In this document: positions 1-64,000 of the stretch, one piece after another
Layout of the letters: every line of letters begins with the position of its first letter
Numbering within the stretch: position 1 is the first letter of the stretch
Sequence record: OP292654.1
Direction: 5' to 3' (one strand)
DNA: 64,000 nucleotides
Made by a program: the position numbers and the translations under genes
The notes under the pieces: generated by a model
The model's input: only the letters and a program-made list of their open reading frames with translations
Databases searched by the model: none
What the model was told of the DNA's origin: nothing

Positions 1-1
1 A

Positions 2-97
2 ACTGAAAAGTTCAAAGATTGGGAAGGTTGCCGTATCATTGAGCTAGAGGGCGTACAGCGTTCAGTTCTTGCTGCGTTTGCGGAAGAAAATCTATAA
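2..97 (+). CDS. 3' end of a gene starting upstream of the window
   Basis: Open frame from base 2 (TEKFKDWEG...EENL) to TAA at 95-97. Confidence 0.5.
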   Translation, partial: TEKFKDWEGCRIIELEGVQRSVLAAFAEENL

Positions 98-130
98 CAA
101 CTTTAGGGGATACATTGTATCCCCTTTTTA

Positions 131-325
131 ATGGACAATAATATGAAAGTATCATTCTACGCTAAAGCTGATCCGCAAGTTGGTGATTCAGATATAGTAT
201 TCTATAAGTGTATTAAAGTTCGGCACTTCTGGTGCTTCAAATTCAGTACTGAAATATCTTACGGTACTGAAACAGAGATGAAAACACTTGCTGATAATCT
301 CACAAAAATTTATGGAACGTCCTGA
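131..325 (+). CDS. hypothetical protein
   Basis: ORF track, co-directional with neighbours. Confidence 0.6.
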   Translation: MDNNMKVSFYAKADPQVGDSDIVFYKCIKVRHFWCFKFSTEISYGTETEMKTLADNLTKIYGTS

Positions 326-341
326 TTTTTTGTGCTATAAT
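312..341 (+). promoter_or_regulatory. sigma70-like promoter, extended -10, 18-bp spacer class
   Basis: ATGGAA-N18-TATAAT with TG at the extended -10 position (TGTGCTATAAT). Confidence 0.55.
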
Positions 342-459
342 GTGTATATTAAACAGCAAAATGGCTCTCCATTTCTGGCCTGTAGAATGACAAACAACAT
401 AAATAGTTACATAACAATAATAATATTTTGACTCCATGTTGTTTTATTACATTCTTTAT

Positions 460-483
460 AGGCCACGCAATGTGGCCTTTTTT
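460..483 (+). terminator. intrinsic terminator
   Basis: AGGCCAC-gcaat-GTGGCCT followed by T-run. Confidence 0.75.
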
Positions 484-497
484 ATTGGATAAAGAAA

Positions 498-1196
498 ATG
501 AATATCACACCTGAACAACAATTAGTACTGGATAAGATTCACGAATATTTCAACGAATTGGGATACCATAATATCATTATCTATGGTTCTTATGTTGAAC
601 AGTTTCACGGTTTCGATGTTCAACCAAATGACATTGACGTAACTCTTGTGATCGATGAAGAACCACCAGAGAAACGTCACAAAACATTCTACTTGGGATT
701 CACTGAACTTCCAATTAATGTAGAAATTATGCATCGCAAATCATTCGAAGGTGAACTTCGTTCGATGCAACCAAAGTACTTCATGTGTATTTGTAATCCA
801 GCTATTCAGAAAGATATTGATATTGCGTTTGATTCTAAATTACCTCATGAAGTGCGTTCATGTATTAGTTCAATTGCTTCTAAAGCATTTGACAAAGGTA
901 AGAAGAAACTCACCGTAGAAGAAGATTACGATGAAGTACTTGGACTGAAAAATATTTGTCATGCTTTCAAGTTCCCATATTACGCTAAGTGGAAATATCA
1001 TCCTGATACAGCAACCACTAAAGAGCAAGATATTGAGTACTTGAATGAGATTCATAATACAGTGTATGAACTGTACAAAAACAGTACTGGAACACTTGAC
1101 GAGCGTTGTCAGGTTGTGTTAAACTACGCAAAAGCAACGCATAATGCGACAATGACAGGATTCCGAATCCTATTCCCTAAAGAGGTGAAATCATGA
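498..1196 (+). CDS. Pol-beta superfamily nucleotidyltransferase (RlaP-like)
   Basis: IYGS...NDIDV signature plus helical C-terminal region (KNICHAFKF). Confidence 0.6.
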   Translation: MNITPEQQLVLDKIHEYFNELGYHNIIIYGSYVEQFHGFDVQPNDIDVTLVIDEEPPEKRHKTFYLGFTELPINVEIMHRKSFEGELRSMQPKYFMCICNPAIQKDIDIAFDSKLPHEVRSCISSIASKAFDKGKKKLTVEEDYDEVLGLKNICHAFKFPYYAKWKYHPDTATTKEQDIEYLNEIHNTVYELYKNSTGTLDERCQVVLNYAKATHNATMTGFRILFPKEVKS

Positions 1197-1399
1197 TGTT
1201 CGTACTGGCAACAGTTTTATTTTTACTTTTCCTCACAATTGGTGTAGGATTAATAGTACTTGGGGTAGCTCTGTACATGTTCGCATGGGCTGCCAATGGT
1301 AAACATACTTTAGCACCTGTACTTATTTTCGGTTCAGCAGTATCATTTGGATTGTTTACTATCTGGATGGCTTGCATTAACTACATTCAGGTGCTATAA
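1193..1399 (+). CDS. small membrane protein (2 TM)
   Basis: Two long hydrophobic stretches. Confidence 0.7.
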   Translation: MMFVLATVLFLLFLTIGVGLIVLGVALYMFAWAANGKHTLAPVLIFGSAVSFGLFTIWMACINYIQVL

Positions 1400-1641
1400 T
1401 GTCACCTGAAAAGATGTTAACTGATTTGATGGCAGTTGGACCAACCATTCTTCACTTTATTATTTCTATATTAGGAATTGCTTTAGTGATTGGTGGTATG
1501 CGTGACATAAACAAATCAACGCATTTTCAACATATAGTAGAAGTGCCAATTGGATTTACTGGTGTAATCGTTGGTCTAGTACTAATGTATTACGGTGGAG
1601 CATTCCCTGTTATCTGGAGAATCATTAAATGGGTGAGTTAG
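1399..1641 (+). CDS. small membrane protein (2 TM)
   Basis: Hydrophobic stretches; start overlaps upstream stop. Confidence 0.7.
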   Translation: MSPEKMLTDLMAVGPTILHFIISILGIALVIGGMRDINKSTHFQHIVEVPIGFTGVIVGLVLMYYGGAFPVIWRIIKWVS

Positions 1642-1766
1642 CATTCGCTTTGATTGAAATGATTGTAGAACTGTTATGTATGGGTGCGGCGGGTCGTTGG
1701 ATTCTGCTTTGTCTTATCACGCTCGGAGCTATTGTGGGCTTCGGGTATTGGGCTTATATTAGCTAA
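1629..1766 (+). CDS. 45-aa membrane protein (absent from ORF track)
   Basis: Read manually: MGELAFALIEMIVELLCMGAAGRWILLCLITLGAIVGFGYWAYIS*. Confidence 0.6.
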   Translation: MGELAFALIEMIVELLCMGAAGRWILLCLITLGAIVGFGYWAYIS

Positions 1767-1775
1767 GGAACACAA

Positions 1776-1814
1776 ATGAAACAATTCACTAAGGGTCGTA
1801 TGTCATTCCGTTAA
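1776..1814 (+). CDS. 12-aa micro-ORF MKQFTKGRMSFR
   Basis: AAGGA SD 6 nt upstream of ATG; fills the intergenic gap. Confidence 0.35.
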   Translation: MKQFTKGRMSFR

Positions 1815-1842
1815 GGTACTTTAACTTAACGAAGGAGGACAT

Positions 1843-2358
1843 ATGTTCTTTGATCAAACCTTTAAAATCTACTTCGATGATGGACGTTTTGTAGAAACAG
1901 ACGATTTGTTGGGATGGCTTCGTACCTATCCTGGCGGTGCTGAGAAATTTTACTACCGCATGAAATGGTTATGTAAATATGACCGTCCAAAGTGGGGATA
2001 CTTTTCTTACAGCAGTCGTTATGATTTGGACTACTTAGAGTTCTATCTGTACACTTCTAATAACATGATGGTTTCACCAGACTTGTTCAAAGGAGAGTAC
2101 TTTACTCACGTCATGAAGTCCTGGCGTTACGGTGGTCCATTCTGGCGTTATCGCCGCAAACATACTACCACTTACGACCGTAAGATGGAAACTATGGCTG
2201 AGCGTCGTGCTGTAGCAGCCGTAATCAAAGAAGAAGGTGAACCAGAATTTCGTGGTCGTCGCAGGAATCTACCGAATCCGTGGGATGATATTCACGCACG
2301 TCGCAGTCTTTCTTGGAAAGATTGTACAAAACGTAAACGTCAACACAAAGGGAGCTAA
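1843..2358 (+). CDS. phage hypothetical protein, basic C-terminus (LPNPWDD...SWK..TKRKRQ)
   Basis: Strong SD AAGGAGG; followed by terminator. Confidence 0.8.
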   Translation: MFFDQTFKIYFDDGRFVETDDLLGWLRTYPGGAEKFYYRMKWLCKYDRPKWGYFSYSSRYDLDYLEFYLYTSNNMMVSPDLFKGEYFTHVMKSWRYGGPFWRYRRKHTTTYDRKMETMAERRAVAAVIKEEGEPEFRGRRRNLPNPWDDIHARRSLSWKDCTKRKRQHKGS

Positions 2359-2369
2359 GCTCCCTTTTT
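2350..2369 (+). terminator. intrinsic terminator
   Basis: GGGAGC-taa-GCTCCC plus T-run. Confidence 0.7.
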
Positions 2370-2385
2370 CTTTTAGGTCATTATT

Positions 2386-2613
2386 ATGTTAGTCTACGCA
2401 GTACTTGAAACAAATTTTTATACAGCAGAACATGAATTAAAAAATTATGTTCACTTCTGTTCTTCATTTGAAGATGCTCAAAAATTCATTAAAGAACATT
2501 ATTTAGTATATGTTGAAGAACCTGGTATTGAAGTAGTCTTTGAAGAAGATGATGGTGATAGTGAATATGGTGAATGTTCAGTGCTAATTGATGTAATTAA
2601 TGTTGGAGGTTAA
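2386..2613 (+). CDS. acidic hypothetical protein
   Basis: ORF track. Confidence 0.7.
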   Translation: MLVYAVLETNFYTAEHELKNYVHFCSSFEDAQKFIKEHYLVYVEEPGIEVVFEEDDGDSEYGECSVLIDVINVGG

Positions 2614-2615
2614 AA

Positions 2616-3452
2616 ATGAATTCGGATAATTTATTTCTGGCACGTGATCTTCTTATGCACGTAGAACCAGGTGAAGTAATCAGTACACAATACAATCACG
2701 AATATGAAACTCGTGCAGGCTATGACAAATATCCTGCTGAAGTAATTGAGTGGCTAACTAATTCTAAACTTCTAGTACTGGCTGATGTTATCTCAATCTC
2801 TGAACAGTCGTCAGTTGAAATCTTCAAGGTATCAGTACTTGGTGAGCAAGTTGCTGAATTCGCAAATCTAGCAGATTTTTATGATGCTGGTGTGGCTGGC
2901 GAAGAACATTTCCTGAAAACGGGTCGTTCCATATACACGGCACTTGATATGTTCAATGAAGCTGAATTAGAACCAATGGTATCATTGCTAACTCGTGAAG
3001 AACAGGATGCGTATAATCATTATTATCGTATTGCTGCTATGAAAGCACTTCAGGGGCGTACTGGACAATCTAAACCAATTCCAGAGATTGAAGTTAATGA
3101 TTTCGTAGCTCACCGTAACCAAGTAATGGATACTGGTTTAACTAACATGTTCCAGTTATCAGTTGAACTCGGTTCTAAAGGTACTGATGATACTCGCACC
3201 AATAACTATGTATTCAAGAAATGCATGGAAGAACTTGGTGAAATGGCATTAGAAGACAATATCGCAGAAGGCTTGTCTTATAAAGATGCTGGTTCTGATG
3301 GTGTTGCTGGTGAAGCTGTTGACCTCGCAATTTGTGCGATGGATATGTTCGCATTACAACATCCAGATAATACAGCAGAAGAAATTCATTTCTTATTCCT
3401 TGAATATATGGGTAAGAAACTGAACAAATGGAAAGAAACACTAGACCAATAA
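2616..3452 (+). CDS. protein with C-terminal MazG-like NTP pyrophosphatase domain
   Basis: KCMEELGEMALE...GEAVDLAICAMD matches the MazG EExxE...ExxD pattern. Confidence 0.6.
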   Translation: MNSDNLFLARDLLMHVEPGEVISTQYNHEYETRAGYDKYPAEVIEWLTNSKLLVLADVISISEQSSVEIFKVSVLGEQVAEFANLADFYDAGVAGEEHFLKTGRSIYTALDMFNEAELEPMVSLLTREEQDAYNHYYRIAAMKALQGRTGQSKPIPEIEVNDFVAHRNQVMDTGLTNMFQLSVELGSKGTDDTRTNNYVFKKCMEELGEMALEDNIAEGLSYKDAGSDGVAGEAVDLAICAMDMFALQHPDNTAEEIHFLFLEYMGKKLNKWKETLDQ

Positions 3453-3473
3453 TGGTCAGATAAGGATTTAAAA

Positions 3474-3764
3474 ATGACAGACCACGCAAAAACAAAAGCG
3501 TTATCGGACGTTCTTGCGGAAATGAATAATCAAGATGCTAAATGGGGTGCGGATCGTAATCAACACCCTTTCTTATGGCAAGTGATTTTAGGTGAAGAAT
3601 TTGGCGAAGTATGTCAAGCTATTCTTCATGATGAATTTGGCGGTTCCCATGCGGGTACAGCACGTGATGAATTGGTACAAGTTGCGGCAGTGGCCTTGCA
3701 ATTCATTGAGCAATATGATAGACTACAATCTGAGGTGAAAGATGAAGATTCGTCCAGTTCATAA
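3474..3764 (+). CDS. MazG-like nucleotide pyrophosphohydrolase
   Basis: ILGEEFGEVCQA...RDELVQVAAVA. Confidence 0.75.
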   Translation: MTDHAKTKALSDVLAEMNNQDAKWGADRNQHPFLWQVILGEEFGEVCQAILHDEFGGSHAGTARDELVQVAAVALQFIEQYDRLQSEVKDEDSSSS

Positions 3765-4026
3765 CCATATCATTGCTAAGAAAGTAGTGAATGAGGCAAA
3801 AAGTGCTGGTGGTATTCTTCTCACTGCTTCAGGTGAAGATGAAAGTACTCATGCTGAAGTACTACAAATCGGACCAGGTTTCCTGTCTGAACTTAATGTA
3901 GGTGACATTGTTACTTATGTTGAAGGTGACAAACGAGTTCATTCTGAAAAGATTGATAATGAAGATATTCTTATTATGCCAGAAGATTGTATTCTAGGTG
4001 TAATTGAACAAGATAAAGGTGAATAA
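3742..4026 (+). CDS. groES: co-chaperonin GroES
   Basis: MKIRPVHNHII...KSAGGILL...VLQIGPG...VGDIV...ILGV. Confidence 0.9.
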   Translation: MKIRPVHNHIIAKKVVNEAKSAGGILLTASGEDESTHAEVLQIGPGFLSELNVGDIVTYVEGDKRVHSEKIDNEDILIMPEDCILGVIEQDKGE

Positions 4027-4027
4027 C

Positions 4028-5296
4028 ATGCATTCGGCATTGGTAGAGTTACAAGAACGCGGTTTGATTAATCAAAGTACTGATATTACAGTACTGTCAA
4101 AATTACTTGACGAAGGTTCAGCAGTGTATTGTGGCTTTGACCCAACTGCTGATTCATTACACATTGGTAGCTTACTGCCTCTGTCTGTAATGAAAGTGTT
4201 TAAGAAACACGGTGTAAAAGTTATTGCTCTCGTTGGTGGGGCAACAGGCTCCATCGGTGATCCGAGCTTCAAATCAGAAGAACGTTCTATGATGGATTGG
4301 GATACAATCAGTCGTAACGTAGCTGGTATTAGTACTGTTATCACTTCCATTCTTGGTGATGATGTTGAAATCGTAAACAACTTTGATTGGATGCGTGACA
4401 TTAATATGCTTACGTTCCTTCGTGATTACGGTAAAGCATTCACTGTGAATAACATGATCAATAAAGAGTCAGTACGTTCTCGTATTGAACGTCCAGACCA
4501 AGGTATTTCATTTACTGAATTCGCATACCCAATCCTTCAGGGTATGGATTTCGAATTCCTGTACACCGAAATGAATTGTAAGATTCAAATCGGCGGTTCA
4601 GACCAATGGGGTAATATGATTGCTGGTACTGACTTAATCCATAAACTTCATGGTAATGATGCTGAGTGTGGAGTTATTACGCTTCCACTTGTTACTAAAG
4701 CTGATGGTACTAAATTTGGTAAATCAGAATCTGGTACTATTTGGATGACAGGACAGCGTACTACGCCGTATCATTTCTTCCAGTTCTGGCGTAACATTGA
4801 AGATACTGAAGTACCTAAACTGTACCAGTACTTCAAACCATTTACTTTTAGTGTACAAAATATTGTGAATGAAATGACTAACGGTGATCCAAATATCGTT
4901 AAGTTACAATTCGCACATGCTATGACATTACTTGTTCATGGGTCAGAAGCGGCTGATACTGCTCGTAATCTTTCCAATTTCTTCTTTGGAAAGAACGTAG
5001 AACTGAATGATGAAGCTGTTGATATGATGATTAGCAGTGGATTCAAAGTACAGGAACAGACTACTACGCTTGACTTAGTAGCTATTCTGGTAGATTCAGG
5101 TTTAGCTGATTCTCGTAAGATGGCACGTGAGTTCATCAACAATGGTGCGATCAAAATCAATGGTCGCAAAGTAAACGAATTCTACGATACTAAAGAGAAC
5201 GTCTTCACTGAAGATGTGGACATTATTGATTCAAAACATTTTGTCCTTCAGCGTGGTCGTAATGCTTTCGTCGTGGTGAAAAACTTAAGGCGTTAA
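4028..5296 (+). CDS. tyrS: tyrosyl-tRNA synthetase
   Basis: YCGFDPTADSLHIGS, QIGGSDQWGN, KFGKS, C-terminal S4-like domain; probable start ATG 4028. Confidence 0.95.
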   Translation: MHSALVELQERGLINQSTDITVLSKLLDEGSAVYCGFDPTADSLHIGSLLPLSVMKVFKKHGVKVIALVGGATGSIGDPSFKSEERSMMDWDTISRNVAGISTVITSILGDDVEIVNNFDWMRDINMLTFLRDYGKAFTVNNMINKESVRSRIERPDQGISFTEFAYPILQGMDFEFLYTEMNCKIQIGGSDQWGNMIAGTDLIHKLHGNDAECGVITLPLVTKADGTKFGKSESGTIWMTGQRTTPYHFFQFWRNIEDTEVPKLYQYFKPFTFSVQNIVNEMTNGDPNIVKLQFAHAMTLLVHGSEAADTARNLSNFFFGKNVELNDEAVDMMISSGFKVQEQTTTLDLVAILVDSGLADSRKMAREFINNGAIKINGRKVNEFYDTKENVFTEDVDIIDSKHFVLQRGRNAFVVVKNLRR

Positions 5297-5297
5297 T

Positions 5298-5549
5298 ATG
5301 ACCACATTTCTGATATTCTCAGTACTGATTGGTATCGCTTTCAATATTTTTCTTTTCTTCTTAGACAAGAAAGAACAATATGTGAAAGCATATAACCCTA
5401 AAACTAATGAATATGAACATATTCCTATGTTCAGCTTCAGGTCAGATACACGTTGGAAAGTACTAATGATTAGTGGTTTTGTTCCATTTCTCAATATTGC
5501 TTTTCTTGCGTTAATGCTGATTGATATTGTGGGTTACTTGCGTAAGTAA
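5298..5549 (+). CDS. membrane protein
   Basis: Two hydrophobic segments. Confidence 0.7.
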   Translation: MTTFLIFSVLIGIAFNIFLFFLDKKEQYVKAYNPKTNEYEHIPMFSFRSDTRWKVLMISGFVPFLNIAFLALMLIDIVGYLRK

Positions 5550-5706
5550 AAATTGAGAAATACATAAGCCGTGCTTTCTGGCAAAAACCAGATGTAAGAC
5601 CGTTTACACTTCAATGCTAGTACTGGATGATCCCTACTCGTTAGAACTACCAACTTCCAGGGCGATGTATTTCTTTTAAGTAAGAAAAATGGACTTTGTT
5701 GTTGAT

Positions 5707-5714
5707 TATAAATA
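5707..5714 (+). promoter_or_regulatory. T4-type late promoter
   Basis: Exact TATAAATA ~30 nt before the SD-supported ATG at 5743. Confidence 0.55.
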
Positions 5715-5742
5715 TCTTTTTGCAATCAACAAGGACAATGGA

Positions 5743-6597
5743 ATGAACAAAAAAGAAGCTAAAGCACTTGACAAATATTATACTAATGATTCTGTAGCTG
5801 AATACTGCTATCAGGAATTTGTCAAGTTCTGTACAAAATATAAGTCAGAACCGTACACGATTATTGAGCCAAGTGCTGGCGGTGGAGCGTTTCTTAATAT
5901 TATTCAGGAAGACAAAATAGGGTTTGACATTCTCCCTGAATCTGATAATATTATCCAAATGGACTTCATCAACGGGAACATTGAAGAATATCTACCACAA
6001 AATGATGTGGTGTTTTTGGGAAATCCACCTTTCGGTAAGAAAGGAGATTTAGCTATTCAATTCATCAATAAGTGTTTTGAATACAGTACTATCGTGGGGT
6101 TCATTCTCCCTGTACAATTCAGAAAATATTCTGCTCAAAAACAGCTTGACAGTAGAGCTAGATTGCTGTATGATATTGACTTAGATGAAGATTCGTTTAA
6201 TATTGTGGGTGAATCTTATGGTATTCGTTCATCATTCCAAATATGGGGAATTGGTGAATTTGAAGAAGAAAACCTAAGAATCGTTGAAAAGCCTCAAACT
6301 AAACTTGACATGTTCGAAATGTACCAGTACAATAGAACAGAAGCAGCAATGAAATATTTCGATTATGATTGGGATTTTGCTGTTCACCGTCAAGGTTACT
6401 ATGACTTCTCAGAGATCATTCGAAGTAAAGACGAGTTGAATCCGAAACGGCAGTACATATTCTTTAAAGCACACGATGCTGAAGTACTGGAAAATTTGTT
6501 GAACCTTGACTTCGTTCAATTGTCTAAAAAGAATGCTGGAATTCCAGGATTCGGAAAGGCAGATGTTGTTGAGGAATATCTTAAAAAATATTCATAA
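5743..6597 (+). CDS. amino-DNA methyltransferase (gamma-class motif order, probably N6-adenine)
   Basis: DKYYT (motif X), IIEPSAGGGAF (motif I), GNPPFG (motif IV); SD AAGGA before 5743. Confidence 0.85.
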   Translation: MNKKEAKALDKYYTNDSVAEYCYQEFVKFCTKYKSEPYTIIEPSAGGGAFLNIIQEDKIGFDILPESDNIIQMDFINGNIEEYLPQNDVVFLGNPPFGKKGDLAIQFINKCFEYSTIVGFILPVQFRKYSAQKQLDSRARLLYDIDLDEDSFNIVGESYGIRSSFQIWGIGEFEEENLRIVEKPQTKLDMFEMYQYNRTEAAMKYFDYDWDFAVHRQGYYDFSEIIRSKDELNPKRQYIFFKAHDAEVLENLLNLDFVQLSKKNAGIPGFGKADVVEEYLKKYS

Positions 6598-6609
6598 CCT
6601 GGAGTGTAT

Positions 6610-7311
6610 ATGTCAACCATCGTAAAAACTCAGATCGCAAAAAGTATCAACGACGCACTGTTCATGTTCAAAACTGCTGAGAAAGATCAGGTATTCGATG
6701 TTCGTTATGTTGTCCGTGGCGGCACTGACGTAAACAAAATCGAAGTACTGTTCATGGCACACATGGCAGCAAACATGGATCTACCAATCATGTACTCTGC
6801 GGAATTCAAAGAGAGCTACAAAGAGCATTGGGCTGAAAGTGGTAAGTACGCAGCATTGAACGAAGAAACCACTCCAGACGTACTGGCGTTCAACACGCAA
6901 GAAGTAATTCCAGATTGTATCGTCCATAACCCGAATGGTTCACAATCATGGCCTGATATTCTGGTGATTAAAGATAACATCGGTTATCCACTGGAAATCA
7001 AAACTGCGAAAGATACTGTTCCAAAAATGAACAGCGGTATCTTCCGTCTGAATACCCCATACATCTGTATGCGTAAATCAGACGACCCGAAAGACCGTGT
7101 GATGCGTCTGTTCATGGGGTCAGATATGGTATCGGCTGAGAACATTGTTCAGTGGCGTGAAGCTGGGGAAATGGTTGACCGTATCGTTAAAGCAACAAAC
7201 GCTCCAAACGAACGCTGGTGTTATGACAAGTACTTCAAAGCGGAAGATTGGTTCCCGAAAGATTGGGCGACTAAGCACGAAGCATCTGTTACCAAATACA
7301 TCAATAGCTAA
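6610..7311 (+). CDS. PD-(D/E)xK nuclease, restriction-endonuclease-like
   Basis: NPNGSQSWPDILV...YPLEIK; directly after the MTase, shared terminator. Confidence 0.6.
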   Translation: MSTIVKTQIAKSINDALFMFKTAEKDQVFDVRYVVRGGTDVNKIEVLFMAHMAANMDLPIMYSAEFKESYKEHWAESGKYAALNEETTPDVLAFNTQEVIPDCIVHNPNGSQSWPDILVIKDNIGYPLEIKTAKDTVPKMNSGIFRLNTPYICMRKSDDPKDRVMRLFMGSDMVSAENIVQWREAGEMVDRIVKATNAPNERWCYDKYFKAEDWFPKDWATKHEASVTKYINS

Positions 7312-7316
7312 CAAGT

Positions 7317-7343
7317 AAGCACCGTATAATACGGTGCTTTTTT
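7317..7343 (+). terminator. intrinsic terminator
   Basis: AAGCACCGTA-taa-TACGGTGCTT plus T-run. Confidence 0.85.
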
Positions 7344-7363
7344 AATTTAGAGGATGAAAAAAA

Positions 7364-8056
7364 ATGAATATTGCTGAAAAGTACTATTGGATTACCAATC
7401 ACCCGAAATATGTTCCATTTGGTCACGATGCTGTTATTGAAATTACCCCTCATATGGTTTGTCCAGAAACCAACCGCATTGAAGATTTGGCATTGCTCAA
7501 TACCAAATTGCGTTTTTGGGTTGAGTTAATGATCCCATATGAAGATAAAGAAAATAACTATCACGGTTTCGCCCATGAATGGGAACTGGATTGCGGCGGT
7601 GATACATGGGAAGAAGCAGTTGAAACATTGTACCAGTTAGTACTGGAAAAGTACGGTGACTATGGTGATGATGAACTGGAAGAACACCGTAGGGTTTGGT
7701 TAGAAGAATCTAAAATCAAAATTCCAGGATATATTAGCATTTACGATAAACTGATGGGAGATTTAGATAACTTCAAAGCACCAGGCCCAGATTTATCTAA
7801 ACCAATCGTTAAACTTAAAGATTATGAAATCGAAAGTTTTAAAGAAGATGTTGAACATCTTGGAGTTCTGCTGCCTGTCCTTCAGGCAAAGTTGGCTAAT
7901 CCAGAACTAACTATGCAAGACTATAGTGATATTGAATTACAAATCACCTGTGTTGACCACGATTTGGAAGTAGCGAAACTCAGTCTAAAATATGGATATA
8001 ATGTAGAAGTATATGGTATCAGGGATGAAAATAACGAAACTGATTCGCATACTTAA
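7364..8056 (+). CDS. hypothetical protein
   Basis: ORF track, SD GAGG. Confidence 0.75.
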   Translation: MNIAEKYYWITNHPKYVPFGHDAVIEITPHMVCPETNRIEDLALLNTKLRFWVELMIPYEDKENNYHGFAHEWELDCGGDTWEEAVETLYQLVLEKYGDYGDDELEEHRRVWLEESKIKIPGYISIYDKLMGDLDNFKAPGPDLSKPIVKLKDYEIESFKEDVEHLGVLLPVLQAKLANPELTMQDYSDIELQITCVDHDLEVAKLSLKYGYNVEVYGIRDENNETDSHT

Positions 8057-8390
8057 CAATATGCCCCATCCTAAACAAGTCAAGAACACACGTAAAAAAT
8101 ACAAAGTTATTGCGTGTGCTCTTGATAAGAAAGGTAGAGTACTAGCAATTAGAACTAATGATTACGAGTGCTCACATCCTTTACAAAAACACTTCGCAGT
8201 ACTAGTAGGGAAACCCGAAGCAATATTCCTCCATGCCGAAATAGCCGCTTTAATTGCTGCGAAAAAAGAAGTACACAAACTTCTGATTGCCAGAATAGAT
8301 CGAAATGGTAATCCATTACCAGCAAAACCCTGTCCAATATGTGAAAAAGCAATTGAAGCTTTTGGAGTAAAAGAAATTGAATATACCTAA
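8013..8390 (+). CDS. zinc-dependent cytidine/dCMP deaminase-like protein
   Basis: HAE...PCPIC deaminase motifs; real start may be 8025 or later. Confidence 0.8.
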   Translation: MVSGMKITKLIRILNNMPHPKQVKNTRKKYKVIACALDKKGRVLAIRTNDYECSHPLQKHFAVLVGKPEAIFLHAEIAALIAAKKEVHKLLIARIDRNGNPLPAKPCPICEKAIEAFGVKEIEYT

Positions 8391-8703
8391 TGAAGAACAT
8401 CTAGCTAAGATAATTAAATTTTACAATGGGCTTAACTTTAAAACTAAGTTCAATTTAAGTACTGAACAATATAGATACTTACGTAAAAAATATAAAATCA
8501 CCAAACTTGTTCCTCGTATAGCAAGAATTTGTTGGAAATGTGATAGAAATTTTGTAAGTCAAACTATTTTAAACACGAATATGTGTACAATATGCTATAA
8601 TGAAAATATAAAATCATATTATTATAATTTTATTGCTATTCAAAAAGTTCCTAAAGTTGGAGTAGTGATAAAATCTTTAAAGGATATTAGTTATGCTCAG
8701 TAA
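8377..8703 (+). CDS. basic Zn-finger protein
   Basis: CWKC...CTIC. Confidence 0.55.
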   Translation: MNIPNEEHLAKIIKFYNGLNFKTKFNLSTEQYRYLRKKYKITKLVPRIARICWKCDRNFVSQTILNTNMCTICYNENIKSYYYNFIAIQKVPKVGVVIKSLKDISYAQ

Positions 8704-9313
8704 CGAACAACGTCAAGAAGTTATCAAACGCTATCCTCACGAAACTGTGAAATTTATTTCAGAATACTTAGGTATAAGTAAGTCAACAGTTGAGAATATT
8801 GTTAAACAAACCAATCTGGTTCGTTTACATATAGATTCTAGAATTCCAAGTAATGAGTTTTTAGCATCTTATTATAATGTTCCCATTCAGATGCTTCTTG
8901 ATATTGAAGAAACTGCGGTTTTTCTTAAACCATTTCCTAAAATGTCAGATAATCTACGTAAGATTTTAGTACGCAAGTATGGTAAACCAATGAGTGAACA
9001 ACGTTGGAATCGCATCACATCAGTACTAACACTTGAACAAATACGTCATATTATGATTTATTATCCTCAGTTTACTAATCGTGCGTTAGCTAATGATTTA
9101 AATGTTGATCGCAGTGTAATTACTGATGTTGCTAATACATATTCTCTTGAAAAATTAGAAAGGGAAGAAATGTTTTGTGATACATGCCGAGTAAATCATT
9201 TACCACCACGTTCTTATACTAGTGGTAATAATTGCAAAGAATGTTGGACGAAACGTATGTCAGATTATCAATACATTTATTATCCGTCTAAAATGGCAGC
9301 TAAAAATGAATGA
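8693..9313 (+). CDS. putative DNA-binding protein (HTH plus C-terminal Zn ribbon)
   Basis: ISEYLGISKSTVENIV and LANDLNVDRSVITDV HTH-like helices; CDTC...CKEC. Confidence 0.55.
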   Translation: MLSNEQRQEVIKRYPHETVKFISEYLGISKSTVENIVKQTNLVRLHIDSRIPSNEFLASYYNVPIQMLLDIEETAVFLKPFPKMSDNLRKILVRKYGKPMSEQRWNRITSVLTLEQIRHIMIYYPQFTNRALANDLNVDRSVITDVANTYSLEKLEREEMFCDTCRVNHLPPRSYTSGNNCKECWTKRMSDYQYIYYPSKMAAKNE

Positions 9314-9560
9314 ATCTTTATTAGCAATAATCGAAATTTTTAAAAAGGGAGAGGAATCTGACATGTATATCAGTACTGTTGAATACCTCTTTAAAACTAT
9401 TTGTGATGAAAAAGAAGCTGGTACTTACGATATGAAAAAACATTTCGAAAGTGCTATTCAGATTCACATACGTCTGCGTGGTCATTATCAGGCAGATTTT
9501 AATGGACCACTACTATCGTGGTACAGAAGATTCATTGGGTTACACGGAGGCTTAAAATGA
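9306..9560 (+). CDS. hypothetical protein
   Basis: ORF track; probable start 9306. Confidence 0.6.
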   Translation: MNESLLAIIEIFKKGEESDMYISTVEYLFKTICDEKEAGTYDMKKHFESAIQIHIRLRGHYQADFNGPLLSWYRRFIGLHGGLK

Positions 9561-10114
9561 ATACTGTTATTATTAATCTTGTTGGTGGACCATGTTGTGG
9601 TAAATCAACGACTGCTGCTGGTCTATTCGCAGCACTAAAACTAAAGTCTAAACAGAAAGTCGAGATTGTTACTGAAGTAATCAAAGACTATGTTTATGAT
9701 GAAAATAAAATGGCAATGCAAGACCAGGTTCTAATTACTGCTCAGCAAAATCACCGCCTATTCCGATTAAATGGAAAGGTGGATTTTGTCGTATCTGATG
9801 CTTCACTACTGAATGGTATCATGTACAATGAATTCTATGATGATGTTGATAATATCAGTTCTGAAATTGCTTTCGAACTATATAATCAATATGAGAATAT
9901 TGTATTCCTGCTTCCACGTAAGCCTGAATATGATCAGTACGGAAGAACTCAAACGTTGGAACAGGCAAAGGAAATTGACGCAATCTTTGTTCGCAATCTA
10001 GAACAAATGAATATTCCATTTATTGATATGCGTGAATATACTCATGAAGAAATGCCTATTCGTATTCTTGAAGTACTGAGTGAAAAGTTTAGTTTTGAGG
10101 CTAAAGGCGTCTAA
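9557..10114 (+). CDS. P-loop NTPase/kinase (NadR-like AAA_28 type)
   Basis: INLVGGPCCGKST Walker A. Confidence 0.75.
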   Translation: MNTVIINLVGGPCCGKSTTAAGLFAALKLKSKQKVEIVTEVIKDYVYDENKMAMQDQVLITAQQNHRLFRLNGKVDFVVSDASLLNGIMYNEFYDDVDNISSEIAFELYNQYENIVFLLPRKPEYDQYGRTQTLEQAKEIDAIFVRNLEQMNIPFIDMREYTHEEMPIRILEVLSEKFSFEAKGV

Positions 10115-10116
10115 TT

Positions 10117-10233
10117 ATGTGGCATAACATATTAATGTTTTTCTTTTGGTTCTACGTTATAGCACTTGGTTCTATTGGAGTTATGGCAATTTATGCCGTT
10201 ATTGACTTCTGTAGCTTCCTGAACAAACGTTAA
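10117..10233 (+). CDS. 38-aa single-TM protein (absent from ORF track)
   Basis: Read manually: MWHNILMFFFWFYVIALGSIGVMAIYAVIDFCSFLNKR*. Confidence 0.55.
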   Translation: MWHNILMFFFWFYVIALGSIGVMAIYAVIDFCSFLNKR

Positions 10234-10265
10234 CCAAAGTACCAAAACATTGATCTAGATCAAAG

Positions 10266-10292
10266 AAAATACCCCTTCATATGGGGTATTTT
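10266..10292 (+). terminator. intrinsic terminator
   Basis: AAAATACCCC-ttcatat-GGGGTATTTT. Confidence 0.75.
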
Positions 10293-10343
10293 CATTTTAA
10301 GTGGTTTAAATAAACTACCTAACAATTTGACAAGGAGTGTCTT

Positions 10344-12149
10344 ATGAATAATGAAAGACTGTATAATGATGTATCTGCATTAATAAACCAAAGCAATAAA
10401 GATATAATGAATGAGAATGCTAATAAGGATGCTAAGATTGTAAACACGCATCGTGACTTACTAGCAGGTATTTTATCTAAGCATTACGCCGAGGATGAAA
10501 TATCAGAAGAACTTATGCTTTGGCACAAGAACGGATATGGACATATACATGATCTTGATTACTTCATAAGCCCTTTGACTAACTGTTGTTTAGTTAATTA
10601 CAGAGACATGTTAGAGAACGGTTTTAAGATCGGAAACGCACAAGTTGGTACACCTAATAGTATTGGTGTAGCAAGCACCGTACTGACACAAATAGTACTA
10701 GCAGTATCAGCAAGTCAATATGGTGGTCAAACATTGGCACACATTGATTTTGGTCTTGAACCATACGTTCAAAAGTCCTATAACAAGCTTCTAGAGCAAC
10801 AAAAAGAGTTCGACCTACCGGACGAGTATGTAGAGAAGACCCTCCAAAAAGAGGTGTACGACGCTATGCAAGCCCTTTTATATCAGGTTAATACCATTAC
10901 CAGTAGCAACGGTCAAACACCATTCGTGACTATCACAATGGGTTTAAACACGTCTAAATTTGGTAAAATGATTACAGACTCGTACTTAAAAGTACATGAA
11001 AAAGGTTTAGGTGTAGATGGTAGTACACCAGTATTCCCTAAAGTTGTATTCTTTCTTGAAGATGGTGTGAATATGAAGGAGTCTGATCCTAACTATGACC
11101 TTAAACTTCAAGCAATGAAAACCAGTGCTAAGAGAATTTATCCTGATTTCGTATCCGTACCATTGAATAAGAAAGTAACTGGTAGTACTAGTACGGCTGT
11201 TTCTCCTATGGGCTGTCGTTCATTCCTTGGTAAATGGGATAATAACGGTACTGAACAATATGATGGAAGATTTAATCTAGGGGTGGTATCTATTAATCTT
11301 CCACTACTTGCTCTTGAATCTAAATCCGATGGAGAATTCTTTGGTAAATTGGATTATCACATGACAATGGCTTATCGAGCACAAATGAATCGTGTAGAAC
11401 GGTTGAAAACAATGAAAGCTCGACAAAATCCGACTATGTTTATGGAAGGTGCTATTGCTCGTTTAAATGCTGATGATACAATTGACAAATTATTTTATAA
11501 CGGATATGCTAGTATAAGTATTGGTTATGTTGGATTGGCTGAATGTTCTGAAATTATGCTACAACAGTTAAGTAAGGATTATTGTAAATCCATCTTGCAC
11601 TATATGAAATATAAATGTGAACAATTTAAAGAAGAAAGTACTATCGCATTTAGTTTATATGGTACACCAGCAGAGAGCTTATGTTATAAATTTGCGAAAG
11701 CAATAGAAGAAAAATACCCAAATGTACTAAAGAGAGATTTTATAACAAATTCATTCCATCAACCAGTATGGGTTGAATCATCTCCTTTCAGTAAATTTGA
11801 TTACGAAGAAAGTTTTGCGTACTTAAGTAATGGTGGTAACATCAGTTATGTTGAGACGCCAAATCTTTCTAACAATTTAAAAGCACTTGAAGTACTGATC
11901 GATTATGCGTATGACCGTATTCCATATTTTGGAATTAATCAGCCAGTCGATAAATGTTATAAGTGTGATTTCGAAGGTGAATTTTCGGTAGATAAAGTCG
12001 GTTTCCATTGTCCACAATGTGATAACCGAGAAGAAGGTACTATGTCAGTTATACGTAGAGTATCTGGTTATCTGAGTGCTCCGAATAGTAGACCTTTCAA
12101 TACTGGTAAACAACAAGAAGTTATACAAAGAATCAAACACGGAAGCTAA
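10344..12149 (+). CDS. nrdD: anaerobic ribonucleoside-triphosphate reductase (class III)
   Basis: HIHDLD, TNCCL, PMGCRS, GRFNLG, TPAESLC, Zn ribbon CYKC/CPQC, glycyl-radical loop RRVSGYL; no ATP cone, no intein. Confidence 0.95.
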   Translation: MNNERLYNDVSALINQSNKDIMNENANKDAKIVNTHRDLLAGILSKHYAEDEISEELMLWHKNGYGHIHDLDYFISPLTNCCLVNYRDMLENGFKIGNAQVGTPNSIGVASTVLTQIVLAVSASQYGGQTLAHIDFGLEPYVQKSYNKLLEQQKEFDLPDEYVEKTLQKEVYDAMQALLYQVNTITSSNGQTPFVTITMGLNTSKFGKMITDSYLKVHEKGLGVDGSTPVFPKVVFFLEDGVNMKESDPNYDLKLQAMKTSAKRIYPDFVSVPLNKKVTGSTSTAVSPMGCRSFLGKWDNNGTEQYDGRFNLGVVSINLPLLALESKSDGEFFGKLDYHMTMAYRAQMNRVERLKTMKARQNPTMFMEGAIARLNADDTIDKLFYNGYASISIGYVGLAECSEIMLQQLSKDYCKSILHYMKYKCEQFKEESTIAFSLYGTPAESLCYKFAKAIEEKYPNVLKRDFITNSFHQPVWVESSPFSKFDYEESFAYLSNGGNISYVETPNLSNNLKALEVLIDYAYDRIPYFGINQPVDKCYKCDFEGEFSVDKVGFHCPQCDNREEGTMSVIRRVSGYLSAPNSRPFNTGKQQEVIQRIKHGS

Positions 12150-12150
12150 A

Positions 12151-12780
12151 ATGGAAGATTTATCTAAAAGCAAACAGAAAGTAGTAGAAACATTATCAAA
12201 ATTAATTACAGGTTTAGGCGAAGGTAAAATTACCGTAGCAAGTATTCATGGTGATATTCCAGATATTCTGGCAACCTTCGAGAAAATTGAAGATGGAACA
12301 TATTTCTTAGAAAAAGCAAAAGAATCCGTATCTCAGATTAACCTTCTTCTGGAAGCTAAGTCTGGTTTATATGAATTGCTAGATTATTACATGGAACATG
12401 TTGCTGATTATACTTATAACCAAACAGGTGATCGTATTGAGTTGGTTGTTAGTAAGTTTACTCAGATTAAACCCAAGATTGTAACTAAAGATCATGTTGG
12501 TGAAAAAATTCTTTACGTCGCATCTAAGCCAGTACGCAAAGGTAATATTGATGAATTCACTTCCTATATGGGCGATGATGAATTTGTATTCACCAAGTAC
12601 AGCCATGATGTTGATCAAGTCATAACTCTGAATCATGTTCATGATTTGTCATTTGGGAACTACTTTGTTATCATCAATGGTGATACATATCCTGCTTTCT
12701 ATGCTTTAGATGATATTGCTGGAAAAATTAAGCCATTCTACGCAGGTAGTGGCGTTATCTTTAACATTATGAATACTTAA
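12151..12780 (+). CDS. hypothetical protein
   Basis: ORF track; probable start 12151. Confidence 0.7.
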   Translation: MEDLSKSKQKVVETLSKLITGLGEGKITVASIHGDIPDILATFEKIEDGTYFLEKAKESVSQINLLLEAKSGLYELLDYYMEHVADYTYNQTGDRIELVVSKFTQIKPKIVTKDHVGEKILYVASKPVRKGNIDEFTSYMGDDEFVFTKYSHDVDQVITLNHVHDLSFGNYFVIINGDTYPAFYALDDIAGKIKPFYAGSGVIFNIMNT

Positions 12781-12781
12781 T

Positions 12782-13300
12782 ATGATACCATTCGACTTGA
12801 CAAAACGTGAAAATATGTTGCTATATTTTTCTCTAAAGGAAAAGCATGACTATTCTTTAGGGAATAAGCGTGATATAATGATACACACAATTAGTTGCTA
12901 TCTTAAACCGTATGTTCAGTCGAAAAGTACTATTATCATTCCTGAAAGTTCTTCTGATTTTATTTTTAAAGTTGTGAAGAACTTAGGAAAAGATATTCGT
13001 ATTGCGAAGAAAAATAATATTCAGTACTTTAAAGACTTAGCTCCTACGCTTGGTCTTCAAAAGGCTGAATTACGTAGTCATTTAGAACGTATGGAAGAAA
13101 TGGGTGATACCTTTAAGATTAATATGCTTAAAGCAACCCAACGAACAAAATATATAGAGCATCTTTTTACAAGGACTGTAGTGAAGCAAAATTCTATTAT
13201 CATTGATGATAGTAATTTTAGTGGAAGTACTCGTGATGCTCTAATATTCAGTACTAAAATCAATAATTACATTCCTATATTCTCTAAGGATAAGTTATGA
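12782..13300 (+). CDS. phosphoribosyltransferase-fold protein
   Basis: IIIDDSNFSGST resembles the PRPP-binding loop. Confidence 0.5.
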   Translation: MIPFDLTKRENMLLYFSLKEKHDYSLGNKRDIMIHTISCYLKPYVQSKSTIIIPESSSDFIFKVVKNLGKDIRIAKKNNIQYFKDLAPTLGLQKAELRSHLERMEEMGDTFKINMLKATQRTKYIEHLFTRTVVKQNSIIIDDSNFSGSTRDALIFSTKINNYIPIFSKDKL

Positions 13301-13746
13301 TACATGAAAAAGTTAATACACTGTGGGGTTTACGATTTAATGATTCTGAACTTCTAGGATACCTGCCAGTTTTTGATGAAGATTTTAATGCTATAAGCTA
13401 TTATTCGTGTGAGAACCTGCACCCTGAAGCAGAACATCGCCGTGTTGTTCCATGCTACCAGTACAAAGTTAGTGATGAATGGACAACTGCTGAAGAAGAT
13501 TTCTTTATGCGTGAATCATTGTCACCAAAATCACGTGAAGTAGATGTATTACGGCATGAAATCTATCGTGATGACTACATTCAAAATTTCAATGATAACA
13601 AATATGTTGTTATTTTTGTTGGTTGTGATGATGGTGACAAAATTATGCGGTTCAAAGATCGTGAACATGCTATTGAGTTTTTAGAAGGTATCACATATTT
13701 TGATGAAATTTATGATACTCACGAATTTCTAATGAGTAATTACTAA
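13297..13746 (+). CDS. hypothetical protein
   Basis: ORF track. Confidence 0.7.
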   Translation: MIHEKVNTLWGLRFNDSELLGYLPVFDEDFNAISYYSCENLHPEAEHRRVVPCYQYKVSDEWTTAEEDFFMRESLSPKSREVDVLRHEIYRDDYIQNFNDNKYVVIFVGCDDGDKIMRFKDREHAIEFLEGITYFDEIYDTHEFLMSNY

Positions 13747-14219
13747 TGAACTATCAAACAATAGTGAAAGATGACCTAATAAACGGAACTGGTGTTCGTG
13801 TAAGTTTATATGTATCAGGTTGTAGTCACGGATGCCCAGGTTGTTTCAATGAAACAGCTTGGGATTATCGTTCTGGAACACCATTTGGTGAAGAACAGAT
13901 AAACACAATTAAAGAAGAACTATCTAAACCATATATAGAAGGATTAACTCTACTTGGTGGCGATCCCCTGATGCCTAAAAATATCAGTACTGTTCTTGAG
14001 TTGTGTAGAATCGTGAAAGAAGAATTCCCAACAAAAAATATTTGGTGCTGGACAGGTTATACACTTGAAGAAGTACTAGAAAATCACGCTCATGATATTC
14101 TAAATTATGTAGATGTGTTAGTTGATGGTAAATTTGTTGAAGAACTTAAGAATCTAAGACTACCATTTAGAGGTTCAGAAAATCAAAGAGTACTGATAAA
14201 AGGAAAAGATTATGAGTAA
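13746..14219 (+). CDS. nrdG: anaerobic RNR activating enzyme (radical SAM)
   Basis: DDLINGTGVRVSLYVSGCSHGCPGCFN, GGDPL, FRGSENQR. Confidence 0.95.
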   Translation: MNYQTIVKDDLINGTGVRVSLYVSGCSHGCPGCFNETAWDYRSGTPFGEEQINTIKEELSKPYIEGLTLLGGDPLMPKNISTVLELCRIVKEEFPTKNIWCWTGYTLEEVLENHAHDILNYVDVLVDGKFVEELKNLRLPFRGSENQRVLIKGKDYE

Positions 14220-14385
14220 AGTTATTTACAACAAAACATTTCAAGGCAATCAGGTTGAGGATATTGATCCTACCGATTTTCTTGATAACGATGATGTAGT
14301 TACTGATGCGTTTGGTGATGCTCATGGAACATTCACTGTTACTGTAACATATACCCCACCAGACTATGATCCTGATGAAGAATAA
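14212..14385 (+). CDS. 57-aa acidic protein (absent from ORF track)
   Basis: Read manually: MSKVIYNKTF...DYDPDEE*; SD AAGGA. Confidence 0.6.
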   Translation: MSKVIYNKTFQGNQVEDIDPTDFLDNDDVVTDAFGDAHGTFTVTVTYTPPDYDPDEE

Positions 14386-14407
14386 GCACCCAATGGGTGC
14401 TTTTTTT
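14384..14407 (+). terminator. intrinsic terminator
   Basis: AAGCACCC-aat-GGGTGCTT plus T-run. Confidence 0.85.
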
Positions 14408-14460
14408 GTTTGTACCCTGCATAAATACAACAATGAATATCTTAAACTATAGGGATATAT

Positions 14461-17154
14461 ATGGCTAAAAAAATTCTAGGAAATTTACAGGTTGGAAGAT
14501 ACGCTTCTTCTCAAGGGAGAAACTTAACAACTTCAGTTGAGGGAGCAAACTTTAGTACTTCAGGAAGTCTAGAGATCGATTCTTACACCCAAGATGAATT
14601 CAACAAAATAGTTAGTGTATTACCACTATCTCACTATGGTTCCTTTAACTACATTCCTGCTGGAGTTTACGGTTCTTATGAAGGTGCGAGTGATGTAATA
14701 AGCTACAGATACCGTAAACTATTCGTCGAAGATGACGGAACATTAATGATTCTACGTCCTGGTACTAATGGTGCTAAACGTGGCGTTTACTATTCATATC
14801 TGAATAATATTTTAAGTACTACAACATTATCAACATCAATCAATACAAATAAAGAATACAAACCAGGTTATTTTGGTTCAACTTATACAGCAAAGTACTT
14901 GTATGCAACTGACAATAGAGTAACTTCTGGTGTGGCGTTTAATTCATCAAATGACCCATATGTATTTGTATCATGGATGAATGGTACATTAAATGACACA
15001 CAGCACACTGGTATTCTAATACCACTAGCAACAATAGTGCCGAGTGGTACAGTGCGTTTTGTAATGACTGGTAATACCAACATTTACTTCTTTACTGAAG
15101 TCAGTACTGGTTCAAATTTATCATTTGAAATTAGGTCAATTCCTATTTCTCAAGTACAAGCAGGTGGATCATATACGATTACAAATTATGCTACTTGGAG
15201 TACTACCGGTTTCTATGGTACAGTTACTAATAGTACTGAATTAACGATTATACCATTACTTCAAAGCACTAATGCTGCTGATAATCCTTATATGTTAATT
15301 CCAGCAGCAACAACCAGTGCTAATCCATTTATGACAGGTGTTGATATATACGCTGCTCAAAATAGTGCTGGAACAATTAGACTCAGAGTTGTGGGTGATG
15401 CTTGGTGTACAACACCACTTAGAAATGTACGCCCTAAACATACATTTAGTTTCTTATTGAACATGACAGCTAAGACTGCGACTCTTGAAGCTGGTAATAT
15501 TGCTCCATTGACAATTACAGATCCAGGAAGTGGAACAGTACTGAATGTATCTGGTTCAACCTATTCAACAGACCCAATTCCAACTATTAATACCCAACGT
15601 TCAAACTACGTAATGGGATATTATTATTTTGATAATGGTACAACAATAGCTATTGGTTCTCCGAACCAAGGTGATACTTTAATAAGTCGTGGTAATTATC
15701 CAAATGCAACATCAGTATATGATACCTTACAGGTTCGAAGTCATCCAACAAGCATAAATTATACTCAATCAAATATGAACTATCAATATGGTTCTCCAGT
15801 TGGTTCTAATTTAATGAGTATGGAATGGTTGCCTAATAATAGATATAGAGTAAATTCTCTTATCGGTTCATGGGTTAACTCAGTTAACCAATATGTTCCT
15901 GGTGCGACATATACATTTGATTCTGTATCGTTTGGAACAATTCAAGGTTATCAACCAACAGTCAATCGTTACAGAACTACATACGATAATGACCATCGTT
16001 TCTTCATTAGCACTATAAATGGAAGTACAGTTACAACCAATGGTGGAATGTTCATTGAGAATACTAAAGTTTCATCTGGTGTAACATATGATGGTGATAT
16101 GAATAGTACTGGTTCAATGAGTATTGCTAATTCTCTGTTAACATCATTTAAAAATTCACAACTGTCATCAAGTACAATTACGTTGGATTCATCAAATGTA
16201 AGTAATATTACACTGTATGTTCCACAACAAACTGACTGTCCTGCTTTTGCTTTAATTACAGCAGTTACCACAACACAAACAAGTTATGTTAAAGTGGTGG
16301 AAGTAAATGTTAATACAAGAACTGGAACCATTACAACTTTAACATTAAAGAGATTAGTGTATGAAGATTCTGGTCAATTTGGTTCAATAGCACAACCTGC
16401 TAATTATGGTGTAGTTCAAGCTAGTACTGGATTAACAATTTATGATGCTGGAACATTCTACTTCATAGGTGGTGCTGATCCATACATTTATAAAACTACG
16501 GGTGATAGTAACGCAATTACTTTTCGAGCTAAAGTGACTAAAAGTACTGGTCAAATGGATAGTTTTATTCCAACTAGTACATATCAGAATCATGTTCCTA
16601 ATGTGGGTTCAATGCCTTTTGCTGCACCAGGTATTGGCTTTGGATATATTGATTATGTTGCTTCATGGGCTGATGACGCTGTTAGATTAATATTCCGTTC
16701 ATGCGGTACTACACTAGCTCAATATAATGCGTGGACTGATGTTGGTTCTCCAATTCTATTAGCATCACAAGATGTTGCTCAAGGGTTTATAATTTACTTT
16801 ACAGAACCAACCTCGTTGCTACTGAGTGGAAAATCGTTCACATTGCCAGTACAAAATATTGATCTGACAACAGTGAAAGCTAACCCAGCTAACAGTACTT
16901 TTTATATCTACGCAGTAATGCAAGAAGGATTAGCAAAATATATTGCTACGGAAACTGTAATTGCTGAATCAGGAACAACAGCATATAACACATTCTGGAT
17001 TGGTACAGTAACAACCAATGCTCTACAAATTGAAACAATTAACATTTTTAAACGTAGTCGTTTAGATGTGTTCGGCACTTCACTAGAAGCCGCTGGTTCT
17101 TCAATCCCTGTTAGTTATGGTCTACCTACTGGTTCAGGAACAATCAACTGGTAA
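14461..17154 (+). CDS. large Ser/Thr-rich virion structural protein, paralog 1 (fibre/appendage-like)
   Basis: Shares LRPGTNG and QDVxQGF..YFT..ANP.N.TFY motifs and terminal Trp with the next two ORFs; preceded by CATAAATA late promoter. Confidence 0.7.
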   Translation: MAKKILGNLQVGRYASSQGRNLTTSVEGANFSTSGSLEIDSYTQDEFNKIVSVLPLSHYGSFNYIPAGVYGSYEGASDVISYRYRKLFVEDDGTLMILRPGTNGAKRGVYYSYLNNILSTTTLSTSINTNKEYKPGYFGSTYTAKYLYATDNRVTSGVAFNSSNDPYVFVSWMNGTLNDTQHTGILIPLATIVPSGTVRFVMTGNTNIYFFTEVSTGSNLSFEIRSIPISQVQAGGSYTITNYATWSTTGFYGTVTNSTELTIIPLLQSTNAADNPYMLIPAATTSANPFMTGVDIYAAQNSAGTIRLRVVGDAWCTTPLRNVRPKHTFSFLLNMTAKTATLEAGNIAPLTITDPGSGTVLNVSGSTYSTDPIPTINTQRSNYVMGYYYFDNGTTIAIGSPNQGDTLISRGNYPNATSVYDTLQVRSHPTSINYTQSNMNYQYGSPVGSNLMSMEWLPNNRYRVNSLIGSWVNSVNQYVPGATYTFDSVSFGTIQGYQPTVNRYRTTYDNDHRFFISTINGSTVTTNGGMFIENTKVSSGVTYDGDMNSTGSMSIANSLLTSFKNSQLSSSTITLDSSNVSNITLYVPQQTDCPAFALITAVTTTQTSYVKVVEVNVNTRTGTITTLTLKRLVYEDSGQFGSIAQPANYGVVQASTGLTIYDAGTFYFIGGADPYIYKTTGDSNAITFRAKVTKSTGQMDSFIPTSTYQNHVPNVGSMPFAAPGIGFGYIDYVASWADDAVRLIFRSCGTTLAQYNAWTDVGSPILLASQDVAQGFIIYFTEPTSLLLSGKSFTLPVQNIDLTTVKANPANSTFYIYAVMQEGLAKYIATETVIAESGTTAYNTFWIGTVTTNALQIETINIFKRSRLDVFGTSLEAAGSSIPVSYGLPTGSGTINW

Positions 17155-17166
17155 AAGGATTTACAT

Positions 17167-19920
17167 ATGGCATATGTCATTAAAGGTGATGTGAATGTCA
17201 CCGGAAATATAACAGTACAAAGTAAAAATGTAGGTACTAGTATCACAACCACTGGTAATAGTACTGTTTACTTGGCTGATACATCTGGACACGTAGACTT
17301 ACCTTTACCGTCCAAATCTGATGTAGATTACATTTTAAAACAACTTCCTCTATCACAATATGGTGCGTTGAATAACAACGCACCTGGTGTGGCAGGAACA
17401 TTTGATGGTGGTAGCACACTGGCATACTATTCAGCTATGCCAGTTCTATTAGAAGCTGATGGTTCTTTGGTTTATCTTCGCCCAGGAACTAATGGTAGTT
17501 CTGTAAATTATTACTACACTTATATAAACAATCCAAATGCTTCAATGCAACCATTCACCACTATTAATTCTTATTATACTGGTTCGTGGAAGACAATTTT
17601 GTTTCATGATAGTGATGCAAAAACATGCTTAACATTTGAAGAAGTGGGGAATAATGTACTTCATTTAGTACTTACGAATGGTACTTTAACTAAAGCAAAT
17701 CATCAATCAGCAACTATTGCTCGTAACCTTATACCGTACACTATTATGAATTCTATAGTTATTGGTTCATATATGTACATCGTTACACTTTATTCATCAG
17801 TTAATGATCTTAATAATCCAACTGGAATATACTATAATGGCAATGATCCATTTGAATTTGTTTTATACAGAATACCTGTTTCACAGATTCAGACAGGTTC
17901 AGTAACAACGGTTGAACAAATATCTGGAATAACCGGTAATACACTATATGGTGATTCACAAGGTTCACAAGGTTATATTCGTATAGCAGATTTATGGCAA
18001 AGCACAATTGAAAGTGGTAATAAATCTTGGATTAGATACAGTTCAGCACTCAATGGAGTTGCTGGATATACATACACAATTATTGGTTCAGTAAAATGTA
18101 TTTTTGATGGAACAAATTTAATTATCTCTATGAACAATAACACATTTGTTAGAAATAATTCATTACGTTCTGATACTAGACCAGCTTTTAGAATTTTCTA
18201 TAATGTTAGTACTAAAGCATTTACTACAGATTTAACAACTGGTTCGCCTCTAGTTGCTACTGGTGGTGTTAGTGGTAATATCACATGGACACATCCATAT
18301 TCTGTAAACAGTTCAAATATATTCGGTAATGGTACAGCGGTATCAGATAGTTTAAATGGAACTTGGTATATTACTGAAAATGGAACACAATATTACATTC
18401 GAGAAAAATATGTTCTTAGTGATAACTATTACGTATATTCTGGTAAAATTAATAACTTCACTAATAAAGTAGATGCTTATAATGTTCGTGGTAGAACATT
18501 TAATAGTGTGGTACAATATAATGTATACGCAGATTATGCTTCACGTGTTGGTGATCAACTGATGGGTGGGATTCCTATTAGTACTAGTAGAGTGTTGTTT
18601 AGCGGTACTGGTACATATGAAGGTACAAAATATTTGAAATATTCTAAAGGTATTTCTGATATTGGCACAACAAGAACATACACATATAATTCATTTAAAC
18701 GAGGTACTATTACTGGTTATGGACCACAAGCTACTCGCTTACCATTACCAACTGCTACTGAAAATGCAACATATGGTGGTGTATCATATTGTGATTCTTC
18801 AGGAAATGTAACATTCTTTGGAACTGTATTCGTTGAAGGCTCTGTATTATCCGCAGGTTATCAATTGAATCCAACAACTTTGTTGTATGATAAAACTATT
18901 TCTATTTCAAATACGGTACTAACTAATTTAAAAAATAGCATATTATCAAACCAAGGATTATCACCATCTTCTAGTACTATTGCGTTGTATTATTCTCCTA
19001 ATACTTCATATTTTGCGAGTGTTGCGTGTGTAACCAGCCTTAATTCTGGTGGTGGCGGTAATATGATTTTAGCATCAGTTAACTGTACTGCTGATACTTC
19101 TTCAGTACTGACGGCAACCCTAAACACTGTAATTAATAATTATAGTGATGCTTCATTTATATCAACATCAACAAACGGTACAGCAACATCAGAGATGCGT
19201 AGACATGGTGGTTTGTGTGTAGTTAATTATAGTGATTTTACATATGTATCTTTACCACACTTAATAAATGTTGGAGTGGCAGGTGATTCTCGTGAATATT
19301 CATACGCTGGTGTTAAATCAGGAAATACTTTAACTTCATTGATAATGTCTAATAGCTATCATGCACCAGACATTTCACCAGGTTCTCGTGAATATAGCTA
19401 TATCCCTAACTATGGTTTTGGATATTATGTATTCCAAGACACAGATCAAGGAACAAAACTTATATTCAAACGTTGTGGTAGTACGCTATCAGAGTTCAAT
19501 TCAAATATGGCTTCTGGTACAGGAACAGATACAGTAATTCTAGCTCAAGATGTTCCTCAAGGATTTTATTTGTATTTTACTGAAGTAACTCCATTATTCC
19601 TAAGTGGGCAATACTTTGATGTTCCTATTACAGCAATTGACTTAAGTACAGTACAAGCTAACCCAGGAAATACAACATTCTATGTTTATATAAAATTGGC
19701 GTTAGGAACTCCATCTTATGTAGTAAGTACTACAACCTTACCTGAAACTGATACGCAAATGTTTTTAGGAACAATTGTCACGGATGGTACAAAAGTTGCT
19801 ACGTTAAATATAAAGAAGGTTTCTAGACTAGACACATACAGGCCAAGTACTACCCAAATTGGTTCTGCGTTCCCTGTCAGTACTGGTAATCCTACACAAA
19901 CAGGAACAATTACCTGGTAA
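17167..19920 (+). CDS. large Ser/Thr-rich virion structural protein, paralog 2
   Basis: Same N- and C-terminal motifs; SD AAGGA. Confidence 0.7.
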   Translation: MAYVIKGDVNVTGNITVQSKNVGTSITTTGNSTVYLADTSGHVDLPLPSKSDVDYILKQLPLSQYGALNNNAPGVAGTFDGGSTLAYYSAMPVLLEADGSLVYLRPGTNGSSVNYYYTYINNPNASMQPFTTINSYYTGSWKTILFHDSDAKTCLTFEEVGNNVLHLVLTNGTLTKANHQSATIARNLIPYTIMNSIVIGSYMYIVTLYSSVNDLNNPTGIYYNGNDPFEFVLYRIPVSQIQTGSVTTVEQISGITGNTLYGDSQGSQGYIRIADLWQSTIESGNKSWIRYSSALNGVAGYTYTIIGSVKCIFDGTNLIISMNNNTFVRNNSLRSDTRPAFRIFYNVSTKAFTTDLTTGSPLVATGGVSGNITWTHPYSVNSSNIFGNGTAVSDSLNGTWYITENGTQYYIREKYVLSDNYYVYSGKINNFTNKVDAYNVRGRTFNSVVQYNVYADYASRVGDQLMGGIPISTSRVLFSGTGTYEGTKYLKYSKGISDIGTTRTYTYNSFKRGTITGYGPQATRLPLPTATENATYGGVSYCDSSGNVTFFGTVFVEGSVLSAGYQLNPTTLLYDKTISISNTVLTNLKNSILSNQGLSPSSSTIALYYSPNTSYFASVACVTSLNSGGGGNMILASVNCTADTSSVLTATLNTVINNYSDASFISTSTNGTATSEMRRHGGLCVVNYSDFTYVSLPHLINVGVAGDSREYSYAGVKSGNTLTSLIMSNSYHAPDISPGSREYSYIPNYGFGYYVFQDTDQGTKLIFKRCGSTLSEFNSNMASGTGTDTVILAQDVPQGFYLYFTEVTPLFLSGQYFDVPITAIDLSTVQANPGNTTFYVYIKLALGTPSYVVSTTTLPETDTQMFLGTIVTDGTKVATLNIKKVSRLDTYRPSTTQIGSAFPVSTGNPTQTGTITW

Positions 19921-19932
19921 AAGGAAAATTAA

Positions 19933-22674
19933 ATGTCGAAAAAAATAATGGGAGACTTGAATGTTTCCCGTAATACAATCGTGAATAGCAAGAATGCTAT
20001 TCGTGACATTAACAATATTACCGCTGATCAGAGTGGGAACATAGCGTTCCCACTTTATACTAAAGAAGAAATTGACCGTATTACAGCAGTATTACCAGTT
20101 TCTCGTGTAGGTACAATGGACTATCTACCAATGAGTATTAACGGTTCATATGAAGGTGCTACAACATATTATGCGTCGAAGCGAATTCTTCCAGTTATTA
20201 TTGAAGACAATGGAACACTAGTTTATCTACGTCCTGGCACAAATGGCAGTACTGATGGATATTATTACTGCTATACTGCTGATGCTCGTAATGTAGCTGA
20301 TATGGCTCCAGTACTTTCAAATACAAAATATGTTCCATCATTCTTTACTAGTAATCATAAATTGATTGATTTTGTTGGAACGAAAGCAAGTGAATTGCTA
20401 TTCATGAAAACAAATAATGGAACTAATGATACATACACAATTGGTCTAACTAATGGTACATTGAATAGTGTTTCACATCAATATGTTGAATTCAACAGAA
20501 CATTATTAGGCAGTACTGATCCTCAATATGCTCATATTGTTGGTAGTACGATTTACATTTGGTGTATTGATTCATACTCAACCACAAGTGCTTTTGATAT
20601 TTCATTATATACTATAAGCGTAGATAATGTTCGCAATGGCGTTACGACTTCATTAGCTAGAGTAACTGGTTTTAGCGGTTCAACGATTTATGGAACATCG
20701 GTTAGTGCGTCAAATACTGTTAGAATTGCTCAGCGTTATATTAGTACTTCAAGTTCAGATAATCCATTTTTGCTATCTGATGCTAATACAAATACTAGTT
20801 TATTCCAGTTGAATACAGATGGTGTTATTCAGGCTGCGTCTAATCCAGACGGTACATCAATTAGAGTAGCATTATTCCATGCTTGGGCGATGAATGCTAC
20901 AGGTATAGCTGGTGTTCAATCACATTGGGGATTAAGTTTAACATATAATATCAGTACTAAAACCTATGTACTAGATAAACCATCTGCTGGACCAATAACA
21001 GTTTCATCAAATGGCAGTTCATTTACTTATACAAACCCATACAACGCAACAATGGAAAATATGAATGGATTCCCAAGTGATTCACAGGGCAATGTTCCAA
21101 CTATATTCCAGACAGCAGATGGGATTGTATTCAGTACGGTGGCTCGTTATATTACATCTCCACAACATAAAATAACTCGTGCTACAATTAATTCATATAC
21201 TAATGCATATGATTCATTGAATTTAACAACACGTACATTAAGTTCTGTTACATTGAAATATGTCGATCCAGTTTATGGTTCAGCATTAGGCGAAAACCTT
21301 ATAAATCCAGTAGTTATTTCTCCTACTAGAATTATGCTTTCATGTAGCGGTAATGATTCTAATGGTTCATTCGGATTTGATGCGAGAGTATATGCTGATA
21401 TCGGTTCAACCAGAACTTACACATATAACTCAATTGTTAGTGGAACCACAATTAATGGATATGCACCACAATCAACTAGAACTAGAGTAGATAATTCAGA
21501 TTTCAAATATACTGGAATGATAACATTAGTTGCCGCTGATGGTACAACACGTTCATATGGTTCATCTTTTATTGAAGGATTAACTAAACCGGCTGGTGGA
21601 TTACTCAATACAAGTACTTTTACATTTGGTACAGGTTATACAATGACAAATACATCATTGTTAACTGCTCTGAAAACCCAAATGATAAATGCTGTTACTA
21701 TTACTGGTACAGTTTTGGAAAGTAAAATTGTTCTGTATTATGTTCCAGATAGTGATTATGGAAAAAGTATTGCTATAGTCTCATTGAGAACTGATACTGT
21801 TGATGGTTCAGGATATAGTGCTCATGTTATTGTTAGTACTGTAGATGTTACATTAAGTGGTCAGAATATTACTGCTCTAAATGCTGCGTCTTCTACAATC
21901 AATGGAGTTAATTCTGGTGTAATTACAATAAACTTGACATATTTTGCTCGTATGGCTGGATTAACTATTGCCAAATATAGTGGATTCTCATATATTGGAA
22001 TTCCTGCCTTATTCAATATGGGCACAAGTGGTAATGCCACATTTAGGTCAATGCTGGGTAAACTCGATGCGTCAAATAATATTGTATCATTGAGAGCAAT
22101 AACTTCTCAGTATTTGAGCGGTGGTACTTCATACGAAGTTGGTGTTCTTCCTGGATTTGGCTTTGGATTGTTTGAAAATGGTGATGTTACTGATTATCAA
22201 ACTAAGCTAGTTTATAAGTATCATGGTACATCTGAAGCTAACTTAGATGCGTTGATAGCTGATCCAACATCATCACCAATAGCACGATATGTGGTTGCTT
22301 CACAAGAAGTTCCACAAGGTTTCAATGTGTATTTCACTCAAGAAATTCCAGTGTTCCTTCATGGTTCTTACTATGAAATGCCAATACAAACGATTAACCT
22401 AACATCTATTCAAGCAAACCCAGCTAACACTACATTCTATTTGTATATAACAATAGTTGAAGGTGCTGCTGTTTATCAGATTAGTACTACACTTCTTTCC
22501 GAAGAATTGTATAGGGTTTATATCGGTACAATTGTTACTGGAGCATCATCTATAACATCAATAAGTACTGAAAAAGTTACACGATTCTTAACTTACAGGC
22601 CAAGTACAACCCAACGTGGTTCTGCTATTCCTGCGAGTACTGGTGTACCTTCAAGTACTGGTACACGTTGGTAA
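19933..22674 (+). CDS. large Ser/Thr-rich virion structural protein, paralog 3
   Basis: Same N- and C-terminal motifs; SD AAGGA. Confidence 0.7.
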   Translation: MSKKIMGDLNVSRNTIVNSKNAIRDINNITADQSGNIAFPLYTKEEIDRITAVLPVSRVGTMDYLPMSINGSYEGATTYYASKRILPVIIEDNGTLVYLRPGTNGSTDGYYYCYTADARNVADMAPVLSNTKYVPSFFTSNHKLIDFVGTKASELLFMKTNNGTNDTYTIGLTNGTLNSVSHQYVEFNRTLLGSTDPQYAHIVGSTIYIWCIDSYSTTSAFDISLYTISVDNVRNGVTTSLARVTGFSGSTIYGTSVSASNTVRIAQRYISTSSSDNPFLLSDANTNTSLFQLNTDGVIQAASNPDGTSIRVALFHAWAMNATGIAGVQSHWGLSLTYNISTKTYVLDKPSAGPITVSSNGSSFTYTNPYNATMENMNGFPSDSQGNVPTIFQTADGIVFSTVARYITSPQHKITRATINSYTNAYDSLNLTTRTLSSVTLKYVDPVYGSALGENLINPVVISPTRIMLSCSGNDSNGSFGFDARVYADIGSTRTYTYNSIVSGTTINGYAPQSTRTRVDNSDFKYTGMITLVAADGTTRSYGSSFIEGLTKPAGGLLNTSTFTFGTGYTMTNTSLLTALKTQMINAVTITGTVLESKIVLYYVPDSDYGKSIAIVSLRTDTVDGSGYSAHVIVSTVDVTLSGQNITALNAASSTINGVNSGVITINLTYFARMAGLTIAKYSGFSYIGIPALFNMGTSGNATFRSMLGKLDASNNIVSLRAITSQYLSGGTSYEVGVLPGFGFGLFENGDVTDYQTKLVYKYHGTSEANLDALIADPTSSPIARYVVASQEVPQGFNVYFTQEIPVFLHGSYYEMPIQTINLTSIQANPANTTFYLYITIVEGAAVYQISTTLLSEELYRVYIGTIVTGASSITSISTEKVTRFLTYRPSTTQRGSAIPASTGVPSSTGTRW

Positions 22675-22682
22675 AAAACATC

Positions 22683-22706
22683 AAAGCGGTCATTGACCGC
22701 TTTTTT
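22683..22706 (+). terminator. intrinsic terminator overlapping a sigma70 promoter
   Basis: AAAGCGGTCA-t-TGACCGCTTT plus T-run; contains TTGACC(22693)-N17-TATAAT(22716). Confidence 0.8.
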
Positions 22707-22762
22707 CGTTTCTGCTATAATCACTGGACAAGAAAAAAAACAAAATTAAGAGAAAATAATCC

Positions 22763-22791
22763 TTGACAGGCGGCTCGTCTGTGTGTAAAAT
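22763..22791 (+). promoter_or_regulatory. sigma70-like early promoter
   Basis: TTGACA-N17-TAAAAT. Confidence 0.8.
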
Positions 22792-22806
22792 ACGGGAATT
22801 AATTGA

Positions 22807-23391
22807 ATGGGGTATCAACCTATGCCGCGAAATTCGCCACCACCAGGTAAAAAGAAATCAGAATTGGATGTTAAAGAAATCTTTGACATACATCGTCATT
22901 TGCATCTTTTAGTACTTCGTAAAAGTGCTGGTAAGTTACTTGAGTACACCCGTTATTTCAATAAACGGAAAGACGCTTCTAAGCATATCATTAACATTAA
23001 GTACGAATTAAGTAAGTGTCGTCCTGAAGTACTAGCCATCTTATTTGCTATGGCACGTGACCCTAAACGATTTGTTTTCCGTGATACCACTGAAGATTCG
23101 CGTATGGTTCTTGATGATACTGCGTATGAAAAAATGTACTTCCAGATTTATAACTTTAGGTCGGGTTATGACCACAATCCTGATAAAGATAATCCTTTAC
23201 CAAAAATTTATATTAATGGTGAAGAATTCTTAACTGACCATGAAGAATTAATGATGTTTCGTGTAGTTCGTTCCCTTGACCATATGCGTCAGAATGAATA
23301 CAAACTTCAACAAGAATTAGAAAAGTTAGAGGTACAAAATCATGTCTTCGAAATATATCAAAGTGAAAAAAATAAAGCACAATCAACCTGA
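22807..23391 (+). CDS. hypothetical protein, paralog of 24659 and 25168 ORFs
   Basis: LLVLRKS..HIINIKYELSK..MARDPKRF motif shared. Confidence 0.7.
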   Translation: MGYQPMPRNSPPPGKKKSELDVKEIFDIHRHLHLLVLRKSAGKLLEYTRYFNKRKDASKHIINIKYELSKCRPEVLAILFAMARDPKRFVFRDTTEDSRMVLDDTAYEKMYFQIYNFRSGYDHNPDKDNPLPKIYINGEEFLTDHEELMMFRVVRSLDHMRQNEYKLQQELEKLEVQNHVFEIYQSEKNKAQST

Positions 23392-23629
23392 TCATCTGTA
23401 CCAACTTTTGTTTGAACGACACATAAAAGAATGGTACAATGGCTGTGATGAAGTTATTTTACATCATGCTATGTCTATGCCAAATGGCGTTATCATAGCC
23501 GCTTGTGAATTTTACTTCGGTAAAGAAATTGTATTTGCCAATCTTCATATTGAAGTTGATCAAGATTACAATTCTGTGTTTATCGCATATCATGAAAAAC
23601 TACAAAAGTACATTAAGGAAAATCAATGA
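23342..23629 (+). CDS. hypothetical protein
   Basis: ORF track. Confidence 0.6.
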   Translation: MSSKYIKVKKIKHNQPDHLYQLLFERHIKEWYNGCDEVILHHAMSMPNGVIIAACEFYFGKEIVFANLHIEVDQDYNSVFIAYHEKLQKYIKENQ

Positions 23630-24375
23630 ATCTCGGTGATCGCATTAAGCACTATGAAAAAATGGAAACTACTGACAAATTCATGCCAATGCTTCCTATC
23701 GTAGCACGGTTAGATGGTCGGTCTTTTAGTAAGTTCACTAAGAGTATGGTTAAACCATTTGATATTGACATGACAATGATCATGCAAGCCGTCACTAAGT
23801 ACCTGGTTGAAGAATCTGGTGCTGAAGTTGGTTACACTCAGAGTGATGAAATTACTCTGGTATTCTGGCAGCGTGATTATGAAAGTGATGTGTTCTTTGC
23901 TGGCAAAAAGCAGAAGATGGTTTCAGTACTGGCATCATTAGCAACTGCGATGTTCGTTAAACTGGCACTTCAGCATTTCCCTGAAGAATGTTCAAAACGT
24001 TTGCCACACTTCGATTGTCGCGTATTCCAGGTTCCATCACGTTCAGAAGCAACGAACGCAGTACTGTGGCGTGTACAGGATGCCGTGCGTAATAGCATCT
24101 CAATGGCTGCTCACGCGACGTTTGGACATTCTAAGCTTCAGGGTAAGAGTACTAACAACAAGCTTGATATGCTGCTCGAAGCGGGTATTAACTGGAATGA
24201 TTATCCTAAAGCTTGGAAAGAAGGTTCATTCTTCAAACGTCAGAACTACATCAAAATGCATGAAGGAAATGAGGTAATTCGTTCACATGTAACTGAAGTA
24301 CTGGTTAATCAGAAATTCGAAGATCTCAGTACTTTAGACCGTATGCGTGTAGTCTTTGGAGATGAAGAAGCGTAA
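23626..24375 (+). CDS. tRNA(His) guanylyltransferase Thg1 / Thg1-like 3'-5' polymerase
   Basis: RLDGRSFSKFT, YTQSDEITL, FDCRVF, NSISM motifs. Confidence 0.9.
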   Translation: MNLGDRIKHYEKMETTDKFMPMLPIVARLDGRSFSKFTKSMVKPFDIDMTMIMQAVTKYLVEESGAEVGYTQSDEITLVFWQRDYESDVFFAGKKQKMVSVLASLATAMFVKLALQHFPEECSKRLPHFDCRVFQVPSRSEATNAVLWRVQDAVRNSISMAAHATFGHSKLQGKSTNNKLDMLLEAGINWNDYPKAWKEGSFFKRQNYIKMHEGNEVIRSHVTEVLVNQKFEDLSTLDRMRVVFGDEEA

Positions 24376-24681
24376 ATGGAATATATTACCCCTGTCCTTG
24401 TTAACCGTCACAAAGGCGAGTTTGACATTTACATCGGGCGTGGTACAATGTGGGGAAATCCGTTTCCCCGCGACCCAGGGGCGGGAATTTCTCGCCAAGT
24501 TTCTATACAAATGTACCGAGAGTACTTGTACGAATGTCTGGAGAATGGTACAATAACAACCGATGACGTTTTAAGCCTTAGTGGGCTACGTATCGGATGC
24601 TCTTGTGCTCCGCTGGAATGCCACGGAGATGTAATAATCGAAGTTTTCAACACAATAGTTGAAATGCTTAATGAAGATTGA
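24376..24681 (+). CDS. DUF4326-like protein
   Basis: DIYIGRGTMWGNPF...LRIGCSCAPLECHGDVI. Confidence 0.8.
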   Translation: MEYITPVLVNRHKGEFDIYIGRGTMWGNPFPRDPGAGISRQVSIQMYREYLYECLENGTITTDDVLSLSGLRIGCSCAPLECHGDVIIEVFNTIVEMLNED

Positions 24682-25168
24682 GGATAAAATGAAAAAATCT
24701 GATTTGTTATTCGCACTTATGCGTAAAAGTAATAATGTCCTTAAAGAAGATGTTAGTACTGATGCTGATCGTAAGTTTTTAATTCATCTGAAATATCAGT
24801 ACTCAAAACTACAGCCAACATTGCGTAATATGATTCGTGTGATGGCAACAGATATTGATCGTTTTTCTTCAATGTATGCTAACACGAATGCTTTTACATC
24901 AACGATGGAAAACGAAAGTGAGAAGCATGGGGCTACTGTTACCAAATATGGTCATCCAACACTGATTGATAATAACACTGGAAATCGTTTTGTGGTATAT
25001 CATACCAATGTTATTTCTAATGATGTTGTTATTTTTGAAGGTACGGATCATCATGCTTTCATTGTTGCGTTCGGTTGTTTAATTCGTGCTCAGGAACGTC
25101 AGAAGCGACTGATGGAAGAACGCGAAATTGAAGAACAACGTATGAATATTTTATCGGAGTTTCGCTAA
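24659..25168 (+). CDS. hypothetical protein, paralog family
   Basis: FALMRKS..HLKYQYSKL..MATDIDRF..DVVIFEGTDH. Confidence 0.7.
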   Translation: MKCLMKIEDKMKKSDLLFALMRKSNNVLKEDVSTDADRKFLIHLKYQYSKLQPTLRNMIRVMATDIDRFSSMYANTNAFTSTMENESEKHGATVTKYGHPTLIDNNTGNRFVVYHTNVISNDVVIFEGTDHHAFIVAFGCLIRAQERQKRLMEEREIEEQRMNILSEFR

Positions 25169-25767
25169 TGTCGGAAAAGAAATTCTCAAATATGAAATTG
25201 ATGTTTCTTATTCTGCGTAAGAATACGAAACTGTTGAAAGAATTCGTCAATGCGATTCCAACAGCACGTGTTCGTGCTCAACGCCGTTCTCATATTATTT
25301 TCATGAAAAGTCAACTATCTTCATTACCATTGAAGAAGTATAATCTTCTGAAAACAATTGCGACCAACGTTACTCGTTTTGATATTCTTACACCCGTTCG
25401 TGCTTTTGATCGTGGCTCAGAAGTAGTTAGGTTGATGATACCAGAAACTGATGTAGTTTTAAAAACGTACTTAGCATCGGTTCATCATATGCGAACTGCG
25501 GTATATGGTCAAATTGATGAAGATCTCGATCCTCGTATTCTATACGATACTATTCTGAACCATCACTTTATTCTTGAAAGTAAACAAACTAAAATTCAAG
25601 ATGTAGTACTGTTCAGTGGTGCGGATCATATTTGGTTCGAAGAAGTCTTTAATGCTATTAAAGATGCCAAAGACGCAGAAGAAGAAATATTGCGTCAACA
25701 AAAAATAATGGAAGAACTACGAATAGTAGAAAAAATAAAAGAAGGAATACTCGACCAGTATTCGTAA
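25168..25767 (+). CDS. hypothetical protein, paralog family
   Basis: FLILRKN..FMKSQLSSL..IATNVTRF..DVVLFSGADH. Confidence 0.7.
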   Translation: MSEKKFSNMKLMFLILRKNTKLLKEFVNAIPTARVRAQRRSHIIFMKSQLSSLPLKKYNLLKTIATNVTRFDILTPVRAFDRGSEVVRLMIPETDVVLKTYLASVHHMRTAVYGQIDEDLDPRILYDTILNHHFILESKQTKIQDVVLFSGADHIWFEEVFNAIKDAKDAEEEILRQQKIMEELRIVEKIKEGILDQYS

Positions 25768-25774
25768 GGAACAG

Positions 25775-26635
25775 ATGGAATATACCGGACAATCCCCGCA
25801 TCAAGTTATAGAATTAGGAACTAGCACAATTATCGTTATCAATGGTGATTGTGCTGAAGTTCTTAAGGAACTCCACGAATCGGAAATTAAGTTCAATTCT
25901 GCCATTACATCACCTCCTTATGCTGAACAGCGTAAAGATGTATATGACAGCATAAGCCCTGAAGATTTTCCTGAATGGTATAAAAATATCAGTACTGATA
26001 TTATGAATGTCATTCAGGAAGATGGCTCGTACTTCTTCAATATCAAAGAACATGTTGATAAAGGAAAACGTGATACATATGTGTATCGCACAATTATTGG
26101 CATGGCTGAAGATTATAATTGGAGTGACGAGTACATTTGGAACAAGACAAATCCTTTCCCAACTGGTGCTAAAACACGATTGAAAGATGGATTCGAACGA
26201 ATCTTTCAATTCAATCACACTTCGAAATATAAATTCTTTCCTGATGAAGTGAAAGTACAAAGTACTTCAAAATATTTGGAAAGTGAGAAGAAGCGTAAGA
26301 ATAAAGGTGAGCATAACGTTACAAATGGCAGTACTATGAATATGTCTAAGCGGGTAGCTGAAGACATGGTACGTCCAAGTAATGTACTGACATGTAGTAC
26401 CAGTAATTTAAATATTGGTCATCCTGCGGTTTACCCAATTGATATTCCTAACTTCTTTATCAAACTCAGTACTGAAGAACAGGACTGGATTCTTGATCCA
26501 TTTGGTGGTTCAGGTACTACAGCATTGAGTGCCGTACAACTAAATCGTAATTGTGTTCTTATTGAAAAATCAGAACAGTACTATAACCTAATTATCGAAA
26601 GACTTTTACAGCATGGTCGGGAGAATTATCTATGA
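25775..26635 (+). CDS. beta-class amino-DNA methyltransferase (probably N4-cytosine)
   Basis: Motif IV TSPPY precedes motif I ILDPFGGSGTT; SPPY is typical of m4C enzymes. Confidence 0.85.
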   Translation: MEYTGQSPHQVIELGTSTIIVINGDCAEVLKELHESEIKFNSAITSPPYAEQRKDVYDSISPEDFPEWYKNISTDIMNVIQEDGSYFFNIKEHVDKGKRDTYVYRTIIGMAEDYNWSDEYIWNKTNPFPTGAKTRLKDGFERIFQFNHTSKYKFFPDEVKVQSTSKYLESEKKRKNKGEHNVTNGSTMNMSKRVAEDMVRPSNVLTCSTSNLNIGHPAVYPIDIPNFFIKLSTEEQDWILDPFGGSGTTALSAVQLNRNCVLIEKSEQYYNLIIERLLQHGRENYL

Positions 26636-26967
26636 AACCAACTCGTGAAGACATACAACGGGAAGTTCGTGAAGAACGTCAGACATTTTCAGATCGTATG
26701 AATGAAGAAGCGAAAGCTGCTACTGTATATGACTTAACAACACAAGAAGGTCGTGAACGCTTCATACGAGATAACCATCACCTAATGTTACCAACACCAT
26801 TAGAACCAGTACTTGCTAAAATTTCACATAATGGCGAAACTGGAAAGTCAGAATGGTATGAAGTGGTTTATCATAACGGTACTGAATGGTGTTGCTATGC
26901 AGGTTCAAAAACATTCAACGATGGTGAACAAGTGATTGGATGGAAATTCTGCAATGATATTTTATAA
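26632..26967 (+). CDS. hypothetical protein
   Basis: ORF track. Confidence 0.7.
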   Translation: MKPTREDIQREVREERQTFSDRMNEEAKAATVYDLTTQEGRERFIRDNHHLMLPTPLEPVLAKISHNGETGKSEWYEVVYHNGTEWCCYAGSKTFNDGEQVIGWKFCNDIL

Positions 26968-27092
26968 CAGAAACGAATCTATCCCAAATACCAATTCACT
27001 ACAATACAAACAATCACAAGGTAGGCTTGAAAGAAAACAAGTAAATCCAGTTATTGTTGTATTAGATGGAAATTACCTTAAAAGGAAAAATA

Positions 27093-28343
27093 ATGGCAGA
27101 TAATCATTTAGACAATCTTATTGTCCGACACCTGGCAGGTTCCCAGGCTTACGGTACTAGTACTCCAACTTCTGATACCGATTTTCGTGGTATCTTCATG
27201 GCTGATAAAGAATTCATCTTGACTCCTTTCTTCACTGTTAATGAAGTATCGGATGCTAAAGAAGAAGATACTAAGTATTACGAACTAAACAACTACATGA
27301 AACTATACCTGGATGCTAACCCAAATATCCTTGAATCACTATGGGTAGATGAAGCAGACATTCAGGTAAGTACTGGATTATATGATCACCTTCGTGCGGC
27401 ACGTGCTGATTTACTGTCTTCTAAGATCGCATTTACCTATACTGGTTATGCTCATAATCAGGCTAAACGAATGAAAAATCATCACGGTTGGATGGATCGT
27501 GAACGTACTGGTGTACGTATTCTTCAGGAATTCTTTGACGCATTCCCATGTGAACAAACTATTCAGTGGATTGGTGATACATTCCCTGACTATGTTATGG
27601 GTCTTCTGAATGTCGAATCTGGTCGTGGTAAGTATATTAAAACTTCTATGGATTTCCATTTCGAAAAACAACTTCGTAATGCGTCTCTACAGATGTTGAG
27701 TACTCAACCATTGAAACAGTATCATTTCATCAAGCTGGTTCATAACTATTTTGATCACCAAGTACTGGATCGCGATTTTACTATCCTGAATTATAATCAC
27801 GGCTATCAGTTAGTTCCTTATGGTGATAACACCTTTGGTGTTGTTCCAAAAGAAGGTGGTCGCACGTTGAATGATGATGGTAGTATTCATCGTATTGACA
27901 CTACTAACCTATCACTTGAAGAAGTAAAAGAACAGCCTAAGCTGATCGTAAAATTCAACAAGGAAGAATACGAAAAAAGTTCTGACAATCGTCATAACTA
28001 TCATACATGGAAAGCAAATCGTAACGAAGCACGTTCTGAGTTAGAACAACTGAACGGCTACGATACTAAACATGCTATGCATGTCGTTCGTCTAATGCGT
28101 ACTGCTGAAGAAGCATTGAGTACTGGTGAGGTTCACGTTAAACGACCTGATGCCGAAGAACTCCTTGCAATTCGTAATGGTGCGTGGACGTTCGAAGAAA
28201 TGATGGAGTACTGGACAGAAAAAGATCAGTACATCCGTGAAGTACTATATAAACAATCGGTATTACCTCGCACTCCAGATATTAAAAAGGCAGCTAAACT
28301 GCTGATTGAACTCCGTGAGATGCAGTGGTATGGAATCAAATAA
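27093..28343 (+). CDS. RlaP-like Pol-beta nucleotidyltransferase with large internal insertion
   Basis: LAGSQAYGTSTPTSDTDFRGIF; C-terminal GYDTKHAMHVVRL; start ATG 27093 after SD AAGGA. Confidence 0.8.
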   Translation: MADNHLDNLIVRHLAGSQAYGTSTPTSDTDFRGIFMADKEFILTPFFTVNEVSDAKEEDTKYYELNNYMKLYLDANPNILESLWVDEADIQVSTGLYDHLRAARADLLSSKIAFTYTGYAHNQAKRMKNHHGWMDRERTGVRILQEFFDAFPCEQTIQWIGDTFPDYVMGLLNVESGRGKYIKTSMDFHFEKQLRNASLQMLSTQPLKQYHFIKLVHNYFDHQVLDRDFTILNYNHGYQLVPYGDNTFGVVPKEGGRTLNDDGSIHRIDTTNLSLEEVKEQPKLIVKFNKEEYEKSSDNRHNYHTWKANRNEARSELEQLNGYDTKHAMHVVRLMRTAEEALSTGEVHVKRPDAEELLAIRNGAWTFEEMMEYWTEKDQYIREVLYKQSVLPRTPDIKKAAKLLIELREMQWYGIK

Positions 28344-28759
28344 TGAATATTTTAGACCAATTTAAAACTGCTCGTGAAGTATATAACACTCTACTTAATG
28401 AACATCATGACGAAATCATGAAGGAGTTCATTAAAGAATTGGGTATTGAACATGCTGGACTAACCAATGGAATGATTATTGGTTACACTCCACAATGGAA
28501 TGATGGTGAAGCATGTGAACATAGTAGTGATATTCAGATTCGCTACATGGACAATGATATTCGTGATTTCATTGAAGATGTTCCTGAAGATTATGATGAC
28601 AATAATCTTAGCAATGAAGAAGGTCGTGCCATTGAAATTAAACTTGCTGTACTAGATGAAATTCTGGTTCACATTTACGGTACTAACTATAAATTTGGAT
28701 TTATTATCCAAGATGGTTCAATCACCATTAAACATGAAGATTATGATTGCGGATACTAA
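28343..28759 (+). CDS. hypothetical protein, NDG-C-H paralog 1
   Basis: GYTPQWNDGEACEHSS ... YDCGY*. Confidence 0.75.
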   Translation: MNILDQFKTAREVYNTLLNEHHDEIMKEFIKELGIEHAGLTNGMIIGYTPQWNDGEACEHSSDIQIRYMDNDIRDFIEDVPEDYDDNNLSNEEGRAIEIKLAVLDEILVHIYGTNYKFGFIIQDGSITIKHEDYDCGY

Positions 28760-28760
28760 T

Positions 28761-29258
28761 ATGACACTGTTTGAACAATTTCAAGATCTAAAAACTAAAT
28801 CTGACGCTGCGGCGAACGAACTATCTAAATTTCTTAGTGCTAATAAACGTGATATTTTGAAGGATGTTGCTGCTCAGCTAAAAGCAATTCCTGGTATGAA
28901 CAAGCTAGTAATCTATGGTTATACTCCAGGATTCAATGATGGTGACGCTTGTACCCATAGTAGCGAGTGTTTGTTTCGTGATTACCACTTCAGTGAATTT
29001 GCTGAATATGAAGAATATTCATATTTCAGTTTTATGAACATGCCTGAAGAAATTCAGGAATCCGGTGAACCTTGGAATTGGGAAGGTTTTGAAAATGTAA
29101 ACACCTATTCTGATGATGATGAACAAAAAGTACGTGAACTGGTACAACTACTGGATTATTTGGTTGAACAAATTGAATATACTGATTACCTAGTTATGTT
29201 TGATTTCACAACTGAAGAAACAACTATTACATTTGAGGAATATGATTGTGGGCACTAA
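28761..29258 (+). CDS. hypothetical protein, NDG-C-H paralog 2
   Basis: GYTPGFNDGDACTHSS ... YDCGH*. Confidence 0.75.
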   Translation: MTLFEQFQDLKTKSDAAANELSKFLSANKRDILKDVAAQLKAIPGMNKLVIYGYTPGFNDGDACTHSSECLFRDYHFSEFAEYEEYSYFSFMNMPEEIQESGEPWNWEGFENVNTYSDDDEQKVRELVQLLDYLVEQIEYTDYLVMFDFTTEETTITFEEYDCGH

Positions 29259-29700
29259 TGCTTTTGATACCTACATCGAACATCGTAAGTATCTTTCAGA
29301 TAATATTGATCGCATTATCATAGATGGTTTAGATAAATTGAAAAAGTTTGATGGTCTAAACAAAATTATCATTATTGGGTACACTCCGTCATTCAATGAC
29401 GGAGATCCATGTGAACACTGGAGTACTCCGTATTACGACGATGATTTGTATGAAATTGCTGATGACAATCGTGAATTCTTAGGTCTTCCAGAAAACTTAG
29501 AATATGATGATTATGAAGATTATCTTGATGAAAATCCGATTAATACAATCAAAGAAGAAGATGATGATCAAATTAGGCTAATCATTAGCCATCTTGAAGA
29601 TCTTCTTGAAGAACAAAATGATACTAACTTTAAAGTTTATATTGATCTAACTGGTCAACATCCAACTATTGAAGTTCAACATTACTACTGTGGATATTAA
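29242..29700 (+). CDS. hypothetical protein, NDG-C-H paralog 3 (start uncertain)
   Basis: GYTPSFNDGDPCEHWS ... YYCGY*. Confidence 0.75.
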   Translation: MIVGTNAFDTYIEHRKYLSDNIDRIIIDGLDKLKKFDGLNKIIIIGYTPSFNDGDPCEHWSTPYYDDDLYEIADDNREFLGLPENLEYDDYEDYLDENPINTIKEEDDDQIRLIISHLEDLLEEQNDTNFKVYIDLTGQHPTIEVQHYYCGY

Positions 29701-29701
29701 T

Positions 29702-30181
29702 ATGTTTCATAACGTAAAAACTGCTGTAACTGAATATCAAGAAACTCTTAAAGTACTGAAATCTAAACTTCAGGCTGAATTTCTTGAAAAGCTGAAAGTT
29801 GATTGTGCTGAGCTTAAGGCTCAGTTCCCAACACTGGATTTCATTTTTGTTCTAGGTGAAACTCCAGAATGGAATGATGGTGAAGAATGTACACATGATT
29901 CTGAAGTATTCATTACTCATGATGATTCACGTTCATGGGATACCGTTGGTGAATATATTGAGCGTCTATATTGGCGGGATGAAGAAGAATGTCCTGCTGC
30001 TTATAAAACCGCTAACAGTAATCTTTCAAATGAAGATGCTCAAAAGGTAAAAGACATTTTACGTGCTGCGAAGTTCGAAGATGGTCTAGAAGTAGTTTAT
30101 GAAACTAACTTCAATATCGTTATTGATTTCACTGGTTCCAACGTTGAGGTAACAGTACAAGATTATGACTGTGGACATTAA
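29702..30181 (+). CDS. hypothetical protein, NDG-C-H paralog 4
   Basis: GETPEWNDGEECTHDS ... YDCGH*. Confidence 0.75.
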   Translation: MFHNVKTAVTEYQETLKVLKSKLQAEFLEKLKVDCAELKAQFPTLDFIFVLGETPEWNDGEECTHDSEVFITHDDSRSWDTVGEYIERLYWRDEEECPAAYKTANSNLSNEDAQKVKDILRAAKFEDGLEVVYETNFNIVIDFTGSNVEVTVQDYDCGH

Positions 30182-30740
30182 TACTTTACAACCTACGGGT
30201 AGTATTGAATTAAATCTCTTTAGCTGGGAGGTTCCTGAGAACCTTCCAGTACAGGAATTTAAATACGAAAATCCGAAAAAAGTACTTGCCAACATCCCGC
30301 CAGATATGGCACAATTAGTACAAAGGATGATCGATGAAGTTAAAAAATACGATGACCGTGAGGTTGTCGTGGATTATCGCGTTCGTAATCTAAGTGCTGG
30401 AGATAGTGGTTCTCAACTATACGGATACCATTTAGATTGCACAAATGACATTCATGATGATTTTGAACCTGAAACACATATCATTTTCGGTACTGTTCAA
30501 GGTACAAGCTTTGTAATGAATCCCATTAATGTTATTGGATATAATTCAGTTCAAGATGTTCTCAGGAATGAAGTTCTTATTGAAGCAGTAGCTCCAACAA
30601 ACACTGCTCATAAGTACACAAGTAAGGTACTTCATAACTGTCCATTACTCGAAACCAACTGCCAGCGTTTACTTATTCGTGTTACTGCTGGATTCAAAGA
30701 AAGGATTAAACATGCCAAATCTTTATCAAGTACTGCGTGA
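30165..30740 (+). CDS. 2OG-Fe(II) dioxygenase-like protein
   Basis: GYHLD (HxD) ... VLHNCP (distal His) ... RLLIRV (2OG-binding Arg). Confidence 0.55.
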   Translation: MTVDINTLQPTGSIELNLFSWEVPENLPVQEFKYENPKKVLANIPPDMAQLVQRMIDEVKKYDDREVVVDYRVRNLSAGDSGSQLYGYHLDCTNDIHDDFEPETHIIFGTVQGTSFVMNPINVIGYNSVQDVLRNEVLIEAVAPTNTAHKYTSKVLHNCPLLETNCQRLLIRVTAGFKERIKHAKSLSSTA

Positions 30741-31119
30741 GTTAGAGTCAGTATATCTGAACGAAACGAGCAGTACTGAACGTTATATTATTCTTCAACA
30801 AGTAGAAGAAAAAATTAAAGAACTTCGTCAAGAAACCGTTGACACAATGGTTAACCGTGAATATAAGTCTGAAGATCATAATATGAATAAACTTCGTAAG
30901 ATCTTCGCAGAACAGTCCGGTTCACATATTGATGTGATTAATGAGTATGTGAAACCTGAAGCAACTATTATGTTCCTGGTAGAAGAACTTCAGATGGATT
31001 CACTGGATATGATTGAAATAATCATGCAAGTAGAAGAAGAATTTGATGTTGAAATTGATGATTGGGTAGCCGAAGGGTTCCGCACAGTCAATGATATTTT
31101 ACGTGCGATTGAAAAATAA
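30712..31119 (+). CDS. acpP: acyl carrier protein with N-terminal extension
   Basis: EELQMDSLDMIEIIMQVEEEFDVEIDD (DSL phosphopantetheine Ser); SD AAGGA before 30712. Confidence 0.85.
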   Translation: MPNLYQVLRELESVYLNETSSTERYIILQQVEEKIKELRQETVDTMVNREYKSEDHNMNKLRKIFAEQSGSHIDVINEYVKPEATIMFLVEELQMDSLDMIEIIMQVEEEFDVEIDDWVAEGFRTVNDILRAIEK

Positions 31120-31126
31120 TCACACT

Positions 31127-31152
31127 AAACCCGTCAGAAATGGCGGGTTTTT
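31127..31152 (+). terminator. intrinsic terminator
   Basis: AAACCCGTCA-gaaa-TGGCGGGTTT plus T-run. Confidence 0.8.
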
Positions 31153-31192
31153 CATTAAATATGGTATAACCTAAGTTCCAAGAGGTGTTACC

Positions 31193-31561
31193 ATGTTAAA
31201 TTTTATTAAGTTATACAAACTACCTATTATTATAGTTGCGTTCATTCTGTACTCAATTATTTTAGTTTCTGGTGGTTGGAAAGTCCATACATATTATGAT
31301 GGATACAAAGAAAGTTTAGACCAAAAAGTAGAGAAAATCGTTGATGCTGGTATTTCAAAGTACCAAAGTGCTCAGGCTCAAGGTTTAGAAGACCAGAAAG
31401 GTTTACTAGCCGATGCTAAGACCAACACTATCATCAAAGAGAAAACTATTCTACAACAACCAATTTACCTTCAACAATGTATGGATCAAGCTGGTGTTGA
31501 TTTATTGAAAGAATATCGTCAAAACTCTGCTGATATTATTAATGGGAAGAAAACCAAGTGA
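31193..31561 (+). CDS. putative i-spanin (Rz-like)
   Basis: N-terminal TM, periplasmic helical region with Cys, overlaps a downstream lipoprotein gene; TAAATA late promoter at 31156. Confidence 0.65.
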   Translation: MLNFIKLYKLPIIIVAFILYSIILVSGGWKVHTYYDGYKESLDQKVEKIVDAGISKYQSAQAQGLEDQKGLLADAKTNTIIKEKTILQQPIYLQQCMDQAGVDLLKEYRQNSADIINGKKTK

Positions 31562-31872
31562 ATAAGATAAAAATGTTTTTTGTGTCTATAGTACTGGCTT
31601 GTACTTTAGCAATCACTGGTTGTTCAACTGTTCCAGTTCAAAATAAGCCAATTATCGAACAAACGAATCTAATACAATTATGTGGTACTGATACTCCAAT
31701 TCCTGAAAATTTTGTCCTAAATGACAAAGGTGAGAAGGTATATAACGGTCAAGAGATGTATCGTGTGCTTCGTGATTGGCAAGACTACTATAACAAGTGT
31801 GCTGCTATGCACAACCAACTTGTTCGTACTATAATTGGTTTACAGGAAATGAAAGAAGTTCCGAAAAAGTAG
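31558..31872 (+). CDS. putative o-spanin (Rz1-like lipoprotein)
   Basis: Signal peptide with lipobox LAITGC. Confidence 0.7.
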   Translation: MNKIKMFFVSIVLACTLAITGCSTVPVQNKPIIEQTNLIQLCGTDTPIPENFVLNDKGEKVYNGQEMYRVLRDWQDYYNKCAAMHNQLVRTIIGLQEMKEVPKK

Positions 31873-31901
31873 TTGACAAGACCCAAATTTTGATGTAAAA
31901 T
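31873..31901 (+). promoter_or_regulatory. sigma70-like early promoter
   Basis: TTGACA-N17-TAAAAT, followed by terminator hairpin 31903-31931. Confidence 0.75.
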
Positions 31902-31934
31902 TAAGGAAATCGTGAGATTTCCTTTTTTTTTCGT

Positions 31935-32333
31935 TTGGAGCTTAGAATGCTGAAAGATATTAACTTTGACAACTTGGAAGTTACTGCTTGCACCAAAAAC
32001 ATTACGGACTTAGGTTATGAGAAGCATGTAACTATCACTATCAACATGGTTAAAGAAGAAGATTCTTATAGTCATTTAGAAGGTCTAGAATTAGCATTTC
32101 ACAAGAATAATCTTGAAAATGAGAACAAATATATTAAATTAGCATGTACGTATACATTGAATGAAGAAGGTCAAACAGTACTTCCAATCAAAATTGCGTA
32201 CAATGGACCAGAAAAGTACAGTAAACGTGCTTACTATGAACATGACTTAGAACCTTCACTCTTTGAAGATATTGATTTCATCGAAAAGTTCTTTGAACGT
32301 TCACCAAATGAATTAAAACGACTCTATATGTGA
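31935..32333 (+). CDS. hypothetical protein
   Basis: ORF track. Confidence 0.6.
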   Translation: MELRMLKDINFDNLEVTACTKNITDLGYEKHVTITINMVKEEDSYSHLEGLELAFHKNNLENENKYIKLACTYTLNEEGQTVLPIKIAYNGPEKYSKRAYYEHDLEPSLFEDIDFIEKFFERSPNELKRLYM

Positions 32334-32343
32334 GGATTAAATA

Positions 32344-32607
32344 ATGGACGACAATGATGTATATTACCGTATCATTCGCTCTAGTGATGATGATACACTA
32401 TTGACAATCTGTTGTATGCAATGGTTCGATGAACACGATTATGATGAAACTCGTTTTCTGTGTGCTAAAGGTACTAATAAACGTTTGATGTTTAGTTCTG
32501 AGGGAAAGGCAATTAAGTTCCTCAATGATAACATTAAACCAGAAAACATCGTTCCAGAATATCGTGTACAGACACAAACGTACAACGATAATTTCTACAA
32601 AGATTAA
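32344..32607 (+). CDS. hypothetical protein
   Basis: ORF track, SD GAGG. Confidence 0.7.
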   Translation: MDDNDVYYRIIRSSDDDTLLTICCMQWFDEHDYDETRFLCAKGTNKRLMFSSEGKAIKFLNDNIKPENIVPEYRVQTQTYNDNFYKD

Positions 32608-32613
32608 AAATAA

Positions 32614-32643
32614 TTGAAACAGAACTAAAAGTTCTGGTATAAT
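32614..32643 (+). promoter_or_regulatory. sigma70-like promoter, extended -10, 18-bp spacer class
   Basis: TTGAAA-N18-TATAAT with TGG; near-identical ends to promoter at 41634. Confidence 0.8.
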
Positions 32644-32646
32644 GTA

Positions 32647-33121
32647 GGTGAAGAATCTGAAAAGGTCTTCACCGTTCTTAAAACTCTGATTGATCCATTT
32701 ATGGAATAGTTTGAACCTGATCTCGTTGAAAAGTAAACAGCAGTTGAGTAGTTCAATCAGTACGAGTGCAATATATTTTACCCGTTAGGAGTTGGCATAG
32801 TTTGTACCACCCACGGCAATGCGGCACTTTAAATGTGTTCTTGACATGAACGCACCAGATAGGCATTAGAGGCATACTCACCTGTTAAAAGGGAGATATT
32901 CTACGGAATATCAATAGTACCTGTTGCTGAATTAGCAAGTACTATATGCGGAGCAATGTGAAAACTCCGACCGTTGTATGCGACTGTAGTAACTGGAAAC
33001 CGGACAACCCGCCAGTGTTTACTACAAATTTTAGACAATATAGATCCGTCCAAAATTTGAGTAAAATCTACAAATTCAGATGGTAAGACTACCACCGTCA
33101 GCTTAGTTCTGACTTTTTTTT
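32647..33121 (+). ncRNA. candidate large structured non-coding RNA of unknown family
   Basis: No + strand ORF >=60 aa in the ORF track; promoter upstream; about ten stems incl. C(UACG)G tetraloop; ends in GTCAG/CTGAC hairpin plus T8. Confidence 0.55.
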
Positions 33122-33266
33122 CGTTCCCCTTTGCGGGGGGATGCAAATAGATCAACAAACCCCGTCAGTATAAACAGTGTTAAACGTATTAAATAGTTTA
33201 AAGGAATTGAGTTAAGTACGAACAACGTGAGTACTAACGAAAATTCTTGACTAACGGAGTTAGGCA

Positions 33267-33632
33267 ATGGAACTAGCAGACAATCAGTATTTCAACAGTA
33301 CAATGTTGAGATATTTTCTAATTTTAATTGAGTACGGTTCTTATCTAACAAGACAGAATCGAATATACCTACCAAGTTTAAATGATGACAAAGCATTAGG
33401 AATCTATGAAGCAATGAAAGAAATTGCTCTAGAAGATAATTGCGTTATCTGTTTAAATTTTGATCCTCATTTCCCCGTTCATAAAACAAATAATTTACAT
33501 TTCATCAGTACTAATACCATGTATTTGTCTGAGATTCCTTGTGAATTTCTTTTTGTTTATGGAACAGTCGAATATGAGAAAATCAAAAAAGTTTGTGATT
33601 ACTACAACCCTAAGTTTATTTTTCACTGCTAA
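33267..33632 (+). CDS. hypothetical protein
   Basis: ORF track; TAAATA at 33190 upstream. Confidence 0.65.
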   Translation: MELADNQYFNSTMLRYFLILIEYGSYLTRQNRIYLPSLNDDKALGIYEAMKEIALEDNCVICLNFDPHFPVHKTNNLHFISTNTMYLSEIPCEFLFVYGTVEYEKIKKVCDYYNPKFIFHC

Positions 33633-33664
33633 ATACAGTTATCAATAACCTGAAGGACGATACT

Positions 33665-34105
33665 ATGAGCGAACATTTTGATCCTAATGACATACGAAGT
33701 ATGATTGATTACGTAGAAACTACTGACGACACTCACGATGATATATTAATTAAATTCGTAGAGAACAGTCTATTTCTTGAATCTCAAGCACACCACTGGC
33801 ACTTACAGTGCAAGTTCTATTCTAAACACATTGAACTGGATGAATTCTATAAAGGATTGCCAGAATATGTGGATGCCTTCATTGAAGGTATGATGGCAGA
33901 ACGTGGTCCAATTTTCAGTACTGGCAGTTCGTACATTTTCCAACCACTTGAAGAAGCAATTCCTCTCCTGGAAGAATATGTTCAACATTGCGTAAAAATA
34001 CATGAAATATTGGATGGTCTTGAAGAATACGGCTCTGTAAACACACTCGAAGATATAATGAGTTTTGTTGAGAGCATCTTATATAAACTTAAAGTACTAC
34101 AATAA
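33665..34105 (+). CDS. ferritin/Dps-like protein
   Basis: QAHHWHLQ...HIELDEFY...VDAFIE. Confidence 0.75.
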   Translation: MSEHFDPNDIRSMIDYVETTDDTHDDILIKFVENSLFLESQAHHWHLQCKFYSKHIELDEFYKGLPEYVDAFIEGMMAERGPIFSTGSSYIFQPLEEAIPLLEEYVQHCVKIHEILDGLEEYGSVNTLEDIMSFVESILYKLKVLQ

Positions 34106-34110
34106 TCAAT

Positions 34111-34139
34111 AAGGACACAATTTCGTGTCCTTTTCTTTT
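34111..34139 (+). terminator. intrinsic terminator
   Basis: AAGGACAC-aatttc-GTGTCCTT plus T-rich tail. Confidence 0.75.
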
Positions 34140-34150
34140 GGAGAAAATAT

Positions 34151-34765
34151 ATGTCCGTAGAATTAACCATCAATGTTCATGATAGCTATTCAGATTGTGA
34201 AACGTGCGGTTCCTATAGTAACGATATTCTGTCAGTTCATTCTGAGTCACATCAGGAGTTCGGAGAATATAGTTCTGGCACTTCAGCACATTGTTACGAT
34301 GTTGAAGAAGCAGATTATTATGCATTTTGTAATGAAATTCTTAATCGCTTAGAAAGTATCGGCTGTGGTATTCCACGACCAGAATGGAAACCTCGTGAAG
34401 TAAACGAGGAACTTGAACAACGCTATAAGGCTGCGATTATTGATCGTGGACTTCTGGATCGTAAAGTTCATCCAACCTGGGGTTCTTGGCCTAAAGACAC
34501 GGATTGGGATACTTATTGGGAATATAATTATTATTCAGAGAAAGAATTTGAAGACGCATATTATGTGTTCTTTGAAAATGCTTTGGATGAAAATAATCCC
34601 GGTAGTTTCATTTCGTATTTGAGGCAACATGGAGTTCAAGTTGAACTCACTTCTTCGGAAGACGAACGTTACGATGCGTACCGTTGGGATGATGATGATT
34701 ATGAAGAATATGATGAATCTGACGACGAGTACGAATTTGACGATGAAGAACAAGAGGAAGAATAA
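34151..34765 (+). CDS. hypothetical protein, CETC motif and acidic tail
   Basis: ORF track; followed by terminator hairpin at 34767-34790. Confidence 0.75.
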   Translation: MSVELTINVHDSYSDCETCGSYSNDILSVHSESHQEFGEYSSGTSAHCYDVEEADYYAFCNEILNRLESIGCGIPRPEWKPREVNEELEQRYKAAIIDRGLLDRKVHPTWGSWPKDTDWDTYWEYNYYSEKEFEDAYYVFFENALDENNPGSFISYLRQHGVQVELTSSEDERYDAYRWDDDDYEEYDESDDEYEFDDEEQEEE

Positions 34766-34794
34766 TAAGGAGGCTTTGCCTCCTTTTCTTTTAT

Positions 34795-35484
34795 GTGGAG
34801 AAAAGTATGACTGTTGATGAACTATATTCTCTTATCGAGGATATTGAACAAGAACAAAAATGTTTATTCATAGTATATGATGATAACTTACCATCAGTTG
34901 GTGTTGATATTTTAGAATGGGAAACCGAAGATTGTATTGATGGTGGATGGTTTGATTCAGTTGAAGCAGCGTATAAATTTTGCCTAGAATATCAAACAGA
35001 ACCAGTACTTCGACCATTGGTTGCTATGTCTATAGAATCAGATTTACATGGAACTTTTTATCATGATCCAGTACTGATTAATTCATATCAAGAAGCCGTT
35101 GAATATGAATTGAAGATAAAAGACGAAGATATGAATCCTTATACTGAATTCTTATTATTTCCTAAAGATACAAATCTAGAGGAAGTTATTAAGGAGATTA
35201 AAGATCATCAGGATTATTCACAAGATTATCAAGATTATTATGACATTGAAGATGTTCAGAAATATTTTGGTGTTCAGGAAGCAACTTATCCTGATGGTAC
35301 TGTGGCAGTACTAGGTGACTCTGTTATTGTCGATAGTGATGATTTCTCATGGGGTGTACTTAAGAAGCAACAATTTACGGGTACAATTACCCTGCTGGAT
35401 GACCCACGTTATATTCAGCTAAAATTAGATGGTTTTGAACGGGAGCTTAGGCTTCCACATTATTTGGTGAAAAAACATGAATAA
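34795..35484 (+). CDS. acidic hypothetical protein
   Basis: ORF track. Confidence 0.7.
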   Translation: MEKSMTVDELYSLIEDIEQEQKCLFIVYDDNLPSVGVDILEWETEDCIDGGWFDSVEAAYKFCLEYQTEPVLRPLVAMSIESDLHGTFYHDPVLINSYQEAVEYELKIKDEDMNPYTEFLLFPKDTNLEEVIKEIKDHQDYSQDYQDYYDIEDVQKYFGVQEATYPDGTVAVLGDSVIVDSDDFSWGVLKKQQFTGTITLLDDPRYIQLKLDGFERELRLPHYLVKKHE

Positions 35485-35911
35485 GTTATTTCGTTTCTAT
35501 GTCGATTATGGTCGTGGATATGAACTTGAAGGATTGTTTATCAGTACTGAAGAAGAATTAAATCTTTTGAATAATGCTAATATTCATTTCGGTGAAGCAT
35601 TCGGAAAACATTCTGAAGCATCACTTGATGACTTTAAATGGCAGGAATGCTGTACTGTTGTAACTGATGACCAAGAAAAAGTAAATTGGCTAATTGATCT
35701 GTTAGGTTATACATTAAGTGGTTATAATCCAGAACATTACTATGAATACTATGATAGTGATGAATACAAAGAAGGTTATGACGCAGACTTAGATGATATG
35801 TATTGTGAATATGAACTTCCTGGTGAAATAGCTAGATGGTTTAAAGGGAAAGAAGATCGTCGAATTTATGAATTCGAATGTCGTAATGATCTTGGAGATG
35901 AAAATGACTAA
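35477..35911 (+). CDS. acidic hypothetical protein
   Basis: ORF track. Confidence 0.7.
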   Translation: MNKLFRFYVDYGRGYELEGLFISTEEELNLLNNANIHFGEAFGKHSEASLDDFKWQECCTVVTDDQEKVNWLIDLLGYTLSGYNPEHYYEYYDSDEYKEGYDADLDDMYCEYELPGEIARWFKGKEDRRIYEFECRNDLGDEND

Positions 35912-36206
35912 AATGGTAACAATCTATAAGGTAAAAATTGTAGATGAACAAGTTCCGTTAAAGGATTTTGTGGAAAGTCGCTCTGTATATTTTGAATATA
36001 TTGATAAAGATATTGACACATGCTACATCCCTGATCCATATTATCCTAGTGAAAGTTTCATCATGATCTGTCAGGAAGTTGACTCAGGAGAAATCTCACT
36101 TCATGAAATTGGTTATGTCTTATGTCCTGATAATTCTTTATTTTCAGATGATGAATTGAAAGATTATGTAATTGAACATATTGACGAATTTGTATCGTTG
36201 GATTGA
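35868..36206 (+). CDS. hypothetical protein
   Basis: ORF track. Confidence 0.65.
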   Translation: MNSNVVMILEMKMTKMVTIYKVKIVDEQVPLKDFVESRSVYFEYIDKDIDTCYIPDPYYPSESFIMICQEVDSGEISLHEIGYVLCPDNSLFSDDELKDYVIEHIDEFVSLD

Positions 36207-36502
36207 TAATGGCATTAAGAGCATATATAAGAAGTACTCCCGATGAATTACTTCGTGATTCTAATCAGAATCCTACCCCACTACTGCGTAAGTACTGGCA
36301 ACTTCGGGAAATGAGTTATGGCAAAGAACGTAGGGCTTTAATTCTAGAAGTACTGGAAGCTGGGTTTAGTTTTGCTGTGAACAGAAAGTACTGTCTACAG
36401 ACTAAGCATGATCCAGATTTAAAACGACTGATCAAGAAAGGCAAAATAAAACTTGTCAACACAGGTGGTACAGTCAAAACTACGTGTATTCAATTAAAGT
36501 AA
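36203..36502 (+). CDS. basic hypothetical protein
   Basis: ORF track. Confidence 0.65.
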   Translation: MIMALRAYIRSTPDELLRDSNQNPTPLLRKYWQLREMSYGKERRALILEVLEAGFSFAVNRKYCLQTKHDPDLKRLIKKGKIKLVNTGGTVKTTCIQLK

Positions 36503-36513
36503 AAGGATTTACT

Positions 36514-37101
36514 ATGGCTAAATTGTATTATAGATTTAGTTCTATGAACGCAGGAAAAAGTACTAACCTACTTCAAGCTGCGTACAACTACAGGGAACGT
36601 GGTTACGAAGTACTAATATTCACTTCGGCATTAGATGATCGATATGGATATGGAAAAGTAACATCAAGAATTGGAATTGAAGCTGACGCAATTATCATTC
36701 CAAAGGATGACACTACTGTACTTCAAGATGCTAAAATTAATATAAGAGCATTAGATATAAAAGCTGTATTTGTTGATGAATGTCAATTTTTATCAGAAGA
36801 ACAGGTTGACATTCTAGGCGAGATAGTAGATACTCTAAATGTTCCAGTACTGTGTTACGGAATTAGAACAGATTTTGAGTCTAAACTATTCAGTGGTAGC
36901 AAGCGACTATTTGAAATAGCAGATAGCATTGAAGAGTTGAAAAATATTTGTGCTTGTGGTAAAAAGGCTATCTTCAATGCTCGTTTAGTTGAAAGTACTG
37001 AACAGGTATTGATTGGTGGTAATGACGTATATCAAAGTATGTGTCGTCATTGTTATCGCAAATTCCAGCAAAATAAGCTTGACACGACCGACGAGGGCTG
37101 A
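36514..37101 (+). CDS. tdk: thymidine kinase
   Basis: SMNAGKST, VDECQF, YGIRTDF, CACG, YQSMCRHC. Confidence 0.95.
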   Translation: MAKLYYRFSSMNAGKSTNLLQAAYNYRERGYEVLIFTSALDDRYGYGKVTSRIGIEADAIIIPKDDTTVLQDAKINIRALDIKAVFVDECQFLSEEQVDILGEIVDTLNVPVLCYGIRTDFESKLFSGSKRLFEIADSIEELKNICACGKKAIFNARLVESTEQVLIGGNDVYQSMCRHCYRKFQQNKLDTTDEG

Positions 37102-37107
37102 TAGAAT
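37079..37107 (+). promoter_or_regulatory. sigma70-like early promoter
   Basis: TTGACA-N17-TAGAAT. Confidence 0.8.
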
Positions 37108-37137
37108 CAGCCTTATCTTATTAATGGAGAGATAAAA

Positions 37138-37647
37138 ATGTGGATTGGATTTTCAATCATGACTGGCATTAGTGCTGCTTGGTTCATAACTGAAGCCTCC
37201 TTAGCTGGATGGTTTGGTATTCGTGCTCAACGCTATCAACTTCATGGATTCAAAGATAAGGCTGAAAGTGAACGACTACTCCGTGTACTTGAACGTTATG
37301 AGAATGGTGAATTCACTGTTCAACTGAGTAAGTATAATGATAATTTGTTGTTTACTAAAGTACTTCAACATGGTAGCTCAGGTGTGGAATATGATGCTCA
37401 ACGCATCTATGTTCAAATTGACCAACCAGACCATTATTGTTTTGGTTGGATGGCAGATGAACCATTACATGTAGCTCATTATCATCAGAATATTTTAAAT
37501 CTGAAAAAAGGTCGTAAAGCTATTAGTACTGAAGCATGGAACAAGTTAATGGCTCTCCGCTCAGTACTGAAAGAAGAAAGTGAAAAACCTGTTCGTCATG
37601 GTTTCTTCAAACGTAAACGTAAAAATGAGGAAGTACATTTATCATGA
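37138..37647 (+). CDS. membrane-anchored hypothetical protein (paralog of next ORF)
   Basis: N-terminal TM; LRVLERYENG. Confidence 0.7.
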   Translation: MWIGFSIMTGISAAWFITEASLAGWFGIRAQRYQLHGFKDKAESERLLRVLERYENGEFTVQLSKYNDNLLFTKVLQHGSSGVEYDAQRIYVQIDQPDHYCFGWMADEPLHVAHYHQNILNLKKGRKAISTEAWNKLMALRSVLKEESEKPVRHGFFKRKRKNEEVHLS

Positions 37648-38240
37648 TTATCACAACTGTAGGTATCATCGGTCTTGCTGCTTCTCATGCTATTATCGGC
37701 GTACTTGGGTGGATTTTGAATACTCAAATTTCATCTGCCCGTAGTTCAAAGGCTATAAAGAAAATAGCTGATGCTCAGGCTGAACTCGCACGTTTACGAT
37801 CTGCGGATCATGGTTTAGTTCCTGGCGAATTAGTTACAGAAACTATTCCAGAAGTTGTCATGTCTTCTGAACAGCACTTTGAACATCTTAAAAAGCAATA
37901 TCCTATTGCATGGAAAGAGTATCAAGAAAAGCACAAAGACCGCAAAATTCTTGATCGTGCTGACCGTTATATTCTTCGTCTAATTCTTGCTTATGAAGCT
38001 GGTGATCTCGAAGCTAAAATTGGTCATTGTACATTGGACTTCGCCAATGGTGATGAACTGTGGATTTCGAACAAATATTACGCCTATGGTCGTCTGTATC
38101 GTTCCGTACATAACAAGCACATTTGTTTCGACAGTGACCACTATACTATCAGCCCATATACCTTCTTGCGAATCGTTGATTTGGAAGAACGTTTGGCTGA
38201 ACCAGTACTACACTTAACACCAACAATAAAGGTATATTAA
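37644..38240 (+). CDS. membrane-anchored hypothetical protein
   Basis: N-terminal TM; LRLILAYEAG. Confidence 0.7.
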   Translation: MIITTVGIIGLAASHAIIGVLGWILNTQISSARSSKAIKKIADAQAELARLRSADHGLVPGELVTETIPEVVMSSEQHFEHLKKQYPIAWKEYQEKHKDRKILDRADRYILRLILAYEAGDLEAKIGHCTLDFANGDELWISNKYYAYGRLYRSVHNKHICFDSDHYTISPYTFLRIVDLEERLAEPVLHLTPTIKVY

Positions 38241-38770
38241 TGGTAACTCGTAGTGATTTCGAAAATCTGTATAAAGATTGTTATACTTTAGAAGAATGGT
38301 ATCGTCGTAGTTCACCACTTCTAATTGAAGCTCAAAGTACTTTAACTGAAATGGAACTGGACGAGCTTTCTGCTTGGTTCAATGTTATGTTCCAGCGAGT
38401 TTCATTAAAACAAAAAGTAGAACATGAATTCTACAAAGAAGTAAATTCGTGTGATACGTCATACGTGACTATCCATATGGCAGGTGATTATGATACAGCG
38501 ATTCAAACGGCACGTGAGTTCACTTTTGAACAGGGAGCCTGTTATCAAATTACTCCGTGTGATTATGTCTATACTGGCGGTAAAGAATCTGGTATTACTG
38601 CTCGTGTTATATGTTATCCACGATTTCCTAAATCAAACGACCAGCTTTTAGATGAAGCAAAATCGTTGGCATTTAAACTGGCAGAGGCATTATGTCAGAA
38701 AAGTTTTACTCTAGAAACACAAGAGAAGACTTATTATTTTCAAAGTAATAAACCACTACATGGGAAGTAA
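38240..38770 (+). CDS. hypothetical protein
   Basis: ORF track. Confidence 0.7.
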   Translation: MVTRSDFENLYKDCYTLEEWYRRSSPLLIEAQSTLTEMELDELSAWFNVMFQRVSLKQKVEHEFYKEVNSCDTSYVTIHMAGDYDTAIQTAREFTFEQGACYQITPCDYVYTGGKESGITARVICYPRFPKSNDQLLDEAKSLAFKLAEALCQKSFTLETQEKTYYFQSNKPLHGK

Positions 38771-38772
38771 AA

Positions 38773-39108
38773 ATGGACGGTTATTTAGGTGAAGTAGATG
38801 TAACAAATGATCCAGAACGGAATCCGTTCTATGGTGCTCCATCAAACGTACTGGCTCTTATCTTTATTGGTATGTATGGTGGTATTGATGGTTCCCATCA
38901 TAAAGATTGGGTTCTTGATCAAGCTGCCCGTATTTTGAATGGAACTCCTGTAATTGTAAAACAGGCTTCCTGGGATAATGGACATACTGAACTTCGCTTC
39001 AGTACTGGTGAAGCAACACAACAATACAACGATTGGGTTCTGAATATGATTACCGATGATGACGGTACTGTATATGAAGACATGTATGATGTTGGTATTG
39101 CTCCATGA
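38773..39108 (+). CDS. phage hypothetical protein
   Basis: YGGIDGSHHKDWVLDQ motif. Confidence 0.7.
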   Translation: MDGYLGEVDVTNDPERNPFYGAPSNVLALIFIGMYGGIDGSHHKDWVLDQAARILNGTPVIVKQASWDNGHTELRFSTGEATQQYNDWVLNMITDDDGTVYEDMYDVGIAP

Positions 39109-39227
39109 AGCTGAACACATGGTTCGCTTTGGGGTTATTTGGCGTCGGTGCTGGTGGATACTTCCTGGATTTAAACCTTTGGGGAGTATGGCTATTCGCA
39201 GGTTATATGGTATTAACCCATGACTGA
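39105..39227 (+). CDS. 40-aa membrane protein (absent from ORF track)
   Basis: Read manually: MKLNTWFALGLFGVGAGGYFLDLNLWGVWLFAGYMVLTHD*; overlaps both neighbours. Confidence 0.55.
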   Translation: MKLNTWFALGLFGVGAGGYFLDLNLWGVWLFAGYMVLTHD

Positions 39228-39411
39228 TTTCAAAAAACACGCAAAGAAAATTCTCAAATCCTTTGATAAGGAATATGAGGAACGCAAAGCCGAATTCAGT
39301 CGTCCGGCTGGATTCTCAAGTAGCTCCACTTTACGTAGAAAGTTAAAAGAACATGAAAAGAAAACTGATCAATCGCAACAAAGCGAAGATGACATTCTGG
39401 ACGAAGAATAA
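39220..39411 (+). CDS. hypothetical protein
   Basis: ORF track. Confidence 0.55.
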   Translation: MTDFKKHAKKILKSFDKEYEERKAEFSRPAGFSSSSTLRRKLKEHEKKTDQSQQSEDDILDEE

Positions 39412-39676
39412 GTTACTATATCTTCTTCATAACGATCCATCTTTCCAGTACTTCAAACGAAGTTCAAAATACCATAAAGTTGAAGTTTCAGAACGTGCTT
39501 ATCGCCGTAATGCATTCAGTAAAATGGTTAATGTTCCAATTGAGATTACATCCCGTAATAGTCGTTCACGAATCCGTAATAAAGTAATTGCTTCTCGTGT
39601 TTTTATGAACATCGAACAATTCAATGAAAAGTATGGATTAGATGTTAAACTTGAAGATTTGCCAACCAAATACTAA
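39353..39676 (+). CDS. basic hypothetical protein
   Basis: ORF track. Confidence 0.6.
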   Translation: MKRKLINRNKAKMTFWTKNKLLYLLHNDPSFQYFKRSSKYHKVEVSERAYRRNAFSKMVNVPIEITSRNSRSRIRNKVIASRVFMNIEQFNEKYGLDVKLEDLPTKY

Positions 39677-39684
39677 GGTACGTT

Positions 39685-40263
39685 ATGGACATTTCAGAAA
39701 ATATCGGAAATGCGTATAAAGCAGTAATCGAAGAACATTTAAAAGTATTCAAACCAGCACATGATGCTATTCATCGTAACTGGTTAGAAACTAACTATCC
39801 ACACTTAATTCGTTCACGTAAACTGAATCGTGTTCTGTTTGATATGAGCGTTTGTAGTGGTCGTAATCAGTTAGGCACTGGTATTTGTTTACCAACTGCG
39901 TTATTTGTTCAATCCTATATGATGGATGTTCACAACACTGAAGTTGAAATTGTCGGCCTATGGCAAACTGATGAACGTTCAGAATGGACAGGTTATACTC
40001 TACCTGATATTTTCTGTCATTGTGCTATTAAGTACGATGACAAGTACTATGATGCTTATTGGCCTGAAGGTACTGAATTGAAAAATATTTTGTACGCTGA
40101 CGTATGTTTTACGAAACACGTAGACCAAATTGTGTACAACTATCGTAATCATCAGGGTTGTCCGTTCTTGATTGAAAACTTATTCACGAACGTTAAAAAT
40201 ACGTTATACTCAGGTTCAGATTCGGAACAAAATTATATTAATTTTTGTCTACCGAATGCTTGA
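39685..40263 (+). CDS. hypothetical protein
   Basis: ORF track. Confidence 0.7.
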   Translation: MDISENIGNAYKAVIEEHLKVFKPAHDAIHRNWLETNYPHLIRSRKLNRVLFDMSVCSGRNQLGTGICLPTALFVQSYMMDVHNTEVEIVGLWQTDERSEWTGYTLPDIFCHCAIKYDDKYYDAYWPEGTELKNILYADVCFTKHVDQIVYNYRNHQGCPFLIENLFTNVKNTLYSGSDSEQNYINFCLPNA

Positions 40264-40288
40264 CAGGGGCGTGAGCATTAGCTATAAT
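40260..40288 (+). promoter_or_regulatory. perfect-consensus sigma70 promoter
   Basis: TTGACA-N17-TATAAT; 10-bp inverted repeat spans the -10. Confidence 0.9.
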
Positions 40289-40323
40289 GCTCACACTTAA
40301 TCAAACAAAGAGAGAAAATAAAA

Positions 40324-41589
40324 ATGGCTGAACTCGTAACTGAAGGTCGTCGTCTTGTAACTGTTCGCAAAATCAATGCGATCAATCCAATTCCGAATGC
40401 TGATGCTATTGAAGTAGCAACCATTGACGGTTGGAACGTCGTTATTAAGAAAGGTGAATTTGCGGTAGGCGACTACTGTATGTTCTTCGAAATTGATTCA
40501 TTCCTTCCTGCGAATGATGGACGTTTCGCTTTCCTGGCTGGGAAAGGTACTAAAACTGATGAAAACGGAGTAGAGCGTATTCGTCTACGCACGATCAAAC
40601 TTCGTGGTCAGATTTCTCAGGGTTTGGCTCTGCCAATCAGTGCGTTTTATGAAATCTTCTACGCACTGAACCCTAATGTTCGTTACTTCCTGGCTCCTTC
40701 GGCAAGTGAAGTACTTTCCAATTCTGTTGAAATTCTGGCAGACCTGGAAGATAACCGTCAGGGTCTGGAAAATTTCATCAATGTCACTAAGTACGAACGT
40801 CCTGATGAACGTAATGGTGGCACTGGTGCTGGACGTGCGAAAACGGCTGGTAGCTTCCCAATCTTCATTCCTAAAACTGATGAAGATCGTATCCAGAACG
40901 TTTTCGGAAAGTACAGTCAGACTATGAAAGGTGTACCATTCCGTAAATCTTTGAAACTGGAAGGTTCAAGTCAGACTATTGCTTTCGTAAGCAATCCTGA
41001 CTTCTTCGTAGAGAAGATTGATGATGAACTTAAAGTGTTCAATGAGGAAACTCAAACACTGGAAGTCGCAGAAGTCATTCCTTATCCGTTCCAGTGGGAA
41101 GAAGGTCAGGGTATTGTGTGTTCACGTAACCTCGCACTGAAGTTCGATGAAAGTTCGGCATTCTGGAAAGCAGCACTGAAGGACGACATTATTGAACGTC
41201 TGCGTCAGTACTGTACCGAGAACAACCGCCAGCTTGCTATTCAGGGCGAATGTATGGGTCCAGGTATCCAGGGTAACATCGAACAACTGGAAGAACATCA
41301 GTTCTACGCATTCCGTGTGTGGGATATTGATGCTCAGAACTTCCTGGATGATGCGGAATTCATCGAACTGACTCGTATCCTGGGTCTGACTGTAGCACCG
41401 CAAGGTGAAATTGTGTACTTCTTTGATGAATACAGTACTATCAAAGAAGCTCTGGATTCAGCAGATCATGCGAGTATCGTAGCTCCGATTTGTGAAGGTG
41501 ACGTGTACAAAAGTACTGTAAAAGTGAATGGACAGACTATTCACTTCAAAGTCATCAATAACAAATATCTTCTGAAAGTAGAAGATTAA
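40324..41589 (+). CDS. RNA ligase, Rnl2/DRB0094-like, with N-terminal OB (tRNA-binding-like) domain
   Basis: PIPNADAIEVATIDGWNVV, IKLRGQISQGL, PKTDEDRIQN, motif I KLEGSS, GECMGPGIQGN, EGDVYK, FKVINNKYL. Confidence 0.85.
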   Translation: MAELVTEGRRLVTVRKINAINPIPNADAIEVATIDGWNVVIKKGEFAVGDYCMFFEIDSFLPANDGRFAFLAGKGTKTDENGVERIRLRTIKLRGQISQGLALPISAFYEIFYALNPNVRYFLAPSASEVLSNSVEILADLEDNRQGLENFINVTKYERPDERNGGTGAGRAKTAGSFPIFIPKTDEDRIQNVFGKYSQTMKGVPFRKSLKLEGSSQTIAFVSNPDFFVEKIDDELKVFNEETQTLEVAEVIPYPFQWEEGQGIVCSRNLALKFDESSAFWKAALKDDIIERLRQYCTENNRQLAIQGECMGPGIQGNIEQLEEHQFYAFRVWDIDAQNFLDDAEFIELTRILGLTVAPQGEIVYFFDEYSTIKEALDSADHASIVAPICEGDVYKSTVKVNGQTIHFKVINNKYLLKVED

Positions 41590-41596
41590 GATTTAC

Positions 41597-41620
41597 AGGC
41601 AACTGAAAAGTTGCCTTTTT
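41597..41620 (+). terminator. intrinsic terminator
   Basis: AGGCAACT-gaaa-AGTTGCCT plus T-run. Confidence 0.8.
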
Positions 41621-41633
41621 AAGCGAAAAAAAT

Positions 41634-41663
41634 TTGAAACGAGCCGGAGAAATCTGGTATAAT
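41634..41663 (+). promoter_or_regulatory. sigma70-like promoter, extended -10, 18-bp spacer class
   Basis: TTGAAAC...TCTGGTATAATGTA, as at 32614. Confidence 0.8.
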
Positions 41664-41679
41664 GTAAATCATTAAGAGG

Positions 41680-41970
41680 ATGCTTATGACTAAGCAAGAG
41701 TATTTGGCAGCATTGAAAGTCGGCGATACAGTTAATCGTTTCTTTCATGGTGCTGGTTTTATTACCCAAGGTGATGAAGCCGAAGTTGTCCATTTGACCG
41801 AAAGCCATGTTTGGGTTGATGAAGTGATGCATGATGAATCAAATTATAAAACGGATTCAGTGTACGCTTACAATCGCAAAACAGGTAAAGCAGTAGAAGC
41901 CGCATTTGGTATGTTCCATACATTGGAGTTACCAGGTGAACGTGCTCCTGATTCGGACTATGACGACTAA
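41680..41970 (+). CDS. hypothetical protein
   Basis: ORF track, SD GAGG. Confidence 0.7.
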   Translation: MLMTKQEYLAALKVGDTVNRFFHGAGFITQGDEAEVVHLTESHVWVDEVMHDESNYKTDSVYAYNRKTGKAVEAAFGMFHTLELPGERAPDSDYDD

Positions 41971-42030
41971 CACAAGTTAGAGAAGTGAGTCAACAAATAA
42001 AATTTAACCATTTCTGAGAAGGAAAGTATA

Positions 42031-43545
42031 ATGTCAGCATTTAAAAACGCAGTAAACAACGTAAACACCACAGCTTCACAAAACCGTTCTACAACCGCAA
42101 ATGGTGCGGCATCACTGAAAAGTACGCTGAACCCACTGGTAGATCTGTTCTTCATGATCGGTTCCCTTCGTGGAAAAGATCTCGGCGTGTACAAAAGTTC
42201 ATTTGACGCAGCATACGCAGCTAACCCTACGCTTGCTCTCCAGATGATTCTTTGGGCACGTGACATTCGTGGTGGTGCTGGTGAGCGTAATACCCCTCGC
42301 GAACTTCTGAAGTACCTTGAAGTTAAGCATCCTGAAGCAGTACTGCGTGTAATTCCAGTACTGGCAGATTTCGGTCGTTGGGATGATCTTCTGATCTTCA
42401 AAACTGCCGCTGCTAAAACTCTGGCTTACCAGACAATCGCAGAAGCGTTAACCACTGGTAACGCACTGTGTGCTAAGTGGATGCCTCGTGTTTACAAGTT
42501 CAAGAAGAACGCTCAAGGTGTTGTTGATATGAACACAGAAGCGAACAAAAACCGTGCTGCGAACAACAAAATCGCTCGTGAGATCATGACCACCATGAAT
42601 ATCAACGAACGTGCGTATCGTAAGCTGCTTTCATCTCTGAGCAACACCGTTGAACAGAAGATGTGTGCGAACGAGTGGGAAGAAATCGAATATAGCAAGC
42701 TGCCATCAGTTGCTAGTGCTCGTTATCTGCCAGCGTTCATGAAACGCGATGAAGCTCGTTACCGCGAGTTCCTGGCTTCAATCGAAAAAGGCGAAGTGAA
42801 AGTAAACGCTGGTGCTCTGTATCCATACGATGTAACAACTCGTTTGGCTAATGGTTCTGCCGCTGAAACCCTGGGCGTTGCTCAATGGGAACAGTTGCGT
42901 AACTTCATGGGCGACAACAAAGCTATCCCAATGGTAGATACTAGTTCTTCAATGAACTGTTCTGCGGGTTCTACAGGCATGACTTGTATGAACGTTGCGA
43001 TTTCTTTGGGTCTGTACATTGCCGATAAGCAAGAAGGTGCGTTCAAGGACTTGTTCCTGAACTTCAGTACTCAACCACGCATGTTCGAACTGAAAGGTTC
43101 TAACATTGCTGAGAAGTACCGTGACCTGATGGGCTATCGTGCTGGTCAGTTCTGGGGTGGTAGCACCAACATTCAGGCGGCATTCCGTGAAGTACTGCGT
43201 GTAGCGAAAGCTCAGCAAGTACCAGCAGAACAGATGCCTAAGAACTTGATTGTTCTGTCTGACATGGAATTCAACCCAAGCAATGCGGGTGGTTGGAACG
43301 CTACGGCGTACAACTCTGCGAAAGCAGACTTCGCAGCAGCGGGTTATGAACTGCCAACTATCGTCTTCTGGAACCTTAACGCACGTCCGGGTAACAACCC
43401 TGTTCGTTTTGACCAGAACAACGTAGCTCTGGTAAGTGGTTTCTCTCCAAGCGTTCTGGAAGCAATTCTGAGCGGTGAGGATGTAGATCCAGTGAAGGTT
43501 ATGCTTCGCGTAATCGACGCACCACGCTATCAAGTACTTGGTTAA
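42031..43545 (+). CDS. TROVE/vWA-type protein (DUF2828, Ro60-related)
   Basis: RDIRGGAGER, GRWDDL, CAKWMPR, LYPYD, MIDAS-like VDTSSSM, LSDMEF, VFWNL. Confidence 0.8.
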   Translation: MSAFKNAVNNVNTTASQNRSTTANGAASLKSTLNPLVDLFFMIGSLRGKDLGVYKSSFDAAYAANPTLALQMILWARDIRGGAGERNTPRELLKYLEVKHPEAVLRVIPVLADFGRWDDLLIFKTAAAKTLAYQTIAEALTTGNALCAKWMPRVYKFKKNAQGVVDMNTEANKNRAANNKIAREIMTTMNINERAYRKLLSSLSNTVEQKMCANEWEEIEYSKLPSVASARYLPAFMKRDEARYREFLASIEKGEVKVNAGALYPYDVTTRLANGSAAETLGVAQWEQLRNFMGDNKAIPMVDTSSSMNCSAGSTGMTCMNVAISLGLYIADKQEGAFKDLFLNFSTQPRMFELKGSNIAEKYRDLMGYRAGQFWGGSTNIQAAFREVLRVAKAQQVPAEQMPKNLIVLSDMEFNPSNAGGWNATAYNSAKADFAAAGYELPTIVFWNLNARPGNNPVRFDQNNVALVSGFSPSVLEAILSGEDVDPVKVMLRVIDAPRYQVLG

Positions 43546-43558
43546 TAGCCAATACTAT

Positions 43559-43584
43559 AAAGCCTCACTTCGGTGGGGCTTTTT
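43559..43584 (+). terminator. intrinsic terminator (UUCG loop)
   Basis: AAAGCCTCAC-ttcg-GTGGGGCTTT plus T-run. Confidence 0.85.
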
Positions 43585-43602
43585 CATTTAAAAGGAATTA
43601 AT

Positions 43603-43743
43603 ATGAAAACTCTTCGAAATCACTTCTTAGGCTTTGTAATGATGTACAAAACATCGTTCGCCGTTAACCCTATCATCACAACTCTAGGCACTATTGTAGC
43701 TGCTGGATTTGTCCTATCTGTAGCAAAAATCTTTGGTCTTTAA
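43603..43743 (+). CDS. 46-aa membrane protein (absent from ORF track)
   Basis: Read manually: MKTLRNHFLG...VAKIFGL*; SD AAGGA. Confidence 0.6.
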   Translation: MKTLRNHFLGFVMMYKTSFAVNPIITTLGTIVAAGFVLSVAKIFGL

Positions 43744-43772
43744 TTGACGCCAACGATCTGATGTGCTACACT
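43744..43772 (+). promoter_or_regulatory. sigma70-like promoter
   Basis: TTGACG-N17-TACACT with TG extension. Confidence 0.65.
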
Positions 43773-43797
43773 GATTTTAATTAACTTGAGGTGCATC

Positions 43798-44223
43798 ATG
43801 ACTACTGAATATATCGAAATGGAAGGGTATCTTGAATATGATCCTGACCGTAAAGACATGAAAAAGCGAACTCAGTACTGGTGTGTACTTCAATTGCCAA
43901 ATGATTTGGTCCGATACTACCAGTACTTTCTTCGAACTGAAAAACACATTTATCTTGAAATGCCAGCATGGGGTGCTCACGTAAGTATTATTCGTGGGGA
44001 AAAACCTGATGACGAGCATATTCATTTGTGGAAGAAGTATCACAAGAAGAAATTCAAATTTCGTTTCTTTCCTAATATTGTAGAAGTTAAGGATAAGAAA
44101 CAAAGTGGAAGTTTCTATGTAATCAACTTTGAATGTCCAGAATTATCTGATATTCGTCGTGAGTTAGGTTTACCAGTGTATCGTGATTTCCACATAACAA
44201 TTGGTCGAACCTACTATGATTAA
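43798..44223 (+). CDS. 2H phosphoesterase family protein
   Basis: Two Hx(S/T) motifs: GAHVSII and DFHITIG. Confidence 0.75.
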   Translation: MTTEYIEMEGYLEYDPDRKDMKKRTQYWCVLQLPNDLVRYYQYFLRTEKHIYLEMPAWGAHVSIIRGEKPDDEHIHLWKKYHKKKFKFRFFPNIVEVKDKKQSGSFYVINFECPELSDIRRELGLPVYRDFHITIGRTYYD

Positions 44224-44794
44224 AGAAGTTGCGTACAAAATCCGTGATATGAAAACCGGTCAATTTGTAGAATTACTTTCCGCTAGTGGAAATGTTGTAA
44301 ACTCCACTAACGGAAAGATTTTTGACACATATTCTTCCGCTATGGCATATTTGTATGAATCGCAAAGTGCTATGATGCGTAATAAACGCTATATAAACTT
44401 GAACCGATTTTCAATACATGAACTTAGACTAGTAATTAGTAATACAATTTCAGTACCGAATCTTATCGAGTCAACAATACTAGCTAAACCCGAAGACGAA
44501 GAATATCAAGAGTGGTTTAAATCTATTGTTTCCCAGGCAGTACTGGATGGTTTTTGTGAGGTAGATCAAACCTTGCTTAATTTCGCCTTGACGAACGATA
44601 AATATCATTCTATACTTGTTGAATATGTTCCACCTCATATGCTCCAGTGCCTGGATGAATTTATGAGTGTTGGAATTAATGGCTGTGATCTTGACACATT
44701 AGGGTCAATTTCCTTGACAGCATCGCAGAAACAGCTTAATATGTACGACATAGACAGGCTGTTCGCTGTGAGAACAGAAAAAATTTCGAAGTAG
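44201..44794 (+). CDS. hypothetical protein
   Basis: ORF track. Confidence 0.7.
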   Translation: MVEPTMIKEVAYKIRDMKTGQFVELLSASGNVVNSTNGKIFDTYSSAMAYLYESQSAMMRNKRYINLNRFSIHELRLVISNTISVPNLIESTILAKPEDEEYQEWFKSIVSQAVLDGFCEVDQTLLNFALTNDKYHSILVEYVPPHMLQCLDEFMSVGINGCDLDTLGSISLTASQKQLNMYDIDRLFAVRTEKISK

Positions 44795-44821
44795 TATTCG
44801 TACTATTGTAGGAAGTCCAAA

Positions 44822-44906
44822 GCGACTTTGTGCAAATAAGGTCGCACCGAAGGTTTGTCCTTATTACGCAGAAGAAGCACAAAATGTGTAATAAGGAGGA
44901 ATTTTG
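44822..44906 (+). promoter_or_regulatory. structured 5' UTR occluding the endolysin SD, with an alternative SD-free fold
   Basis: 13-bp stem 44858-44870/44885-44897 covers AAGGA; alternative nested helices 44827-33/44877-83 and 44835-41/44859-65. Confidence 0.6.
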
Positions 44907-45848
44907 TATAAAGCGATACAAGAACTCAAAACTCGTGCTGGATTGAAAACAATCCTAGTAGGTTTTCTGTTGCTTGCCGCTGCATTTGGATTAGGTTTTA
45001 ACTCACATGATCGTACTACATCATCGGCTACTGTTGACACAGTGGTGGTAGTACAACAAGAACCACAATTAACAATTCAAAAGCAACCGCCAGTAGCTCA
45101 GATTATACCTGTACAACCTGAAGCAACTGATAGCAGAAAGCAATACAAAGTACTGAGTGGTGATAGTTTATGGACTATTGCTAACCGTATTAAGCCACAA
45201 AACGTTGAAATAGACGAGTATGTAAAAGTACTAAAAGTGGTGAATAAGGAAGCTGTGATGCATCCTGGTACATTGTTTGACCTTCCTAATGCGGAAGATT
45301 TGAAGGATGTTACTTTACCTGATATTGTACTATTGTTCAGTATTCATGATGAAGAAATACTCACTCATATCAAAAAAGCAGAAGGAACAAGTGAATCCCA
45401 ATCCGTATTAAAACGGCGTTTACTTGGCGGTAAAGTTGGTCCATCTTTTAAAAATGGAAAGTTCTATCCGTATCGTGATAGTACTGGTAACTTCACAATA
45501 GGTTACGGTCATTACATCGGAAAGAGCGAGAAAGACGCAGCAAAATACCGTAATGGTATTACAAAAGGTCAAGCTCATAATCTCTTAATTGAAGATATGA
45601 AACGCACAAGGGATGATTTCATTCTATTACTTAAGCGTAAACGTGCGATGGATTTAACAATTGACCAGCAGCGTGTTCTTTACGAAATGGCTTACACTAT
45701 GGGTACTGATAAACTTGCTAAGTTTAACAAACTCTGGAAAAGTGTTGAAAATAGCAATTCTCGTAAATTCAAAAAAGAAATCAAAAACTCTTTATGGTAT
45801 AACCAAGTAGGTTCAGGCCGAGTTGATATACTACTAAGTAGTCTTTGA
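44904..45848 (+). CDS. signal-anchored LysM + T4-type (GH24) lysozyme, putative endolysin
   Basis: N-terminal TM; YKVLSGDSLWTIA (LysM); KAEG...YRDSTGNFTIGYGH; TTG start with SD TAAGGAGG. Confidence 0.8.
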   Translation: MYKAIQELKTRAGLKTILVGFLLLAAAFGLGFNSHDRTTSSATVDTVVVVQQEPQLTIQKQPPVAQIIPVQPEATDSRKQYKVLSGDSLWTIANRIKPQNVEIDEYVKVLKVVNKEAVMHPGTLFDLPNAEDLKDVTLPDIVLLFSIHDEEILTHIKKAEGTSESQSVLKRRLLGGKVGPSFKNGKFYPYRDSTGNFTIGYGHYIGKSEKDAAKYRNGITKGQAHNLLIEDMKRTRDDFILLLKRKRAMDLTIDQQRVLYEMAYTMGTDKLAKFNKLWKSVENSNSRKFKKEIKNSLWYNQVGSGRVDILLSSL

Positions 45849-45873
45849 TAGTACAATATAAGGGAGTACTTTT

Positions 45874-46218
45874 ATGTTCAATCATACTATTGTTTATAAT
45901 GACAACATTGATGTGTCAGAAGAATTGGAAATGCATACAATTGATGCCTTTCGTAAGGTCGAGAAATTTGTTGGTGAAACTCCAGTAGATTTCCGCACTA
46001 CGTATTCAAAAGAGGGTACTTCATTTAAAGTACATGCTCATGGCACATTTGATGGAACTCAATTTGATGCTCACTCAGTTGACAATGACATTTATAAAAG
46101 TGTTGACCTGATGGTAGCAAAATTGGAATCACAATTCCGCACAGCTAAAAGTAAACGTACTAGTATCGACCGTGATACTATTGTTCAGGCTGAAGACGAA
46201 TCTAGCATTGAGTCGTAA
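45874..46218 (+). CDS. hpf: ribosome hibernation promoting factor (HPF/YfiA family)
   Basis: IDVSEEL...KVEKF...DIYKSVDLMVAKLESQFRTAKSK. Confidence 0.75.
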   Translation: MFNHTIVYNDNIDVSEELEMHTIDAFRKVEKFVGETPVDFRTTYSKEGTSFKVHAHGTFDGTQFDAHSVDNDIYKSVDLMVAKLESQFRTAKSKRTSIDRDTIVQAEDESSIES

Positions 46219-46225
46219 AAACTCC

Positions 46226-46254
46226 TTGACAGAAACGTAACAACGTGCTACATT
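46226..46254 (+). promoter_or_regulatory. sigma70-like promoter followed by terminator hairpin 46257-46287
   Basis: TTGACA-N17-TACATT. Confidence 0.7.
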
Positions 46255-46295
46255 ATAAGGACAGGCAGTGATGCTCTGTCCTTTTTTCGTTTTAA

Positions 46296-46742
46296 GTGGG
46301 GTTGGAAATGACAGATGTTTACAACATAAAAGACATGGAAATTAGGTTCGAATATGATTCATATTCTCCTATGACACGTTGGATATGTACTGTATATTTG
46401 CACAAGATTCGAAAAGTATATCGCTTTATTGATGAAGCAAATCAATATCGTGTAATGTGTGTTTATATGGATATGACATATCCACAAGAACAAATTTACA
46501 AATCCATCCTTGAACGGATTATGCGTTCTGGACAAATGGAGAAATCTGAAATGGCAATGTATGAAGAATATTTTGGTACTGATGATTACTCATTAACTGA
46601 ACGACTTAAGAAACAAAAACAGAACCAATTTGAAGCGAAACGTGAAGCTTTTGAAGCTCATAAAAAAGAGCAATCAAGAATAACTCGTTCTAAGTTAGGT
46701 ATTACTTTTTGGGGTGCGTTAATTGTTGAGGATATTTTATGA
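46296..46742 (+). CDS. hypothetical protein
   Basis: ORF track; ends TFWGALIVEDIL. Confidence 0.65.
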   Translation: MGLEMTDVYNIKDMEIRFEYDSYSPMTRWICTVYLHKIRKVYRFIDEANQYRVMCVYMDMTYPQEQIYKSILERIMRSGQMEKSEMAMYEEYFGTDDYSLTERLKKQKQNQFEAKREAFEAHKKEQSRITRSKLGITFWGALIVEDIL

Positions 46743-46975
46743 GTATTTTCTTTGATGATTCAGGGGCTATTCCAGTAATGCTTGAAGAAGATTGGGGTTT
46801 GGGATGGCCTGATAATAGTCATATTGAAAAAGCAATGCGTTCTCATTTAGAACATATACAGAGTTATACTCCACCACCAAAACGCACACAATGTGACGGT
46901 ACTTTTTGGGGAGAATTGATTAACACTGATATTCTTCACAAAACCAAAAAACGTACTGGCAATTTCGATCTGTAG
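46739..46975 (+). CDS. hypothetical protein
   Basis: ORF track; contains TFWGELINTDIL. Confidence 0.6.
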   Translation: MSIFFDDSGAIPVMLEEDWGLGWPDNSHIEKAMRSHLEHIQSYTPPPKRTQCDGTFWGELINTDILHKTKKRTGNFDL

Positions 46976-46980
46976 GTGAT

Positions 46981-47343
46981 ATGATGGCTATACAAATTAA
47001 CGATATGGTAGTGAATCATATTTCTGAAAAATGTATATATGAAATTCAGTACGGCGAACATGTATTTGAAGTTGATCGTCCATTATTTCATAAAATTTAT
47101 GATAAACATAGTACTTCTCAAGCTTATCGTATATTAAAAGAAATGTTTAAAGATGATAAATTTCTTAAAGGTTCGAAAAAAGTAAAAATGTTGAATATTA
47201 CCAATAAAGAAGAAGTATCATTTTGGTTAGATTTAATTAATAATGATTTGAAAAAACAAATACCATCTCCACCTAAACCGCCTGAGCCTCCTAAAACTCG
47301 TGTAGTTGGTGGAACTAGGCGTGGTGGATTCTGTTTAGAATAA
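46981..47343 (+). CDS. hypothetical protein with Pro-rich tail
   Basis: ORF track. Confidence 0.65.
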   Translation: MMAIQINDMVVNHISEKCIYEIQYGEHVFEVDRPLFHKIYDKHSTSQAYRILKEMFKDDKFLKGSKKVKMLNITNKEEVSFWLDLINNDLKKQIPSPPKPPEPPKTRVVGGTRRGGFCLE

Positions 47344-47354
47344 GAGGAATACAA

Positions 47355-48470
47355 ATGAAAAAGTATATCGTAGGTGGTTTTGTACGTGATAAGATTCTTG
47401 GTCTTCAACCTAAAGACAAGGATTATGTACTGGTCGGTGCTAAACCAAAAGATATTGAATATCTTCAAAGCATTGGTTATAAACAAGTGGGTGCTGACTT
47501 CCCTGTATTCCTGTCACCAGATGGTGATGAATACGCACTTGCCCGTATCGAGCGTAAAACTGGTACTGGTTACGATGGTTTCACCGTTGAAACTCAGGGT
47601 GTTACATTGGAACAAGACCTGTTTCGTCGCGATTTGACGATTAACGCCATTGCGTGGGATATTGGTACTAAAACCCATGTTGATCCATACAATGGTAAAG
47701 AAGATCTAAAGAACAAGGTACTGCGTCACGTATCTGATGCGTTCAAAGAAGATCCTCTGCGTGTTCTGCGTCTGGCTCGTTTCAAGGCTCGTTACTCCGA
47801 TTTCACGGTACATAAAAGTACTGATGATATGGTTCGTAAGATGGTCAAAGATGGTGAAATCAATCATCTGACTAAAGAGCGTGTTTACGTTGAATTTGAG
47901 AAAGCATTCAGTGAAGCGAAACCAAGTATCTTCCTGAAGTACTTGAAAGATATTGGTGCGTTGACAGTACTGATTCCTGGTTTTGAGGCAACTCAAAAAG
48001 AACTGGAACTGATTGATCAAATTGTAAATACAAGCTCAGATTCACACCGTGATGAATTTATTTGGTCTGTTATTCTTTCTAAGTTAACACCAAATAAAGA
48101 TTATGTTGTTGGTGGTATTAAACTGCCAGCACGTTTTGTGAAGTTCAGTAACTTCATTAAAACTCATTCTGAAAGTTTACTGAAATTCCGTAAAAAGAAA
48201 CCGGAAGAAATGGTAGAACTTTTCAGTACTATGAACATCAAAAATAACGGTGGTGAAGATTTTCTTTACAAAGTCACTGAGTACTTCTTAATTCGTCGCG
48301 AGATGGATAATGAACTCGAAGACCTTATTGTAAAGGTATTTGATCGCTTTACTGATGCTCCAGTTGGTGACATTGAAGAAATGGTAAAAACTGGTAAACT
48401 GGAAGCGAAGGATATTCGTAATCACGTTAAGGGTATCCAGACCACCGAAATCAAAAAGATGTTCGCATAA
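47355..48470 (+). CDS. cca: class II tRNA nucleotidyltransferase (CCA-adding enzyme), no HD domain seen
   Basis: YIVGGFVRD, DKDY, DLFRRDLTINA, EDPLRVLRLARF. Confidence 0.92.
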   Translation: MKKYIVGGFVRDKILGLQPKDKDYVLVGAKPKDIEYLQSIGYKQVGADFPVFLSPDGDEYALARIERKTGTGYDGFTVETQGVTLEQDLFRRDLTINAIAWDIGTKTHVDPYNGKEDLKNKVLRHVSDAFKEDPLRVLRLARFKARYSDFTVHKSTDDMVRKMVKDGEINHLTKERVYVEFEKAFSEAKPSIFLKYLKDIGALTVLIPGFEATQKELELIDQIVNTSSDSHRDEFIWSVILSKLTPNKDYVVGGIKLPARFVKFSNFIKTHSESLLKFRKKKPEEMVELFSTMNIKNNGGEDFLYKVTEYFLIRREMDNELEDLIVKVFDRFTDAPVGDIEEMVKTGKLEAKDIRNHVKGIQTTEIKKMFA

Positions 48471-48535
48471 TTTTGGAACGGTGTTAAAAATTGTGGTATA
48501 CTATAGGTATCTGATAATTTTAGTAGGAAATTCAT

Positions 48536-48973
48536 ATGCGTTATACATGTGGAATAATTTTTTACCGCGACGGTCAGATACTTATAGGTCATACAACCGG
48601 ACAATCTCATTGGGATCTTCCTAAAGGTAAAACCGAAGAAGGTGAAACCTACAAGGAAGCAGCAGTACGGGAATGTTACGAAGAAACAGGATTTGAAATA
48701 TCCGAAGACGACCTTTTGCTGATAGGTGAAGTTGCCTATCGCAAAGGGAAACGTTTAGTATTATTCTTCTATACAGCACCAGATAAACCAGAGGTTTCTG
48801 AGTTAGAATGTCTTAGTACATATACGAATCGTCACGGTCAAGAAAAGCCTGAATTAGATCGGTTTAAATATATTGACGTGGAAGATTGTCAGAATTATCT
48901 GACAGAACGTATGTGTAATAGTATTATTAAGGCTGTCACACAATTCATGGAAAATAGTAGTATTAAGAAATAA
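48536..48973 (+). CDS. NUDIX hydrolase
   Basis: GKTEEGETYKEAAVRECYEETG Nudix box; promoter-like TTGGAA-N18-TATACT just upstream. Confidence 0.9.
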   Translation: MRYTCGIIFYRDGQILIGHTTGQSHWDLPKGKTEEGETYKEAAVRECYEETGFEISEDDLLLIGEVAYRKGKRLVLFFYTAPDKPEVSELECLSTYTNRHGQEKPELDRFKYIDVEDCQNYLTERMCNSIIKAVTQFMENSSIKK

Positions 48974-48990
48974 CATAATAAAGGAATATT

Positions 48991-49227
48991 ATGAACGTAA
49001 AAATGTATGGTCGAGCACAAGGATGTAAGTTTTGTGATCGTGCGAAACTCATTTGTGAAATGAATGGGTTTGAATTAGAATTTATTGATATTGAAGCACA
49101 AGGTCTAAGTGCTGCTGATTTAGCAGAAATCGTTGGTACACCAGTACGGACAGTACCGCAAATTTTCGTAGATGAACAGTACATTGGAGGATGTGATAAG
49201 TTTGAAGCTTTTCTAAAAGGAGAATAA
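48991..49227 (+). CDS. glutaredoxin
   Basis: CKFC, TVPQIF, YIGGCD. Confidence 0.9.
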   Translation: MNVKMYGRAQGCKFCDRAKLICEMNGFELEFIDIEAQGLSAADLAEIVGTPVRTVPQIFVDEQYIGGCDKFEAFLKGE

Positions 49228-49228
49228 T

Positions 49229-49642
49229 ATGAGTCTTTATCAGACCATTCAAACGGAGCGTCAACAATCACTCGGTCAGAACCGAGTAAAGTATAGCCTT
49301 TTCGGTGTTATCATTGCTGAAGTACAACGTAAAACTACATCTCAGGACGTAGCAGATACTGATGTAATTCAGATCATCAAGAAACTACTTGAAAGTGTAA
49401 ATGAAACCTTAGCAGTCTCAAAAATAGAACAACCCGACTTAGAAGCTGAAAAAGCACTTCTAGTCGATCTCCTTCCTAAGCAACTTTCCAATGACGAACT
49501 ACTTGCTATCATGCAAGCCGCTATCGCCGCTGATCCAGCTATGGCAGAAAAGAAAAATATGTTCCCTTACCTGAAAGCTAACTATGACGGTCAGTATAAT
49601 GGTAAAGACGCAAATACTCTATTCGGTCAGTTAGGAGCTTAA
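49229..49642 (+). CDS. GatB/YqeY domain protein
   Basis: DVIQIIKK...EKALLVDLLPKQLSNDEL. Confidence 0.8.
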   Translation: MSLYQTIQTERQQSLGQNRVKYSLFGVIIAEVQRKTTSQDVADTDVIQIIKKLLESVNETLAVSKIEQPDLEAEKALLVDLLPKQLSNDELLAIMQAAIAADPAMAEKKNMFPYLKANYDGQYNGKDANTLFGQLGA

Positions 49643-49643
49643 G

Positions 49644-49985
49644 ATGAAACGCGAGGATTCCACTTCAATTAACGCATATATCTTAGATGAAGATACCCGT
49701 TATAAAGTTAATATGTCTCACTTCACTTTAGGTGAACGTAATATTCGTGAAATGCAAGACCGTCACGCAGCACGTTTACAGAAGGTAAAAGAGTTAGCAG
49801 AGAGTTTAGGTGTTGAATATACTCCTGCTTTACCTGAACCTGAAGCAGTTATTAAACGTAAGGATTTGGTACAGAAATATCAAGAACATAGCGAAGAATA
49901 TGATGCTATTCTCAAGCAAGTATTATCAGTATGTACACCAGAGGACGTGATTGAATTCATTGATAAGCAACTCAATCAGCCCTAA
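49644..49985 (+). CDS. hypothetical protein
   Basis: ORF track. Confidence 0.7.
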   Translation: MKREDSTSINAYILDEDTRYKVNMSHFTLGERNIREMQDRHAARLQKVKELAESLGVEYTPALPEPEAVIKRKDLVQKYQEHSEEYDAILKQVLSVCTPEDVIEFIDKQLNQP

Positions 49986-50036
49986 ATACTGATGAAGGAA
50001 ACAGATTCCTTCGTATTACAATTTGGGAGATTAATT

Positions 50037-50279
50037 ATGCTCAGTTATCGTGAAAAATTAGCTAAAGGCATTTTTGAAAGTGTTAAATCAACTATAAGCA
50101 TTCCTAAGAAATCAGCGTTTCTAGGAACAATTACAGAAGACGGATATTGTGATTTTGAAGTACCTGAAGATACATGGTACTTATCGAAGGATAATAAACG
50201 TGGAACACGACTTTACCAAAGTAATATTGCAAGAAAGCATCGTAAAGAGACAAAGCGAATCCGTTTCGGATTAGAATAA
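50037..50279 (+). CDS. hypothetical protein
   Basis: In frame with track ORF 49992; SD GGGAG precedes ATG 50037; TAAATA at 49983. Confidence 0.6.
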   Translation: MLSYREKLAKGIFESVKSTISIPKKSAFLGTITEDGYCDFEVPEDTWYLSKDNKRGTRLYQSNIARKHRKETKRIRFGLE

Positions 50280-50282
50280 TTT

Positions 50283-50309
50283 AAAGGGAACCTTCGGGTT
50301 CCCTTTTTT
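50283..50309 (+). terminator. intrinsic terminator (UUCG loop)
   Basis: AAAGGGAACC-ttcg-GGTTCCCTTT plus T-run. Confidence 0.9.
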
Positions 50310-50323
50310 CAATTGAGGCATTT

Positions 50324-50821
50324 ATGATTAATACACATGTAGGAAATTTATTTGACCTAGTACTCAATGGTCAACGTTGGGATAGTGATGTACACTATAT
50401 CATCCACGGATGTAACGCTCAAGGACGTATGGGTTCTGGATTTGCTAAAGAACTACGTGAACGTTTTCCAAGTGCCTATGATGATTATATCGTAGCATAT
50501 GAAGAAGGTAACAACCACCTAGATGTTGGAACTGTTATCTATCATGCGGCAGAGCAAGATATTATTATCTGTAATACTATCACCCAAGAATTCTACGGTC
50601 GTGATGGTGCTAAATATGTCAGTTATGATGCGATTGACAAGATCTTTTTAGAACTTGACAATTCTGCTAAAGTACTGAAAAAAGTATCCGGTATTGAAGA
50701 AGTCCATATGCACTTTCCTAAAATCGGTTCAGATTTGGGTGGTGGTTGTTGGAATGTGATTCAAGAAATCATCGATCATCGGGTACAAAACGCAACAAAG
50801 AATCTCTATGAACTGAAATAA
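50324..50821 (+). CDS. macrodomain (ADP-ribose processing) protein
   Basis: GNLF, HGCNAQGRMGSGFAKEL, FPKIGSDLGGG. Confidence 0.85.
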   Translation: MINTHVGNLFDLVLNGQRWDSDVHYIIHGCNAQGRMGSGFAKELRERFPSAYDDYIVAYEEGNNHLDVGTVIYHAAEQDIIICNTITQEFYGRDGAKYVSYDAIDKIFLELDNSAKVLKKVSGIEEVHMHFPKIGSDLGGGCWNVIQEIIDHRVQNATKNLYELK

Positions 50822-50850
50822 GTTCATCATATAAAATACAAGGAAGTATT

Positions 50851-51171
50851 ATGTCAAGCAATGTAAAACTAATTTTTATTAACGGTATTGGTCCAATTAT
50901 CGGAACTATTCAGGATGATGTTACTGACGCTATTGTGGTTCGCAATCCATGTCAGTTCGGACTAGATGAAGAAGGTCAAATGATTATTCGTGATTACTTG
51001 GAAGGTATCATTGATCCTGAAGAAAATACTATCTTCATGAAGTACAATATCGTTTCAGTTAACGATCCAGCAGCATCAATCGCAGCGGCTTATATTAGTG
51101 CTATTGAATCATTAGAAGCTGAGAAATCTTCTCCTAAGCTGATCGTTCCAGACAACAAAATCATTATCTAA
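50851..51171 (+). CDS. myophage hypothetical protein (possible Sm-like fold)
   Basis: VKLIF...IIG...IVVRNP...P...AY pattern. Confidence 0.5.
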   Translation: MSSNVKLIFINGIGPIIGTIQDDVTDAIVVRNPCQFGLDEEGQMIIRDYLEGIIDPEENTIFMKYNIVSVNDPAASIAAAYISAIESLEAEKSSPKLIVPDNKIII

Positions 51172-51180
51172 CGGTACAAA

Positions 51181-51543
51181 ATGAGTGTATATCAAGCAAT
51201 CGTGATTGTCGAAGGGCAATCACCAATGGATTTAGTTAAACTATCAGTACGTGCTGGTATGGAAATCATGAACCAGTTCGACCCAACTCGCACACAATAC
51301 GTGGGTGATAATGAGCATAAAATCTTCAAGAAAGATTTTTCTGAATGGGTAGAGAATGGTTATGAACAACATTTATATGTTGCTCCAGAATCTGATATGT
51401 TATCAGAAATTGAATTCCACTGTAACTTAGAAGGTGCTCCAATCAACTTTGTTGAGGAAGATTCACAATCTATGATTCTTGTAATTGGTCCATTTGATTC
51501 TGAACGTTTACGGTATTTCACTCAGAACTGTCGTCGCATTTAA
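51181..51543 (+). CDS. degenerate PTH2-like (peptidyl-tRNA hydrolase 2 fold) protein
   Basis: FSEWVENG..LYV...LVIGP..SE.LRYFT..C matches PTH2 architecture; DAGRT motif not conserved. Confidence 0.5.
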   Translation: MSVYQAIVIVEGQSPMDLVKLSVRAGMEIMNQFDPTRTQYVGDNEHKIFKKDFSEWVENGYEQHLYVAPESDMLSEIEFHCNLEGAPINFVEEDSQSMILVIGPFDSERLRYFTQNCRRI

Positions 51544-51591
51544 GACCTGAACCCCTAAATATGATATACAAACATGTTTAGGGGTATTTTT

Positions 51592-52377
51592 ATGTCTTAT
51601 AATTATGGCGGGAATCCAGATTCTCCACAATACGATCATCGTGAAGAAATGAAACGTGTTATTACTGTAATGCTCGGTGCGGGTTCTATTGAAGTAGAAT
51701 TGACTGATGAACAACTTGAATTATGCATTGATAATGCTGTAGCTAATTATCGTGCTTGGGCTGCTGCTTCTAAAGAAGAAGCATTCCTACATATGAAGTT
51801 TTATGAGTCCGATTCTGTTTATGAACTACCTACTGAGGTTGAAATTGTTCGTAGAATTTATCGTCGTGGTAATGGGGTTGTTTCTGGTTCAGGAGCAACT
51901 GTTGATCCATTCTCATTGGCGTACAGTAATACATATCTATTAAGTGCGGTACGTGGTAGTACTGGTGGCGGTCTTTTAACTTATGACTTATATCATCAAT
52001 TTGATGAAACCGTTGGTCGTATGTTTGGACGTGAAATCATGTTCCTATGGAATTCCGTTACAAAGAAATTAACACTAGAACGTGATATTCGTGGTGAAGA
52101 AGAAGTACTTCTACACGTTTACCACAACAAACCAGAACCAATTTTATTCAAAACTCAAAGTACTTATCCGTGGTTACGTGATTGGGCTTTGTCCGAAGCA
52201 ATGATGATTTTAGGACGTTATCGTTCTAAATTCGCAACCCTTCCTGGCCCACAGGGGTCATTCTCAATGGATGGTGCTGACTTGCTACAAAACGCAATAC
52301 GTATGCAGCAAGAACTTCGTGATCGTCTACGTAAATACGAAGATGGTAGTACACCTCTAGGTTTCATTATCGGCTAA
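51592..52377 (+). CDS. neck protein (T4 gp13-like)
   Basis: IEVELTDEQLELCIDNAV; KF..LPG..G...MDG; late promoter TAAATA 51556; SD AGGGG supports start 51592. Confidence 0.7.
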   Translation: MSYNYGGNPDSPQYDHREEMKRVITVMLGAGSIEVELTDEQLELCIDNAVANYRAWAAASKEEAFLHMKFYESDSVYELPTEVEIVRRIYRRGNGVVSGSGATVDPFSLAYSNTYLLSAVRGSTGGGLLTYDLYHQFDETVGRMFGREIMFLWNSVTKKLTLERDIRGEEEVLLHVYHNKPEPILFKTQSTYPWLRDWALSEAMMILGRYRSKFATLPGPQGSFSMDGADLLQNAIRMQQELRDRLRKYEDGSTPLGFIIG

Positions 52378-52415
52378 TATAAATACACCATAATTGGAAA
52401 TGTTATGGTGATATT

Positions 52416-52670
52416 ATGCGGTATGAAGCTTTTATGGGAACAGATGAATTTTTATATAGTGGTGAAAGTGGTGAAGTTTCAACAAAAATGTTGAAGTTCA
52501 TGGAAGCTATTACTGATGAAAATGAATCTGGTACATTTGAAATAAAAGAAGAAGTAGTTGGTGGCATACCACTATATTATGCTTCAGTATGCTTTCCTGA
52601 TTGGGCTGAAGCACTATTTTTAATCCAATTTTATGAATATGATTGGGAACTCTTGGAAGAATCTGAATAA
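52416..52670 (+). CDS. acidic hypothetical protein
   Basis: ORF track; TAAATA at 52380. Confidence 0.65.
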   Translation: MRYEAFMGTDEFLYSGESGEVSTKMLKFMEAITDENESGTFEIKEEVVGGIPLYYASVCFPDWAEALFLIQFYEYDWELLEESE

Positions 52671-52705
52671 GGTTCTTCCTTTTTTCGTTTAAAGGAAACA
52701 GAAAC

Positions 52706-53350
52706 ATGGAACGTAAATTAGTAGCAATTAATGGAACTATTGGCTCAGGAAAAGATACTTTTTCTCAAGTTTTTATAGACAATGGTTTTTATAGAGTATC
52801 ATTCGCAGAAACTTTAAAAGATGCAGTAGCAGCTATTTTCGGTTGGGATCGTGAAATGTTAGAAGGTACTACCGACGAAGCACGTAAGATTCGTGAACAG
52901 CCTGACGAGTACTGGTCAAGTAAATTAGGTAGAGATATAACTCCACGTTGGGTACTTCAAAATCTCGGTACTGATGTTCTTCGTCGTCATTTTCATGATA
53001 ATATTTGGGTGTTCGCCGCAGAAAATAAGATTAGAAATCTTCCTCATGAACGTGTGATTATCACTGATTGTCGTTTTCCAAATGAATTAAAGATGATTCG
53101 TGATAATGCTGGTACAATTATTGAAGTACAACGAGTACTGCCATCTTGGTATCACACAGCTTTTAAATATAATTTGCTGGTTGAATCTGGAATTGAGGGT
53201 TTAGTACTGCCAACTGAAATGGAAGGTGTTCATTCATCGGAATATGGATGGGTTGGTATTAATCGTCCAGATTATATTGTAGAAAATAACAGCACTATAG
53301 ATTCACTACACTCTCAAGCTTATACCATTCTTAGTAATATCATCAAGTAA
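52706..53350 (+). CDS. deoxynucleoside monophosphate kinase (T4 gp1-like)
   Basis: GTIGSGKDT, FAETLK, TPRWVLQNLGTD, DCRFPNE, HSSE. Confidence 0.9.
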   Translation: MERKLVAINGTIGSGKDTFSQVFIDNGFYRVSFAETLKDAVAAIFGWDREMLEGTTDEARKIREQPDEYWSSKLGRDITPRWVLQNLGTDVLRRHFHDNIWVFAAENKIRNLPHERVIITDCRFPNELKMIRDNAGTIIEVQRVLPSWYHTAFKYNLLVESGIEGLVLPTEMEGVHSSEYGWVGINRPDYIVENNSTIDSLHSQAYTILSNIIK

Positions 53351-53436
53351 CTTTACTTTAGCCACATAAGATTTAATCCTCGAATAAATAACATTATACG
53401 AATATTCGAATAAACCCAAAATTTTTGGAGGATTAA

Positions 53437-56091
53437 ATGGCTGATTTACTATCACCTGGTGTAAGTGTAACAGTTACCGACGAGACTATTAGTGCTACTA
53501 GTGGTAACGGAACAGTGCCTTTGTTTGTCATTGCGACAGCACAAGATAAACTTGTGACAGGCAGTACTTCTGTGGCTACAGGTACAACTAAAGCTAACGC
53601 TGGTACACTACAACTTATTACATCGCAAAGAAATGCTCTTGAAACTTACGGATCACCTATTTTTCAATCAAGTAATGGTTCTGTAGTTCAAGGCGATGAA
53701 CTTAACGAATATGGTCTTCATGCACTATACAGCTATATGGGTATCGCTAACCGAGCTTATGTAGTTCGTGCTGATATTGACCTAGCACAACTAGCACCAG
53801 CAGCAACTGAACCTACCGGTCCAGTATCTAATGGTACACTATGGTTAGATACAAGTGCGACACAAATTGAAGCATATGTTGCTTCAAAAGACAACCCACA
53901 AAGTTTTTACGACTGGACAGTTAAAACTGTTACTATCGTAAGCGAAGCAGACATTGATGATGTTGATACTTCAGGTTTGAATGTAGACGATTTAGTACTA
54001 CGCCATAACCCATCGAACGGACAAATGCTAATGTACAAGTACGAAGCTGCTGGTCTAGTTCAAGTAGAAACTTACTTGTCTCCAATCAATAAAGTACCAA
54101 CTGGTGTATCTGTAGAAAAAGGAAATATCTGGATTCGTGATGGTTACACAAAGAATGGTTCTAATTATTTCGGTACACGTTTTGTTGTTAAGCGTTTCGC
54201 TTCACTAACATCCGTATGGACTGAAGTTAATGTTTGGACAGGTAACAGCTTCTATGAAATTGAAGCGAAATCTGCTACCTTCGATAACACTTATTTCGGT
54301 GCTCTTTTTGATGAAGATAGTAAGAGTTTCACTCTTTATACCAAATCTGGTTCTATCGCATCTATTAGTGCTCCAGCAACACCAATTGGACAATCTTCAA
54401 GTCAAGTAGCTTCTGCTGCTGGTTCTTTAACCATCAAGTTCTTGAATAAATCTTATACTGTTGTTGCGGTGAATTCAGGTGAAGTAATTAATACTGCTAC
54501 CTTAATCGCTAATCTAAATCAAAGTGCTGACCTAATCAACGCTGGTTTCACTTTCACTGGTACTAACGCTCTTGTTGTAACAAACAAAAACGGTTATAGT
54601 TTCCAAACTACAAGTACTGGTCAACAAATCTTTAACACTATTGATTTGGCAAAATTAACTGTAGATTCAAGTAACTATGTTCAAGTAAACAATGCTAACC
54701 TACGTGTTTCTTCAAGTACTCCAACTGCTCAAGCAGCAAATGGTACTTACTGGTATAACTTCAGTAACTCTGATTCCTTAACTGTGGGTCTATATGTTGC
54801 TAACGTCAGTACTAACACATGGGATGCTATTGACCCTAATACTAATATGTACGTTCAACTAGATGAACCAGCAGCAGACCGTGATTTTTGGGTACAACCA
54901 CTATCACAAGGTGTTGATGGATATGTATTCTATCGTAATGTTAGTGGAACTTGGGTTAAACTAGATGACACTGATCAAAGTACTCTAAATGGTATGATCT
55001 TCGATGACTTCACTACTGGTGATGTTCCTGCTGCTGAATTGTATCAAAACGGTATGCTTGCGGTAGACTTAGGTACTACTGAAGGTGTTGTAAAAGTTAT
55101 GACTAATGGTGTTTGGACTGTTGCTAGTGGTGTTGCTCTAAACGGTGCTGGTCTATTTGGTCGTGCTGCTCAGCGTAACATTGTAGTTGAAGCTCTAGCA
55201 TCTGTTGTTGTTTCAAACGAAGACATTCGTGCTGAAAGTATTCAGTTCAACCTAATGTGTGTTCCTGGTTATGTAGAACTTCTAGATGAACTAGTAACCC
55301 TAAACACTGACCGCAAAGAAACTGCTTTCATTGTTACCGATGTTCCAGCACGTCTAGCACCAAATGCTACTGATGTTCAAGCTTGGGCTACTAACGCTAA
55401 CAACGCAGCATCTAACGGTGATGTTGGTCGTGTAACTGCTTACTCCTATGCTGCTCAATATATGGGCTGGGGTCTTGGAACTAACGTTGATGGTTCTGAA
55501 GTAGCAGTACCAGGTAGTACTATTGCTATGCGTACCTATGCTTACAGCGATAGCGTAAGTTATGTATGGTATCCACCAGCAGGTACTTCACGTGGTGTTG
55601 TAAGTAACGCAGCAAGTATTGGTTATATCAATGACGAAGGTGAATATGCTCCCGTAGTATACAACCAAGGTCAACGTGATACCATGTACGTTAATAAGAT
55701 TAACCCAATTGCGATGCGTCCAAATCGTGGATTACTAGTATACGGAGATAAAACTCTAGCTGCTGACGATACATCAGCACTAAGCCGTGTAAACGTTGCT
55801 CGTCTAGTAGTTTATATTCGTACACAACTAGCTATTTTGGCAGAACCGTTCCTATTCCGTTTGAACACAGCAAGTACTCGTCAAGAGTTTACTTCTGTAG
55901 TTAACAGTTTCCTAGCTGAGATTGTTCAACTAAATGGTCTATACGACTTCCTAGTAGTTTGTGACGAATCAAACAACACAACTTCACGTATTGATGCTAA
56001 TGAATTGTGGATGGATATTGCACTTGTTCCGACTCGTTCAATCAACTTCATCTATATTCCAATCCGTTTGGAAAACAGTTTAACATCTTAA
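53437..56091 (+). CDS. contractile tail sheath protein
   Basis: LLSPGVSVTV, WYPPAGTSRG, INPI, YGDKT, RVNVARL, CDESNNT, P.RSINFI. Confidence 0.95.
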   Translation: MADLLSPGVSVTVTDETISATSGNGTVPLFVIATAQDKLVTGSTSVATGTTKANAGTLQLITSQRNALETYGSPIFQSSNGSVVQGDELNEYGLHALYSYMGIANRAYVVRADIDLAQLAPAATEPTGPVSNGTLWLDTSATQIEAYVASKDNPQSFYDWTVKTVTIVSEADIDDVDTSGLNVDDLVLRHNPSNGQMLMYKYEAAGLVQVETYLSPINKVPTGVSVEKGNIWIRDGYTKNGSNYFGTRFVVKRFASLTSVWTEVNVWTGNSFYEIEAKSATFDNTYFGALFDEDSKSFTLYTKSGSIASISAPATPIGQSSSQVASAAGSLTIKFLNKSYTVVAVNSGEVINTATLIANLNQSADLINAGFTFTGTNALVVTNKNGYSFQTTSTGQQIFNTIDLAKLTVDSSNYVQVNNANLRVSSSTPTAQAANGTYWYNFSNSDSLTVGLYVANVSTNTWDAIDPNTNMYVQLDEPAADRDFWVQPLSQGVDGYVFYRNVSGTWVKLDDTDQSTLNGMIFDDFTTGDVPAAELYQNGMLAVDLGTTEGVVKVMTNGVWTVASGVALNGAGLFGRAAQRNIVVEALASVVVSNEDIRAESIQFNLMCVPGYVELLDELVTLNTDRKETAFIVTDVPARLAPNATDVQAWATNANNAASNGDVGRVTAYSYAAQYMGWGLGTNVDGSEVAVPGSTIAMRTYAYSDSVSYVWYPPAGTSRGVVSNAASIGYINDEGEYAPVVYNQGQRDTMYVNKINPIAMRPNRGLLVYGDKTLAADDTSALSRVNVARLVVYIRTQLAILAEPFLFRLNTASTRQEFTSVVNSFLAEIVQLNGLYDFLVVCDESNNTTSRIDANELWMDIALVPTRSINFIYIPIRLENSLTS

Positions 56092-56101
56092 TTAAACAAA
56101 T

Positions 56102-56129
56102 AAGGGAGCCGATGGCTCCCTTTTCTTTT
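56102..56129 (+). terminator. intrinsic terminator
   Basis: AAGGGAGCC-gat-GGCTCCCTT plus T-rich tail. Confidence 0.85.
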
Positions 56130-56201
56130 GTAGTACTCCTTAGAACAGTAAAGTTTATAAATACATTAAAGATTATTCCTTAAATTATTGGGAGATTAAT
56201 A

Positions 56202-56891
56202 ATGGCAAATTTACTGGATAAATATGGCGTTCCAATCACTGGTGGCTCTCGTGCTCCAATGAAACAACCGAAGCCTAAATATCGTTTCCGTGTAGTATTC
56301 TTCGGATTCGGTAATACTGAGGACGGAACCTATATTACTTTGGATACTAACACTGTTGGTACTCCACACGTTGAACATGAACCAATCAAAGTTCATAGTT
56401 ACAACAGTTCTGCGAACTTTAAAGGGAAATATACATGGAATCCTATTGAAGTTGCTTTCCGCGACTCAGTAGGGAACCTTTCTCTAAAAGCTCTTTGGAA
56501 CCAAATGCGTAAAGAATTTAACTACTACTCTCAAGAGTCTCGTACTACTGCTTCACAGTATAAGTTCGAAATGTGGATTCAAGCACTAGATGGTTCTAAC
56601 TCAGACAACCTAACAAACCTTTATGAAGGCACACTACATACTTGGATCTGTCAAGGATGTTTCATTACCGATTCTAACTTCGGTGATTGGGATTATTCAA
56701 GTTCAGAATCTCAAGTAATTACCATGACAGTACAACCTGATGGATGTGTACTAGTTGGACCAGAAGGTCAAGCTCTTGGTGATGAAGTCGCTGGTACTGG
56801 TACTCCTGAAAACGCAGTATCTATTACGAACGGTCAAACTTCTATTAGTTCTGATACCCTATCGGATTCTAACTTCTACGAAGGACAATAA
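56202..56891 (+). CDS. tail tube protein 1
   Basis: After sheath; KYRFRV, WNPIEVAFRD, gp19-like C-terminus; TATAAATA at 56157. Confidence 0.8.
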   Translation: MANLLDKYGVPITGGSRAPMKQPKPKYRFRVVFFGFGNTEDGTYITLDTNTVGTPHVEHEPIKVHSYNSSANFKGKYTWNPIEVAFRDSVGNLSLKALWNQMRKEFNYYSQESRTTASQYKFEMWIQALDGSNSDNLTNLYEGTLHTWICQGCFITDSNFGDWDYSSSESQVITMTVQPDGCVLVGPEGQALGDEVAGTGTPENAVSITNGQTSISSDTLSDSNFYEGQ

Positions 56892-56972
56892 TACTTATGC
56901 CCTGGACTTGTTCAGGGCTTTTTTATTGCTAAATATAATATACATTCCATATTAAATAGGGGAAAATATAAA

Positions 56973-57746
56973 ATGGCAACAATGATGGATAAGTATGGTG
57001 TTCCTCTACCTAGTGGTCGAAATAAAACAATGAGTCAGCCAAAAGTTAAACATAAATTTCGTGTAGTTGTTTATAATTTCGGAACTGATATTGATGAAAA
57101 AGACCATGTAGCTTTAGAAGTTAATGAGGTTGATCGTCCTAGTATTTCTTTCGAAACACACCAAATTAAACTTTTCGGTACTAATACCTCATATGTAGGT
57201 CGTTGGGATTGGAAACCTATCACTCTTACAATTCGTGACGCAGTTGATAATAAAGTAGCTAAGTCTATTATTCGTCAACTACAGAAACAACTAGATTTTC
57301 AACGTCGTATTTCTGCTAAATCAGAACAACCATATGCTGGATACAAATTCCGTATGATGATTGAAACTACTGGTGGTGCGAACCCTGAAGATTCAATCAA
57401 TAATCTTGCTCGTGATACAGCAGTTGACGCAGCTACAGCAATTACTAATAACGCAGGTTTAGTTAATGCTATTGATGATTTTGTTGGTGGTAAAGGATAT
57501 AATGCTATCAGTACTTTAGACCGTTGGGTTCTTTACGGATGCGTTATTACAGACCTTGAGTGGGATTCATTAGATTATGGTTCTTCTCAGTTTATTACTA
57601 TTAAGCTAACTATTAAACCAGATAACTGTGTACAATACGATATGATTGAAGAAATGTATTCTGATAAAATCAGTTCACTTCTTCCAGATGATGTTAACAG
57701 TACTTTGGATATTATTGACAGAATTTTTGGTGGAACACAAATTTAA
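56973..57746 (+). CDS. tail tube protein paralog 2
   Basis: Shares MDKYGVP..QPK.K..FRV and W.PI....RD with previous ORF; terminator 56899-56924 and TAAATA between. Confidence 0.75.
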   Translation: MATMMDKYGVPLPSGRNKTMSQPKVKHKFRVVVYNFGTDIDEKDHVALEVNEVDRPSISFETHQIKLFGTNTSYVGRWDWKPITLTIRDAVDNKVAKSIIRQLQKQLDFQRRISAKSEQPYAGYKFRMMIETTGGANPEDSINNLARDTAVDAATAITNNAGLVNAIDDFVGGKGYNAISTLDRWVLYGCVITDLEWDSLDYGSSQFITIKLTIKPDNCVQYDMIEEMYSDKISSLLPDDVNSTLDIIDRIFGGTQI

Positions 57747-57756
57747 GGAGTACTAA

Positions 57757-59312
<1,556 letters not shown>

Positions 59313-59313
59313 T

Positions 59314-59883
59314 ATGAAAGCTAAACGTGGTGTAGAAGAAGCATTAGGACTACCAAGTTCTGAAGAACTTAAAAAGCTGCTTGGCGATGACTATAATGAA
59401 GATGATTTTTACGATGATGAAGATGACGATGAAAGTACTGAACTTTTAGGTCGTCCAGAAATCGAAAATGCTCGTCGTTCAATGAGTCAACTTAAAGAAT
59501 ATCGTGAGCAACTAAAGGATATTCCAGATATTACAAATCGTAAATCTCATTTAGATAGATTAGCGAAAATGGCTGAAGATAAGTTTGAAGATATTTTCGA
59601 CCGTGCTTTTAATTGCGAAGATAGATTTGCTGCTGAAATGATTAATGCTGCGAACGCTATGCTAAAAATTGCTTTAGATGCTCATGCTAAAGTTATTGAC
59701 TCCGATATTAAGTTAATTGACATGCAGATCAAAAAAGATAAGATGGAAATTGAACTTAACCAAAAACCTAAGAATCCACAAGCACTAGTTGAAAATTCTG
59801 ATCCTAATGCTATTGAGGGTGAGAAGGTAGTAGCTGTAAAGTCTCGAAATGAGATGCTTGCTGCTATGAATAAGAATAAATAA
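59314..59883 (+). CDS. helical hypothetical protein (possible small terminase-like)
   Basis: Coiled-coil character and position in head/tail module only. Confidence 0.4.
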   Translation: MKAKRGVEEALGLPSSEELKKLLGDDYNEDDFYDDEDDDESTELLGRPEIENARRSMSQLKEYREQLKDIPDITNRKSHLDRLAKMAEDKFEDIFDRAFNCEDRFAAEMINAANAMLKIALDAHAKVIDSDIKLIDMQIKKDKMEIELNQKPKNPQALVENSDPNAIEGEKVVAVKSRNEMLAAMNKNK

Positions 59884-59910
59884 AATAAAATACTGTGACT
59901 CGGAGTTAAC

Positions 59911-60450
59911 ATGAATAAATTACAGAAAATTTTAACAGATCTTACTCCAGAATATTCATATCGTGTAAAATTTGCGTGTGAGCCAAGCTCCGAAGAATTG
60001 CATAAAGTTGTTACTCGACTTACTGACCGTTATGATGCTTTTGAAGTTGGTCCAATGAAGAAAACAATTTTCCAAGATCGCCCGACTGATTTTTATAATC
60101 TAGATTGTGGTGAAATTTGGATGTTTGATTTTAAATGTAAGCGTGGTGTACAACCTCAAATCTTACTATTCGAAATCGGAAATCTATTGAGTTGGTCAGA
60201 AGCACTAATTCATGTTCGTAATAATCTAGAACCATATCAGGAAGAAATTGCTGATTGTGAAGATGACATTGAGTTTGATGAATATGAACCACGTCTTTTA
60301 GATCCTGAATATAAAGAAGTTCCAGAAGTAAATGCTGAAGAACTAGGCGGTCAAGGTCGTGCTGATAAAGCGGTTAAAGATGCAATTGACAGTACTAAGA
60401 AAAAATCATACGCAGAATATATGTCTGCTGGCTTCGGTAAGAAGGGGTAA
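59911..60450 (+). CDS. hypothetical protein (structural module)
   Basis: ORF track. Confidence 0.7.
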   Translation: MNKLQKILTDLTPEYSYRVKFACEPSSEELHKVVTRLTDRYDAFEVGPMKKTIFQDRPTDFYNLDCGEIWMFDFKCKRGVQPQILLFEIGNLLSWSEALIHVRNNLEPYQEEIADCEDDIEFDEYEPRLLDPEYKEVPEVNAEELGGQGRADKAVKDAIDSTKKKSYAEYMSAGFGKKG

Positions 60451-60452
60451 TT

Positions 60453-61019
60453 ATGAGTCTTTTAGAAGAAATGTTTGATGGTCAACCAGAACCATTGAAT
60501 GAACGTCCTTATAGTCGTACACAATCAGCTATTGATTCGGCAAAAGGCAAAGTAAAAGGTATATTTGGTTCAGGACAAGTTGAGCAAGGTGCTCAAGAAA
60601 CTGGACAAATGGCAAACCAACTATGGAGTGACTTCAAACGTTATATTGGACGTAAGTACGGTTCACATCCACAAGCAGTACCATACGCAGATGTAGCAGC
60701 ATTTTTTAAAGGTAATAAACTCGATACCTCTTTCTTAGGTGATAATGAACGTCGTTCATTCGTTCCTAAAGATGTTGGTGCGGCATTAATGAAAGCAGTT
60801 CAGAAGCTAAATACTGACTACGGCAATGACGCTCCAGATCAACAAGGCGGTAATGACCAGCAACAAGGCCAGCCACAACAGGGTCAGCCTCAAGGTCAAG
60901 GACAAAATAATCCACAACCAAGCCAAGGACAAGGTGGAAATTCAGGATCAGGAATTAATGATCGTCTTTCTTCACTATCTCCGGCTGATCGAGCTAAGCT
61001 ACTAAGACTAATTTCTTAA
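60453..61019 (+). CDS. hypothetical protein with Gln/Gly-rich linker
   Basis: ORF track. Confidence 0.7.
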   Translation: MSLLEEMFDGQPEPLNERPYSRTQSAIDSAKGKVKGIFGSGQVEQGAQETGQMANQLWSDFKRYIGRKYGSHPQAVPYADVAAFFKGNKLDTSFLGDNERRSFVPKDVGAALMKAVQKLNTDYGNDAPDQQGGNDQQQGQPQQGQPQGQGQNNPQPSQGQGGNSGSGINDRLSSLSPADRAKLLRLIS

Positions 61020-61031
61020 TAGGAGAAGAAT

Positions 61032-62495
61032 ATGTTTAAATCTCTACAGAGTGGCAATTCGATTCCAAATAATTATGTGTATACATCCAATCGAGGTACT
61101 GAGTATATGTACCTCGAAGGTTCATGGGTTAATTGTGAAACCATGAAAATTGTAGAAAATGCTCATACATTCAAAATGAATCAATCAGCGATTCGTCAAA
61201 TCGCAGAACATAACAAAAAAAGTTCCTTGCAAATAGGCAAGAACTATGTTATAAACGAGTCTGAATACACCTATATTGGGCGTAATAACTTCTCGCTACA
61301 AGGGAACCTACTTTCTGAAAGTATGAATACTCGTATTCAACAATTAGTTGAAGCTGAGAATGCTCCAGAATTTAGTGATCTAAAATTTGGTGATAAAGAA
61401 AATGTATCCCTTCCTCCACCACATGGTTTTACTTTAGATGGTGGTGATTATAAATGGTCAGATAAAGGTTATTGGTGGGGTAAAGACCAAAATGCTAATG
61501 GTCAAACTTATACTGGTAAAGTACAATCAAAAGATCTTATTCGAGAATTGAATAAAGATGCTTATGATAAAATTCAACATTATAATAAAACTGATCCAAT
61601 TCCAGTAGGAACTACAGTAAATTATAAAGGAACACCAGTAACATGGAATGGTGATTATTTTTATTCAGAAAAAACTGGTAAATTACCTGACACTATTTGG
61701 CATAAGTTTGAAACATATTTTGAAGATAATTATAACCGAGATGGTACACCTAAATCTTCTGATGAAAATACACAAGATCAAAGTACTGACCAAACAACTG
61801 ATGATCAATCCCAAGACCAAAATTCTAATGATAATGATACTTCACAAGGTTCAAGTACTGATTCAGCAACTGAAGTACCAAATGGATATGTTTATAAATC
61901 CAAAAAAGGTAACAGTTACTATAAGAAAAATGGTCAATGGTTCAATTCAGCTACTAAGAAACCTATTAATAGTTCCTCAGTACCTATGCTAGAACGTTCA
62001 GCACAGGCTGAAATTTCTAAGTTTAATGCTTCTTCTCCAGTGAAAATTGGTCAAGAATTTAAATCCAAGAAAGGTATTACATATCGTTATGTTGGTGGAA
62101 ATCGTTTTATTTCTGATAATGGTAAACTATTACCTCCAGATGTAGCACAAAAAGTACTGGCAAATTTATCACAACAACAATCAAGTGATGAAAGTTCTCC
62201 AGAGGGTCAACCACAAGGTGAACCACAAGATCAATCTCAAGGTTCAAGTACTGATACCAGTACTCCTGAAGGTCAGCCAGAACAAGGTTCAAATAATGAT
62301 TCACAAGATGCTCCTGAAGGTGATGACCCATTACAGGCACTTGCTAACGATATTAAAGCAAGCCCACTTGCTCGTAAGATTGTAGTACTTCTAAGTCGTG
62401 GTGATGATTTATCACTACTAGCTGCTGATATTATGCTTTCTGGACAGCAAAAGGAAGCAACAGAGATTCTAAAATCATTAAATAATGAAGATTAA
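61032..62495 (+). CDS. protein with internally repeated beta-rich modules and acidic linkers
   Basis: PNNYVYTSNRG / PNGYVYKSKKG repeats. Confidence 0.7.
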   Translation: MFKSLQSGNSIPNNYVYTSNRGTEYMYLEGSWVNCETMKIVENAHTFKMNQSAIRQIAEHNKKSSLQIGKNYVINESEYTYIGRNNFSLQGNLLSESMNTRIQQLVEAENAPEFSDLKFGDKENVSLPPPHGFTLDGGDYKWSDKGYWWGKDQNANGQTYTGKVQSKDLIRELNKDAYDKIQHYNKTDPIPVGTTVNYKGTPVTWNGDYFYSEKTGKLPDTIWHKFETYFEDNYNRDGTPKSSDENTQDQSTDQTTDDQSQDQNSNDNDTSQGSSTDSATEVPNGYVYKSKKGNSYYKKNGQWFNSATKKPINSSSVPMLERSAQAEISKFNASSPVKIGQEFKSKKGITYRYVGGNRFISDNGKLLPPDVAQKVLANLSQQQSSDESSPEGQPQGEPQDQSQGSSTDTSTPEGQPEQGSNNDSQDAPEGDDPLQALANDIKASPLARKIVVLLSRGDDLSLLAADIMLSGQQKEATEILKSLNNED

Positions 62496-62516
62496 TTATA
62501 AAAGGAATTAGTTCTT

Positions 62517-63458
62517 ATGAAAAAACAAATTAATGAGGCATCAGTTCGTATAGATGTTCAAGGTTTAGAATCTAGCGATCTTGACACACTATCCCGTATG
62601 CTTGCTCTCGCAGGGCAAGCTGAACGTGGTTCCTCTCAATTAGGTGGAATGACTTCAATTCCTGCTATTGCTCCACTAGATTTAGATAGTATGGGCGGGG
62701 ATACTGAAACTCAACCTATTATGAGTCCTGATATGGCTCCTAGTGCTGATGATATGTCTGGTGCTGGTGACGATGCTCTAGGCTCAGCAGTCAGTGATTT
62801 AGCTGGCTCAGTGACAGATTTTGGTGATGATTCACTTGACGGCGGGGTTGCTGGTGGTGTAGACTCTATGGATGCTCCAGAAGAACCAAGCTTAGGATTA
62901 GATGAACCAGAAATGGATTCTACTGATATGGGTGATGATGATTTTGATATGGGTCGTATGTCTTCCCTCGCAGGTATTCGCGAAAGTGTTGATGACGATG
63001 AATCAGATGATATTGACGCAGAAAGCAGCGATGCCGCTGAAGAAGATGCTGATGAATCTGTTTCAGAAAGCCTCCTACCAGATTTATCTCTAGACGAAGA
63101 TTCAATTGCTACTGATTCTCAAAAAGAATTCGGTCCATTCCGTTCAGAACATGAATGTGTAATTGATGGTCAACGTCAAACTAATGGTTTCGAAGGTGAC
63201 AACTTTATCGTTGTTCCTAAAGGTAACGCATTCTACTGGCGTAGAACTATGCAAGAAGATGCTACCACTGAACCAAACCCTGAATTCTATGATGACGAAG
63301 GTATTCAACATTCTCGACATGCGTATAAAGGTAAACAACCTGGAACTGCATTAGGTGACAATCCACTTGTACATGAAAGTGAAGAAGATGATGAATCCGT
63401 TGAGGACATTTTCGAATCAATTAATAACAAGTATAAGAAATTTATGGATGGTCTATAA
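62517..63458 (+). CDS. highly acidic protein (possible prohead core/scaffold)
   Basis: D/E-rich low complexity; repeated ..SRM..LAG motif. Confidence 0.6.
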   Translation: MKKQINEASVRIDVQGLESSDLDTLSRMLALAGQAERGSSQLGGMTSIPAIAPLDLDSMGGDTETQPIMSPDMAPSADDMSGAGDDALGSAVSDLAGSVTDFGDDSLDGGVAGGVDSMDAPEEPSLGLDEPEMDSTDMGDDDFDMGRMSSLAGIRESVDDDESDDIDAESSDAAEEDADESVSESLLPDLSLDEDSIATDSQKEFGPFRSEHECVIDGQRQTNGFEGDNFIVVPKGNAFYWRRTMQEDATTEPNPEFYDDEGIQHSRHAYKGKQPGTALGDNPLVHESEEDDESVEDIFESINNKYKKFMDGL

Positions 63459-63865
63459 TGAGTAGCATGAAAAATTTAATGGAATCTATTGATGACATTT
63501 ATGAAGCAGACGAAGATTCGTTTGAACAAGAATCTGAGCTTTCTGCTCCAGAACTATTAAAAGAAATCGTAGGTTCCCTACGTGATCTATCAACTAAAGT
63601 TGCTGATGGATCAATCGAAGATTTATCATCCCTAACTTCTGATTTACAAACTATCTCCGATTCACTAAAAGAACTAACTGGTTCTGATGAAAGTTCAGAA
63701 GATGAATATTCTGATGAATTTGAATCTAATGACGGTGAAGATGAACTTGAAGAAGATTATGGTGCTGAAGGTATGGGACCATCTTTCGATGCTAATGGCA
63801 CTCAGAATTATGAGAATCCACAAGGTTCTTCATATCCTGAGAAGAAAGGTTTTGTGGGAATCTAA
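63458..63865 (+). CDS. highly acidic hypothetical protein
   Basis: ORF track. Confidence 0.65.
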   Translation: MSSMKNLMESIDDIYEADEDSFEQESELSAPELLKEIVGSLRDLSTKVADGSIEDLSSLTSDLQTISDSLKELTGSDESSEDEYSDEFESNDGEDELEEDYGAEGMGPSFDANGTQNYENPQGSSYPEKKGFVGI

Positions 63866-64000
63866 TCATGGTCCCAAGAACCAACAGTACTGAAATTCAA
63901 TATGGTGTATTAAATGCTATTAAGAAAGTTTATGAATTTGATTCTGAACTCAATGATAGAATGATACTGTTATCCATTTTTGATAATTACAGAACTGGTG

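Follow-up and report, generated by a model that had tools for sequence, protein, structure and literature searches.

Why would a phage genome be crowded with copies of a single restriction-type palindrome? The question is raised by a 64,000-nucleotide stretch of DNA (the window), corresponding to positions 62001-126000 of sequence record OP292654.1, from Xanthomonas phage XbC2, a RaK2/GAP32-like jumbo myovirus. A first-pass annotation had proposed that in this stretch the hexamer AGTACT, which is the ScaI site, occurs about ten times more often than expected. Indeed, the window contains 186 copies, as compared with 19.1 ± 4.3 in dinucleotide-preserving shuffles (shuffle maximum 30), and its GC content of 36.7% yields a chance frequency of one copy per 3.0-3.5 kb, in line with the one per 3 kb that had been estimated. 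The early counts were also accurate: all ten positions listed for bases 1-2405, where at least ten copies had been claimed, are exact; the tail-sheath gene, credited with at least eight, holds exactly eight; and intergenic copies placed near 33230, 45866, 56132 and 57750 are present at 33230, 45865, 56132 and 57749. The features considered here are, in window coordinates:

1-64000, no strand: dispersed AGTACT copies, n = 186 (2.9 per kb), 176 of them intragenic, in all three frames, and 10 intergenic
25775-26635: N6_N4 methyltransferase gene
33230-33235, no strand: intergenic AGTACT in the gap between XbC2_161 and XbC2_162
45865-45870, no strand: intergenic AGTACT flanked by the lysozyme and S30EA-like genes
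53437-56091, plus strand: tail-sheath gene (Pfam Phage_sheath_1C) with 8 AGTACT, one illustration of a conserved structural gene rich in the word
56132-56137, no strand: intergenic AGTACT 3' of the tail-sheath gene
57749-57754, no strand: intergenic AGTACT in the gap between XbC2_203 and XbC2_204

The Markov-corrected comparison suggested at the time places AGTACT first among the 4,096 hexamers in the window at model orders 0-3, and no other hexamer palindrome is raised two-fold or more. The accompanying statement that other NGTACN words are near expectation held only in part: TGTACA is at expectation, but window-wide the words matching AGTACT at five of six positions are raised 2-4x (GGTACT, 49 vs 12.7; AGTACG, 25 vs 10). 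GGTACC and CGTACG have zero copies in the window.

Codon context and local symmetry of AGTACT

The intragenic copies are distributed over the reading frames as AGT-ACT (86), xxA-GTA-CTx (67) and xAG-TAC-Txx (23). Three shuffle schemes all fall short of the 176 observed, yielding 24 ± 4.9 copies when codon order is shuffled, 41 ± 5.7 when synonymous codons are shuffled, and 100 ± 6 when both the protein and the dinucleotides are preserved (z 12.6). Codon, dinucleotide or dipeptide bias is thereby excluded as the cause of the excess, and the original argument that codon bias is insufficient, given that the word is used in every frame as well as outside genes, proved to be correct. Where it is synonymously accessible, AGTACT fills about 60% of codon contexts, and its occupancy lies between 44 and 76% in all 10-kb bins. 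Ser-Thr dipeptides are encoded as AGT-ACT in 86 of 139 cases, with 19 expected, and the word is present in 67/112 accessible x-Val-Leu contexts and in 23/67 [KQE]-Tyr-x contexts. The Ser-Thr and Val-Leu dipeptides are themselves 1.4-1.5x above expectation.

Next to the hexamer, C is favoured 2.08x at position -1 and G 2.09x at +1, while G at -1 (0.41x) and C at +1 (0.34x) are under-represented; farther out, T is favoured at -4 (1.44x) and A at +4 (1.30x). The extended 14-bp site, T-N2-C-AGTACT-G-N2-A, is therefore dyad-symmetric, the extension being weak. The same symmetry is repeated in each reading frame and at 98 non-coding sites, implying that whatever reads the word is itself two-fold symmetric and acts on double-stranded DNA. 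Selection at the DNA level on the full hexamer, as initially put forward, is thus borne out by the three frames, the non-coding sites, the dyad-symmetric flanks and a conservation above background (see below). A longer repeat or mobile mini-element around the word was rejected, since each flank position outside the hexamer carries less than 0.25 bit, and so was an orientation-dependent word of the Chi or KOPS type, since AGTACT reads identically on both strands and the bases around it mirror each other. Spacing is approximately Poisson (CV about 0.92-0.94), without short-range periodicity or islands, and the largest AGTACT-free gap genome-wide is 2.2 kb, as compared with a Poisson value of 2.35 kb.

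Distribution and conservation in the RaK2-like clade

Genome-wide, there are 1,026 copies of AGTACT in 348 kb, about one per 340 bases and 9.7x the 106 expected, so that restriction-site avoidance does not apply to this word. Alongside this excess, the phage has been purged of 29 other hexamer palindromes and of GCGC, for which we counted 0 copies in 348 kb of phage DNA vs 7.8 per kb in sampled E. coli DNA. AGTACT itself occurs at 3 per kb in the phage, about 25x denser than the 0.12 per kb of the same bacterial sample. All eight sampled members of the clade are enriched about 6-13x, and the trait is common to the sampled Mimas-, Eneladus-, Asterius- and Alcyoneusvirus and to Hallingskeid, with several relatives tallied by direct word search only. 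The clade as a whole comprises at least 72 genomes, and several Asteriusvirus members can be grown on E. coli K-12. The next relatives are depleted, with one copy in PA5oct (12 expected) and none in Aeromonas phage 65 (8.4 expected). We found no report of AGTACT iteration in RaK2-like jumbo phages in the open literature.

AGTACT sites are retained more often than generic hexamers in Kaldavass (76 vs 53%), GAP32 (37.5 vs 19.5%) and fHe-Yen9-04 (36.7 vs 14.7%). More than 60% of the sites turn over, yet density is maintained; the word is under purifying selection with turnover. Outgroup polarisation of gains and losses gave 63 ancestral sites and one gain, from too few informative windows. AGTACT is therefore a highly iterated palindrome: it is lineage-specific, is present at least about once per kb both outside genes and in every frame within them, and exceeds codon-aware controls.

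Early promoters and a putative reader

The density of AGTACT is highest in the terminal-repeat region, reaching 5.5 per kb over 1-20 kb of the XbC2 genome, with 9-13 per kb in its non-coding part, and 6.4 per kb in the annotated terminal repeat of CBB. Predicted sigma70-type early promoters in this region hold two copies about two helical turns apart, one of which abuts the -35 box while the other immediately precedes the -10 box. Measured from the -10 box, starts of AGTACT cluster sharply at positions -29 to -27 and -7, a pattern confined to the terminal-repeat region of the XbC2 and CBB genomes. One positioned copy is found in 24 of 44 promoter-like matches in CBB, and both copies in 11; outside the terminal-repeat region of XbC2, only 1/109 promoter-like matches contains a positioned copy. 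Among the 2.9 million viral contigs of IMG/VR, the dual-site pattern has 59 matches, which fall only on the clade's 354-378 kb contigs or on two fragments, and the exact pattern is not found on Asteriusvirus- or RaK2-sized contigs. This placement, with AGTACT abutting or overlapping the -35 and -10 boxes at fixed spacing, is the one expected of a dimeric-repressor operator. Promoter copies favour G at -1, in contrast to bulk sites, and their fixed positions could in part reflect common descent of duplicated promoters.

Our preferred reading, which we hold tentatively, is that AGTACT serves as a lineage-specific word for a putative dimeric DNA-binding protein with two roles, marking phage DNA and gating early promoters. 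We propose that RaK2-like jumbo phages keep the word at near-saturating density because such a protein reads it. The two-fold symmetric reader whose existence we infer would most likely be phage-encoded or phage-carried. With about 1,000 dispersed sites, some 25x denser than in the E. coli sample, it would preferentially coat or organise the DNA of the phage over that of the host, and at the terminal-repeat promoters the same protein would be an operator-bound switch, most simply for early shut-off. It is possible, if more speculative, that two words form a self/host code that dispenses with base modification: AGTACT would be a positive tag, read by a phage protein that gates early promoters and keeps the chromosome organised or protected, and GCGC would be a negative tag, at which a nuclease destroys host DNA only.

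A search for the reader by Pfam found no DNA-binding domain in 37 ORFs of the terminal-repeat region, and no candidate among the window genes and selected regulators. The best positional candidate is XbC2_21, whose dual-site promoter is missing in CBB; its homologues, its AlphaFold model (pLDDT 77, pTM 0.30) and a fold search gave no match, so that neither this model nor the 37 terminal-region ORFs yielded a cognate protein for the AGTACT operator. The "DNA condensation" gene XbC2_581 was rejected as a reader, as it codes only for an RCC1-repeat protein. No Phd/YefM-family protein was detected among 65 XbC2 proteins scanned.

Other readings and known iterated words

Type II enzymes typically recognise contiguous 6-bp palindromes. 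AGTACT would fit such an enzyme, and might be a substrate rather than a binding site, be it of a ScaI-type methyltransferase or endonuclease, of a nickase or of the phage type II topoisomerase, with many copies kept because a mark, a nick or strand passage is needed along the 368-kb chromosome. The GTAC between A and T would suit a 4-base staggered symmetric cut, and the phage has several methyltransferase-like genes and a T4-like topoisomerase. We nevertheless regard this reading as unlikely. The outgroups PA5oct and Aeromonas phage 65 are also T4-type, yet they are depleted in AGTACT, and no restriction-enzyme family was found among the window genes. Native-versus-amplified nanopore sequencing of Erwinia phage Kaldavass detected modification only at GATC, CCWGG and TGCAT and reported no nick pattern, nicks being reported only for another phage (PMC11780129). 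Kaldavass is 90% identical to XbC2 and similarly enriched in AGTACT. The DNA methyltransferase genes of XbC2 (Dam-family, C5 and N6_N4) equal these three motifs in number; two further generic SAM-methyltransferase-like ORFs, XbC2_125 and XbC2_521, are not matched to a motif. On present data the N6_N4 gene is not linked to the trait, since it is missing at the syntenic position of the still enriched Asteriusvirus ph0011, and would more simply be paired with TGCAT. Thus, among the mechanisms offered by the first-pass annotation, a dimeric genome-organising reader fits best, while a methyl self-mark is disfavoured by the Kaldavass data and the methyltransferase count.

A dimeric reader could also be a conserved protein of Enterobacterales, such as a nucleoid or division factor, recruited or titrated by the phage. 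Nearly all hosts of the clade are Enterobacterales, early promoters would have to work ahead of any phage protein, and AGTACT forms the centre of the E. coli SlmA-binding sequence, in which GT-purine and pyrimidine-AC flanks are required (PMC3020112). The SlmA model fails on these flanks: GTR-AGTACT-YAC is present at 0 of the 1,026 sites, its half-sites occur 25 and 13 times vs 32.5 expected, and the phage prefers a pyrimidine at -1 paired with a purine at +1 (436 vs 256), which is the reverse of the SlmA site. AGTACT is also scarce in the E. coli sample, and the reported host of XbC2 is Xanthomonas. Overall, a host reader appears quite doubtful.

Less probable still is a neutral drive, in which mismatch repair or gene conversion skewed in favour of AGTACT would create sites without function. 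High site turnover and the 2-4x halo of five-of-six neighbours would agree with it. However, a very-short-patch-like model is rejected because the deamination neighbours are not depleted in the window (AGTATT, 1.16x; AATACT, 0.85x), existing sites are conserved above background, proteins are shifted towards Ser-Thr and Val-Leu, and AGTACT occupies fixed promoter positions; moreover, no modification is reported at AGTACT in Kaldavass (PMC11780129).

An RNA-level signal, in which AGUACU in transcripts would be a processing or protein-binding site, is highly improbable. The palindrome would be present in transcripts for either gene orientation, and nearly all of the DNA is probably transcribed, but palindromes make up only 64 of 4,096 hexamers, the flanks are mirror-symmetric, non-coding sites included, even though a single strand carries more than 90% of the genes, and AGTACT is also found upstream of -35 boxes, beyond transcripts. 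Finally, the excess might have followed from codon or dipeptide usage, arisen as a side effect of purging other palindromes, or come from generic GTAC-step physics. This reading is refuted, common as the two dipeptides are and despite the 29 purged palindromes, by the shuffles that fix protein and dinucleotides, by the lack of a two-fold excess in any other palindrome, and by the counts of TGTACA, GGTACC and CGTACG.

In cells, iterated words of this kind are known, among them Chi, uptake sequences and HIP1, and they reveal machines that separate own from foreign DNA. HIP1, the highly iterated palindrome of cyanobacteria, is an octamer of cellular genomes with an unsettled function; AGTACT resembles it as a short, lineage-specific palindrome present about once per kb or more and within genes in all frames, but is a hexamer of a virus clade, with a terminal peak and fixed early-promoter positions. 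USS/DUS, Chi and KOPS are over-represented words by which protein machines, whose identity is known, distinguish own DNA or orient themselves; they are asymmetric and orientation-dependent, whereas AGTACT is symmetric and its reader putative. Behaviour like that proposed for this reader, namely genome coating with early-promoter repression, is known from phi29 p6 and SPO1 TF1, abundant phage proteins that lie along the genome, prefer phage DNA and repress early promoters. However, p6, which binds most strongly at genome ends, recognises bendability and TF1 hydroxymethyluracil DNA, so that neither reads a discrete iterated word.

Over promoters, YefM and Phd dimers occupy hexamer palindromes whose core is GTAC (PMC1802561). 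They are similarly small dimers on compact, paired GTAC-centred palindromes lying across promoter boxes, but their sites have a TGTACA core or are 8-bp palindromes, are spaced by 12-13 bp, and number few per genome (PMC1802561). The Pseudomonas phage nick motif WACTRTGAC is likewise an enriched, clade-conserved phage word of unsettled function; it has 9-13 copies, on a single strand and tied to nicks (PMC11780129), whereas AGTACT has about 1,000 symmetric copies and no reported nicks.

A clade of giant phages thus bears a visible codon and protein-sequence cost for about 1,000 restriction-type palindromes while most others are purged, implying that the putative sequence reader is central to RaK2-like phage biology. 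Since not only the word but also the flanks it prefers and the places it takes in promoters are now defined, its role as a binding word is directly testable. The density of AGTACT is also a simple marker for spotting the clade in metagenomes.

Excess of AGTACT and make-up of the word

Xanthomonas phage XbC2 (OP292654.1, 62001-126000) matches the window at 100% identity; this 367.9-kb myovirus is assigned to Mimasvirus, and its closest relatives are Erwinia phage Kaldavass (~90% identity) and the GAP32, CBB and RaK2-like jumbo phages. The genes annotated within the window are all on the + strand. The first-pass annotation had claimed a strong window-wide enrichment of the palindrome AGTACT. Every position that it quoted is exact, and the enrichment is borne out by 186 occurrences vs 19.1 +/- 4.3 in dinucleotide-preserving shuffles. 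Under Markov models of orders 0 to 3, no other of the 4,096 hexamers deviates as strongly as AGTACT, and only the order-4 model absorbs the excess, because the enriched pentamers are then supplied to the model.

The same annotation had named disappearance of the excess under codon- and dinucleotide-preserving shuffles as grounds for discarding the claim. In the 93 + strand genes called (92% coding), which carry 176 intragenic sites, 24 were expected after codon-order shuffling, 41 after synonymous-codon shuffling, and 100 when both protein sequence and dinucleotides were held (z 12.6); as all three codon-aware expectations fall below 176, the excess stays and the claim is not refuted. Of 139 Ser-Thr dipeptides, 86 are spelled AGT-ACT, where codon usage predicts 19, and AGTACT fills 67 of 112 accessible x-Val-Leu contexts and 23 of 67 [Lys/Gln/Glu]-Tyr-x contexts, with occupancy of accessible contexts at 44-76% across all 10-kb genome bins. 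Ser-Thr (139 vs 91 expected; reverse Thr-Ser, 96) and Val-Leu (145 vs 102; reverse Leu-Val, 87) are themselves in excess, and therefore protein sequence has been shifted too.

In 348 kb of XbC2, AGTACT occurs 1,026 times vs 106 expected, and is the only hexamer palindrome at least twofold over-represented. The unit is the full hexamer: GGTACC and CGTACG are absent, TGTACA matches expectation, and neighbours sharing five of six letters are 2-4x up. The flanks of 1,025 sites favour C at -1 (2.08x), G at +1 (2.09x), T at -4 (1.44x) and A at +4 (1.30x), and disfavour G at -1 (0.41x), C at +1 (0.34x), C at -3 and G at +3 (0.70x each). These preferences are mirror-symmetric about the word; that at -1/+1 is present in every codon frame, and the 98 non-coding sites show it together with that at -4/+4. 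Since more than 90% of XbC2 genes lie on one strand, such symmetry speaks for a putative two-fold symmetric reader that recognises double-stranded DNA, and it speaks against an effect at the RNA or codon level. Spacing is near Poisson (CV 0.92), a search for periodicity in it found none, and the longest AGTACT-free stretch is 2.2 kb, as long as a Poisson process would predict.

Distribution in the clade and site turnover

AGTACT counts in sampled stretches of relatives and outgroups
Kaldavass: 145 in 47 kb
GAP32: 128-133 in 50 kb (two overlapping stretches)
CBB: 141 in 50 kb
Yersinia phage fHe-Yen9-04: 136 in 50 kb
Serratia phage BF: 137 in 50 kb
E. coli phage ph0011: 88 in 50 kb
Klebsiella phage RaK2: 105 in 43 kb
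Hallingskeid: 111 in 43 kb
PA5oct (outgroup, L011): 1 vs 12 expected in 41 kb
Aeromonas phage 65 (outgroup, L013): 0 vs 8.4 expected in 40 kb

Judged by the tail sheath, PA5oct (45% identity) comes next in relatedness. The clade is enriched and its nearest outgroups are depleted, and therefore the trait arose within the RaK2-like clade, where the usual, ancestral avoidance of the word has been turned around. When orthologues were aligned by codon, XbC2 sites proved to be kept more often than generic hexamer windows in Kaldavass (76% vs 53%), GAP32 (37.5% vs 19.5%) and fHe-Yen9-04 (36.7% vs 14.7%). At ~70% nucleotide identity more than 60% of AGTACT positions differ while density is maintained, a pattern that indicates selection for density, with individual sites turning over.

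AGTACT at the left end and in early promoters

AGTACT density is maximal at the XbC2 left end (5.5 per kb in the first 20 kb), where non-coding density reaches 9-13 per kb vs 0-6 elsewhere. This end corresponds to the terminal repeat annotated in CBB (22,456 bp; 143 sites, 6.4 per kb), with which it has in common Band_7 and DUF932 genes as well as a terminator with AGTACT arms. Features of the terminal and early regions (L014 and L018 are XbC2 loci) are as follows:
CBB 10171-10208 (annotated) and L014 8375-8410 (same sequence): rho-independent terminator, its stem formed by two AGTACT-containing arms
L014 11114-11775 and L018 7229-7537: toxin-antitoxin-like genes

The latter include an ORF with a ParE-like toxin domain preceded by a 122-codon ORF, and another ORF that is PrlF-antitoxin-like.

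In both terminal regions, sigma70-type early promoters carry AGTACT at two set positions whose centres lie 20-22 bp from each other: the first site adjoins the -35 box or overlaps it by one base, and the second ends one base upstream of the -10 box, so that starts cluster at -29 to -27 and at -7 relative to the -10 box. Such a site accompanies 24 of 44 promoter-like matches in the CBB repeat (both sites in 11), vs 1 of 109 in XbC2 outside the terminal region. The 21-base dual-site pattern has 59 matches in IMG/VR, all on two fragments or on 354-378 kb contigs, namely CBB, GAP32, BF, fHe-Yen9-04 and six uncultivated genomes.

The best-supported model, which we hold only tentatively, is that a putative dimeric DNA-binding protein would read AGTACT along the whole phage chromosome and would also serve as an operator-bound switch on early promoters. 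Such a reader would behave like phi29 p6 or SPO1 TF1. Its sites would resemble those of YefM and Phd, whose dimers bind, over promoters, palindromes with GTAC at the centre (PMC1802561). DNA-binding families were found neither among the window genes nor among 37 terminal-region ORFs. The candidate reader gene XbC2_21 lies upstream of an ORF bearing a ParE-like toxin domain and has homologues restricted to the clade; a search with its predicted model turned up no similar fold, and the dual-site promoter before it is not conserved in CBB. The literature searched yielded no paper joining AGTACT or ScaI with these phages, and AGTACT is not described as a feature in the papers on XbC2, CBB and Kaldavass.

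A methyl mark or nick at AGTACT is disfavoured by the Kaldavass data: native vs amplified nanopore signal gave only GATC, CCWGG and TGCAT as motifs, and nicks were reported for another phage only (PMC11780129). XbC2 encodes Dam-family, C5 and N6_N4 DNA methyltransferases, equal in number to those motifs. SlmA as the reader was rejected: its published site has AGTACT at its centre and requires G, T, purine on the 5′ side (PMC3020112); none of the 1,026 phage sites fits, and opposite flanks are preferred. Repair drive was dismissed, as deamination neighbours are not depleted.

Other word biases and the host

A 50-kb E. coli chromosome sample has 0.12 AGTACT and 7.8 GCGC per kb, vs 2.95 and 0 in XbC2; either word alone tells phage from E. 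coli DNA almost perfectly. GCGC is absent from all 348 kb of XbC2 (334 expected), the whole window included, and from sampled stretches of every clade relative, and occurs 36-44 times per 40 kb in PA5oct and Aeromonas phage 65, placing its purge on the same branch as the AGTACT enrichment. In the same 348 kb, 29 of the 64 hexamer palindromes reach no more than 10% of expectation, comprising all with six G/C, most with four, and GATATC (8 vs 99); observed/expected ratios are 0.74, 1.15, 0.16 and 0.0 for zero, two, four and six G/C. Non-palindromic GGGAC (5, ~146 expected) and its complement GTCCC (11) are nearly purged, and TGCAT (122 vs 424) and ATGCA (231 vs 461) are under-represented. Other features are:
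Window 25775-26635: N6_N4 methyltransferase
Window 14461-22674: three tandem paralogous genes of ~900 codons each, no Pfam match
L018 47194-48339: XbC2_581, product name "DNA condensation" misleading, protein matching RCC1 repeats only
XbC2 record 3327-16361 (L014) and window 3805, 21592, 39150 and 62850: Chi octamer copies

With Dam and C5 allotted elsewhere, the N6_N4 methyltransferase would be the enzyme remaining for TGCAT, modified in Kaldavass. Two of the three CBB counterparts of the tandem genes are annotated as structural (virion) proteins.

XbC2 has a GC content of 36.7% and was isolated on Xanthomonas vesicatoria, although it is ~90% identical to an Erwinia phage. The hosts of its relatives are all Enterobacterales, and XbC2 itself carries an excess of the E. 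coli-type Chi word, so that its evolutionary home appears to be enterobacterial. The octamer that we take to be Chi is ~10x over-represented (21 vs 2.3 expected on the + strand, 11 vs 1.0 on the - strand), and of those on the + strand 7 fall within the first 17 kb, the region homologous to the terminal repeat.

Follow-up and report, generated by a model that had tools for sequence, protein, structure and literature searches.

Xanthomonas phage XbC2 probably carries a horizontally acquired Type II restriction-modification (R-M) unit, made of a putative methyltransferase (M) and a putative restriction endonuclease (R), and the probable target of the two enzymes is TGCA. The unit occupies positions 5685-7345 of the window, which is a stretch of 64 kb of record OP292654.1 (window position is record position minus 62000). 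An initial annotation of this DNA had described a methyltransferase and a restriction-like nuclease behind a late promoter and before a strong terminator, and had read the operon as a Type II R-M layout. All the features it named were found where it had placed them. The reading as a Type II layout also held, with a conserved PD-(D/E)XK signature and fold in the nuclease and a recurrence of the M-then-R pairing in all 7 non-phage loci examined. The features are as follows.

5685..7345, + strand: inserted M-R cassette (moron), relative to the cassette-less GAP32, CBB and L019
5707..5714, + strand: T4-type late-promoter-like sequence TATAAATA, exact match, 36 nt before the ATG of M, part of the insert
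5743..6597, + strand: M, a 284-aa gamma-class N6-adenine DNA methyltransferase by motifs, PADLOC and PHROGs
6598..6609, + strand: spacer of 12 nt between M and R, with the ribosome-binding site GGAG at 6601-6604
6610..7311, + strand: R, a 233-aa candidate PD-(D/E)XK nuclease of an unnamed family, by motif, family alignment and predicted fold
7317..7345, + strand: intrinsic terminator closing the cassette, with a 10-bp stem, a 3-nt loop and a T-run
25775-26635: second methyltransferase, SPPY, M.PvuII-like, present in XbC2 and Kaldavass and absent from Hallingskeid

The cassette and its signals

XbC2 is a giant lytic phage of the RaK2/GAP32-like jumbo phages. Is the M-R pair a part of the phage backbone or an insert? 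Of 12 further jumbo-phage contigs, 11 have a homologue of the 230-aa gene (7364-8056) immediately after a conserved RNA element, with no M or R gene between them. The RNA element itself was rejected as a part of the cassette, being a backbone feature that is present in cassette-less phages too. A 7-bp word read from the sequence, AAGTAAG, stands at both edges of the cassette (5678-5684 and 7313-7319). On the tree of the backbone RNA, the cassette-bearing locus L005 is sister to the cassette-less L025, and XbC2 falls in a different well-supported clade. No RNA run was found among the sequencing runs on record; in contigs from three of the runs, cassette-bearing variants were seen and no joint skipping the cassette was found.

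The exact late-promoter word TATAAATA was confirmed on the + strand at 5707-5714. It occurs only 3 times in the 64-kb window against 8.3 expected, and all 3 copies lie on the coding strand, in intergenic positions, 36-46 nt before an ATG (5743, 52416 and 56202). The exact word is also found in the cassettes of Kaldavass and L007; it reads CATAAATA in L005 and TCTAAATA in L003, the L004 cassette has no match to it, and the late-promoter word is absent from the corresponding spot of the cassette-less phages. For CBB and GAP32 a late motif, ATAAATA, and a sigma factor resembling gp55 have been published (PMC5259590), and the late-promoter reading agrees with these motif predictions for the sister phages. 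Such a predicted late promoter fits oddly with an enzyme meant for the destruction of host DNA. Sigma-70-like hexamers inside M (6146-6174 and 6305-6333) were rejected as promoters, their number being not above regional chance (15 vs 10.1 +/- 3.2). At the other end, the terminator after the nuclease was also recovered, its stem at 7317-7339 having 10 pairs, 5 of them G-C, with the T-run after it.

The methyltransferase and the nuclease

The methyltransferase reading of M is supported by NPPF (motif IV) at 6022-6033. Motif I (IEPSAGGGAF, 5863-5892) precedes it, and this order, read from the sequence, is that of the gamma class (N12); the target-recognition part is presumably the C-terminal half. 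The record annotates the start of M at 5689, a position that is upstream of the promoter and not conserved, and all relatives start at the methionine of MNKKEAK. The best models are PADLOC MTase_II (PDLC03274, 1.2e-54) and phrog_5172 (1.8e-57); no Pfam model matched, and no chain of known structure was matched at a meaningful E-value. In total 348 homologues of M were found, many of them about 50% identical across the full length, and the annotated relatives are named N6-adenine or N12 class. The best match in a non-jumbo phage is a Helicobacter phage methyltransferase (36% identity, 4e-50). The dN/dS of M is 0.04-0.06, which indicates purifying selection.

Then what kind of protein is R? As the initial annotation had it, a protein with P-D...E-I-K lies 12 nt after M: W-P-D116 is at 6949-6957 (P115-D116 at 6952-6957) and E129-I-K131 at 6994-7002. 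No named family was matched by sequence in Pfam, NCBIfam, PADLOC or the PDB, and PHROGs gave nothing usable. The family consists of about 88 protein clusters, every one annotated as hypothetical, and a profile search gave 58 remote relatives with the common signature PNGSQxWPD...E-x-K...WNSG. In the family alignment P108, P115, E129, K131, N141 and Y151 are invariant and Q112 and D116 nearly so; PD...ExK is conserved across the 36 aligned members, and 7 of the 8 phage copies retain it, the exception being L003, where N replaces D116 (GAT to AAC). The dN/dS of R is 0.07-0.09, again indicating purifying selection.

A structure prediction for the nuclease gave a PD-(D/E)XK-type fold (AlphaFold pLDDT 92.6, pTM 0.90). 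The predicted strands are 103-106, 117-121 with P115-D116 at its start, and 124-133 holding E129xK131; the model has the core layout of these nucleases (alpha-beta-beta-beta-alpha-beta), in which D opens the second strand and ExK stands in the third. The nearest nucleases are EcoRV (Z 6.2, rmsd 3.5, 124 residues), ThaI (6.1), HincII (5.5), NlaIV (5.3) and SwaI (5.2), all weak against the benchmark of Z 8 or more for a clear match; no Foldseek E-value reaches 0.001, and the non-nuclease Rep15 scores Z 6.7, above the best nuclease. PD-(D/E)XK nucleases make up 16 of the 20 best structure matches, Hjc and RecU resolvases are also among the fold matches, and in a comparison of language-model features the named clusters nearest to R are without exception Type II restriction enzymes. 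The model suggests that R is a PD-(D/E)XK endonuclease, structurally nearest the EcoRV/HincII/ThaI/SwaI branch of blunt-cutting enzymes.

M and R travel together in unrelated genomes. The initial annotation had made its reading depend on linkage in relatives, and all 7 of the non-phage loci examined (L008, L011, L013 and L035-L038; three assigned, to Burkholderia, Comamonadaceae and Azonexus) have an M homologue, 44-54% identical, immediately before an R-family gene. In the Burkholderia locus, L008, the M is 51% identical and the protein after it matches the R family with hhalign probability 100% and E 5.7e-60. M is directly upstream in all 7 phage loci with R as well, and no examined locus had R alone. 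For several clusters of M the longest contig equals in length that of an R cluster (e.g. 59436, 273941, 48635 and 37699), and in Methylococcaceae the cluster members are on the adjacent locus tags 05300 and 05305. The profile scan of genome contigs with the phage M alignment gave no match because its patterns are clade-specific; the scan with a narrower alignment of R relatives gave 4 loci.

The target site

Which site does the pair recognise? The initial annotation had taken it as a candidate reader of AGTACT, a palindrome that saturates the phage (186 in the window against 19 expected) and that the pair would mark or read. A cluster with RE_ScaI matches does stand at rank 17 among the language-model neighbours of R, with a score of 0.86. 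However, the enrichment is the same with and without the pair: AGTACT is equally frequent in 7 related loci lacking it (1.9-4.1 per kb), among cassette-less phages Hallingskeid has 4.1 per kb and GAP32 139 sites against 17 expected, and the non-phage M loci, with or without R, have 0-3. Of 50,697 phage records just 2 contain R, those of XbC2 and Kaldavass, which also counts against the pair as such a reader. Nanopore reads of native DNA of Kaldavass, a carrier of the pair, revealed modification at GATC, CCWGG and TGCAT, and none was reported at AGTACT (PMC11780129). The RE_ScaI profile (PF09569) has no match to R at E up to 1, nor to about 36 relatives of R at 0.01, and it is absent from the genomes of XbC2, Kaldavass, Hallingskeid and GAP32. 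Recognition of AGTACT by the pair is thus close to refuted and we consider it very improbable; it is the depletion of TGCA that tracks the pair instead.

The target of the unit is most likely TGCA rather than AGTACT, judging from genome composition, because TGCA has been purged only from the genomes of phages with the unit. In the window 70 TGCA sites stand against 238 expected, while the syntenic region of GAP32 has 311 against 314. When all 136 four-letter words are ranked by XbC2/GAP32 density ratio, TGCA comes lowest at 0.18 and the second-lowest word stands at 0.61; the depletion holds in all flanking contexts. The ratio of observed to expected TGCA is 0.22-0.68 in 7 cassette-bearing loci, about 3-fold depleted, against 0.82-1.31 in 11 cassette-less ones, so that the ranges separate, a correlation resting on related genomes and on about two or three independent contrasts. 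There is no TGCA at all in the M and R genes of XbC2 and in the bacterial cassettes L008, L011 and L013; the cassettes L035 and L036, bacterial as well, show no such scarcity. TGCA is also scarce in L010 (1 vs 17.5) and L009 (5 vs 23.8), both of which have an M homologue and no R-family neighbour, and L003, whose nuclease has no D116, is the least depleted among the cassette-bearing loci. Hosts that restrict at TGCA could also have driven the loss of sites and, with it, the acquisition of a methyltransferase that protects the phage.

In Kaldavass virion DNA the modified motif TGCAT was left unexplained, and the authors' list of methyltransferases omits CDS_0531, the homologue of XbC2 M (PMC11780129). 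In Hallingskeid, which is without M, the TGCAT motif is absent (PMC11780129). Among the residual TGCA sites of the window 73% read TGCAT on one strand, which would explain the call of a five-letter motif. A TGCA-specific M therefore offers an explanation for the Kaldavass motif. The SPPY methyltransferase could also be the source of this signal. An ATGCAT/YhdJ-type origin through this enzyme was not adopted, since it scores 52 bits against the YhdJ model, whose cut-off is 292, it has SPPY, and its best solved relative is M.PvuII. The Dam-type family PF02086 is absent from XbC2, Kaldavass and Hallingskeid. XbC2 DNA resists EcoRV (PMC11273794); this was rejected as a sign of modification by M, because the scarcity of GATATC (1 in the 64 kb against 21 expected) suffices to explain the resistance.

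A possible role in the phage and its alternatives

What might such a unit do in a lytic phage? It is self-contained, with its own late-type promoter, two genes and its own terminator, and stands as an insert at a conserved site of the backbone. M and R would both recognise TGCA or a site containing it, with M marking the adenine. Transcribed late, the unit would methylate progeny DNA and cut unmethylated DNA bearing TGCA, namely the leftover host chromosome and, above all, co-infecting relatives with about 6 TGCA per kb. Most of the phage's own sites would have been lost because protection by methylation is incomplete during fast replication. This is the reading that we favour. With less confidence, we propose a further scenario: possibly, a lytic jumbo phage captured a complete TGCA-specific R-M unit with an endonuclease of an undescribed family and uses it as a late weapon against co-infecting relatives (about 2,000 unprotected TGCA per genome) as well as recombinants from which the unit has been lost, at the price of about three quarters of its own TGCA.

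An R-M pair that is real and has a target other than TGCA is an unlikely explanation, though one with several points on its side. The purge would then come from host restriction or another phage factor, and the TGCAT of Kaldavass from the SPPY enzyme or the host. Indeed, Kaldavass differs from Hallingskeid by two methyltransferases and not one, host enzymes are a possible source of the modification according to the authors (PMC11780129), the TGCA contrasts are few, and L035 and L036 are as noted not depleted. Yet GAP32 has the gene of the SPPY enzyme and a normal TGCA count, and the depletion is alike in XbC2 and Kaldavass despite their different hosts, Xanthomonas and Erwinia. The depletion also follows M in every sampled context, including the two loci without an R-family neighbour, and is strongest within the cassette genes themselves.

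It is more doubtful still that M is the useful part, protecting against restriction, and R either a passenger without activity or a resolvase-like nuclease, structure-specific or non-specific, with another role. Orphan M homologues are common in phages (238 records, and L010), the resolvases among the fold matches of R point the same way, and so does the lost catalytic Asp of L003. Against this, R is under purifying selection, PD...ExK is kept in nearly all phage copies and throughout the wider family, and R without M was not found. The strict linkage of R to M, in unchanged order and in distant bacteria, is not expected of a resolvase.

Returning to the presumed TGCA-specific unit, how does it compare with known systems? 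Type IIP systems with blunt-cutting EcoRV-like endonucleases (EcoRV, HincII, ThaI, SwaI, NlaIV and PvuII) likewise have two genes, M and R, and these enzymes resemble R as small single-domain PD-(D/E)XK proteins in which D opens one beta strand and ExK stands in the next. They differ from R in having no detectable sequence similarity and a Z of only 5-6, and the family of R, which the databases leave unnamed, is marked by a signature peculiar to it, PNGSQxWPD...ExK...WNSG. CviRI of a chlorella virus and HpyCH4V of Helicobacter pylori are specific for TGCA and both cut TG^CA blunt, and the product of M.CviRI is TGC(m6A). The likeness lies in these points: TGCA is the predicted target in XbC2, the methyltransferase is adenine-specific, and CviRI, as the XbC2 cassette, is borne by a lytic virus. 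There is no Helicobacter protein among the R-family matches, so that R may share the site without being related to these enzymes.

The R-M systems encoded by chloroviruses (PBCV-1 and relatives) degrade the DNA of the host, that of the virus being methylated; their nucleases are active early in infection, and some of them are packaged. Chloroviruses resemble XbC2 as large lytic DNA viruses having complete Type II pairs and a genome that they methylate themselves, as is predicted for XbC2, while in XbC2 the sole visible promoter is of late type and the presumed site has been purged from the phage genome. The orphan N6-adenine methyltransferases of rV5-like phages, Pseudomonas KIL phages and Agrobacterium phage Atu_ph07 are homologous to M, 31-36% identical over most of the length, but the annotations of these matches name no R partner.

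The M-R pair is dropped from the candidates for what reads the AGTACT signal in this clade of phages. A family of about 88 clusters, hypothetical in every database entry seen, gains a name and a testable specificity, TGCA. A complete R-M unit would be a movable insert in lytic jumbo phages, accompanied by a matching purge of its presumed site, and this may be a rare and clear example of a viral genome that bears the mark of the virus's own restriction enzyme. If the proposed scenario is true, phages here restrict one another with a system whose footprint can be read across the genome.

The operon and its parts

The window agrees base for base with the 367.9-kb record OP292654.1 of Xanthomonas phage XbC2 (genus Mimasvirus; record position minus 62000 gives the window position), and Erwinia phage Kaldavass is 90% identical to it over the region. 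A promoter word, a methyltransferase gene with an NPPF motif (M), a nuclease-like gene 12 nt downstream (R) and a terminator had been described in the initial annotation, and all of them were found in the sequence:

Parts of the methyltransferase-nuclease unit
5707-5714: promoter word TATAAATA
5743-6597: M, from the ATG at 5743, 284 aa; IEPSAGGGAF, then NPPF
M-R spacer: 12 nt, containing GGAG
6610-7311: R, 233 aa; W-P-D116 and E129-I-K131
7317-7345: terminator, 10-pair stem and T-run

The deposited M (XbC2_125, 302 aa) starts at 5689, upstream of TATAAATA, with an N-terminal extension that is absent from relatives; in all relatives M starts at the methionine of MNKKEAK. The annotated start is probably 54 nt too far upstream (5689-5742). 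The word itself is below chance in the window, with 3 copies against 8.3 expected. Each copy lies between genes on the coding strand, 36-46 nt ahead of a start codon; a true promoter word that had been purged from other places would look the same. For the sister phages CBB and GAP32, a late motif ATAAATA has been described together with a gp55-like sigma factor (PMC5259590).

Family, fold and linkage of the two proteins

What kind of protein is R? Sequence searches of Pfam, NCBIfam, PADLOC and PDB gave no match. Among 50,697 phage records it occurs in XbC2 and Kaldavass only; a word-indexed search added six metagenomic relatives at 88-44% identity, and a full HMMER profile search found 58 further, more distant ones. 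The wider family has about 88 clusters, where any existing name is "hypothetical protein". Its alignment gives the signature PNGSQxWPD, E-x-K 13 residues on and then WNSG, with P108, P115, E129, K131, N141 and Y151 invariant and Q112 and D116 nearly so. In an AlphaFold model from a deeper alignment (pLDDT 92.6, pTM 0.90), P-D opens strand 117-121 and E-I-K lies within strand 124-133, a predicted placement with the classical PD-(D/E)XK geometry. Structure prediction had been proposed as a check in the initial annotation; the structure matches of the model are individually weak but mutually consistent: EcoRV (Z 6.2), ThaI (6.1), HincII (5.5), NlaIV (5.3), SwaI (5.2), MutH (5.0) and PvuII (4.8), with the Hjc and RecU resolvases also among them, and the unrelated protein Rep15 at Z 6.7. 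The named language-model neighbours of R are Type II restriction enzymes without exception. In the metagenomic relative L003, R (1418-2113) has Asn for the catalytic Asp116 (GAT to AAC, two base changes); the same contig (7008-10113) has a NUMOD4 homing-endonuclease gene, around which NrdD is annotated as several separate pieces.

M matches the PADLOC Type II methyltransferase model (1.2e-54) and PHROG 5172 (1.8e-57); a Pfam search matched no model. Bacteria, archaea and phages have hundreds of proteins that are about 50% identical to M over its full length, and many phages carry an M homologue without R. The motif order, I before NPPF with a variable C-terminal half, is the one found in gamma-class N6-adenine enzymes.

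Are the two genes linked in relatives, as the initial annotation had asked? Every phage locus with R has a 284-286-aa M homologue directly upstream, and the order recurs in non-phage genomes. For example, a Burkholderia locus (L008) has an M homologue (51% identical) and, after it, a protein of 304 aa whose match to the R-family profile has probability 100% (E 5.7e-60). On L011, a plasmid-like contig with TrfA, M (50%) comes before two tandem R paralogues of 332 and 334 aa (2990-5005), and a further bacterial locus (L013) has M (44%) and then R. In a Comamonadaceae genome and in Azonexus, Pedobacter and Ktedonobacterales MAGs, M (52-54%) and R share a strand, with M ending 40-90 nt ahead of R; in Methylococcaceae the two have adjacent locus tags. 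For several M and R clusters, moreover, the longest contigs are of equal length. Purifying selection in phages is strong (dN/dS 0.04-0.06 for M, 0.07-0.09 for R). The reading of the pair as a Type II restriction-modification (R-M) system is well supported; the suggested layout holds in the model match of M, in the signature and fold of R, and in the recurrent pairing.

Candidate recognition words

Which word would the pair recognise? AGTACT, for which it had been put forward as a candidate, is about tenfold enriched in the window (186 against about 19-21 expected). Loci without the pair are equally rich, at 1.9-4.1 per kb; Hallingskeid is at 4.1 per kb, and GAP32 has 139 sites where 17 are expected. 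Nearly all AGTACT-enriched phages lack R. A RE_ScaI-like protein was looked for in R and its relatives and in XbC2, Kaldavass, Hallingskeid and GAP32, and not found. When native and amplified Kaldavass DNA were compared by Nanopore sequencing, GATC, CCWGG and TGCAT were reported, and not AGTACT (PMC11780129); on these grounds AGTACT was rejected. Other palindromes also deviate in the window: GCGC is absent (47-71 expected), as are 21 GC-containing 6-bp palindromes (about 7 expected each), and GTAC has 485 sites against 214. GATATC occurs once against 21 expected; XbC2 DNA is reported uncut by EcoRV (PMC11273794), which needs no modification because the site is so scarce.

TGCA is a better candidate. 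Its count in the window is 70, where 214 are expected from composition and 238 from a Markov model; in the syntenic 50 kb of GAP32, which is of the same genus and lacks the pair, 311 sites compare with 314 expected. When all 136 strand-symmetric four-letter words are ranked by XbC2/GAP32 density ratio, TGCA comes last at 0.18, and the word above it is at 0.61. Observed/expected ratios are 0.22-0.68 in 7/7 loci with the pair and 0.82-1.31 in 11/11 without it, with no overlap, and the contrast is present in both backbone clades (XbC2 against GAP32; metagenomic L005, with the pair, 0.40 against L025, without it, 0.87). Since depletion extends to all flanking contexts and is strongest in those without TGCAT, the word is TGCA rather than TGCAT. 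The XbC2 M and R genes have zero TGCA, as have the bacterial cassettes L008, L011 and L013, and L038 has one against nine expected; in two others, L035 and L036, TGCA is not depleted. Two loci with an M homologue and no R-family neighbour are still TGCA-poor (L010, 1 against 17.5; L009, 5 against 23.8), and L003, the only phage in which R has lost its catalytic Asp, is the least depleted. Note that the independent contrasts are few, because the genomes are related, and that in principle host restriction pressure could have led the phages both to lose TGCA and to capture a protective enzyme.

The modified motif TGCAT in Kaldavass is unexplained; its authors list three methyltransferases, and CDS_0531 is not among them (PMC11780129). 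This protein is an M homologue, 97% identical. Hallingskeid has no M and is reported without the TGCAT motif (PMC11780129). Of the TGCA sites that the window retains, about 73% are TGCAT when read on one strand, so a five-letter manual motif call is understandable. A caveat is that the TGCAT signal may be made by a second DNA methyltransferase, XbC2 ORF148 (25775-26635, +; PF01555, SPPY, best solved relative the N4-cytosine enzyme M.PvuII), which is common to Kaldavass and XbC2 and absent from Hallingskeid; no modification reported for Kaldavass is assignable to an ORF148-type enzyme unless it is TGCAT (PMC11780129). Yet GAP32 also has this gene and is not TGCA-poor. On balance, we lean towards TGCA as the word that the pair recognises.

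Insertion site and possible use in infection

The surroundings of the unit are as follows:

Features around the insertion site
5552-5678 (+): conserved structured RNA-like element, about 125 nt, upstream of M
5679-7363: gap between the element and the next gene
7364-8056: 230-aa gene (phrog_16370)

A search of Rfam with E up to 10 gave no match for the element. A U-run follows its closing stem, GAGAAATAC/GTATTTCTT; the other two parts are a hairpin with invariant CUGG...CCAG and a third stem that covaries. Compensatory changes occur at 17/25 pairs, and 97.4% of cells pair, which 0/500 shuffles reach. The element is single-copy in the XbC2 and Kaldavass genomes. All 18 related phage loci covered, those of XbC2, Kaldavass, Hallingskeid and GAP32 together with 14 metagenomic or viral contigs, have it at the same backbone site, always just upstream of the 230-aa gene and a dCMP deaminase/thymidylate kinase/NrdD block. 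It may be a small RNA, or it may serve the nucleotide-metabolism genes as a leader or attenuator.

A pattern built from the element recovered 12 further jumbo-phage contigs, and 11 of them (GAP32, CBB, Serratia phage BF and Yersinia phage Yen9-04 included) have neither M nor R. In those 11 a homologue of the 230-aa gene follows within about 20-30 nt of the element, or after other small inserted genes. By this comparison the M-R pair is an insert, absent at the same site in these relatives, and it brings its own TATAAATA and terminator. AAGTAAG at both insert edges was given no weight. The gap is an insertion hot spot, which holds the pair in XbC2-type phages and, read from DNA, one open frame each in the contigs L018 and L022 and two in L020. 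Cassette variants occur on contigs from three further metagenomic runs, none of which skips the cassette. In a tree of the element, L005 is sister to L025 in a well-supported clade apart from XbC2, and L017 (with the pair) and L019 (without it) have identical elements; the pair was thus gained or lost more than once.

By every feature that could be tested the unit is a Type II R-M system; its adenine methyltransferase is of the gamma class, and its nuclease, from an unnamed family, resembles the EcoRV branch. Chloroviruses already provide cases of lytic viruses that carry complete R-M pairs. By the presumed TGCA site, the nearest functional parallels are two enzymes that cut TG^CA, CviRI from a chlorella virus and HpyCH4V from Helicobacter pylori; no Helicobacter protein is among the R relatives found.

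Then what would the unit do for the phage? Beyond the parts, their conserved pairing and the insertion, we infer transcription, methylation and cutting as follows. The unit would be transcribed from its own late-type promoter, M would methylate the adenine of TGCA on progeny DNA, and R would cut unmethylated TGCA DNA, presumably as a homodimer, the form to be expected of an enzyme with a palindromic site. Loss of its own sites would lower the risk of self-cutting in rapid replication. The most attractive late targets would be co-infecting relatives and recombinants without the unit, with about 6 sites per kb; alternatively, the cutting may serve host DNA salvage.

Follow-up and report, generated by a model that had tools for sequence, protein, structure and literature searches.

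A probable new family of large, pseudoknotted RNAs encoded at dispersed loci of Xanthomonas phage XbC2 and related jumbo phages

Large, highly ordered RNA families are scarce in bacteria and phages, and each known one opened new biology. To our knowledge, no large ornate RNA has been described which is kept as five evenly spaced paralogs and is also carried by chromosomal islands. Among transcripts that work where they are made, those of the phage T4 origins are a described case. Minimal oriF and oriG consist of a middle-mode promoter and a downstream unwinding element, and their transcript forms an R-loop which primes one-directional leading-strand synthesis (PMC3016281). Several origins are spaced over the T4 genome, many of them in late-gene regions (PMC3016281), and origin fragments let plasmids replicate in infected cells (PMC3016281). 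For RNA II of plasmid ColE1, a G-run is reportedly involved in hybrid formation (Masukata and Tomizawa, 1990).

The window analyzed here is a stretch of 64,000 nucleotides from the genome of the Mimasvirus-like Xanthomonas phage XbC2 (OP292654.1; 367,901 bp), and its coordinates equal the record coordinates minus 62,000. The XbC2 genome is non-permuted and the record includes one 17.6-kb terminal repeat (PMC11273794). The window contains a CDS-free gap (Table 1), and no CDS is annotated in this gap or its orthologs in XbC2, GAP32, CBB, BF, Munch and PBECO4. Between the genera Mimasvirus and Eneladusvirus the gap is 82-95% identical, which exceeds the flanking ORFs, as these diverge more (BLAST). 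Portions of it are still recognizable in Asteriusvirus, Munch-like phages and XaC1. No internal self-similarity was found in the window; the paralogs of the RNA lie outside it. We consider it very likely that the gap holds a real gene of a family of large, intricately folded non-coding RNAs.

Table 1. Features of the RNA locus in the window, and positions of the five RNA copies in the XbC2 record.
Feature	Position	Strand	Description
CDS-free gap	32608-33266		659 bp, between two small + strand ORFs
Promoter	32614-32643	+	TTGAAA-N18-TATAAT with upstream TG, 11/12 in consensus scan; -35-like TTGAAAC, spacer 17-18 nt, extended -10 TGgTATAAT
Conserved structured RNA, copy II of five	32647-33172	+	about 526 nt; start inferred at about 32650
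5' hairpin	32647-32673	+	GGUGAAGA/UCUUCACC; pairing kept, sequence variable; missing in some paralogs
5' three-way domain	32686-32765	+	closing helix CUGAUUGA/UCAAUCAG (32686-93/32753-60); UCCA/UGGA hairpin; inner helix 32720-32742; invariant UGAGUAGUUCAAUCAGUACGA (32745-32765)
Second domain	32766-32828	+	closing GUGC/GCAC (32766-69/32824-27); CCGU/ACGG (32782-85/32813-16); invariant ACCCGUUAG and CACGGCAAUGCGGC (32812-32825)
Hairpin	32834-32854	+	UGUGUUC/GAACGCA, then invariant GAUAG (32858-62)
Three peripheral hairpins	32895-32912, 32914-32945, 32949-32969	+	UACG loop in the first, CGGAG/CUCCG in the third; helices 8-13
Pseudoknotted 3' core	32968-33072	+	from helix scan; invariant CGACCGUUG and ACAACCCGC; GUUGU/ACAAC (32973-77/33004-08) crosses ACUGG/CCAGU (32992-96/33012-16) and UGUAG/CUACA (32985-89/33068-72)
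Movable module	33026-33058	+	stem AAAUUUU/AAAAUUU plus GAC/GUC around loop AAUAUAGAUCC
Box 1	33091-33101	+	ACCACCGUCAG; direct repeat of box 2
Terminator-like hairpin	33097-33121	+	GUCAG-N7-CUGAC and U8
3' extension past the U-run	33126-33168	+	C/U-rich arm pairing with near-invariant G5-6 run (33135-40); small hairpin 33140-53; CAACAAA; box 2 ACCCCGUCAG (33159-68)
Less conserved tail	33173-33266	+	hairpins; ends in RBS hairpin CUAAC-GGA-GUUAG of ORF 33267-33632
Copy I (record)	28,738-29,283	+	
Copy II (record)	94,615-95,172	+	the window locus
Copy III (record)	175,121-175,684	+	
Copy IV (record)	259,176-259,760	+	
Copy V (record)	338,959-339,482	+	

An nhmmer profile of the family matches positions 32615-33172 (E 1e-150). 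In the consensus fold of an alignment of 28 sequences (A2), 31 of the 64 predicted pairs show compensatory double changes. We also curated a structure of 93 modelled pairs, which includes the hairpins listed in the initial annotation and the pseudoknot. In this structure 89.9% of the alignment cells are paired, compared to 39-44% when the partners are slid by 1-3 columns, and both sides of the pair have changed in 47 of the 93 pairs, compared to 9-21 in the slid controls. The covariation score of 0.41 stands against at most 0.13 for the slid controls and was matched by none of 500 shuffles. Covariation and conserved pairing are thus far beyond chance. Single-sequence folding beats shuffled sequences on both strands (z = -3.0 and -3.6), and for this reason the strand is fixed by covariation only. 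Many of the exchanges turn C-G into U-G and are valid on the + strand alone; it is therefore the + strand that forms the RNA (or single-strand) structure. The analysis shows a structured, pseudoknotted RNA of 0.5-0.6 kb on the + strand behind a phage-type promoter (GAAAC-N17-TGnTATAAT); expression data are not available.

The single parts of the fold are supported to different degrees. The 5' hairpin is compensated in the alignments, with GGGGAAGA/UUUUCCUC in GAP32 and AGGUGACA/UGUCACCU in PBECO4. Helices 1-3 of the 5' domain are 100%, 76% and 96% paired with 3-4 covarying pairs each. Both helices of the second domain (4-5) are 100% paired, and other paralogs insert a variable hairpin there; its invariant blocks served as anchors for exact-pattern scans. 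All five pairs of helix 6 (32834-32854) covary, with 97.9% pairing. Covariation of the peripheral hairpins is seen against the Munch-type copies, and paralogs I, III and V carry other modules in their place. In the 3' core, ACAAC sits in the loop of ACUGG/CCAGU and UGUAG/CUACA closes the core; helices 14-17 are 98-100% paired and contain 12 covarying pairs. The movable module is placed elsewhere in paralogs I, III and V, as seen in the alignments. Copies II, III and IV have an equivalent of the hairpin with U-run, which copies I and V lack. Behind the hairpin, the G-run, which is G6 in copy II and a near-invariant G5-6 in the family, forms helix 19 with the C/U-rich arm (97.6% paired), again with C-G/U-G exchanges that fit a + strand RNA only. 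GUGAGUACU hairpins similar to those of the tail also follow the island copies described below. A mini-ORF after GGGGGGAUG was considered and rejected when the alignments were read, as neither its frame nor its length is conserved among the paralogs.

Among the paralogs, both CGUCAG boxes change in step (CC/CC, UC/UC, GU/GU, A/A; last base G or A). Pairwise and helix scans for a partner complementary to the boxes returned nothing but GAUG/CGUC, a pairing which is invariant and shows no covariation. Why the boxes change in step is unexplained; gene conversion is conceivable, as the direct repeats lie close to each other, and so is a recognition step common to both.

The motif GAAAC-N-TGnTATAAT is conserved in the copies examined, with no exact pattern match in XbC2 copy IV. 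Promoters of the same class are also located at 7975-8002 and 41636-41663. The class combines a sigma-70-type -10 with a phage-specific upstream box and was described in phage CBB as "divergent RpoD-like" with TGAAACG (PMC5259590). That it is a "middle" promoter is inferred from the CBB paper (PMC5259590). On the minus strand, a scan of the locus revealed only weak and unconserved promoter-like sites.

Most of what the initial annotation had read from the sequence alone was confirmed. The approximately 660 bp hold no credible ORF, the ORFs of the gap being broken in close orthologs. The strong promoter is conserved in the copies examined, and the chain of stems stands except for one, most stems being backed by compensatory changes. 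The exception is an outer stem UGUAGUAA/UUACUACA (32985-33026), which is better replaced by UGUAG/CUACA, a long-range helix that covaries in every paralog; the CUGG/CCAG pairing inside it was retained. The G-U pairs taken as a sign of RNA-level structure appear in the covariation as G-U pairs possible on the + strand only. By contrast, the proposed end at the T8 hairpin did not hold: conservation and C/U-G wobble pairing extend to 33172 or further, and the hairpin is lacking in two of the five paralogs of XbC2. Accordingly, the length of approximately 475 nt is corrected to about 526 nt of conserved RNA.

For identification of known RNA families, the whole window was compared with Rfam 15 (4227 models), and no match was found at the gathering thresholds. 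With permissive filters, the region 32500-33350 gave chance hits only (E 0.7-10, far below gathering scores). The models include ROOL, GOLLD, OLE, RNase P, tmRNA, 6S, group I/II introns, HEARO and EAR as well as Y RNA/YrlA. ARAGORN detected no tRNA or tmRNA gene in the window. That tmRNA, RNase P, tRNA and intron cores could not be matched, as stated initially, was thus confirmed. No description of the element was found in the literature searched on jumbo-phage ncRNAs, ornate RNAs and these genera. Both results support the idea of an undescribed large phage ncRNA, and the family is very likely new. Two ncRNAs detected by RNA-seq in the related phage PA5oct, ncRNA002 and ncRNA004, are not homologous to the XbC2 RNA and therefore provide no borrowed expression evidence. 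Although the family is new, the kind of mechanism remains open, and any function is inferred and not shown.

The locus is not a singleton but one of five paralogs per genome, and the RNA is also found in bacterial islands. Copies were recovered by BLAST (3-5 places per phage record), by exact-pattern scans of IMG/VR and with the nhmmer profile. In XbC2 all five are located on the + strand, each within its own CDS-free gap of 660-770 bp. What the paralogs have in common is the promoter type and the set of helices, together with about 100 invariant nucleotides; they differ in their peripheral modules. Positional orthologs were identified in Mimasvirus, Eneladusvirus, Asteriusvirus, Munch-like phages and XaC1. 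Since CBB, GAP32, BF, the Yersinia phages and uncultivated relatives have copies at equivalent positions, the paralogs must be old.

The gaps between the XbC2 copies measure 65.9, 80.5, 84.1, 79.8 and 57.7 kb (58-84 kb apart). The probability that five random points show a minimum gap at least as large is 0.002 in XbC2. Two IMG/VR contigs gave P = 0.001-0.002; because of their collinearity, these genomes do not count as independent trials. Part of the even spacing might also stem from recombinational loss of closely spaced duplicates. Co-oriented genes follow four of the five copies. Copy III has minus-strand late genes on both sides, the baseplate hub gene being its neighbor, and its RNA runs against these genes. 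The proteins encoded beside the different CBB copies are unrelated and not paralogous, and a duplicated operon leader was rejected on this ground.

Outside the phages, single copies of the RNA occur in integrative islands of about 10 kb in Citrobacter, E. coli and an Enterobacteriaceae MAG. When the genomes of 185,579 species were scanned with a strict pattern, two of the hits proved true (nhmmer E 1e-98 and 1e-77), and BLAST against 5,426 complete E. coli genomes returned two further copies. No match was found in the plasmid collection. In Citrobacter amalonaticus P55 the RNA belongs to an island of about 9.5 kb which splits the pilin gene ppdD. The island encodes, in this order, a large serine recombinase, the RNA, a 165-aa ORF, a convergent CI-type repressor, a Cro-like HTH protein, three unknown ORFs, a small resolvase and GmrSD. 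The A+T-rich island of the Enterobacteriaceae MAG starts next to thiM, and its RNA points toward a related CI-type repressor. The island of E. coli LR-29-1, which adjoins ffs, holds the RNA, a resolvase and a DuOB/DUF488/DUF4326 trio, together with a 118-aa protein which is common to the Citrobacter island (73% identity). The island RNAs retain the core invariant blocks, the boxes and the phage-type promoter, which is present in tandem in the Citrobacter island (2 matches, 0.04 expected). No Rep, primase or helicase was recognized in the two islands whose ORFs were scanned. The E. coli island bears iteron-like repeats of its own. Similarity between island proteins and phage loci is restricted to DUF4326.

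We infer, with only a modest preference, that the RNA acts where it is made and is bound to its position. Our first choice, which is tentative and ranks only slightly above its rivals, is that each copy is a locus-bound, transcript-primed replication origin. In this view, RNA polymerase would initiate at the phage promoter, and the folded 5' and central domains would hold the nascent RNA away from the template. Between the two CGUCAG boxes, where the hairpin/U-run and the G5-6 block lie, the RNA would then form a persistent hybrid. With 58-84 kb between the five co-oriented copies, forks would start at intervals over the 368-kb genome and move in the direction of most transcription. Chromosomal islands with one copy would be replicated by the infecting jumbo phage. 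This reading is favored because the copies are evenly spaced, strictly share one orientation even where the local genes oppose it, keep all five positions and carry the phage promoter with its sigma-70 -10. It is also favored by the G-run following the pause or termination site and by capture of the RNA by islands without recognized replication genes. One expectation for a T4-type origin, a phage-specific promoter with a sigma-70 -10 and a transcript without a conserved ORF, is fulfilled at the locus. A leader or operon role is disfavored, because copy III opposes the flanking late genes and the neighbors of the copies are not paralogous.

Several points speak against the origin reading. We know of no origin transcript in which about 19 helices are conserved, a pseudoknot is formed and about 100 nucleotides are invariant. 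Such order is typical of ribozymes, RNPs and ornate RNAs that act free. The GC skew is monotonic without an inflection at the RNA locus; T4-like genomes rarely show one. A distinct unwinding element was not identified at the locus: the tail at 33169-33220 is A+T-rich, but the whole genome is equally so (35-37% GC). Two paralogs lack the hairpin/U-run, and the E. coli island has its iteron-like repeats. Expression or replication data are absent for these phages, so that origin, R-loop and priming are all inferred.

The first rival, which we regard as nearly as likely as the origin, is a trans-acting ornate RNA, released at the hairpin/U-run or by processing and active as a free folded molecule. 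It might be a ribozyme, an RNP core, a self-assembling scaffold like ROOL or GOLLD, or it might act as a decoy, with a host nuclease or defence factor as its target; scaffold and decoy, both suggested initially, remain untested possibilities. The five genes would give dosage or slightly different specificities, and the island copy would be a moron, or a mimic interfering with the phage. In favor of this explanation are the size, the pseudoknot, the many invariant junction nucleotides and the swappable peripheral modules. The same is true for the cassette layout with its own promoter (and its own terminator in copies II-IV and the island copies), the unrelated gene contexts whatever the orientation of the neighbors, and a phage genome rich in RNA repair and processing genes. 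However, a free RNA gives no reason to expect even spacing and a strictly shared orientation (P ~0.002), and all five positions persist across genera without collapse to one gene. The terminator is followed by a conserved, structured segment, two copies are without any terminator, and ROOL, GOLLD, OLE and the other Rfam models do not match. Of the three readings, the free ornate RNA agrees most with the structure and least with the positional pattern.

The second rival, nearly as likely as the other two readings, is a cis-acting control of transcription, in which the nascent RNA binds its own polymerase like HK022 put or EAR. The polymerase would then ignore terminators, or the RNA would choose between a stop at the hairpin/U-run and read-through. 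Each copy would stand at the start of a long transcription unit running rightward, and in the islands read-through would enter the convergent CI-like repressor gene or the downstream operon. This agrees with the terminator within the conserved RNA and the conserved structure after it, from which it follows that the polymerase must often pass the terminator. It also agrees with the co-oriented genes behind four of the five copies, with the CI-type repressor gene facing the RNA in two islands, and with the reliance of these phages on host RNA polymerase and their many terminators. Against it, known antiterminator RNAs measure 70-120 nt and not about 526 nt, and copy III would give antisense transcription through late genes. 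Ordinary GAAAC-type promoters occur without the RNA, and no antitermination or leader family of Rfam matches at the thresholds used. Size and copy III thus fit this explanation poorly.

The remaining explanations have a small joint share and are very unlikely even when taken together; what is left falls to functions outside this list. The initial proposal that the RNA partners the phage TROVE-like protein, which would be a Y-RNA-like role, could draw on a DUF2828/DUF7788 ORF (42031-43545) located 9 kb downstream behind the same promoter class, but it is very unlikely: no Y_RNA/YrlA model matches, the five copies are dispersed over 368 kb and unlinked to the TROVE-like gene, the Citrobacter and E. 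coli islands have the RNA without a TROVE-like gene among the ORFs scanned or annotated, and the RNA is about 5x the size of Y RNAs (about 526 vs about 100 nt). A protein-coding or decayed gene, e.g., 32946-33086 (+) or 32901-33158 (-), is all but excluded, since small CDSs called by some annotators in the gap of Yersinia phages and Kaldavass are opposed by stops and frameshifts on both strands in GAP32, BF and the Yersinia phages despite 82-89% DNA identity, by substitutions that are compensatory in helices and not at third codon positions, and by longest ORFs per copy of only 36 codons (median) at varying positions.

Extending the origin reading, a bolder and more speculative version combines two claims, which would have to be true together. 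A new class of large folded RNAs may define the replication origins of Rak2-like jumbo phages, five per genome at even spacing and in one orientation, and small integrative Enterobacteriaceae islands may have captured such an origin RNA with its promoter. If so, an infecting jumbo phage would switch on this RNA and replicate, perhaps also spread, the island, which would in effect rely on a stolen RNA origin as a satellite or as a defence island. More generally, a locus-bound RNA, be it an origin or a polymerase-control element, would explain the organization of replication or transcription in giant T4-related genomes and add a new form of phage-island parasitism. A free RNA machine would be a fresh candidate for a ribozyme, an RNP or a scaffold. 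In both cases, annotation becomes possible for about 3 kb of "empty" DNA in each genome of this clade (350-385 kb genomes). The family is directly testable in the related phage Sharanji, whose host is E. coli K-12 MG1655.

Among the known systems, ROOL, GOLLD and OLE resemble the XbC2 RNA in size (400-800 nt), in their many conserved helices and pseudoknots and in having their own promoters. They are often borne by phages or prophages, and their function was long unknown. In contrast, the XbC2 RNA matches their Rfam models neither in sequence nor in structure, has a conserved segment after an internal terminator, and belongs to a family of five evenly spaced paralogs per genome, whereas these RNAs are usually single-copy. 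HK022 put and EAR are likewise promoter-proximal structured RNAs which precede terminators and act on their own polymerase. However, with 70-120 nt and simple folds of two or three stems they are far smaller than the XbC2 RNA, whose copy III does not head a co-oriented operon and which has no Rfam match at the thresholds used. RNA II of ColE1 is similar in length (about 550 nt), and its upstream folding decides on hybrid formation near the 3' end. It differs in belonging to a plasmid, in its one copy and its control by the antisense RNA I, and shares no sequence similarity with the XbC2 RNA. With T4 oriF and oriG the XbC2 loci share the context of a T4-related replisome, a phage promoter with a sigma-70 -10 and an untranslated transcript. 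In both, several elements occur per genome, some of them in late regions, and the element is transferable to another replicon (PMC3016281). The T4 origins, however, need about 100 bp and no conserved RNA fold, whereas the XbC2 family keeps a tertiary-looking structure of about 526 nt.

A full copy of the RNA is carried by the Xanthomonas phage XaC1 (972-1433 of locus L160, at 117.4-117.9 kb), a distant jumbo phage with ~21% genome similarity to XbC2. It lies immediately after an HNH endonuclease gene and upstream of a Dps-like gene, in a position equivalent to copy II of XbC2; only this locus of XaC1 was covered. Both direct-repeat boxes close to the 3' end of the RNA (window 33091-33101 and 33159-33168 in copy II), which follow the pattern A-Y-C-(A)-N-Y-GUCA-R, are present in all copies. 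Between the paralogs, the two boxes vary in parallel. A complementary partner for the two boxes was sought, and none was found. Downstream of copy II, the RBS of the ORF at 33267-33632 is located within a hairpin loop; this hairpin, CUAAC-GGA-GUUAG (window 33245-33257), is conserved.

RNA repair and tRNA functions are abundant among the genes of the window region, and promoters of the same class as that of the RNA occur elsewhere in the window. The GC content reaches 0.41-0.45 at window 40001-44000, compared to ~0.36 elsewhere, and this local peak spans the RNA ligase and TROVE-like genes. A foreign origin of this segment is possible.

Selected genes and promoters in the window
Feature	Window position	Remark
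TyrRS gene	4004-5296	
GAAAC-N17-TGgTATAAT-class promoter	7975-8002	
Anaerobic ribonucleotide reductase NrdD gene	10344-12149	
RlaP gene	27066-28343	RNA-repair nucleotidyltransferase
RNA ligase gene	40324-41589	
GAAAC-N17-TGgTATAAT-class promoter	41636-41663	directly 5' of DUF2828/DUF7788 (TROVE-like) ORF 42031-43545
CCA-adding/poly(A) polymerase-type enzyme gene	47355-48470	

Three ORFs of ~900 aa each are arranged in tandem (window 14461-17154, 17167-19920 and 19933-22674) and might be paralogs of one another. Outside the window, a further stretch of 1.57 kb without annotated CDS is located at 332530-334102 of the XbC2 record (L148:2531-4103).

The RNA was also found in bacterial islands. In Citrobacter amalonaticus P55, the ppdD pilin gene is split by a ~9.5-kb integrative island (L157; JBALIF010000001.1, 505.8-515.1 kb). 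Besides the RNA, this island contains a serine recombinase, a CI/Cro-like switch, a resolvase and GmrSD, a type IV restriction enzyme. It resembles a satellite or a defence island. The E. coli LR-29-1 island (L159) contains iteron-like direct repeats, TTATCGATCGTT, at 13010-13075, 5' of an ORF for a membrane-like protein of 257 aa. A DUF4326-like stretch of XbC2 (window 24403-24657) shows 38% identity to the DUF4326 protein of this island, and a 118-aa protein of the same island (L159:14081-14437) shows 73% identity to a Citrobacter island protein.

Follow-up and report, generated by a model that had tools for sequence, protein, structure and literature searches.

The locus of XbC2_184 raises the question of how premature lysis is avoided by a phage whose endolysin gene is embedded among early/middle-type genes and preceded by a host-type promoter. 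The gene belongs to the Xanthomonas jumbo phage XbC2 (Mimasvirus, Rak2/GAP32 group), from whose 368-kb genome a stretch of 64 kb, hereafter the window, was analysed. No account of lysis timing in Rak2-like jumbo phages was found in the literature.

XbC2_184 (44904-45848, + strand) encodes a protein with an N-terminal membrane anchor, a weak LysM match (17.8 bits, under the cutoff) and a phage lysozyme domain (Pfam PF00959, E = 1.2e-9). A hydrophobic, Gly/Ala-rich segment spans approximately residues 16-32, and one transmembrane segment is annotated in the record of the GAP32 endolysin. The CBB orthologue was described as a signal-arrest-release (SAR)-type endolysin that is toxic upon expression. 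Both features that characterise this type, an N-terminal membrane anchor and a muralytic domain, are present in XbC2_184, which is, as judged from its sequence, a membrane-anchored SAR-type endolysin with a predicted release behaviour. Its neighbours, all located on the + strand, encode an RNA ligase, HPF, a CCA-adding enzyme, a nudix hydrolase and a glutaredoxin, i.e., the gene is situated within a same-strand block of early/middle-type genes of nucleotide and RNA metabolism. A preliminary description of this DNA had pointed to a lytic gene with a TTG start and a buried Shine-Dalgarno (SD) sequence. The gene can now be named as that of a probable SAR-type lysozyme, with the start codon TTG at 44904-06, an SD spacing of 4 nt and the SD inside a very stable stem.

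The Ribosome-Binding Site Is Buried in the Leader

The leader extends from approximately 44788 to 44922 (~140 nt), and every helix listed in the preliminary description was found in its sequence, position by position. The upstream UUCG hairpin, here termed hp0, is present at 44790-44807 with 7 bp and covers the TAG stop codon of XbC2_183 (44792-94), which sits in its 5' arm. Hairpin 1 (44822-44845) comprises 10 bp formed by 44822-31 with 44836-45, two of them G-U, has a GCAA loop and is predicted at -12.3 kcal/mol. In the SD stem, the anti-SD strand (44850-44870) forms the 5' arm, with a core at 44858-70 and an outer part at 44850-56. It is followed by an A-rich loop of 14 nt (44871-44884), which contains a conserved ACAAAA motif at 44879-84, and by the 3' arm (44885-44905), in which the SD sequence AAGGAGG (44893-99) and the start codon's first two bases are located. 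The core (44858-70/44885-97) has 13 bp including one G-U pair. RNAfold adds seven further pairs (44850-56/44899-905), so that AAGGAGG as well as U44904-U44905 are covered, and the extended stem reaches approximately -21 kcal/mol. The weak hairpin hp3 (44902-44923, P = 0.87-0.96) lies over the TTG start.

According to the predictions, the RNA at equilibrium adopts hairpin 1 and the SD-burying 13-bp stem, which together make up fold A of the preliminary description (z = -6.3 to -6.9). This fold has the minimum free energy (MFE) for 44785-44925 (-44.6 kcal/mol, z = -6.29) and for 44815-44910 (-36.6 kcal/mol, z = -6.85), and none of the shuffles folded equally well in either test. Equilibrium pair probabilities for 44750-44945 are 0.97-0.98 for hairpin 1, 1.0 for the SD stem and 0.000 for the helices of the alternative fold B, and the SD bases 44894-97 are unpaired with a probability of 0.000-0.007. 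The cost of opening the ribosome-binding site (RBS) of XbC2_184, 13.85 kcal/mol, ranks third from the top among the 81 annotated genes in the window, for which the median is 5.1 and the 90th percentile 10.3 kcal/mol. The ensembles are alike at 28 C and 37 C and the SD stem is far too stable for an RNA thermometer, a role that was rejected.

Burial of this kind might simply be permanent. The leader would then act as a static attenuator that damps a toxic endolysin and, with the TTG start and the 4-nt spacing, lets through a trickle only, no switch being involved; the A-rich 14-nt loop could serve as a ribosome standby site. The dominance of fold A at equilibrium speaks for this explanation, which we consider rather unlikely in view of the whole evidence given below. 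Against it counts that, at -15 to -21 kcal/mol, the stem would allow almost no unaided translation.

The length of the stem also brings to mind processing, in which a cut by RNase III, by RNase E or by an endoribonuclease of the phage, placed in the extended SD stem or in the single-stranded invariant block upstream of it, would remodel the leader. The extended stem of 20 bp measures roughly two turns of helix and includes a 1x1 internal loop, and hp0 together with the upstream hairpin hp-alpha (see below) might act as protective 5' hairpins after cleavage. Cutting the stem would sever the SD strand too, and processing is a quite improbable explanation.

Conservation and Covariation of the Leader

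Four named genera and the unclassified Munch/7t3 group share the leader, in each case 5' of the endolysin gene. Its identity is 90-97% where that of the upstream ORF is 50-75%, and it is more conserved than the adjoining coding DNA. When the 64-kb window was searched with a covariance model built on fold A, a single sense-strand site was returned, the only other match being its weak reverse-strand shadow (E = 0.049); the model also recovers the orthologous site in all genera. Of the cells in the fold A alignment 92% are paired, compensatory change is seen in 20 of the 36 pairs, and none of 500 shuffles attains this. The preliminary description had proposed covariation in homologous leaders as a check, and for fold A the outcome is positive, burial of the SD being both conserved and covarying across genera. 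Hairpin 1 contributes compensatory changes in half of its ten pairs (GCGAC/GUCGC versus GAGGC/GCCUC) and hp0 in five out of seven. Among the 12 closest relatives alone, little covariation is seen, with three pairs in fold A and a single pair in the alternative.

Either the SD or the start codon is paired, by genus-specific sequences, in the MFE structure of every homologue folded, namely XbC2, CBB, GAP32, BF, Yen9, 7t3, EJP2, 121Q, A4 and RaK2; the same is observed for XaC1, even though the conserved block is absent there. A hairpin of quite different sequence is retained at the site of hp0 in the 7t3, EJP2, L022 and A4 lineages and is predicted to be marginal in 121Q and UE-S1 (-0.5 and -0.7 kcal/mol, respectively). 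For hp3 covariation is limited to one of six pairs, and synonymous sites in the first ~35 coding nt of XbC2_184 are nearly invariant in the alignment. Upon addition of coding sequence, long-range helices such as 44814-19/44939-44 arise, which are not above chance.

No match to the leader was obtained when 44000-45600 was compared with Rfam 15 (cmscan, E up to 10), the matches elsewhere in this region being chance-level snoRNA and miRNA hits. A relaxed scan of IMG/VR for the conserved block returned 44 loci, among which the covariance model matches orthologous sites only; the remaining loci are in line with a rough estimate of chance matches for such a short pattern.

The Invariant Block Folds into a Hairpin of Its Own

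The most conserved part of the leader is a block of 26 nt (44808-44833), which is invariant across the four named genera and the Munch/7t3 group and is present in a single copy in the window, at each locus and in each genome. On its own it is predicted to fold into a hairpin, hp-alpha (-8.8 kcal/mol), located 24 nt 5' of the SD stem, in which 44808-10 pair with 44831-33 and 44812-17 with 44824-29; a G/G mismatch interrupts the stem of hp-alpha, and its loop has 6 nt. The 5' arm of hairpin 1 doubles as the 3' arm of hp-alpha, and the two hairpins are mutually exclusive. The 20 distinct homologues examined, 121Q and RaK2 among them, can all form hp-alpha, with pairing kept at 100%, U-A to U-G as the sole changes and loops of 6-9 nt, and hp-alpha is also the choice of RNAalifold on the unfitted alignment. 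Position 44825 is either A or G; pairing in hp-alpha is kept by wobble, while the partner in hairpin 1 covaries between U and C. hp-alpha was absent from the preliminary description and is a better-conserved alternative than fold B.

This invariance is not explained by static attenuation, since a merely stabilising hairpin could covary freely; a static attenuator would have to assign the block to mRNA stability or processing. A search of the window for an antisense partner of the block gave one chance-level match (10/11, at 20118).

Could the block instead act at the DNA level, as an operator or as a minus-strand promoter (TGCACA, 18 nt, TACAAT, 44834 to 44805)? An inverted repeat, AAAGTC/GACTTT, is present and the consensus scan flags the minus-strand promoter-like site. 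Against a DNA element, the spacing of half-sites and hexamers differs by 1-3 nt among the relatives, the A-to-G change retains the RNA wobble pair and spoils the DNA palindrome, and because of its G-U pairs the hairpin exists on the + strand only, the strand on which all genes here are located. We therefore regard this explanation as very improbable. Minus-strand ORFs (44736-44921 and 44864-45040) and a minus-strand promoter were also considered on their own and rejected, as indels of 1-9 nt among the relatives break frames and spacing.

Equally improbable is a leader peptide, i.e., translation of a mini-ORF starting from UUG at 44828 (UUG UGC AAA UAA), whose ribosome would remodel the leader. 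The UUG and the following codon are invariant, and in the 7t3, EJP2 and 121Q groups a GAGG is located 2-3 nt upstream and the ORF enters the anti-RBS strand. Neither XbC2 nor any relative in Mimasvirus and Eneladusvirus has an SD at this place, though, and the ORF varies from 3 to ~27 codons without conservation of the peptide and starts within hairpin 1 or hp-alpha.

When hp-alpha occupies 44822-33, the strand GUCGC (44841-45) can pair with GCGAU (44913-44917, codons 4-5) in a closing helix around the SD stem. This helix is part of the MFE structure of XbC2, Kaldavass, BF, L022 and the 7t3 group. RaK2 has a closing helix GCCA/UGGC over the start codon, alongside hairpin 1, and in both 7t3 and RaK2 the equivalent helix spans the start codon. 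With more coding sequence added, the probability of the 44841-45/44913-17 helix is as low as 0.01. In structures with coding sequence, hp-alpha accompanies the closing helix, which results in more occlusion, not in relief.

Alternative Pairing of the Anti-SD Strand

Fold B had been put forward as a second state that frees the SD. Its inner helix is formed by the SD mimic AAUAAGG (44835-44841), which is identical to 44890-96, with the anti-SD at 44859-65, and its outer helix by 44827-33 with 44877-83, thus joining the region of hairpin 1 with the loop of the SD stem. Both helices are perfect complements yet weak, the core amounting to -9.8 kcal/mol versus -29.9 kcal/mol for the core of fold A. 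The complementarity itself is real, while as an SD-freeing equilibrium state fold B is far weaker than fold A: the best structure that contains it reaches -28.5 versus -44.6 kcal/mol, its equilibrium probability in XbC2 is near zero, and the open state, 12-16 kcal/mol above fold A, has an equilibrium probability of zero. With a gap of 16-20 kcal/mol between the folds and a predicted saddle ~27 kcal/mol above fold A, a balanced two-state switch in XbC2 is rejected on energies.

The two nested helices had also been called unlikely by chance. In XbC2, the duplex of SD mimic and anti-SD arm has p = 0.04 against shuffled anti-SD arms and the duplex of 44822-34 with the SD stem loop p = 0.008 against shuffled loops, which is moderately but not extremely unlikely. 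Complementarity of 44827-33 to the stem loop is not significant in CBB, GAP32 or BF. Pairing of the SD mimic with the anti-SD is above chance in nine of the Mimasvirus and Eneladusvirus leaders tested (p = 0.001-0.04), with p = 0.075-0.10 in L019, L021 and L022, but not in the 7t3, EJP2, 121Q, A4 and RaK2 groups. Covariation in this helix taken from a fitted alignment was discarded, the placement of rows being unreliable beyond Mimasvirus and Eneladusvirus.

Individual relatives point in both directions. At locus L019, a G-to-A change in the SD mimic is compensated by C-to-U in the anti-SD with the real SD unchanged, and the pairing is lengthened to 13 bp in CBB and to 17-19 bp in GAP32 and L018, where extra complementarity of the anti-SD region to the invariant block has evolved; this extra complementarity in CBB, GAP32 and L018 argues against a static attenuator. 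For a static attenuator, the alternative pairings would be by-products of two similar SD/anti-SD hairpins. This fits the confinement of significant SD-mimic:anti-SD pairing to two genera, the three uncompensated changes within the anti-SD of locus L039, and the energy gap between the two states, which is not conserved and varies from 1.3 to 13 kcal/mol among the relatives.

During transcription the situation differs from that at equilibrium. For nascent RNA prefixes ending at 44863-44893, and for no others, the MFE structure consists of hp-alpha and the SD-mimic:anti-SD helix. The barrier for displacement of the mimic by the SD strand is predicted by findpath to be ~4.4 kcal/mol, low because a free toehold exists, and the kinetic window may therefore be very short, a point that again favours static attenuation.

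Promoters, Terminators and Transcription

A consensus scan places a sigma70-type promoter (TTGACA-17 nt-TAATAT, 44714-44742, + strand) within the upstream ORF, at its 3' end, ~155 nt 5' of the start codon of XbC2_184. Transcription is predicted to start near 44749, and transcripts would therefore include the entire leader. In the 12 Mimasvirus/Eneladusvirus relatives, the -35 element is TTGACA in all except one, which has TTGACT, the spacing is always 17 nt and the -10 element stays TAnnAT, whereas spacer and overlapped codons are variable. Asteriusvirus and RaK2 each possess a TTGAC-N17-TAnnnT of their own, 20-60 nt upstream of the conserved block.

The presence of a promoter upstream of the leader leads to the question of a second one inside it. 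As for gene e of T4, long early transcripts would be locked, and an internal phage-specific middle or late promoter might yield transcripts that lack the 5' strand of the SD stem. XbC2_184 agrees with T4 e in gene, context and occlusion, a gp55-like late sigma factor is encoded by these phages, which use the late motif ATAAATA, and an invariant ACAAAAT in the loop (44879-85) might be taken as weakly -10-like. Nevertheless, neither TATAAATA nor ATAAATA was found with up to one mismatch in 44600-44960, the nearest occurrence being at 44598, upstream of the whole leader. A CBB-type middle promoter (TGAAACG...TATAAT) is absent within the leader, and the published CBB promoter tables (supplement) list none near orf187, promoter specificity in these phages being known from motif prediction alone. 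The invariant block was also rejected as a general promoter motif, since the block and its halves are single in the 64 kb and at the locus of each relative. An internal promoter is therefore improbable, if slightly less so than processing. For the triggers suggested in the preliminary description (a ligand, a protein, an sRNA or a choice of transcription start), neither a match to a known riboswitch nor a late-promoter motif within the leader was found.

A scan of 43500-46500 for intrinsic terminators flagged nothing in the leader. The U run at 44902-05 is paired within the extended SD stem, and GGAA lies between this run and the core stem. For Rak2-like enterobacterial and Xanthomonas phages, a search of the literature gave no time course of transcriptome or proteome.

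A Probable Translational Lock on the Endolysin mRNA

Taken together, we favour, with a probability of roughly 0.6, a translational lock on an early-transcribed endolysin mRNA that would be relieved by transient or factor-driven alternative pairing. What the analysis shows are the predicted structures with their conservation, covariation and energies as well as the promoter motif, and the lock itself (burial of the RBS) is well supported; its switch and trigger, the early timing of transcription and the ON state in vivo are inferred. The mRNA of XbC2_184 would be transcribed long before lysis from the sigma70-type promoter, probably early because of the early/middle-type gene block and the conserved host-type promoter. 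At equilibrium its leader would adopt fold A, in which the extended stem hides the SD and part of the TTG, and the weak hp3 would cover the remainder of the start codon. With SD and start buried, the membrane-anchored endolysin would therefore remain essentially untranslated, following the logic of T4 gene e.

An internal late promoter is probably not the source of relief, and the 5' module appears to be the most likely route. hp-alpha would fold first in transcription and hold the strand needed for hairpin 1, leaving the SD mimic (44835-41) free for the anti-SD. The SD might then be accessible for a brief period during transcription, as in case of the MS2 maturation gene. Alternatively, a sequence-specific factor may bind the invariant block and stabilise the open state late, similar to Com of Mu and mom. 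It is tempting to speculate further that the leader represents an undescribed family of multi-state regulatory RNAs, with hp-alpha as sensor for a phage-encoded or host factor and the SD mimic passing on the signal to the anti-SD by alternative pairing, which would time endolysin translation independently of transcription. We regard this extension as tentative and as rather less likely than not.

Why the early-type context and the host-type promoter do not lead to premature lysis would be accounted for by a conserved RNA lock, and the principle of T4 gene e would be extended to a remote phage group whose release mechanism is different. With one copy per genome, occurrence in four named genera plus the Munch/7t3 group, covariation and no Rfam match, the leader is a candidate for a new cis-regulatory RNA family, whose invariant hairpin offers a concrete bait for an RNA-binding regulator. 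The leader may also account for failed attempts to express these endolysins, and could be used as a tight translational off-switch.

Comparison with Known Systems

Similar to riboswitch and attenuator platforms of the ermC type, the leader contains a chain of mutually exclusive helices that ends at the SD; unlike these, it has no Rfam match, no aptamer-like conserved junction and no conserved leader peptide. In the part of the literature on type I toxin mRNAs cited here (PMC6733600), successive metastable structures sequester the SD, including during transcription. As far as that account goes, the resemblance lies in a lethal membrane protein silenced by several alternative anti-SD pairings, and the difference in the genetic context and in that neither an antisense RNA nor a 3' processing signal was found for XbC2_184.

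In phage Mu, the small protein Com recognises an upstream hairpin by its sequence and structure and, late, opens the adjacent stem that covers the start signals of mom and inhibits its translation (PMC6483171). The invariant hp-alpha beside the SD stem resembles this arrangement in layout only. In the 5' UTR that precedes the maturation gene of MS2 (Levivirus), delayed folding and a kinetic trap give rise to a brief window of translation (PMC4615214). As in MS2, the SD ends up paired with an upstream complement, and an alternative predicted as the most stable fold of the nascent RNA would hold that strand until the SD strand emerges. Unlike MS2, the XbC2 leader is part of a DNA-phage mRNA and not of a replicating RNA genome, shares no sequence relation, and has a barrier (~4.4 kcal/mol) so low that a lasting trap is doubtful.

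The closest counterpart is the leader of the lysozyme gene e of T4, with the like-built leaders of soc, 49 and I-TevI (PMC3014915, citing McPheeters et al. 1986). In both phages, a lysozyme gene is situated amid earlier genes, would be subject to early read-through and has its SD and start in a stem, the purpose presumably being to prevent premature lysis. In contrast to gene e, the DNA for the 5' strand of the XbC2 stem holds no T4-type late promoter, the leader is much larger (four hairpins) and carries an invariant 5' hairpin as well as an SD mimic, and XbC2_184 has a sigma70-type promoter of its own. The principle of the lock is thus already known from T4 gene e, and the XbC2 leader is a variant of this known kind.

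Genomic context of the endolysin leader

The window is 100% identical to Xanthomonas phage XbC2 (OP292654.1; 367,901 bp), a member of the genus Mimasvirus within the GAP32/Rak2-like jumbo myoviruses, with window positions equal to record positions minus 62,000. The leader occupies the 109-nt gap between XbC2_183 (44216-44794, + strand, function not assigned) and XbC2_184 (44904-45848, + strand), which is annotated as a lysozyme with a TTG start. XbC2_184 carries a PF00959 phage lysozyme domain (E = 1.2e-9); in addition, it matches LysM weakly, and its N-terminal part contains a hydrophobic segment. The CBB orthologue has been described as the endolysin of that phage, with a membrane anchor of the signal-arrest-release type and with toxicity upon expression.

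Within the window's first 50 kb, 82 genes are annotated, each of them on the + strand, and those with names mostly have nucleotide- and RNA-metabolism functions. Neighbours of the endolysin gene encode an RNA ligase, a DUF2828/vWA protein, a ribosome hibernation factor, a CCA-adding enzyme, a nudix hydrolase and a glutaredoxin. The RNA ligase, the DUF2828/DUF7788 vWA-type protein and the CCA-adding enzyme form an RNA-repair or tRNA-related cluster around the endolysin gene (40324-48470), and a tRNA-His guanylyltransferase gene is located at 23626-24375. The hibernation factor homologue (45874-46218; PF02482, E = 8.9e-12) lies directly 3' of the endolysin gene, an order also annotated in Mimasvirus, BF, fHe-Yen9-04, Asteriusvirus (121Q, A4, UE-S1) and XaC1; RaK2 does not show it. 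Since an O-spanin is annotated 13 kb 5' of the endolysin gene (31573-31872), the lysis genes are dispersed instead of being clustered in one cassette. The XbC2 record has no annotated holin in the vicinity of the endolysin gene.

Conservation of the leader

The leader represents a conserved, previously unannotated leader family with an invariant hairpin. It lies 5' of the endolysin gene in Mimasvirus (Kaldavass, CBB, GAP32), Eneladusvirus (BF, pEa_SNUABM phages, fHe-Yen9-03/04), the Munch/7t3/fENko-Kae01 group, Asteriusvirus (EJP2, 121Q, A4, UE-S1, CMSTMSU), RaK2 and several metagenomic contigs, and an EJP2-like leader occurs in the unclassified Erwinia phage Hallingskeid. Compared to CBB, GAP32, BF or Yen9, the XbC2 leader is 90-97% identical, the upstream ORF only 50-75%. 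No Rfam family matches the leader, and no description of the element was found in the literature.

Except for transitions at 44812 (A/G) and 44825 (A/G) and a loop of 6-9 nt, the block 44808-44833 is invariant in Mimasvirus, Eneladusvirus, the 7t3 group and EJP2, and it is still recognisable in 121Q and RaK2. It occurs once per window, per locus and per scanned genome. A DNA-level site or a mini-ORF would be an unlikely alternative to a regulatory RNA here. Folded alone, the block forms a hairpin of 9 bp interrupted by a G/G mismatch (hp-alpha, -8.8 kcal/mol), which the preliminary description had overlooked. All helices listed in that description were confirmed at their stated positions. Hp-alpha is predicted in 20 out of 20 distinct homologues, varying only by U-A to U-G changes and loop length; in 121Q it survives a 1-nt deletion, and the RaK2 version has a different outer stem. 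Hairpin 1 (44822-44845, GCAA loop) uses the 3' arm of hp-alpha as its own 5' arm, and the two hairpins are therefore mutually exclusive. Whether A or G, position 44825 retains the same U partner in hp-alpha via wobble, while its hairpin 1 partner covaries (U/C), and due to this pattern both hairpins appear to be maintained.

Occlusion of the Shine-Dalgarno sequence

The minimum free energy (MFE) structure obtained with RNAfold is fold A, composed of hairpin 1 and a 13-bp stem (44858-44870/44885-44897) burying the Shine-Dalgarno (SD) sequence. RNAfold adds seven outer pairs to this stem, so that AAGGAGG is fully paired, as are the first two start-codon bases. Fold A reached z-scores of -6.3 and -6.9 against dinucleotide shuffles, and equilibrium probabilities are 0.97-0.98 for hairpin 1 and 1.0 for the SD stem. 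Opening of the endolysin ribosome-binding site costs 13.85 kcal/mol, the third highest value among 81 window genes (median 5.1). Starts at 1843 (XbC2_118, likewise with AAGGAGG as SD; 13.9 kcal/mol), 1399 (13.6) and 9363 (12.6) are also exceptionally costly to open and may be further occluded sites.

The SD or start codon is helical in the MFE structure of every distinct homologue, with wholly different pairing sequences between genera. The XaC1 orthologue (L033, 592-720) lacks the conserved block; its SD-like AGGG pairs with AAACCC just upstream, and in the predicted fold XaC1 thus arrives independently at the same occlusion. A search with a covariance model of fold A gave a single site in the window and recovered the orthologous site in each genus. 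In the 20-sequence alignment, which was fitted to this model and is hence biased toward fold A, 92% of cells are paired and 20 out of 36 pairs show compensatory changes (UUCG hairpin hp0, 44790-44807, 5/7; hairpin 1, 5/10; SD stem, 9/13). This covariation was matched by none of 500 shuffles, and slid controls were only 38-51% paired. Covariation is limited to three pairs if the 12 closest relatives are aligned without fitting; from the unfitted alignment, RNAalifold chooses hp0, hp-alpha, the SD stem and hp3, a weak start-codon hairpin (44902-44923).

Within the first approximately 35 nt of the endolysin gene (44904-44940), synonymous sites are invariant in 12 relatives and a GCG alanine codon is kept in all genera, which suggests that RNA-level constraint extends into the gene.

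The SD-free alternative

The preliminary description had proposed a switch to fold B (44827-44833/44877-44883 plus 44835-44841/44859-44865), which frees the SD. Both helices are perfectly complementary yet weak: core helix energies are -9.8 kcal/mol in fold B and -29.9 kcal/mol in fold A, the most stable B-containing structure reaches -28.5 vs. -44.6 kcal/mol for A, the predicted saddle lies about 27 kcal/mol above fold A, and the equilibrium probability of fold B is 0.000. The interpretation in the preliminary description is supported in part: the SD lock is retained, the balanced two-state switch is not. A chance origin of fold B is moderately unlikely (p = 0.04 for the duplex of the anti-SD arm with the SD mimic AAUAAGG, 44835-44841, after shuffling the anti-SD arm; p = 0.008 for that of the stem loop with 44822-44834 after shuffling the stem loop).

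If the SD is forced open, XbC2 adopts hp-alpha plus pairing of the mimic with the anti-SD (44859-44865), 12.1 kcal/mol above the MFE. The same combination is the MFE structure of nascent RNA ending at 44863-44893, where the anti-SD has been made and the SD strand has not. Several features suggest maintenance of the mimic:anti-SD pairing. It exceeds chance in tested Mimasvirus/Eneladusvirus leaders (p = 0.001-0.04 in nine; 0.075-0.10 in L019, L021 and L022), is longer in CBB (13 bp) and in GAP32 and L018 (17-19 bp), and in L019 carries a G-to-A plus C-to-U double change with the real SD unaltered. Several observations argue against a designed switch: in the 7t3, EJP2, 121Q, A4 and RaK2 groups this pairing does not exceed chance, three anti-SD changes in L039 are uncompensated, the energy gap varies between 1.3 (GAP32) and 13 kcal/mol, and the predicted barrier to mimic displacement is only about 4.4 kcal/mol due to a free toehold on the SD strand. 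Furthermore, with 27 nt of coding sequence the MFE of close relatives alternates between two closed states, hairpin 1 with SD stem and hp3, or hp-alpha with a closing helix (44841-44845/44913-44917) and SD stem. A static attenuator without a regulated switch is a less likely rival explanation.

Promoters and proposed release

A sigma70-type promoter (TTGACA, 17 nt, TAATAT; 44714-44742, + strand) is located inside the XbC2_183 coding sequence. Among 12 relatives, the -35 is TTGACA in 11 and TTGACT in one, spacing and the TAnnAT -10 are kept, and the overlapped codons and amino acids vary. Other genera have their own sigma70-type promoter 20-60 nt 5' of the block. The promoter at 44714-44742 is absent from the published set of CBB promoters. 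The CBB/GAP32 "divergent" type (TGGAACG or TGAAACG, about 13 nt, TGnTATAAT) matches at 313 and at 41635, just 5' of XbC2_179. The only late-promoter-like ATAAATA near the gene (44598-44604) lies inside XbC2_183, 300 nt 5' of the endolysin start, and transcripts from there would thus keep the entire leader.

A translational lock imposed by the leader on an endolysin mRNA that is probably made early is well supported and follows the logic of T4 gene e (PMC3014915), in which the SD is likewise locked on early mRNA. T4 releases the gene by a late promoter in the stem-coding DNA, whereas the XbC2 leader has none, which favours release through the 5' module; an unrecognised internal promoter or nuclease processing would be less likely competing routes. 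Release by the 5' module might exploit a brief co-transcriptional window, as in the MS2 maturation gene (PMC4615214), or a factor recognising the invariant hp-alpha, similar to Mu Com on mom mRNA (PMC6483171).
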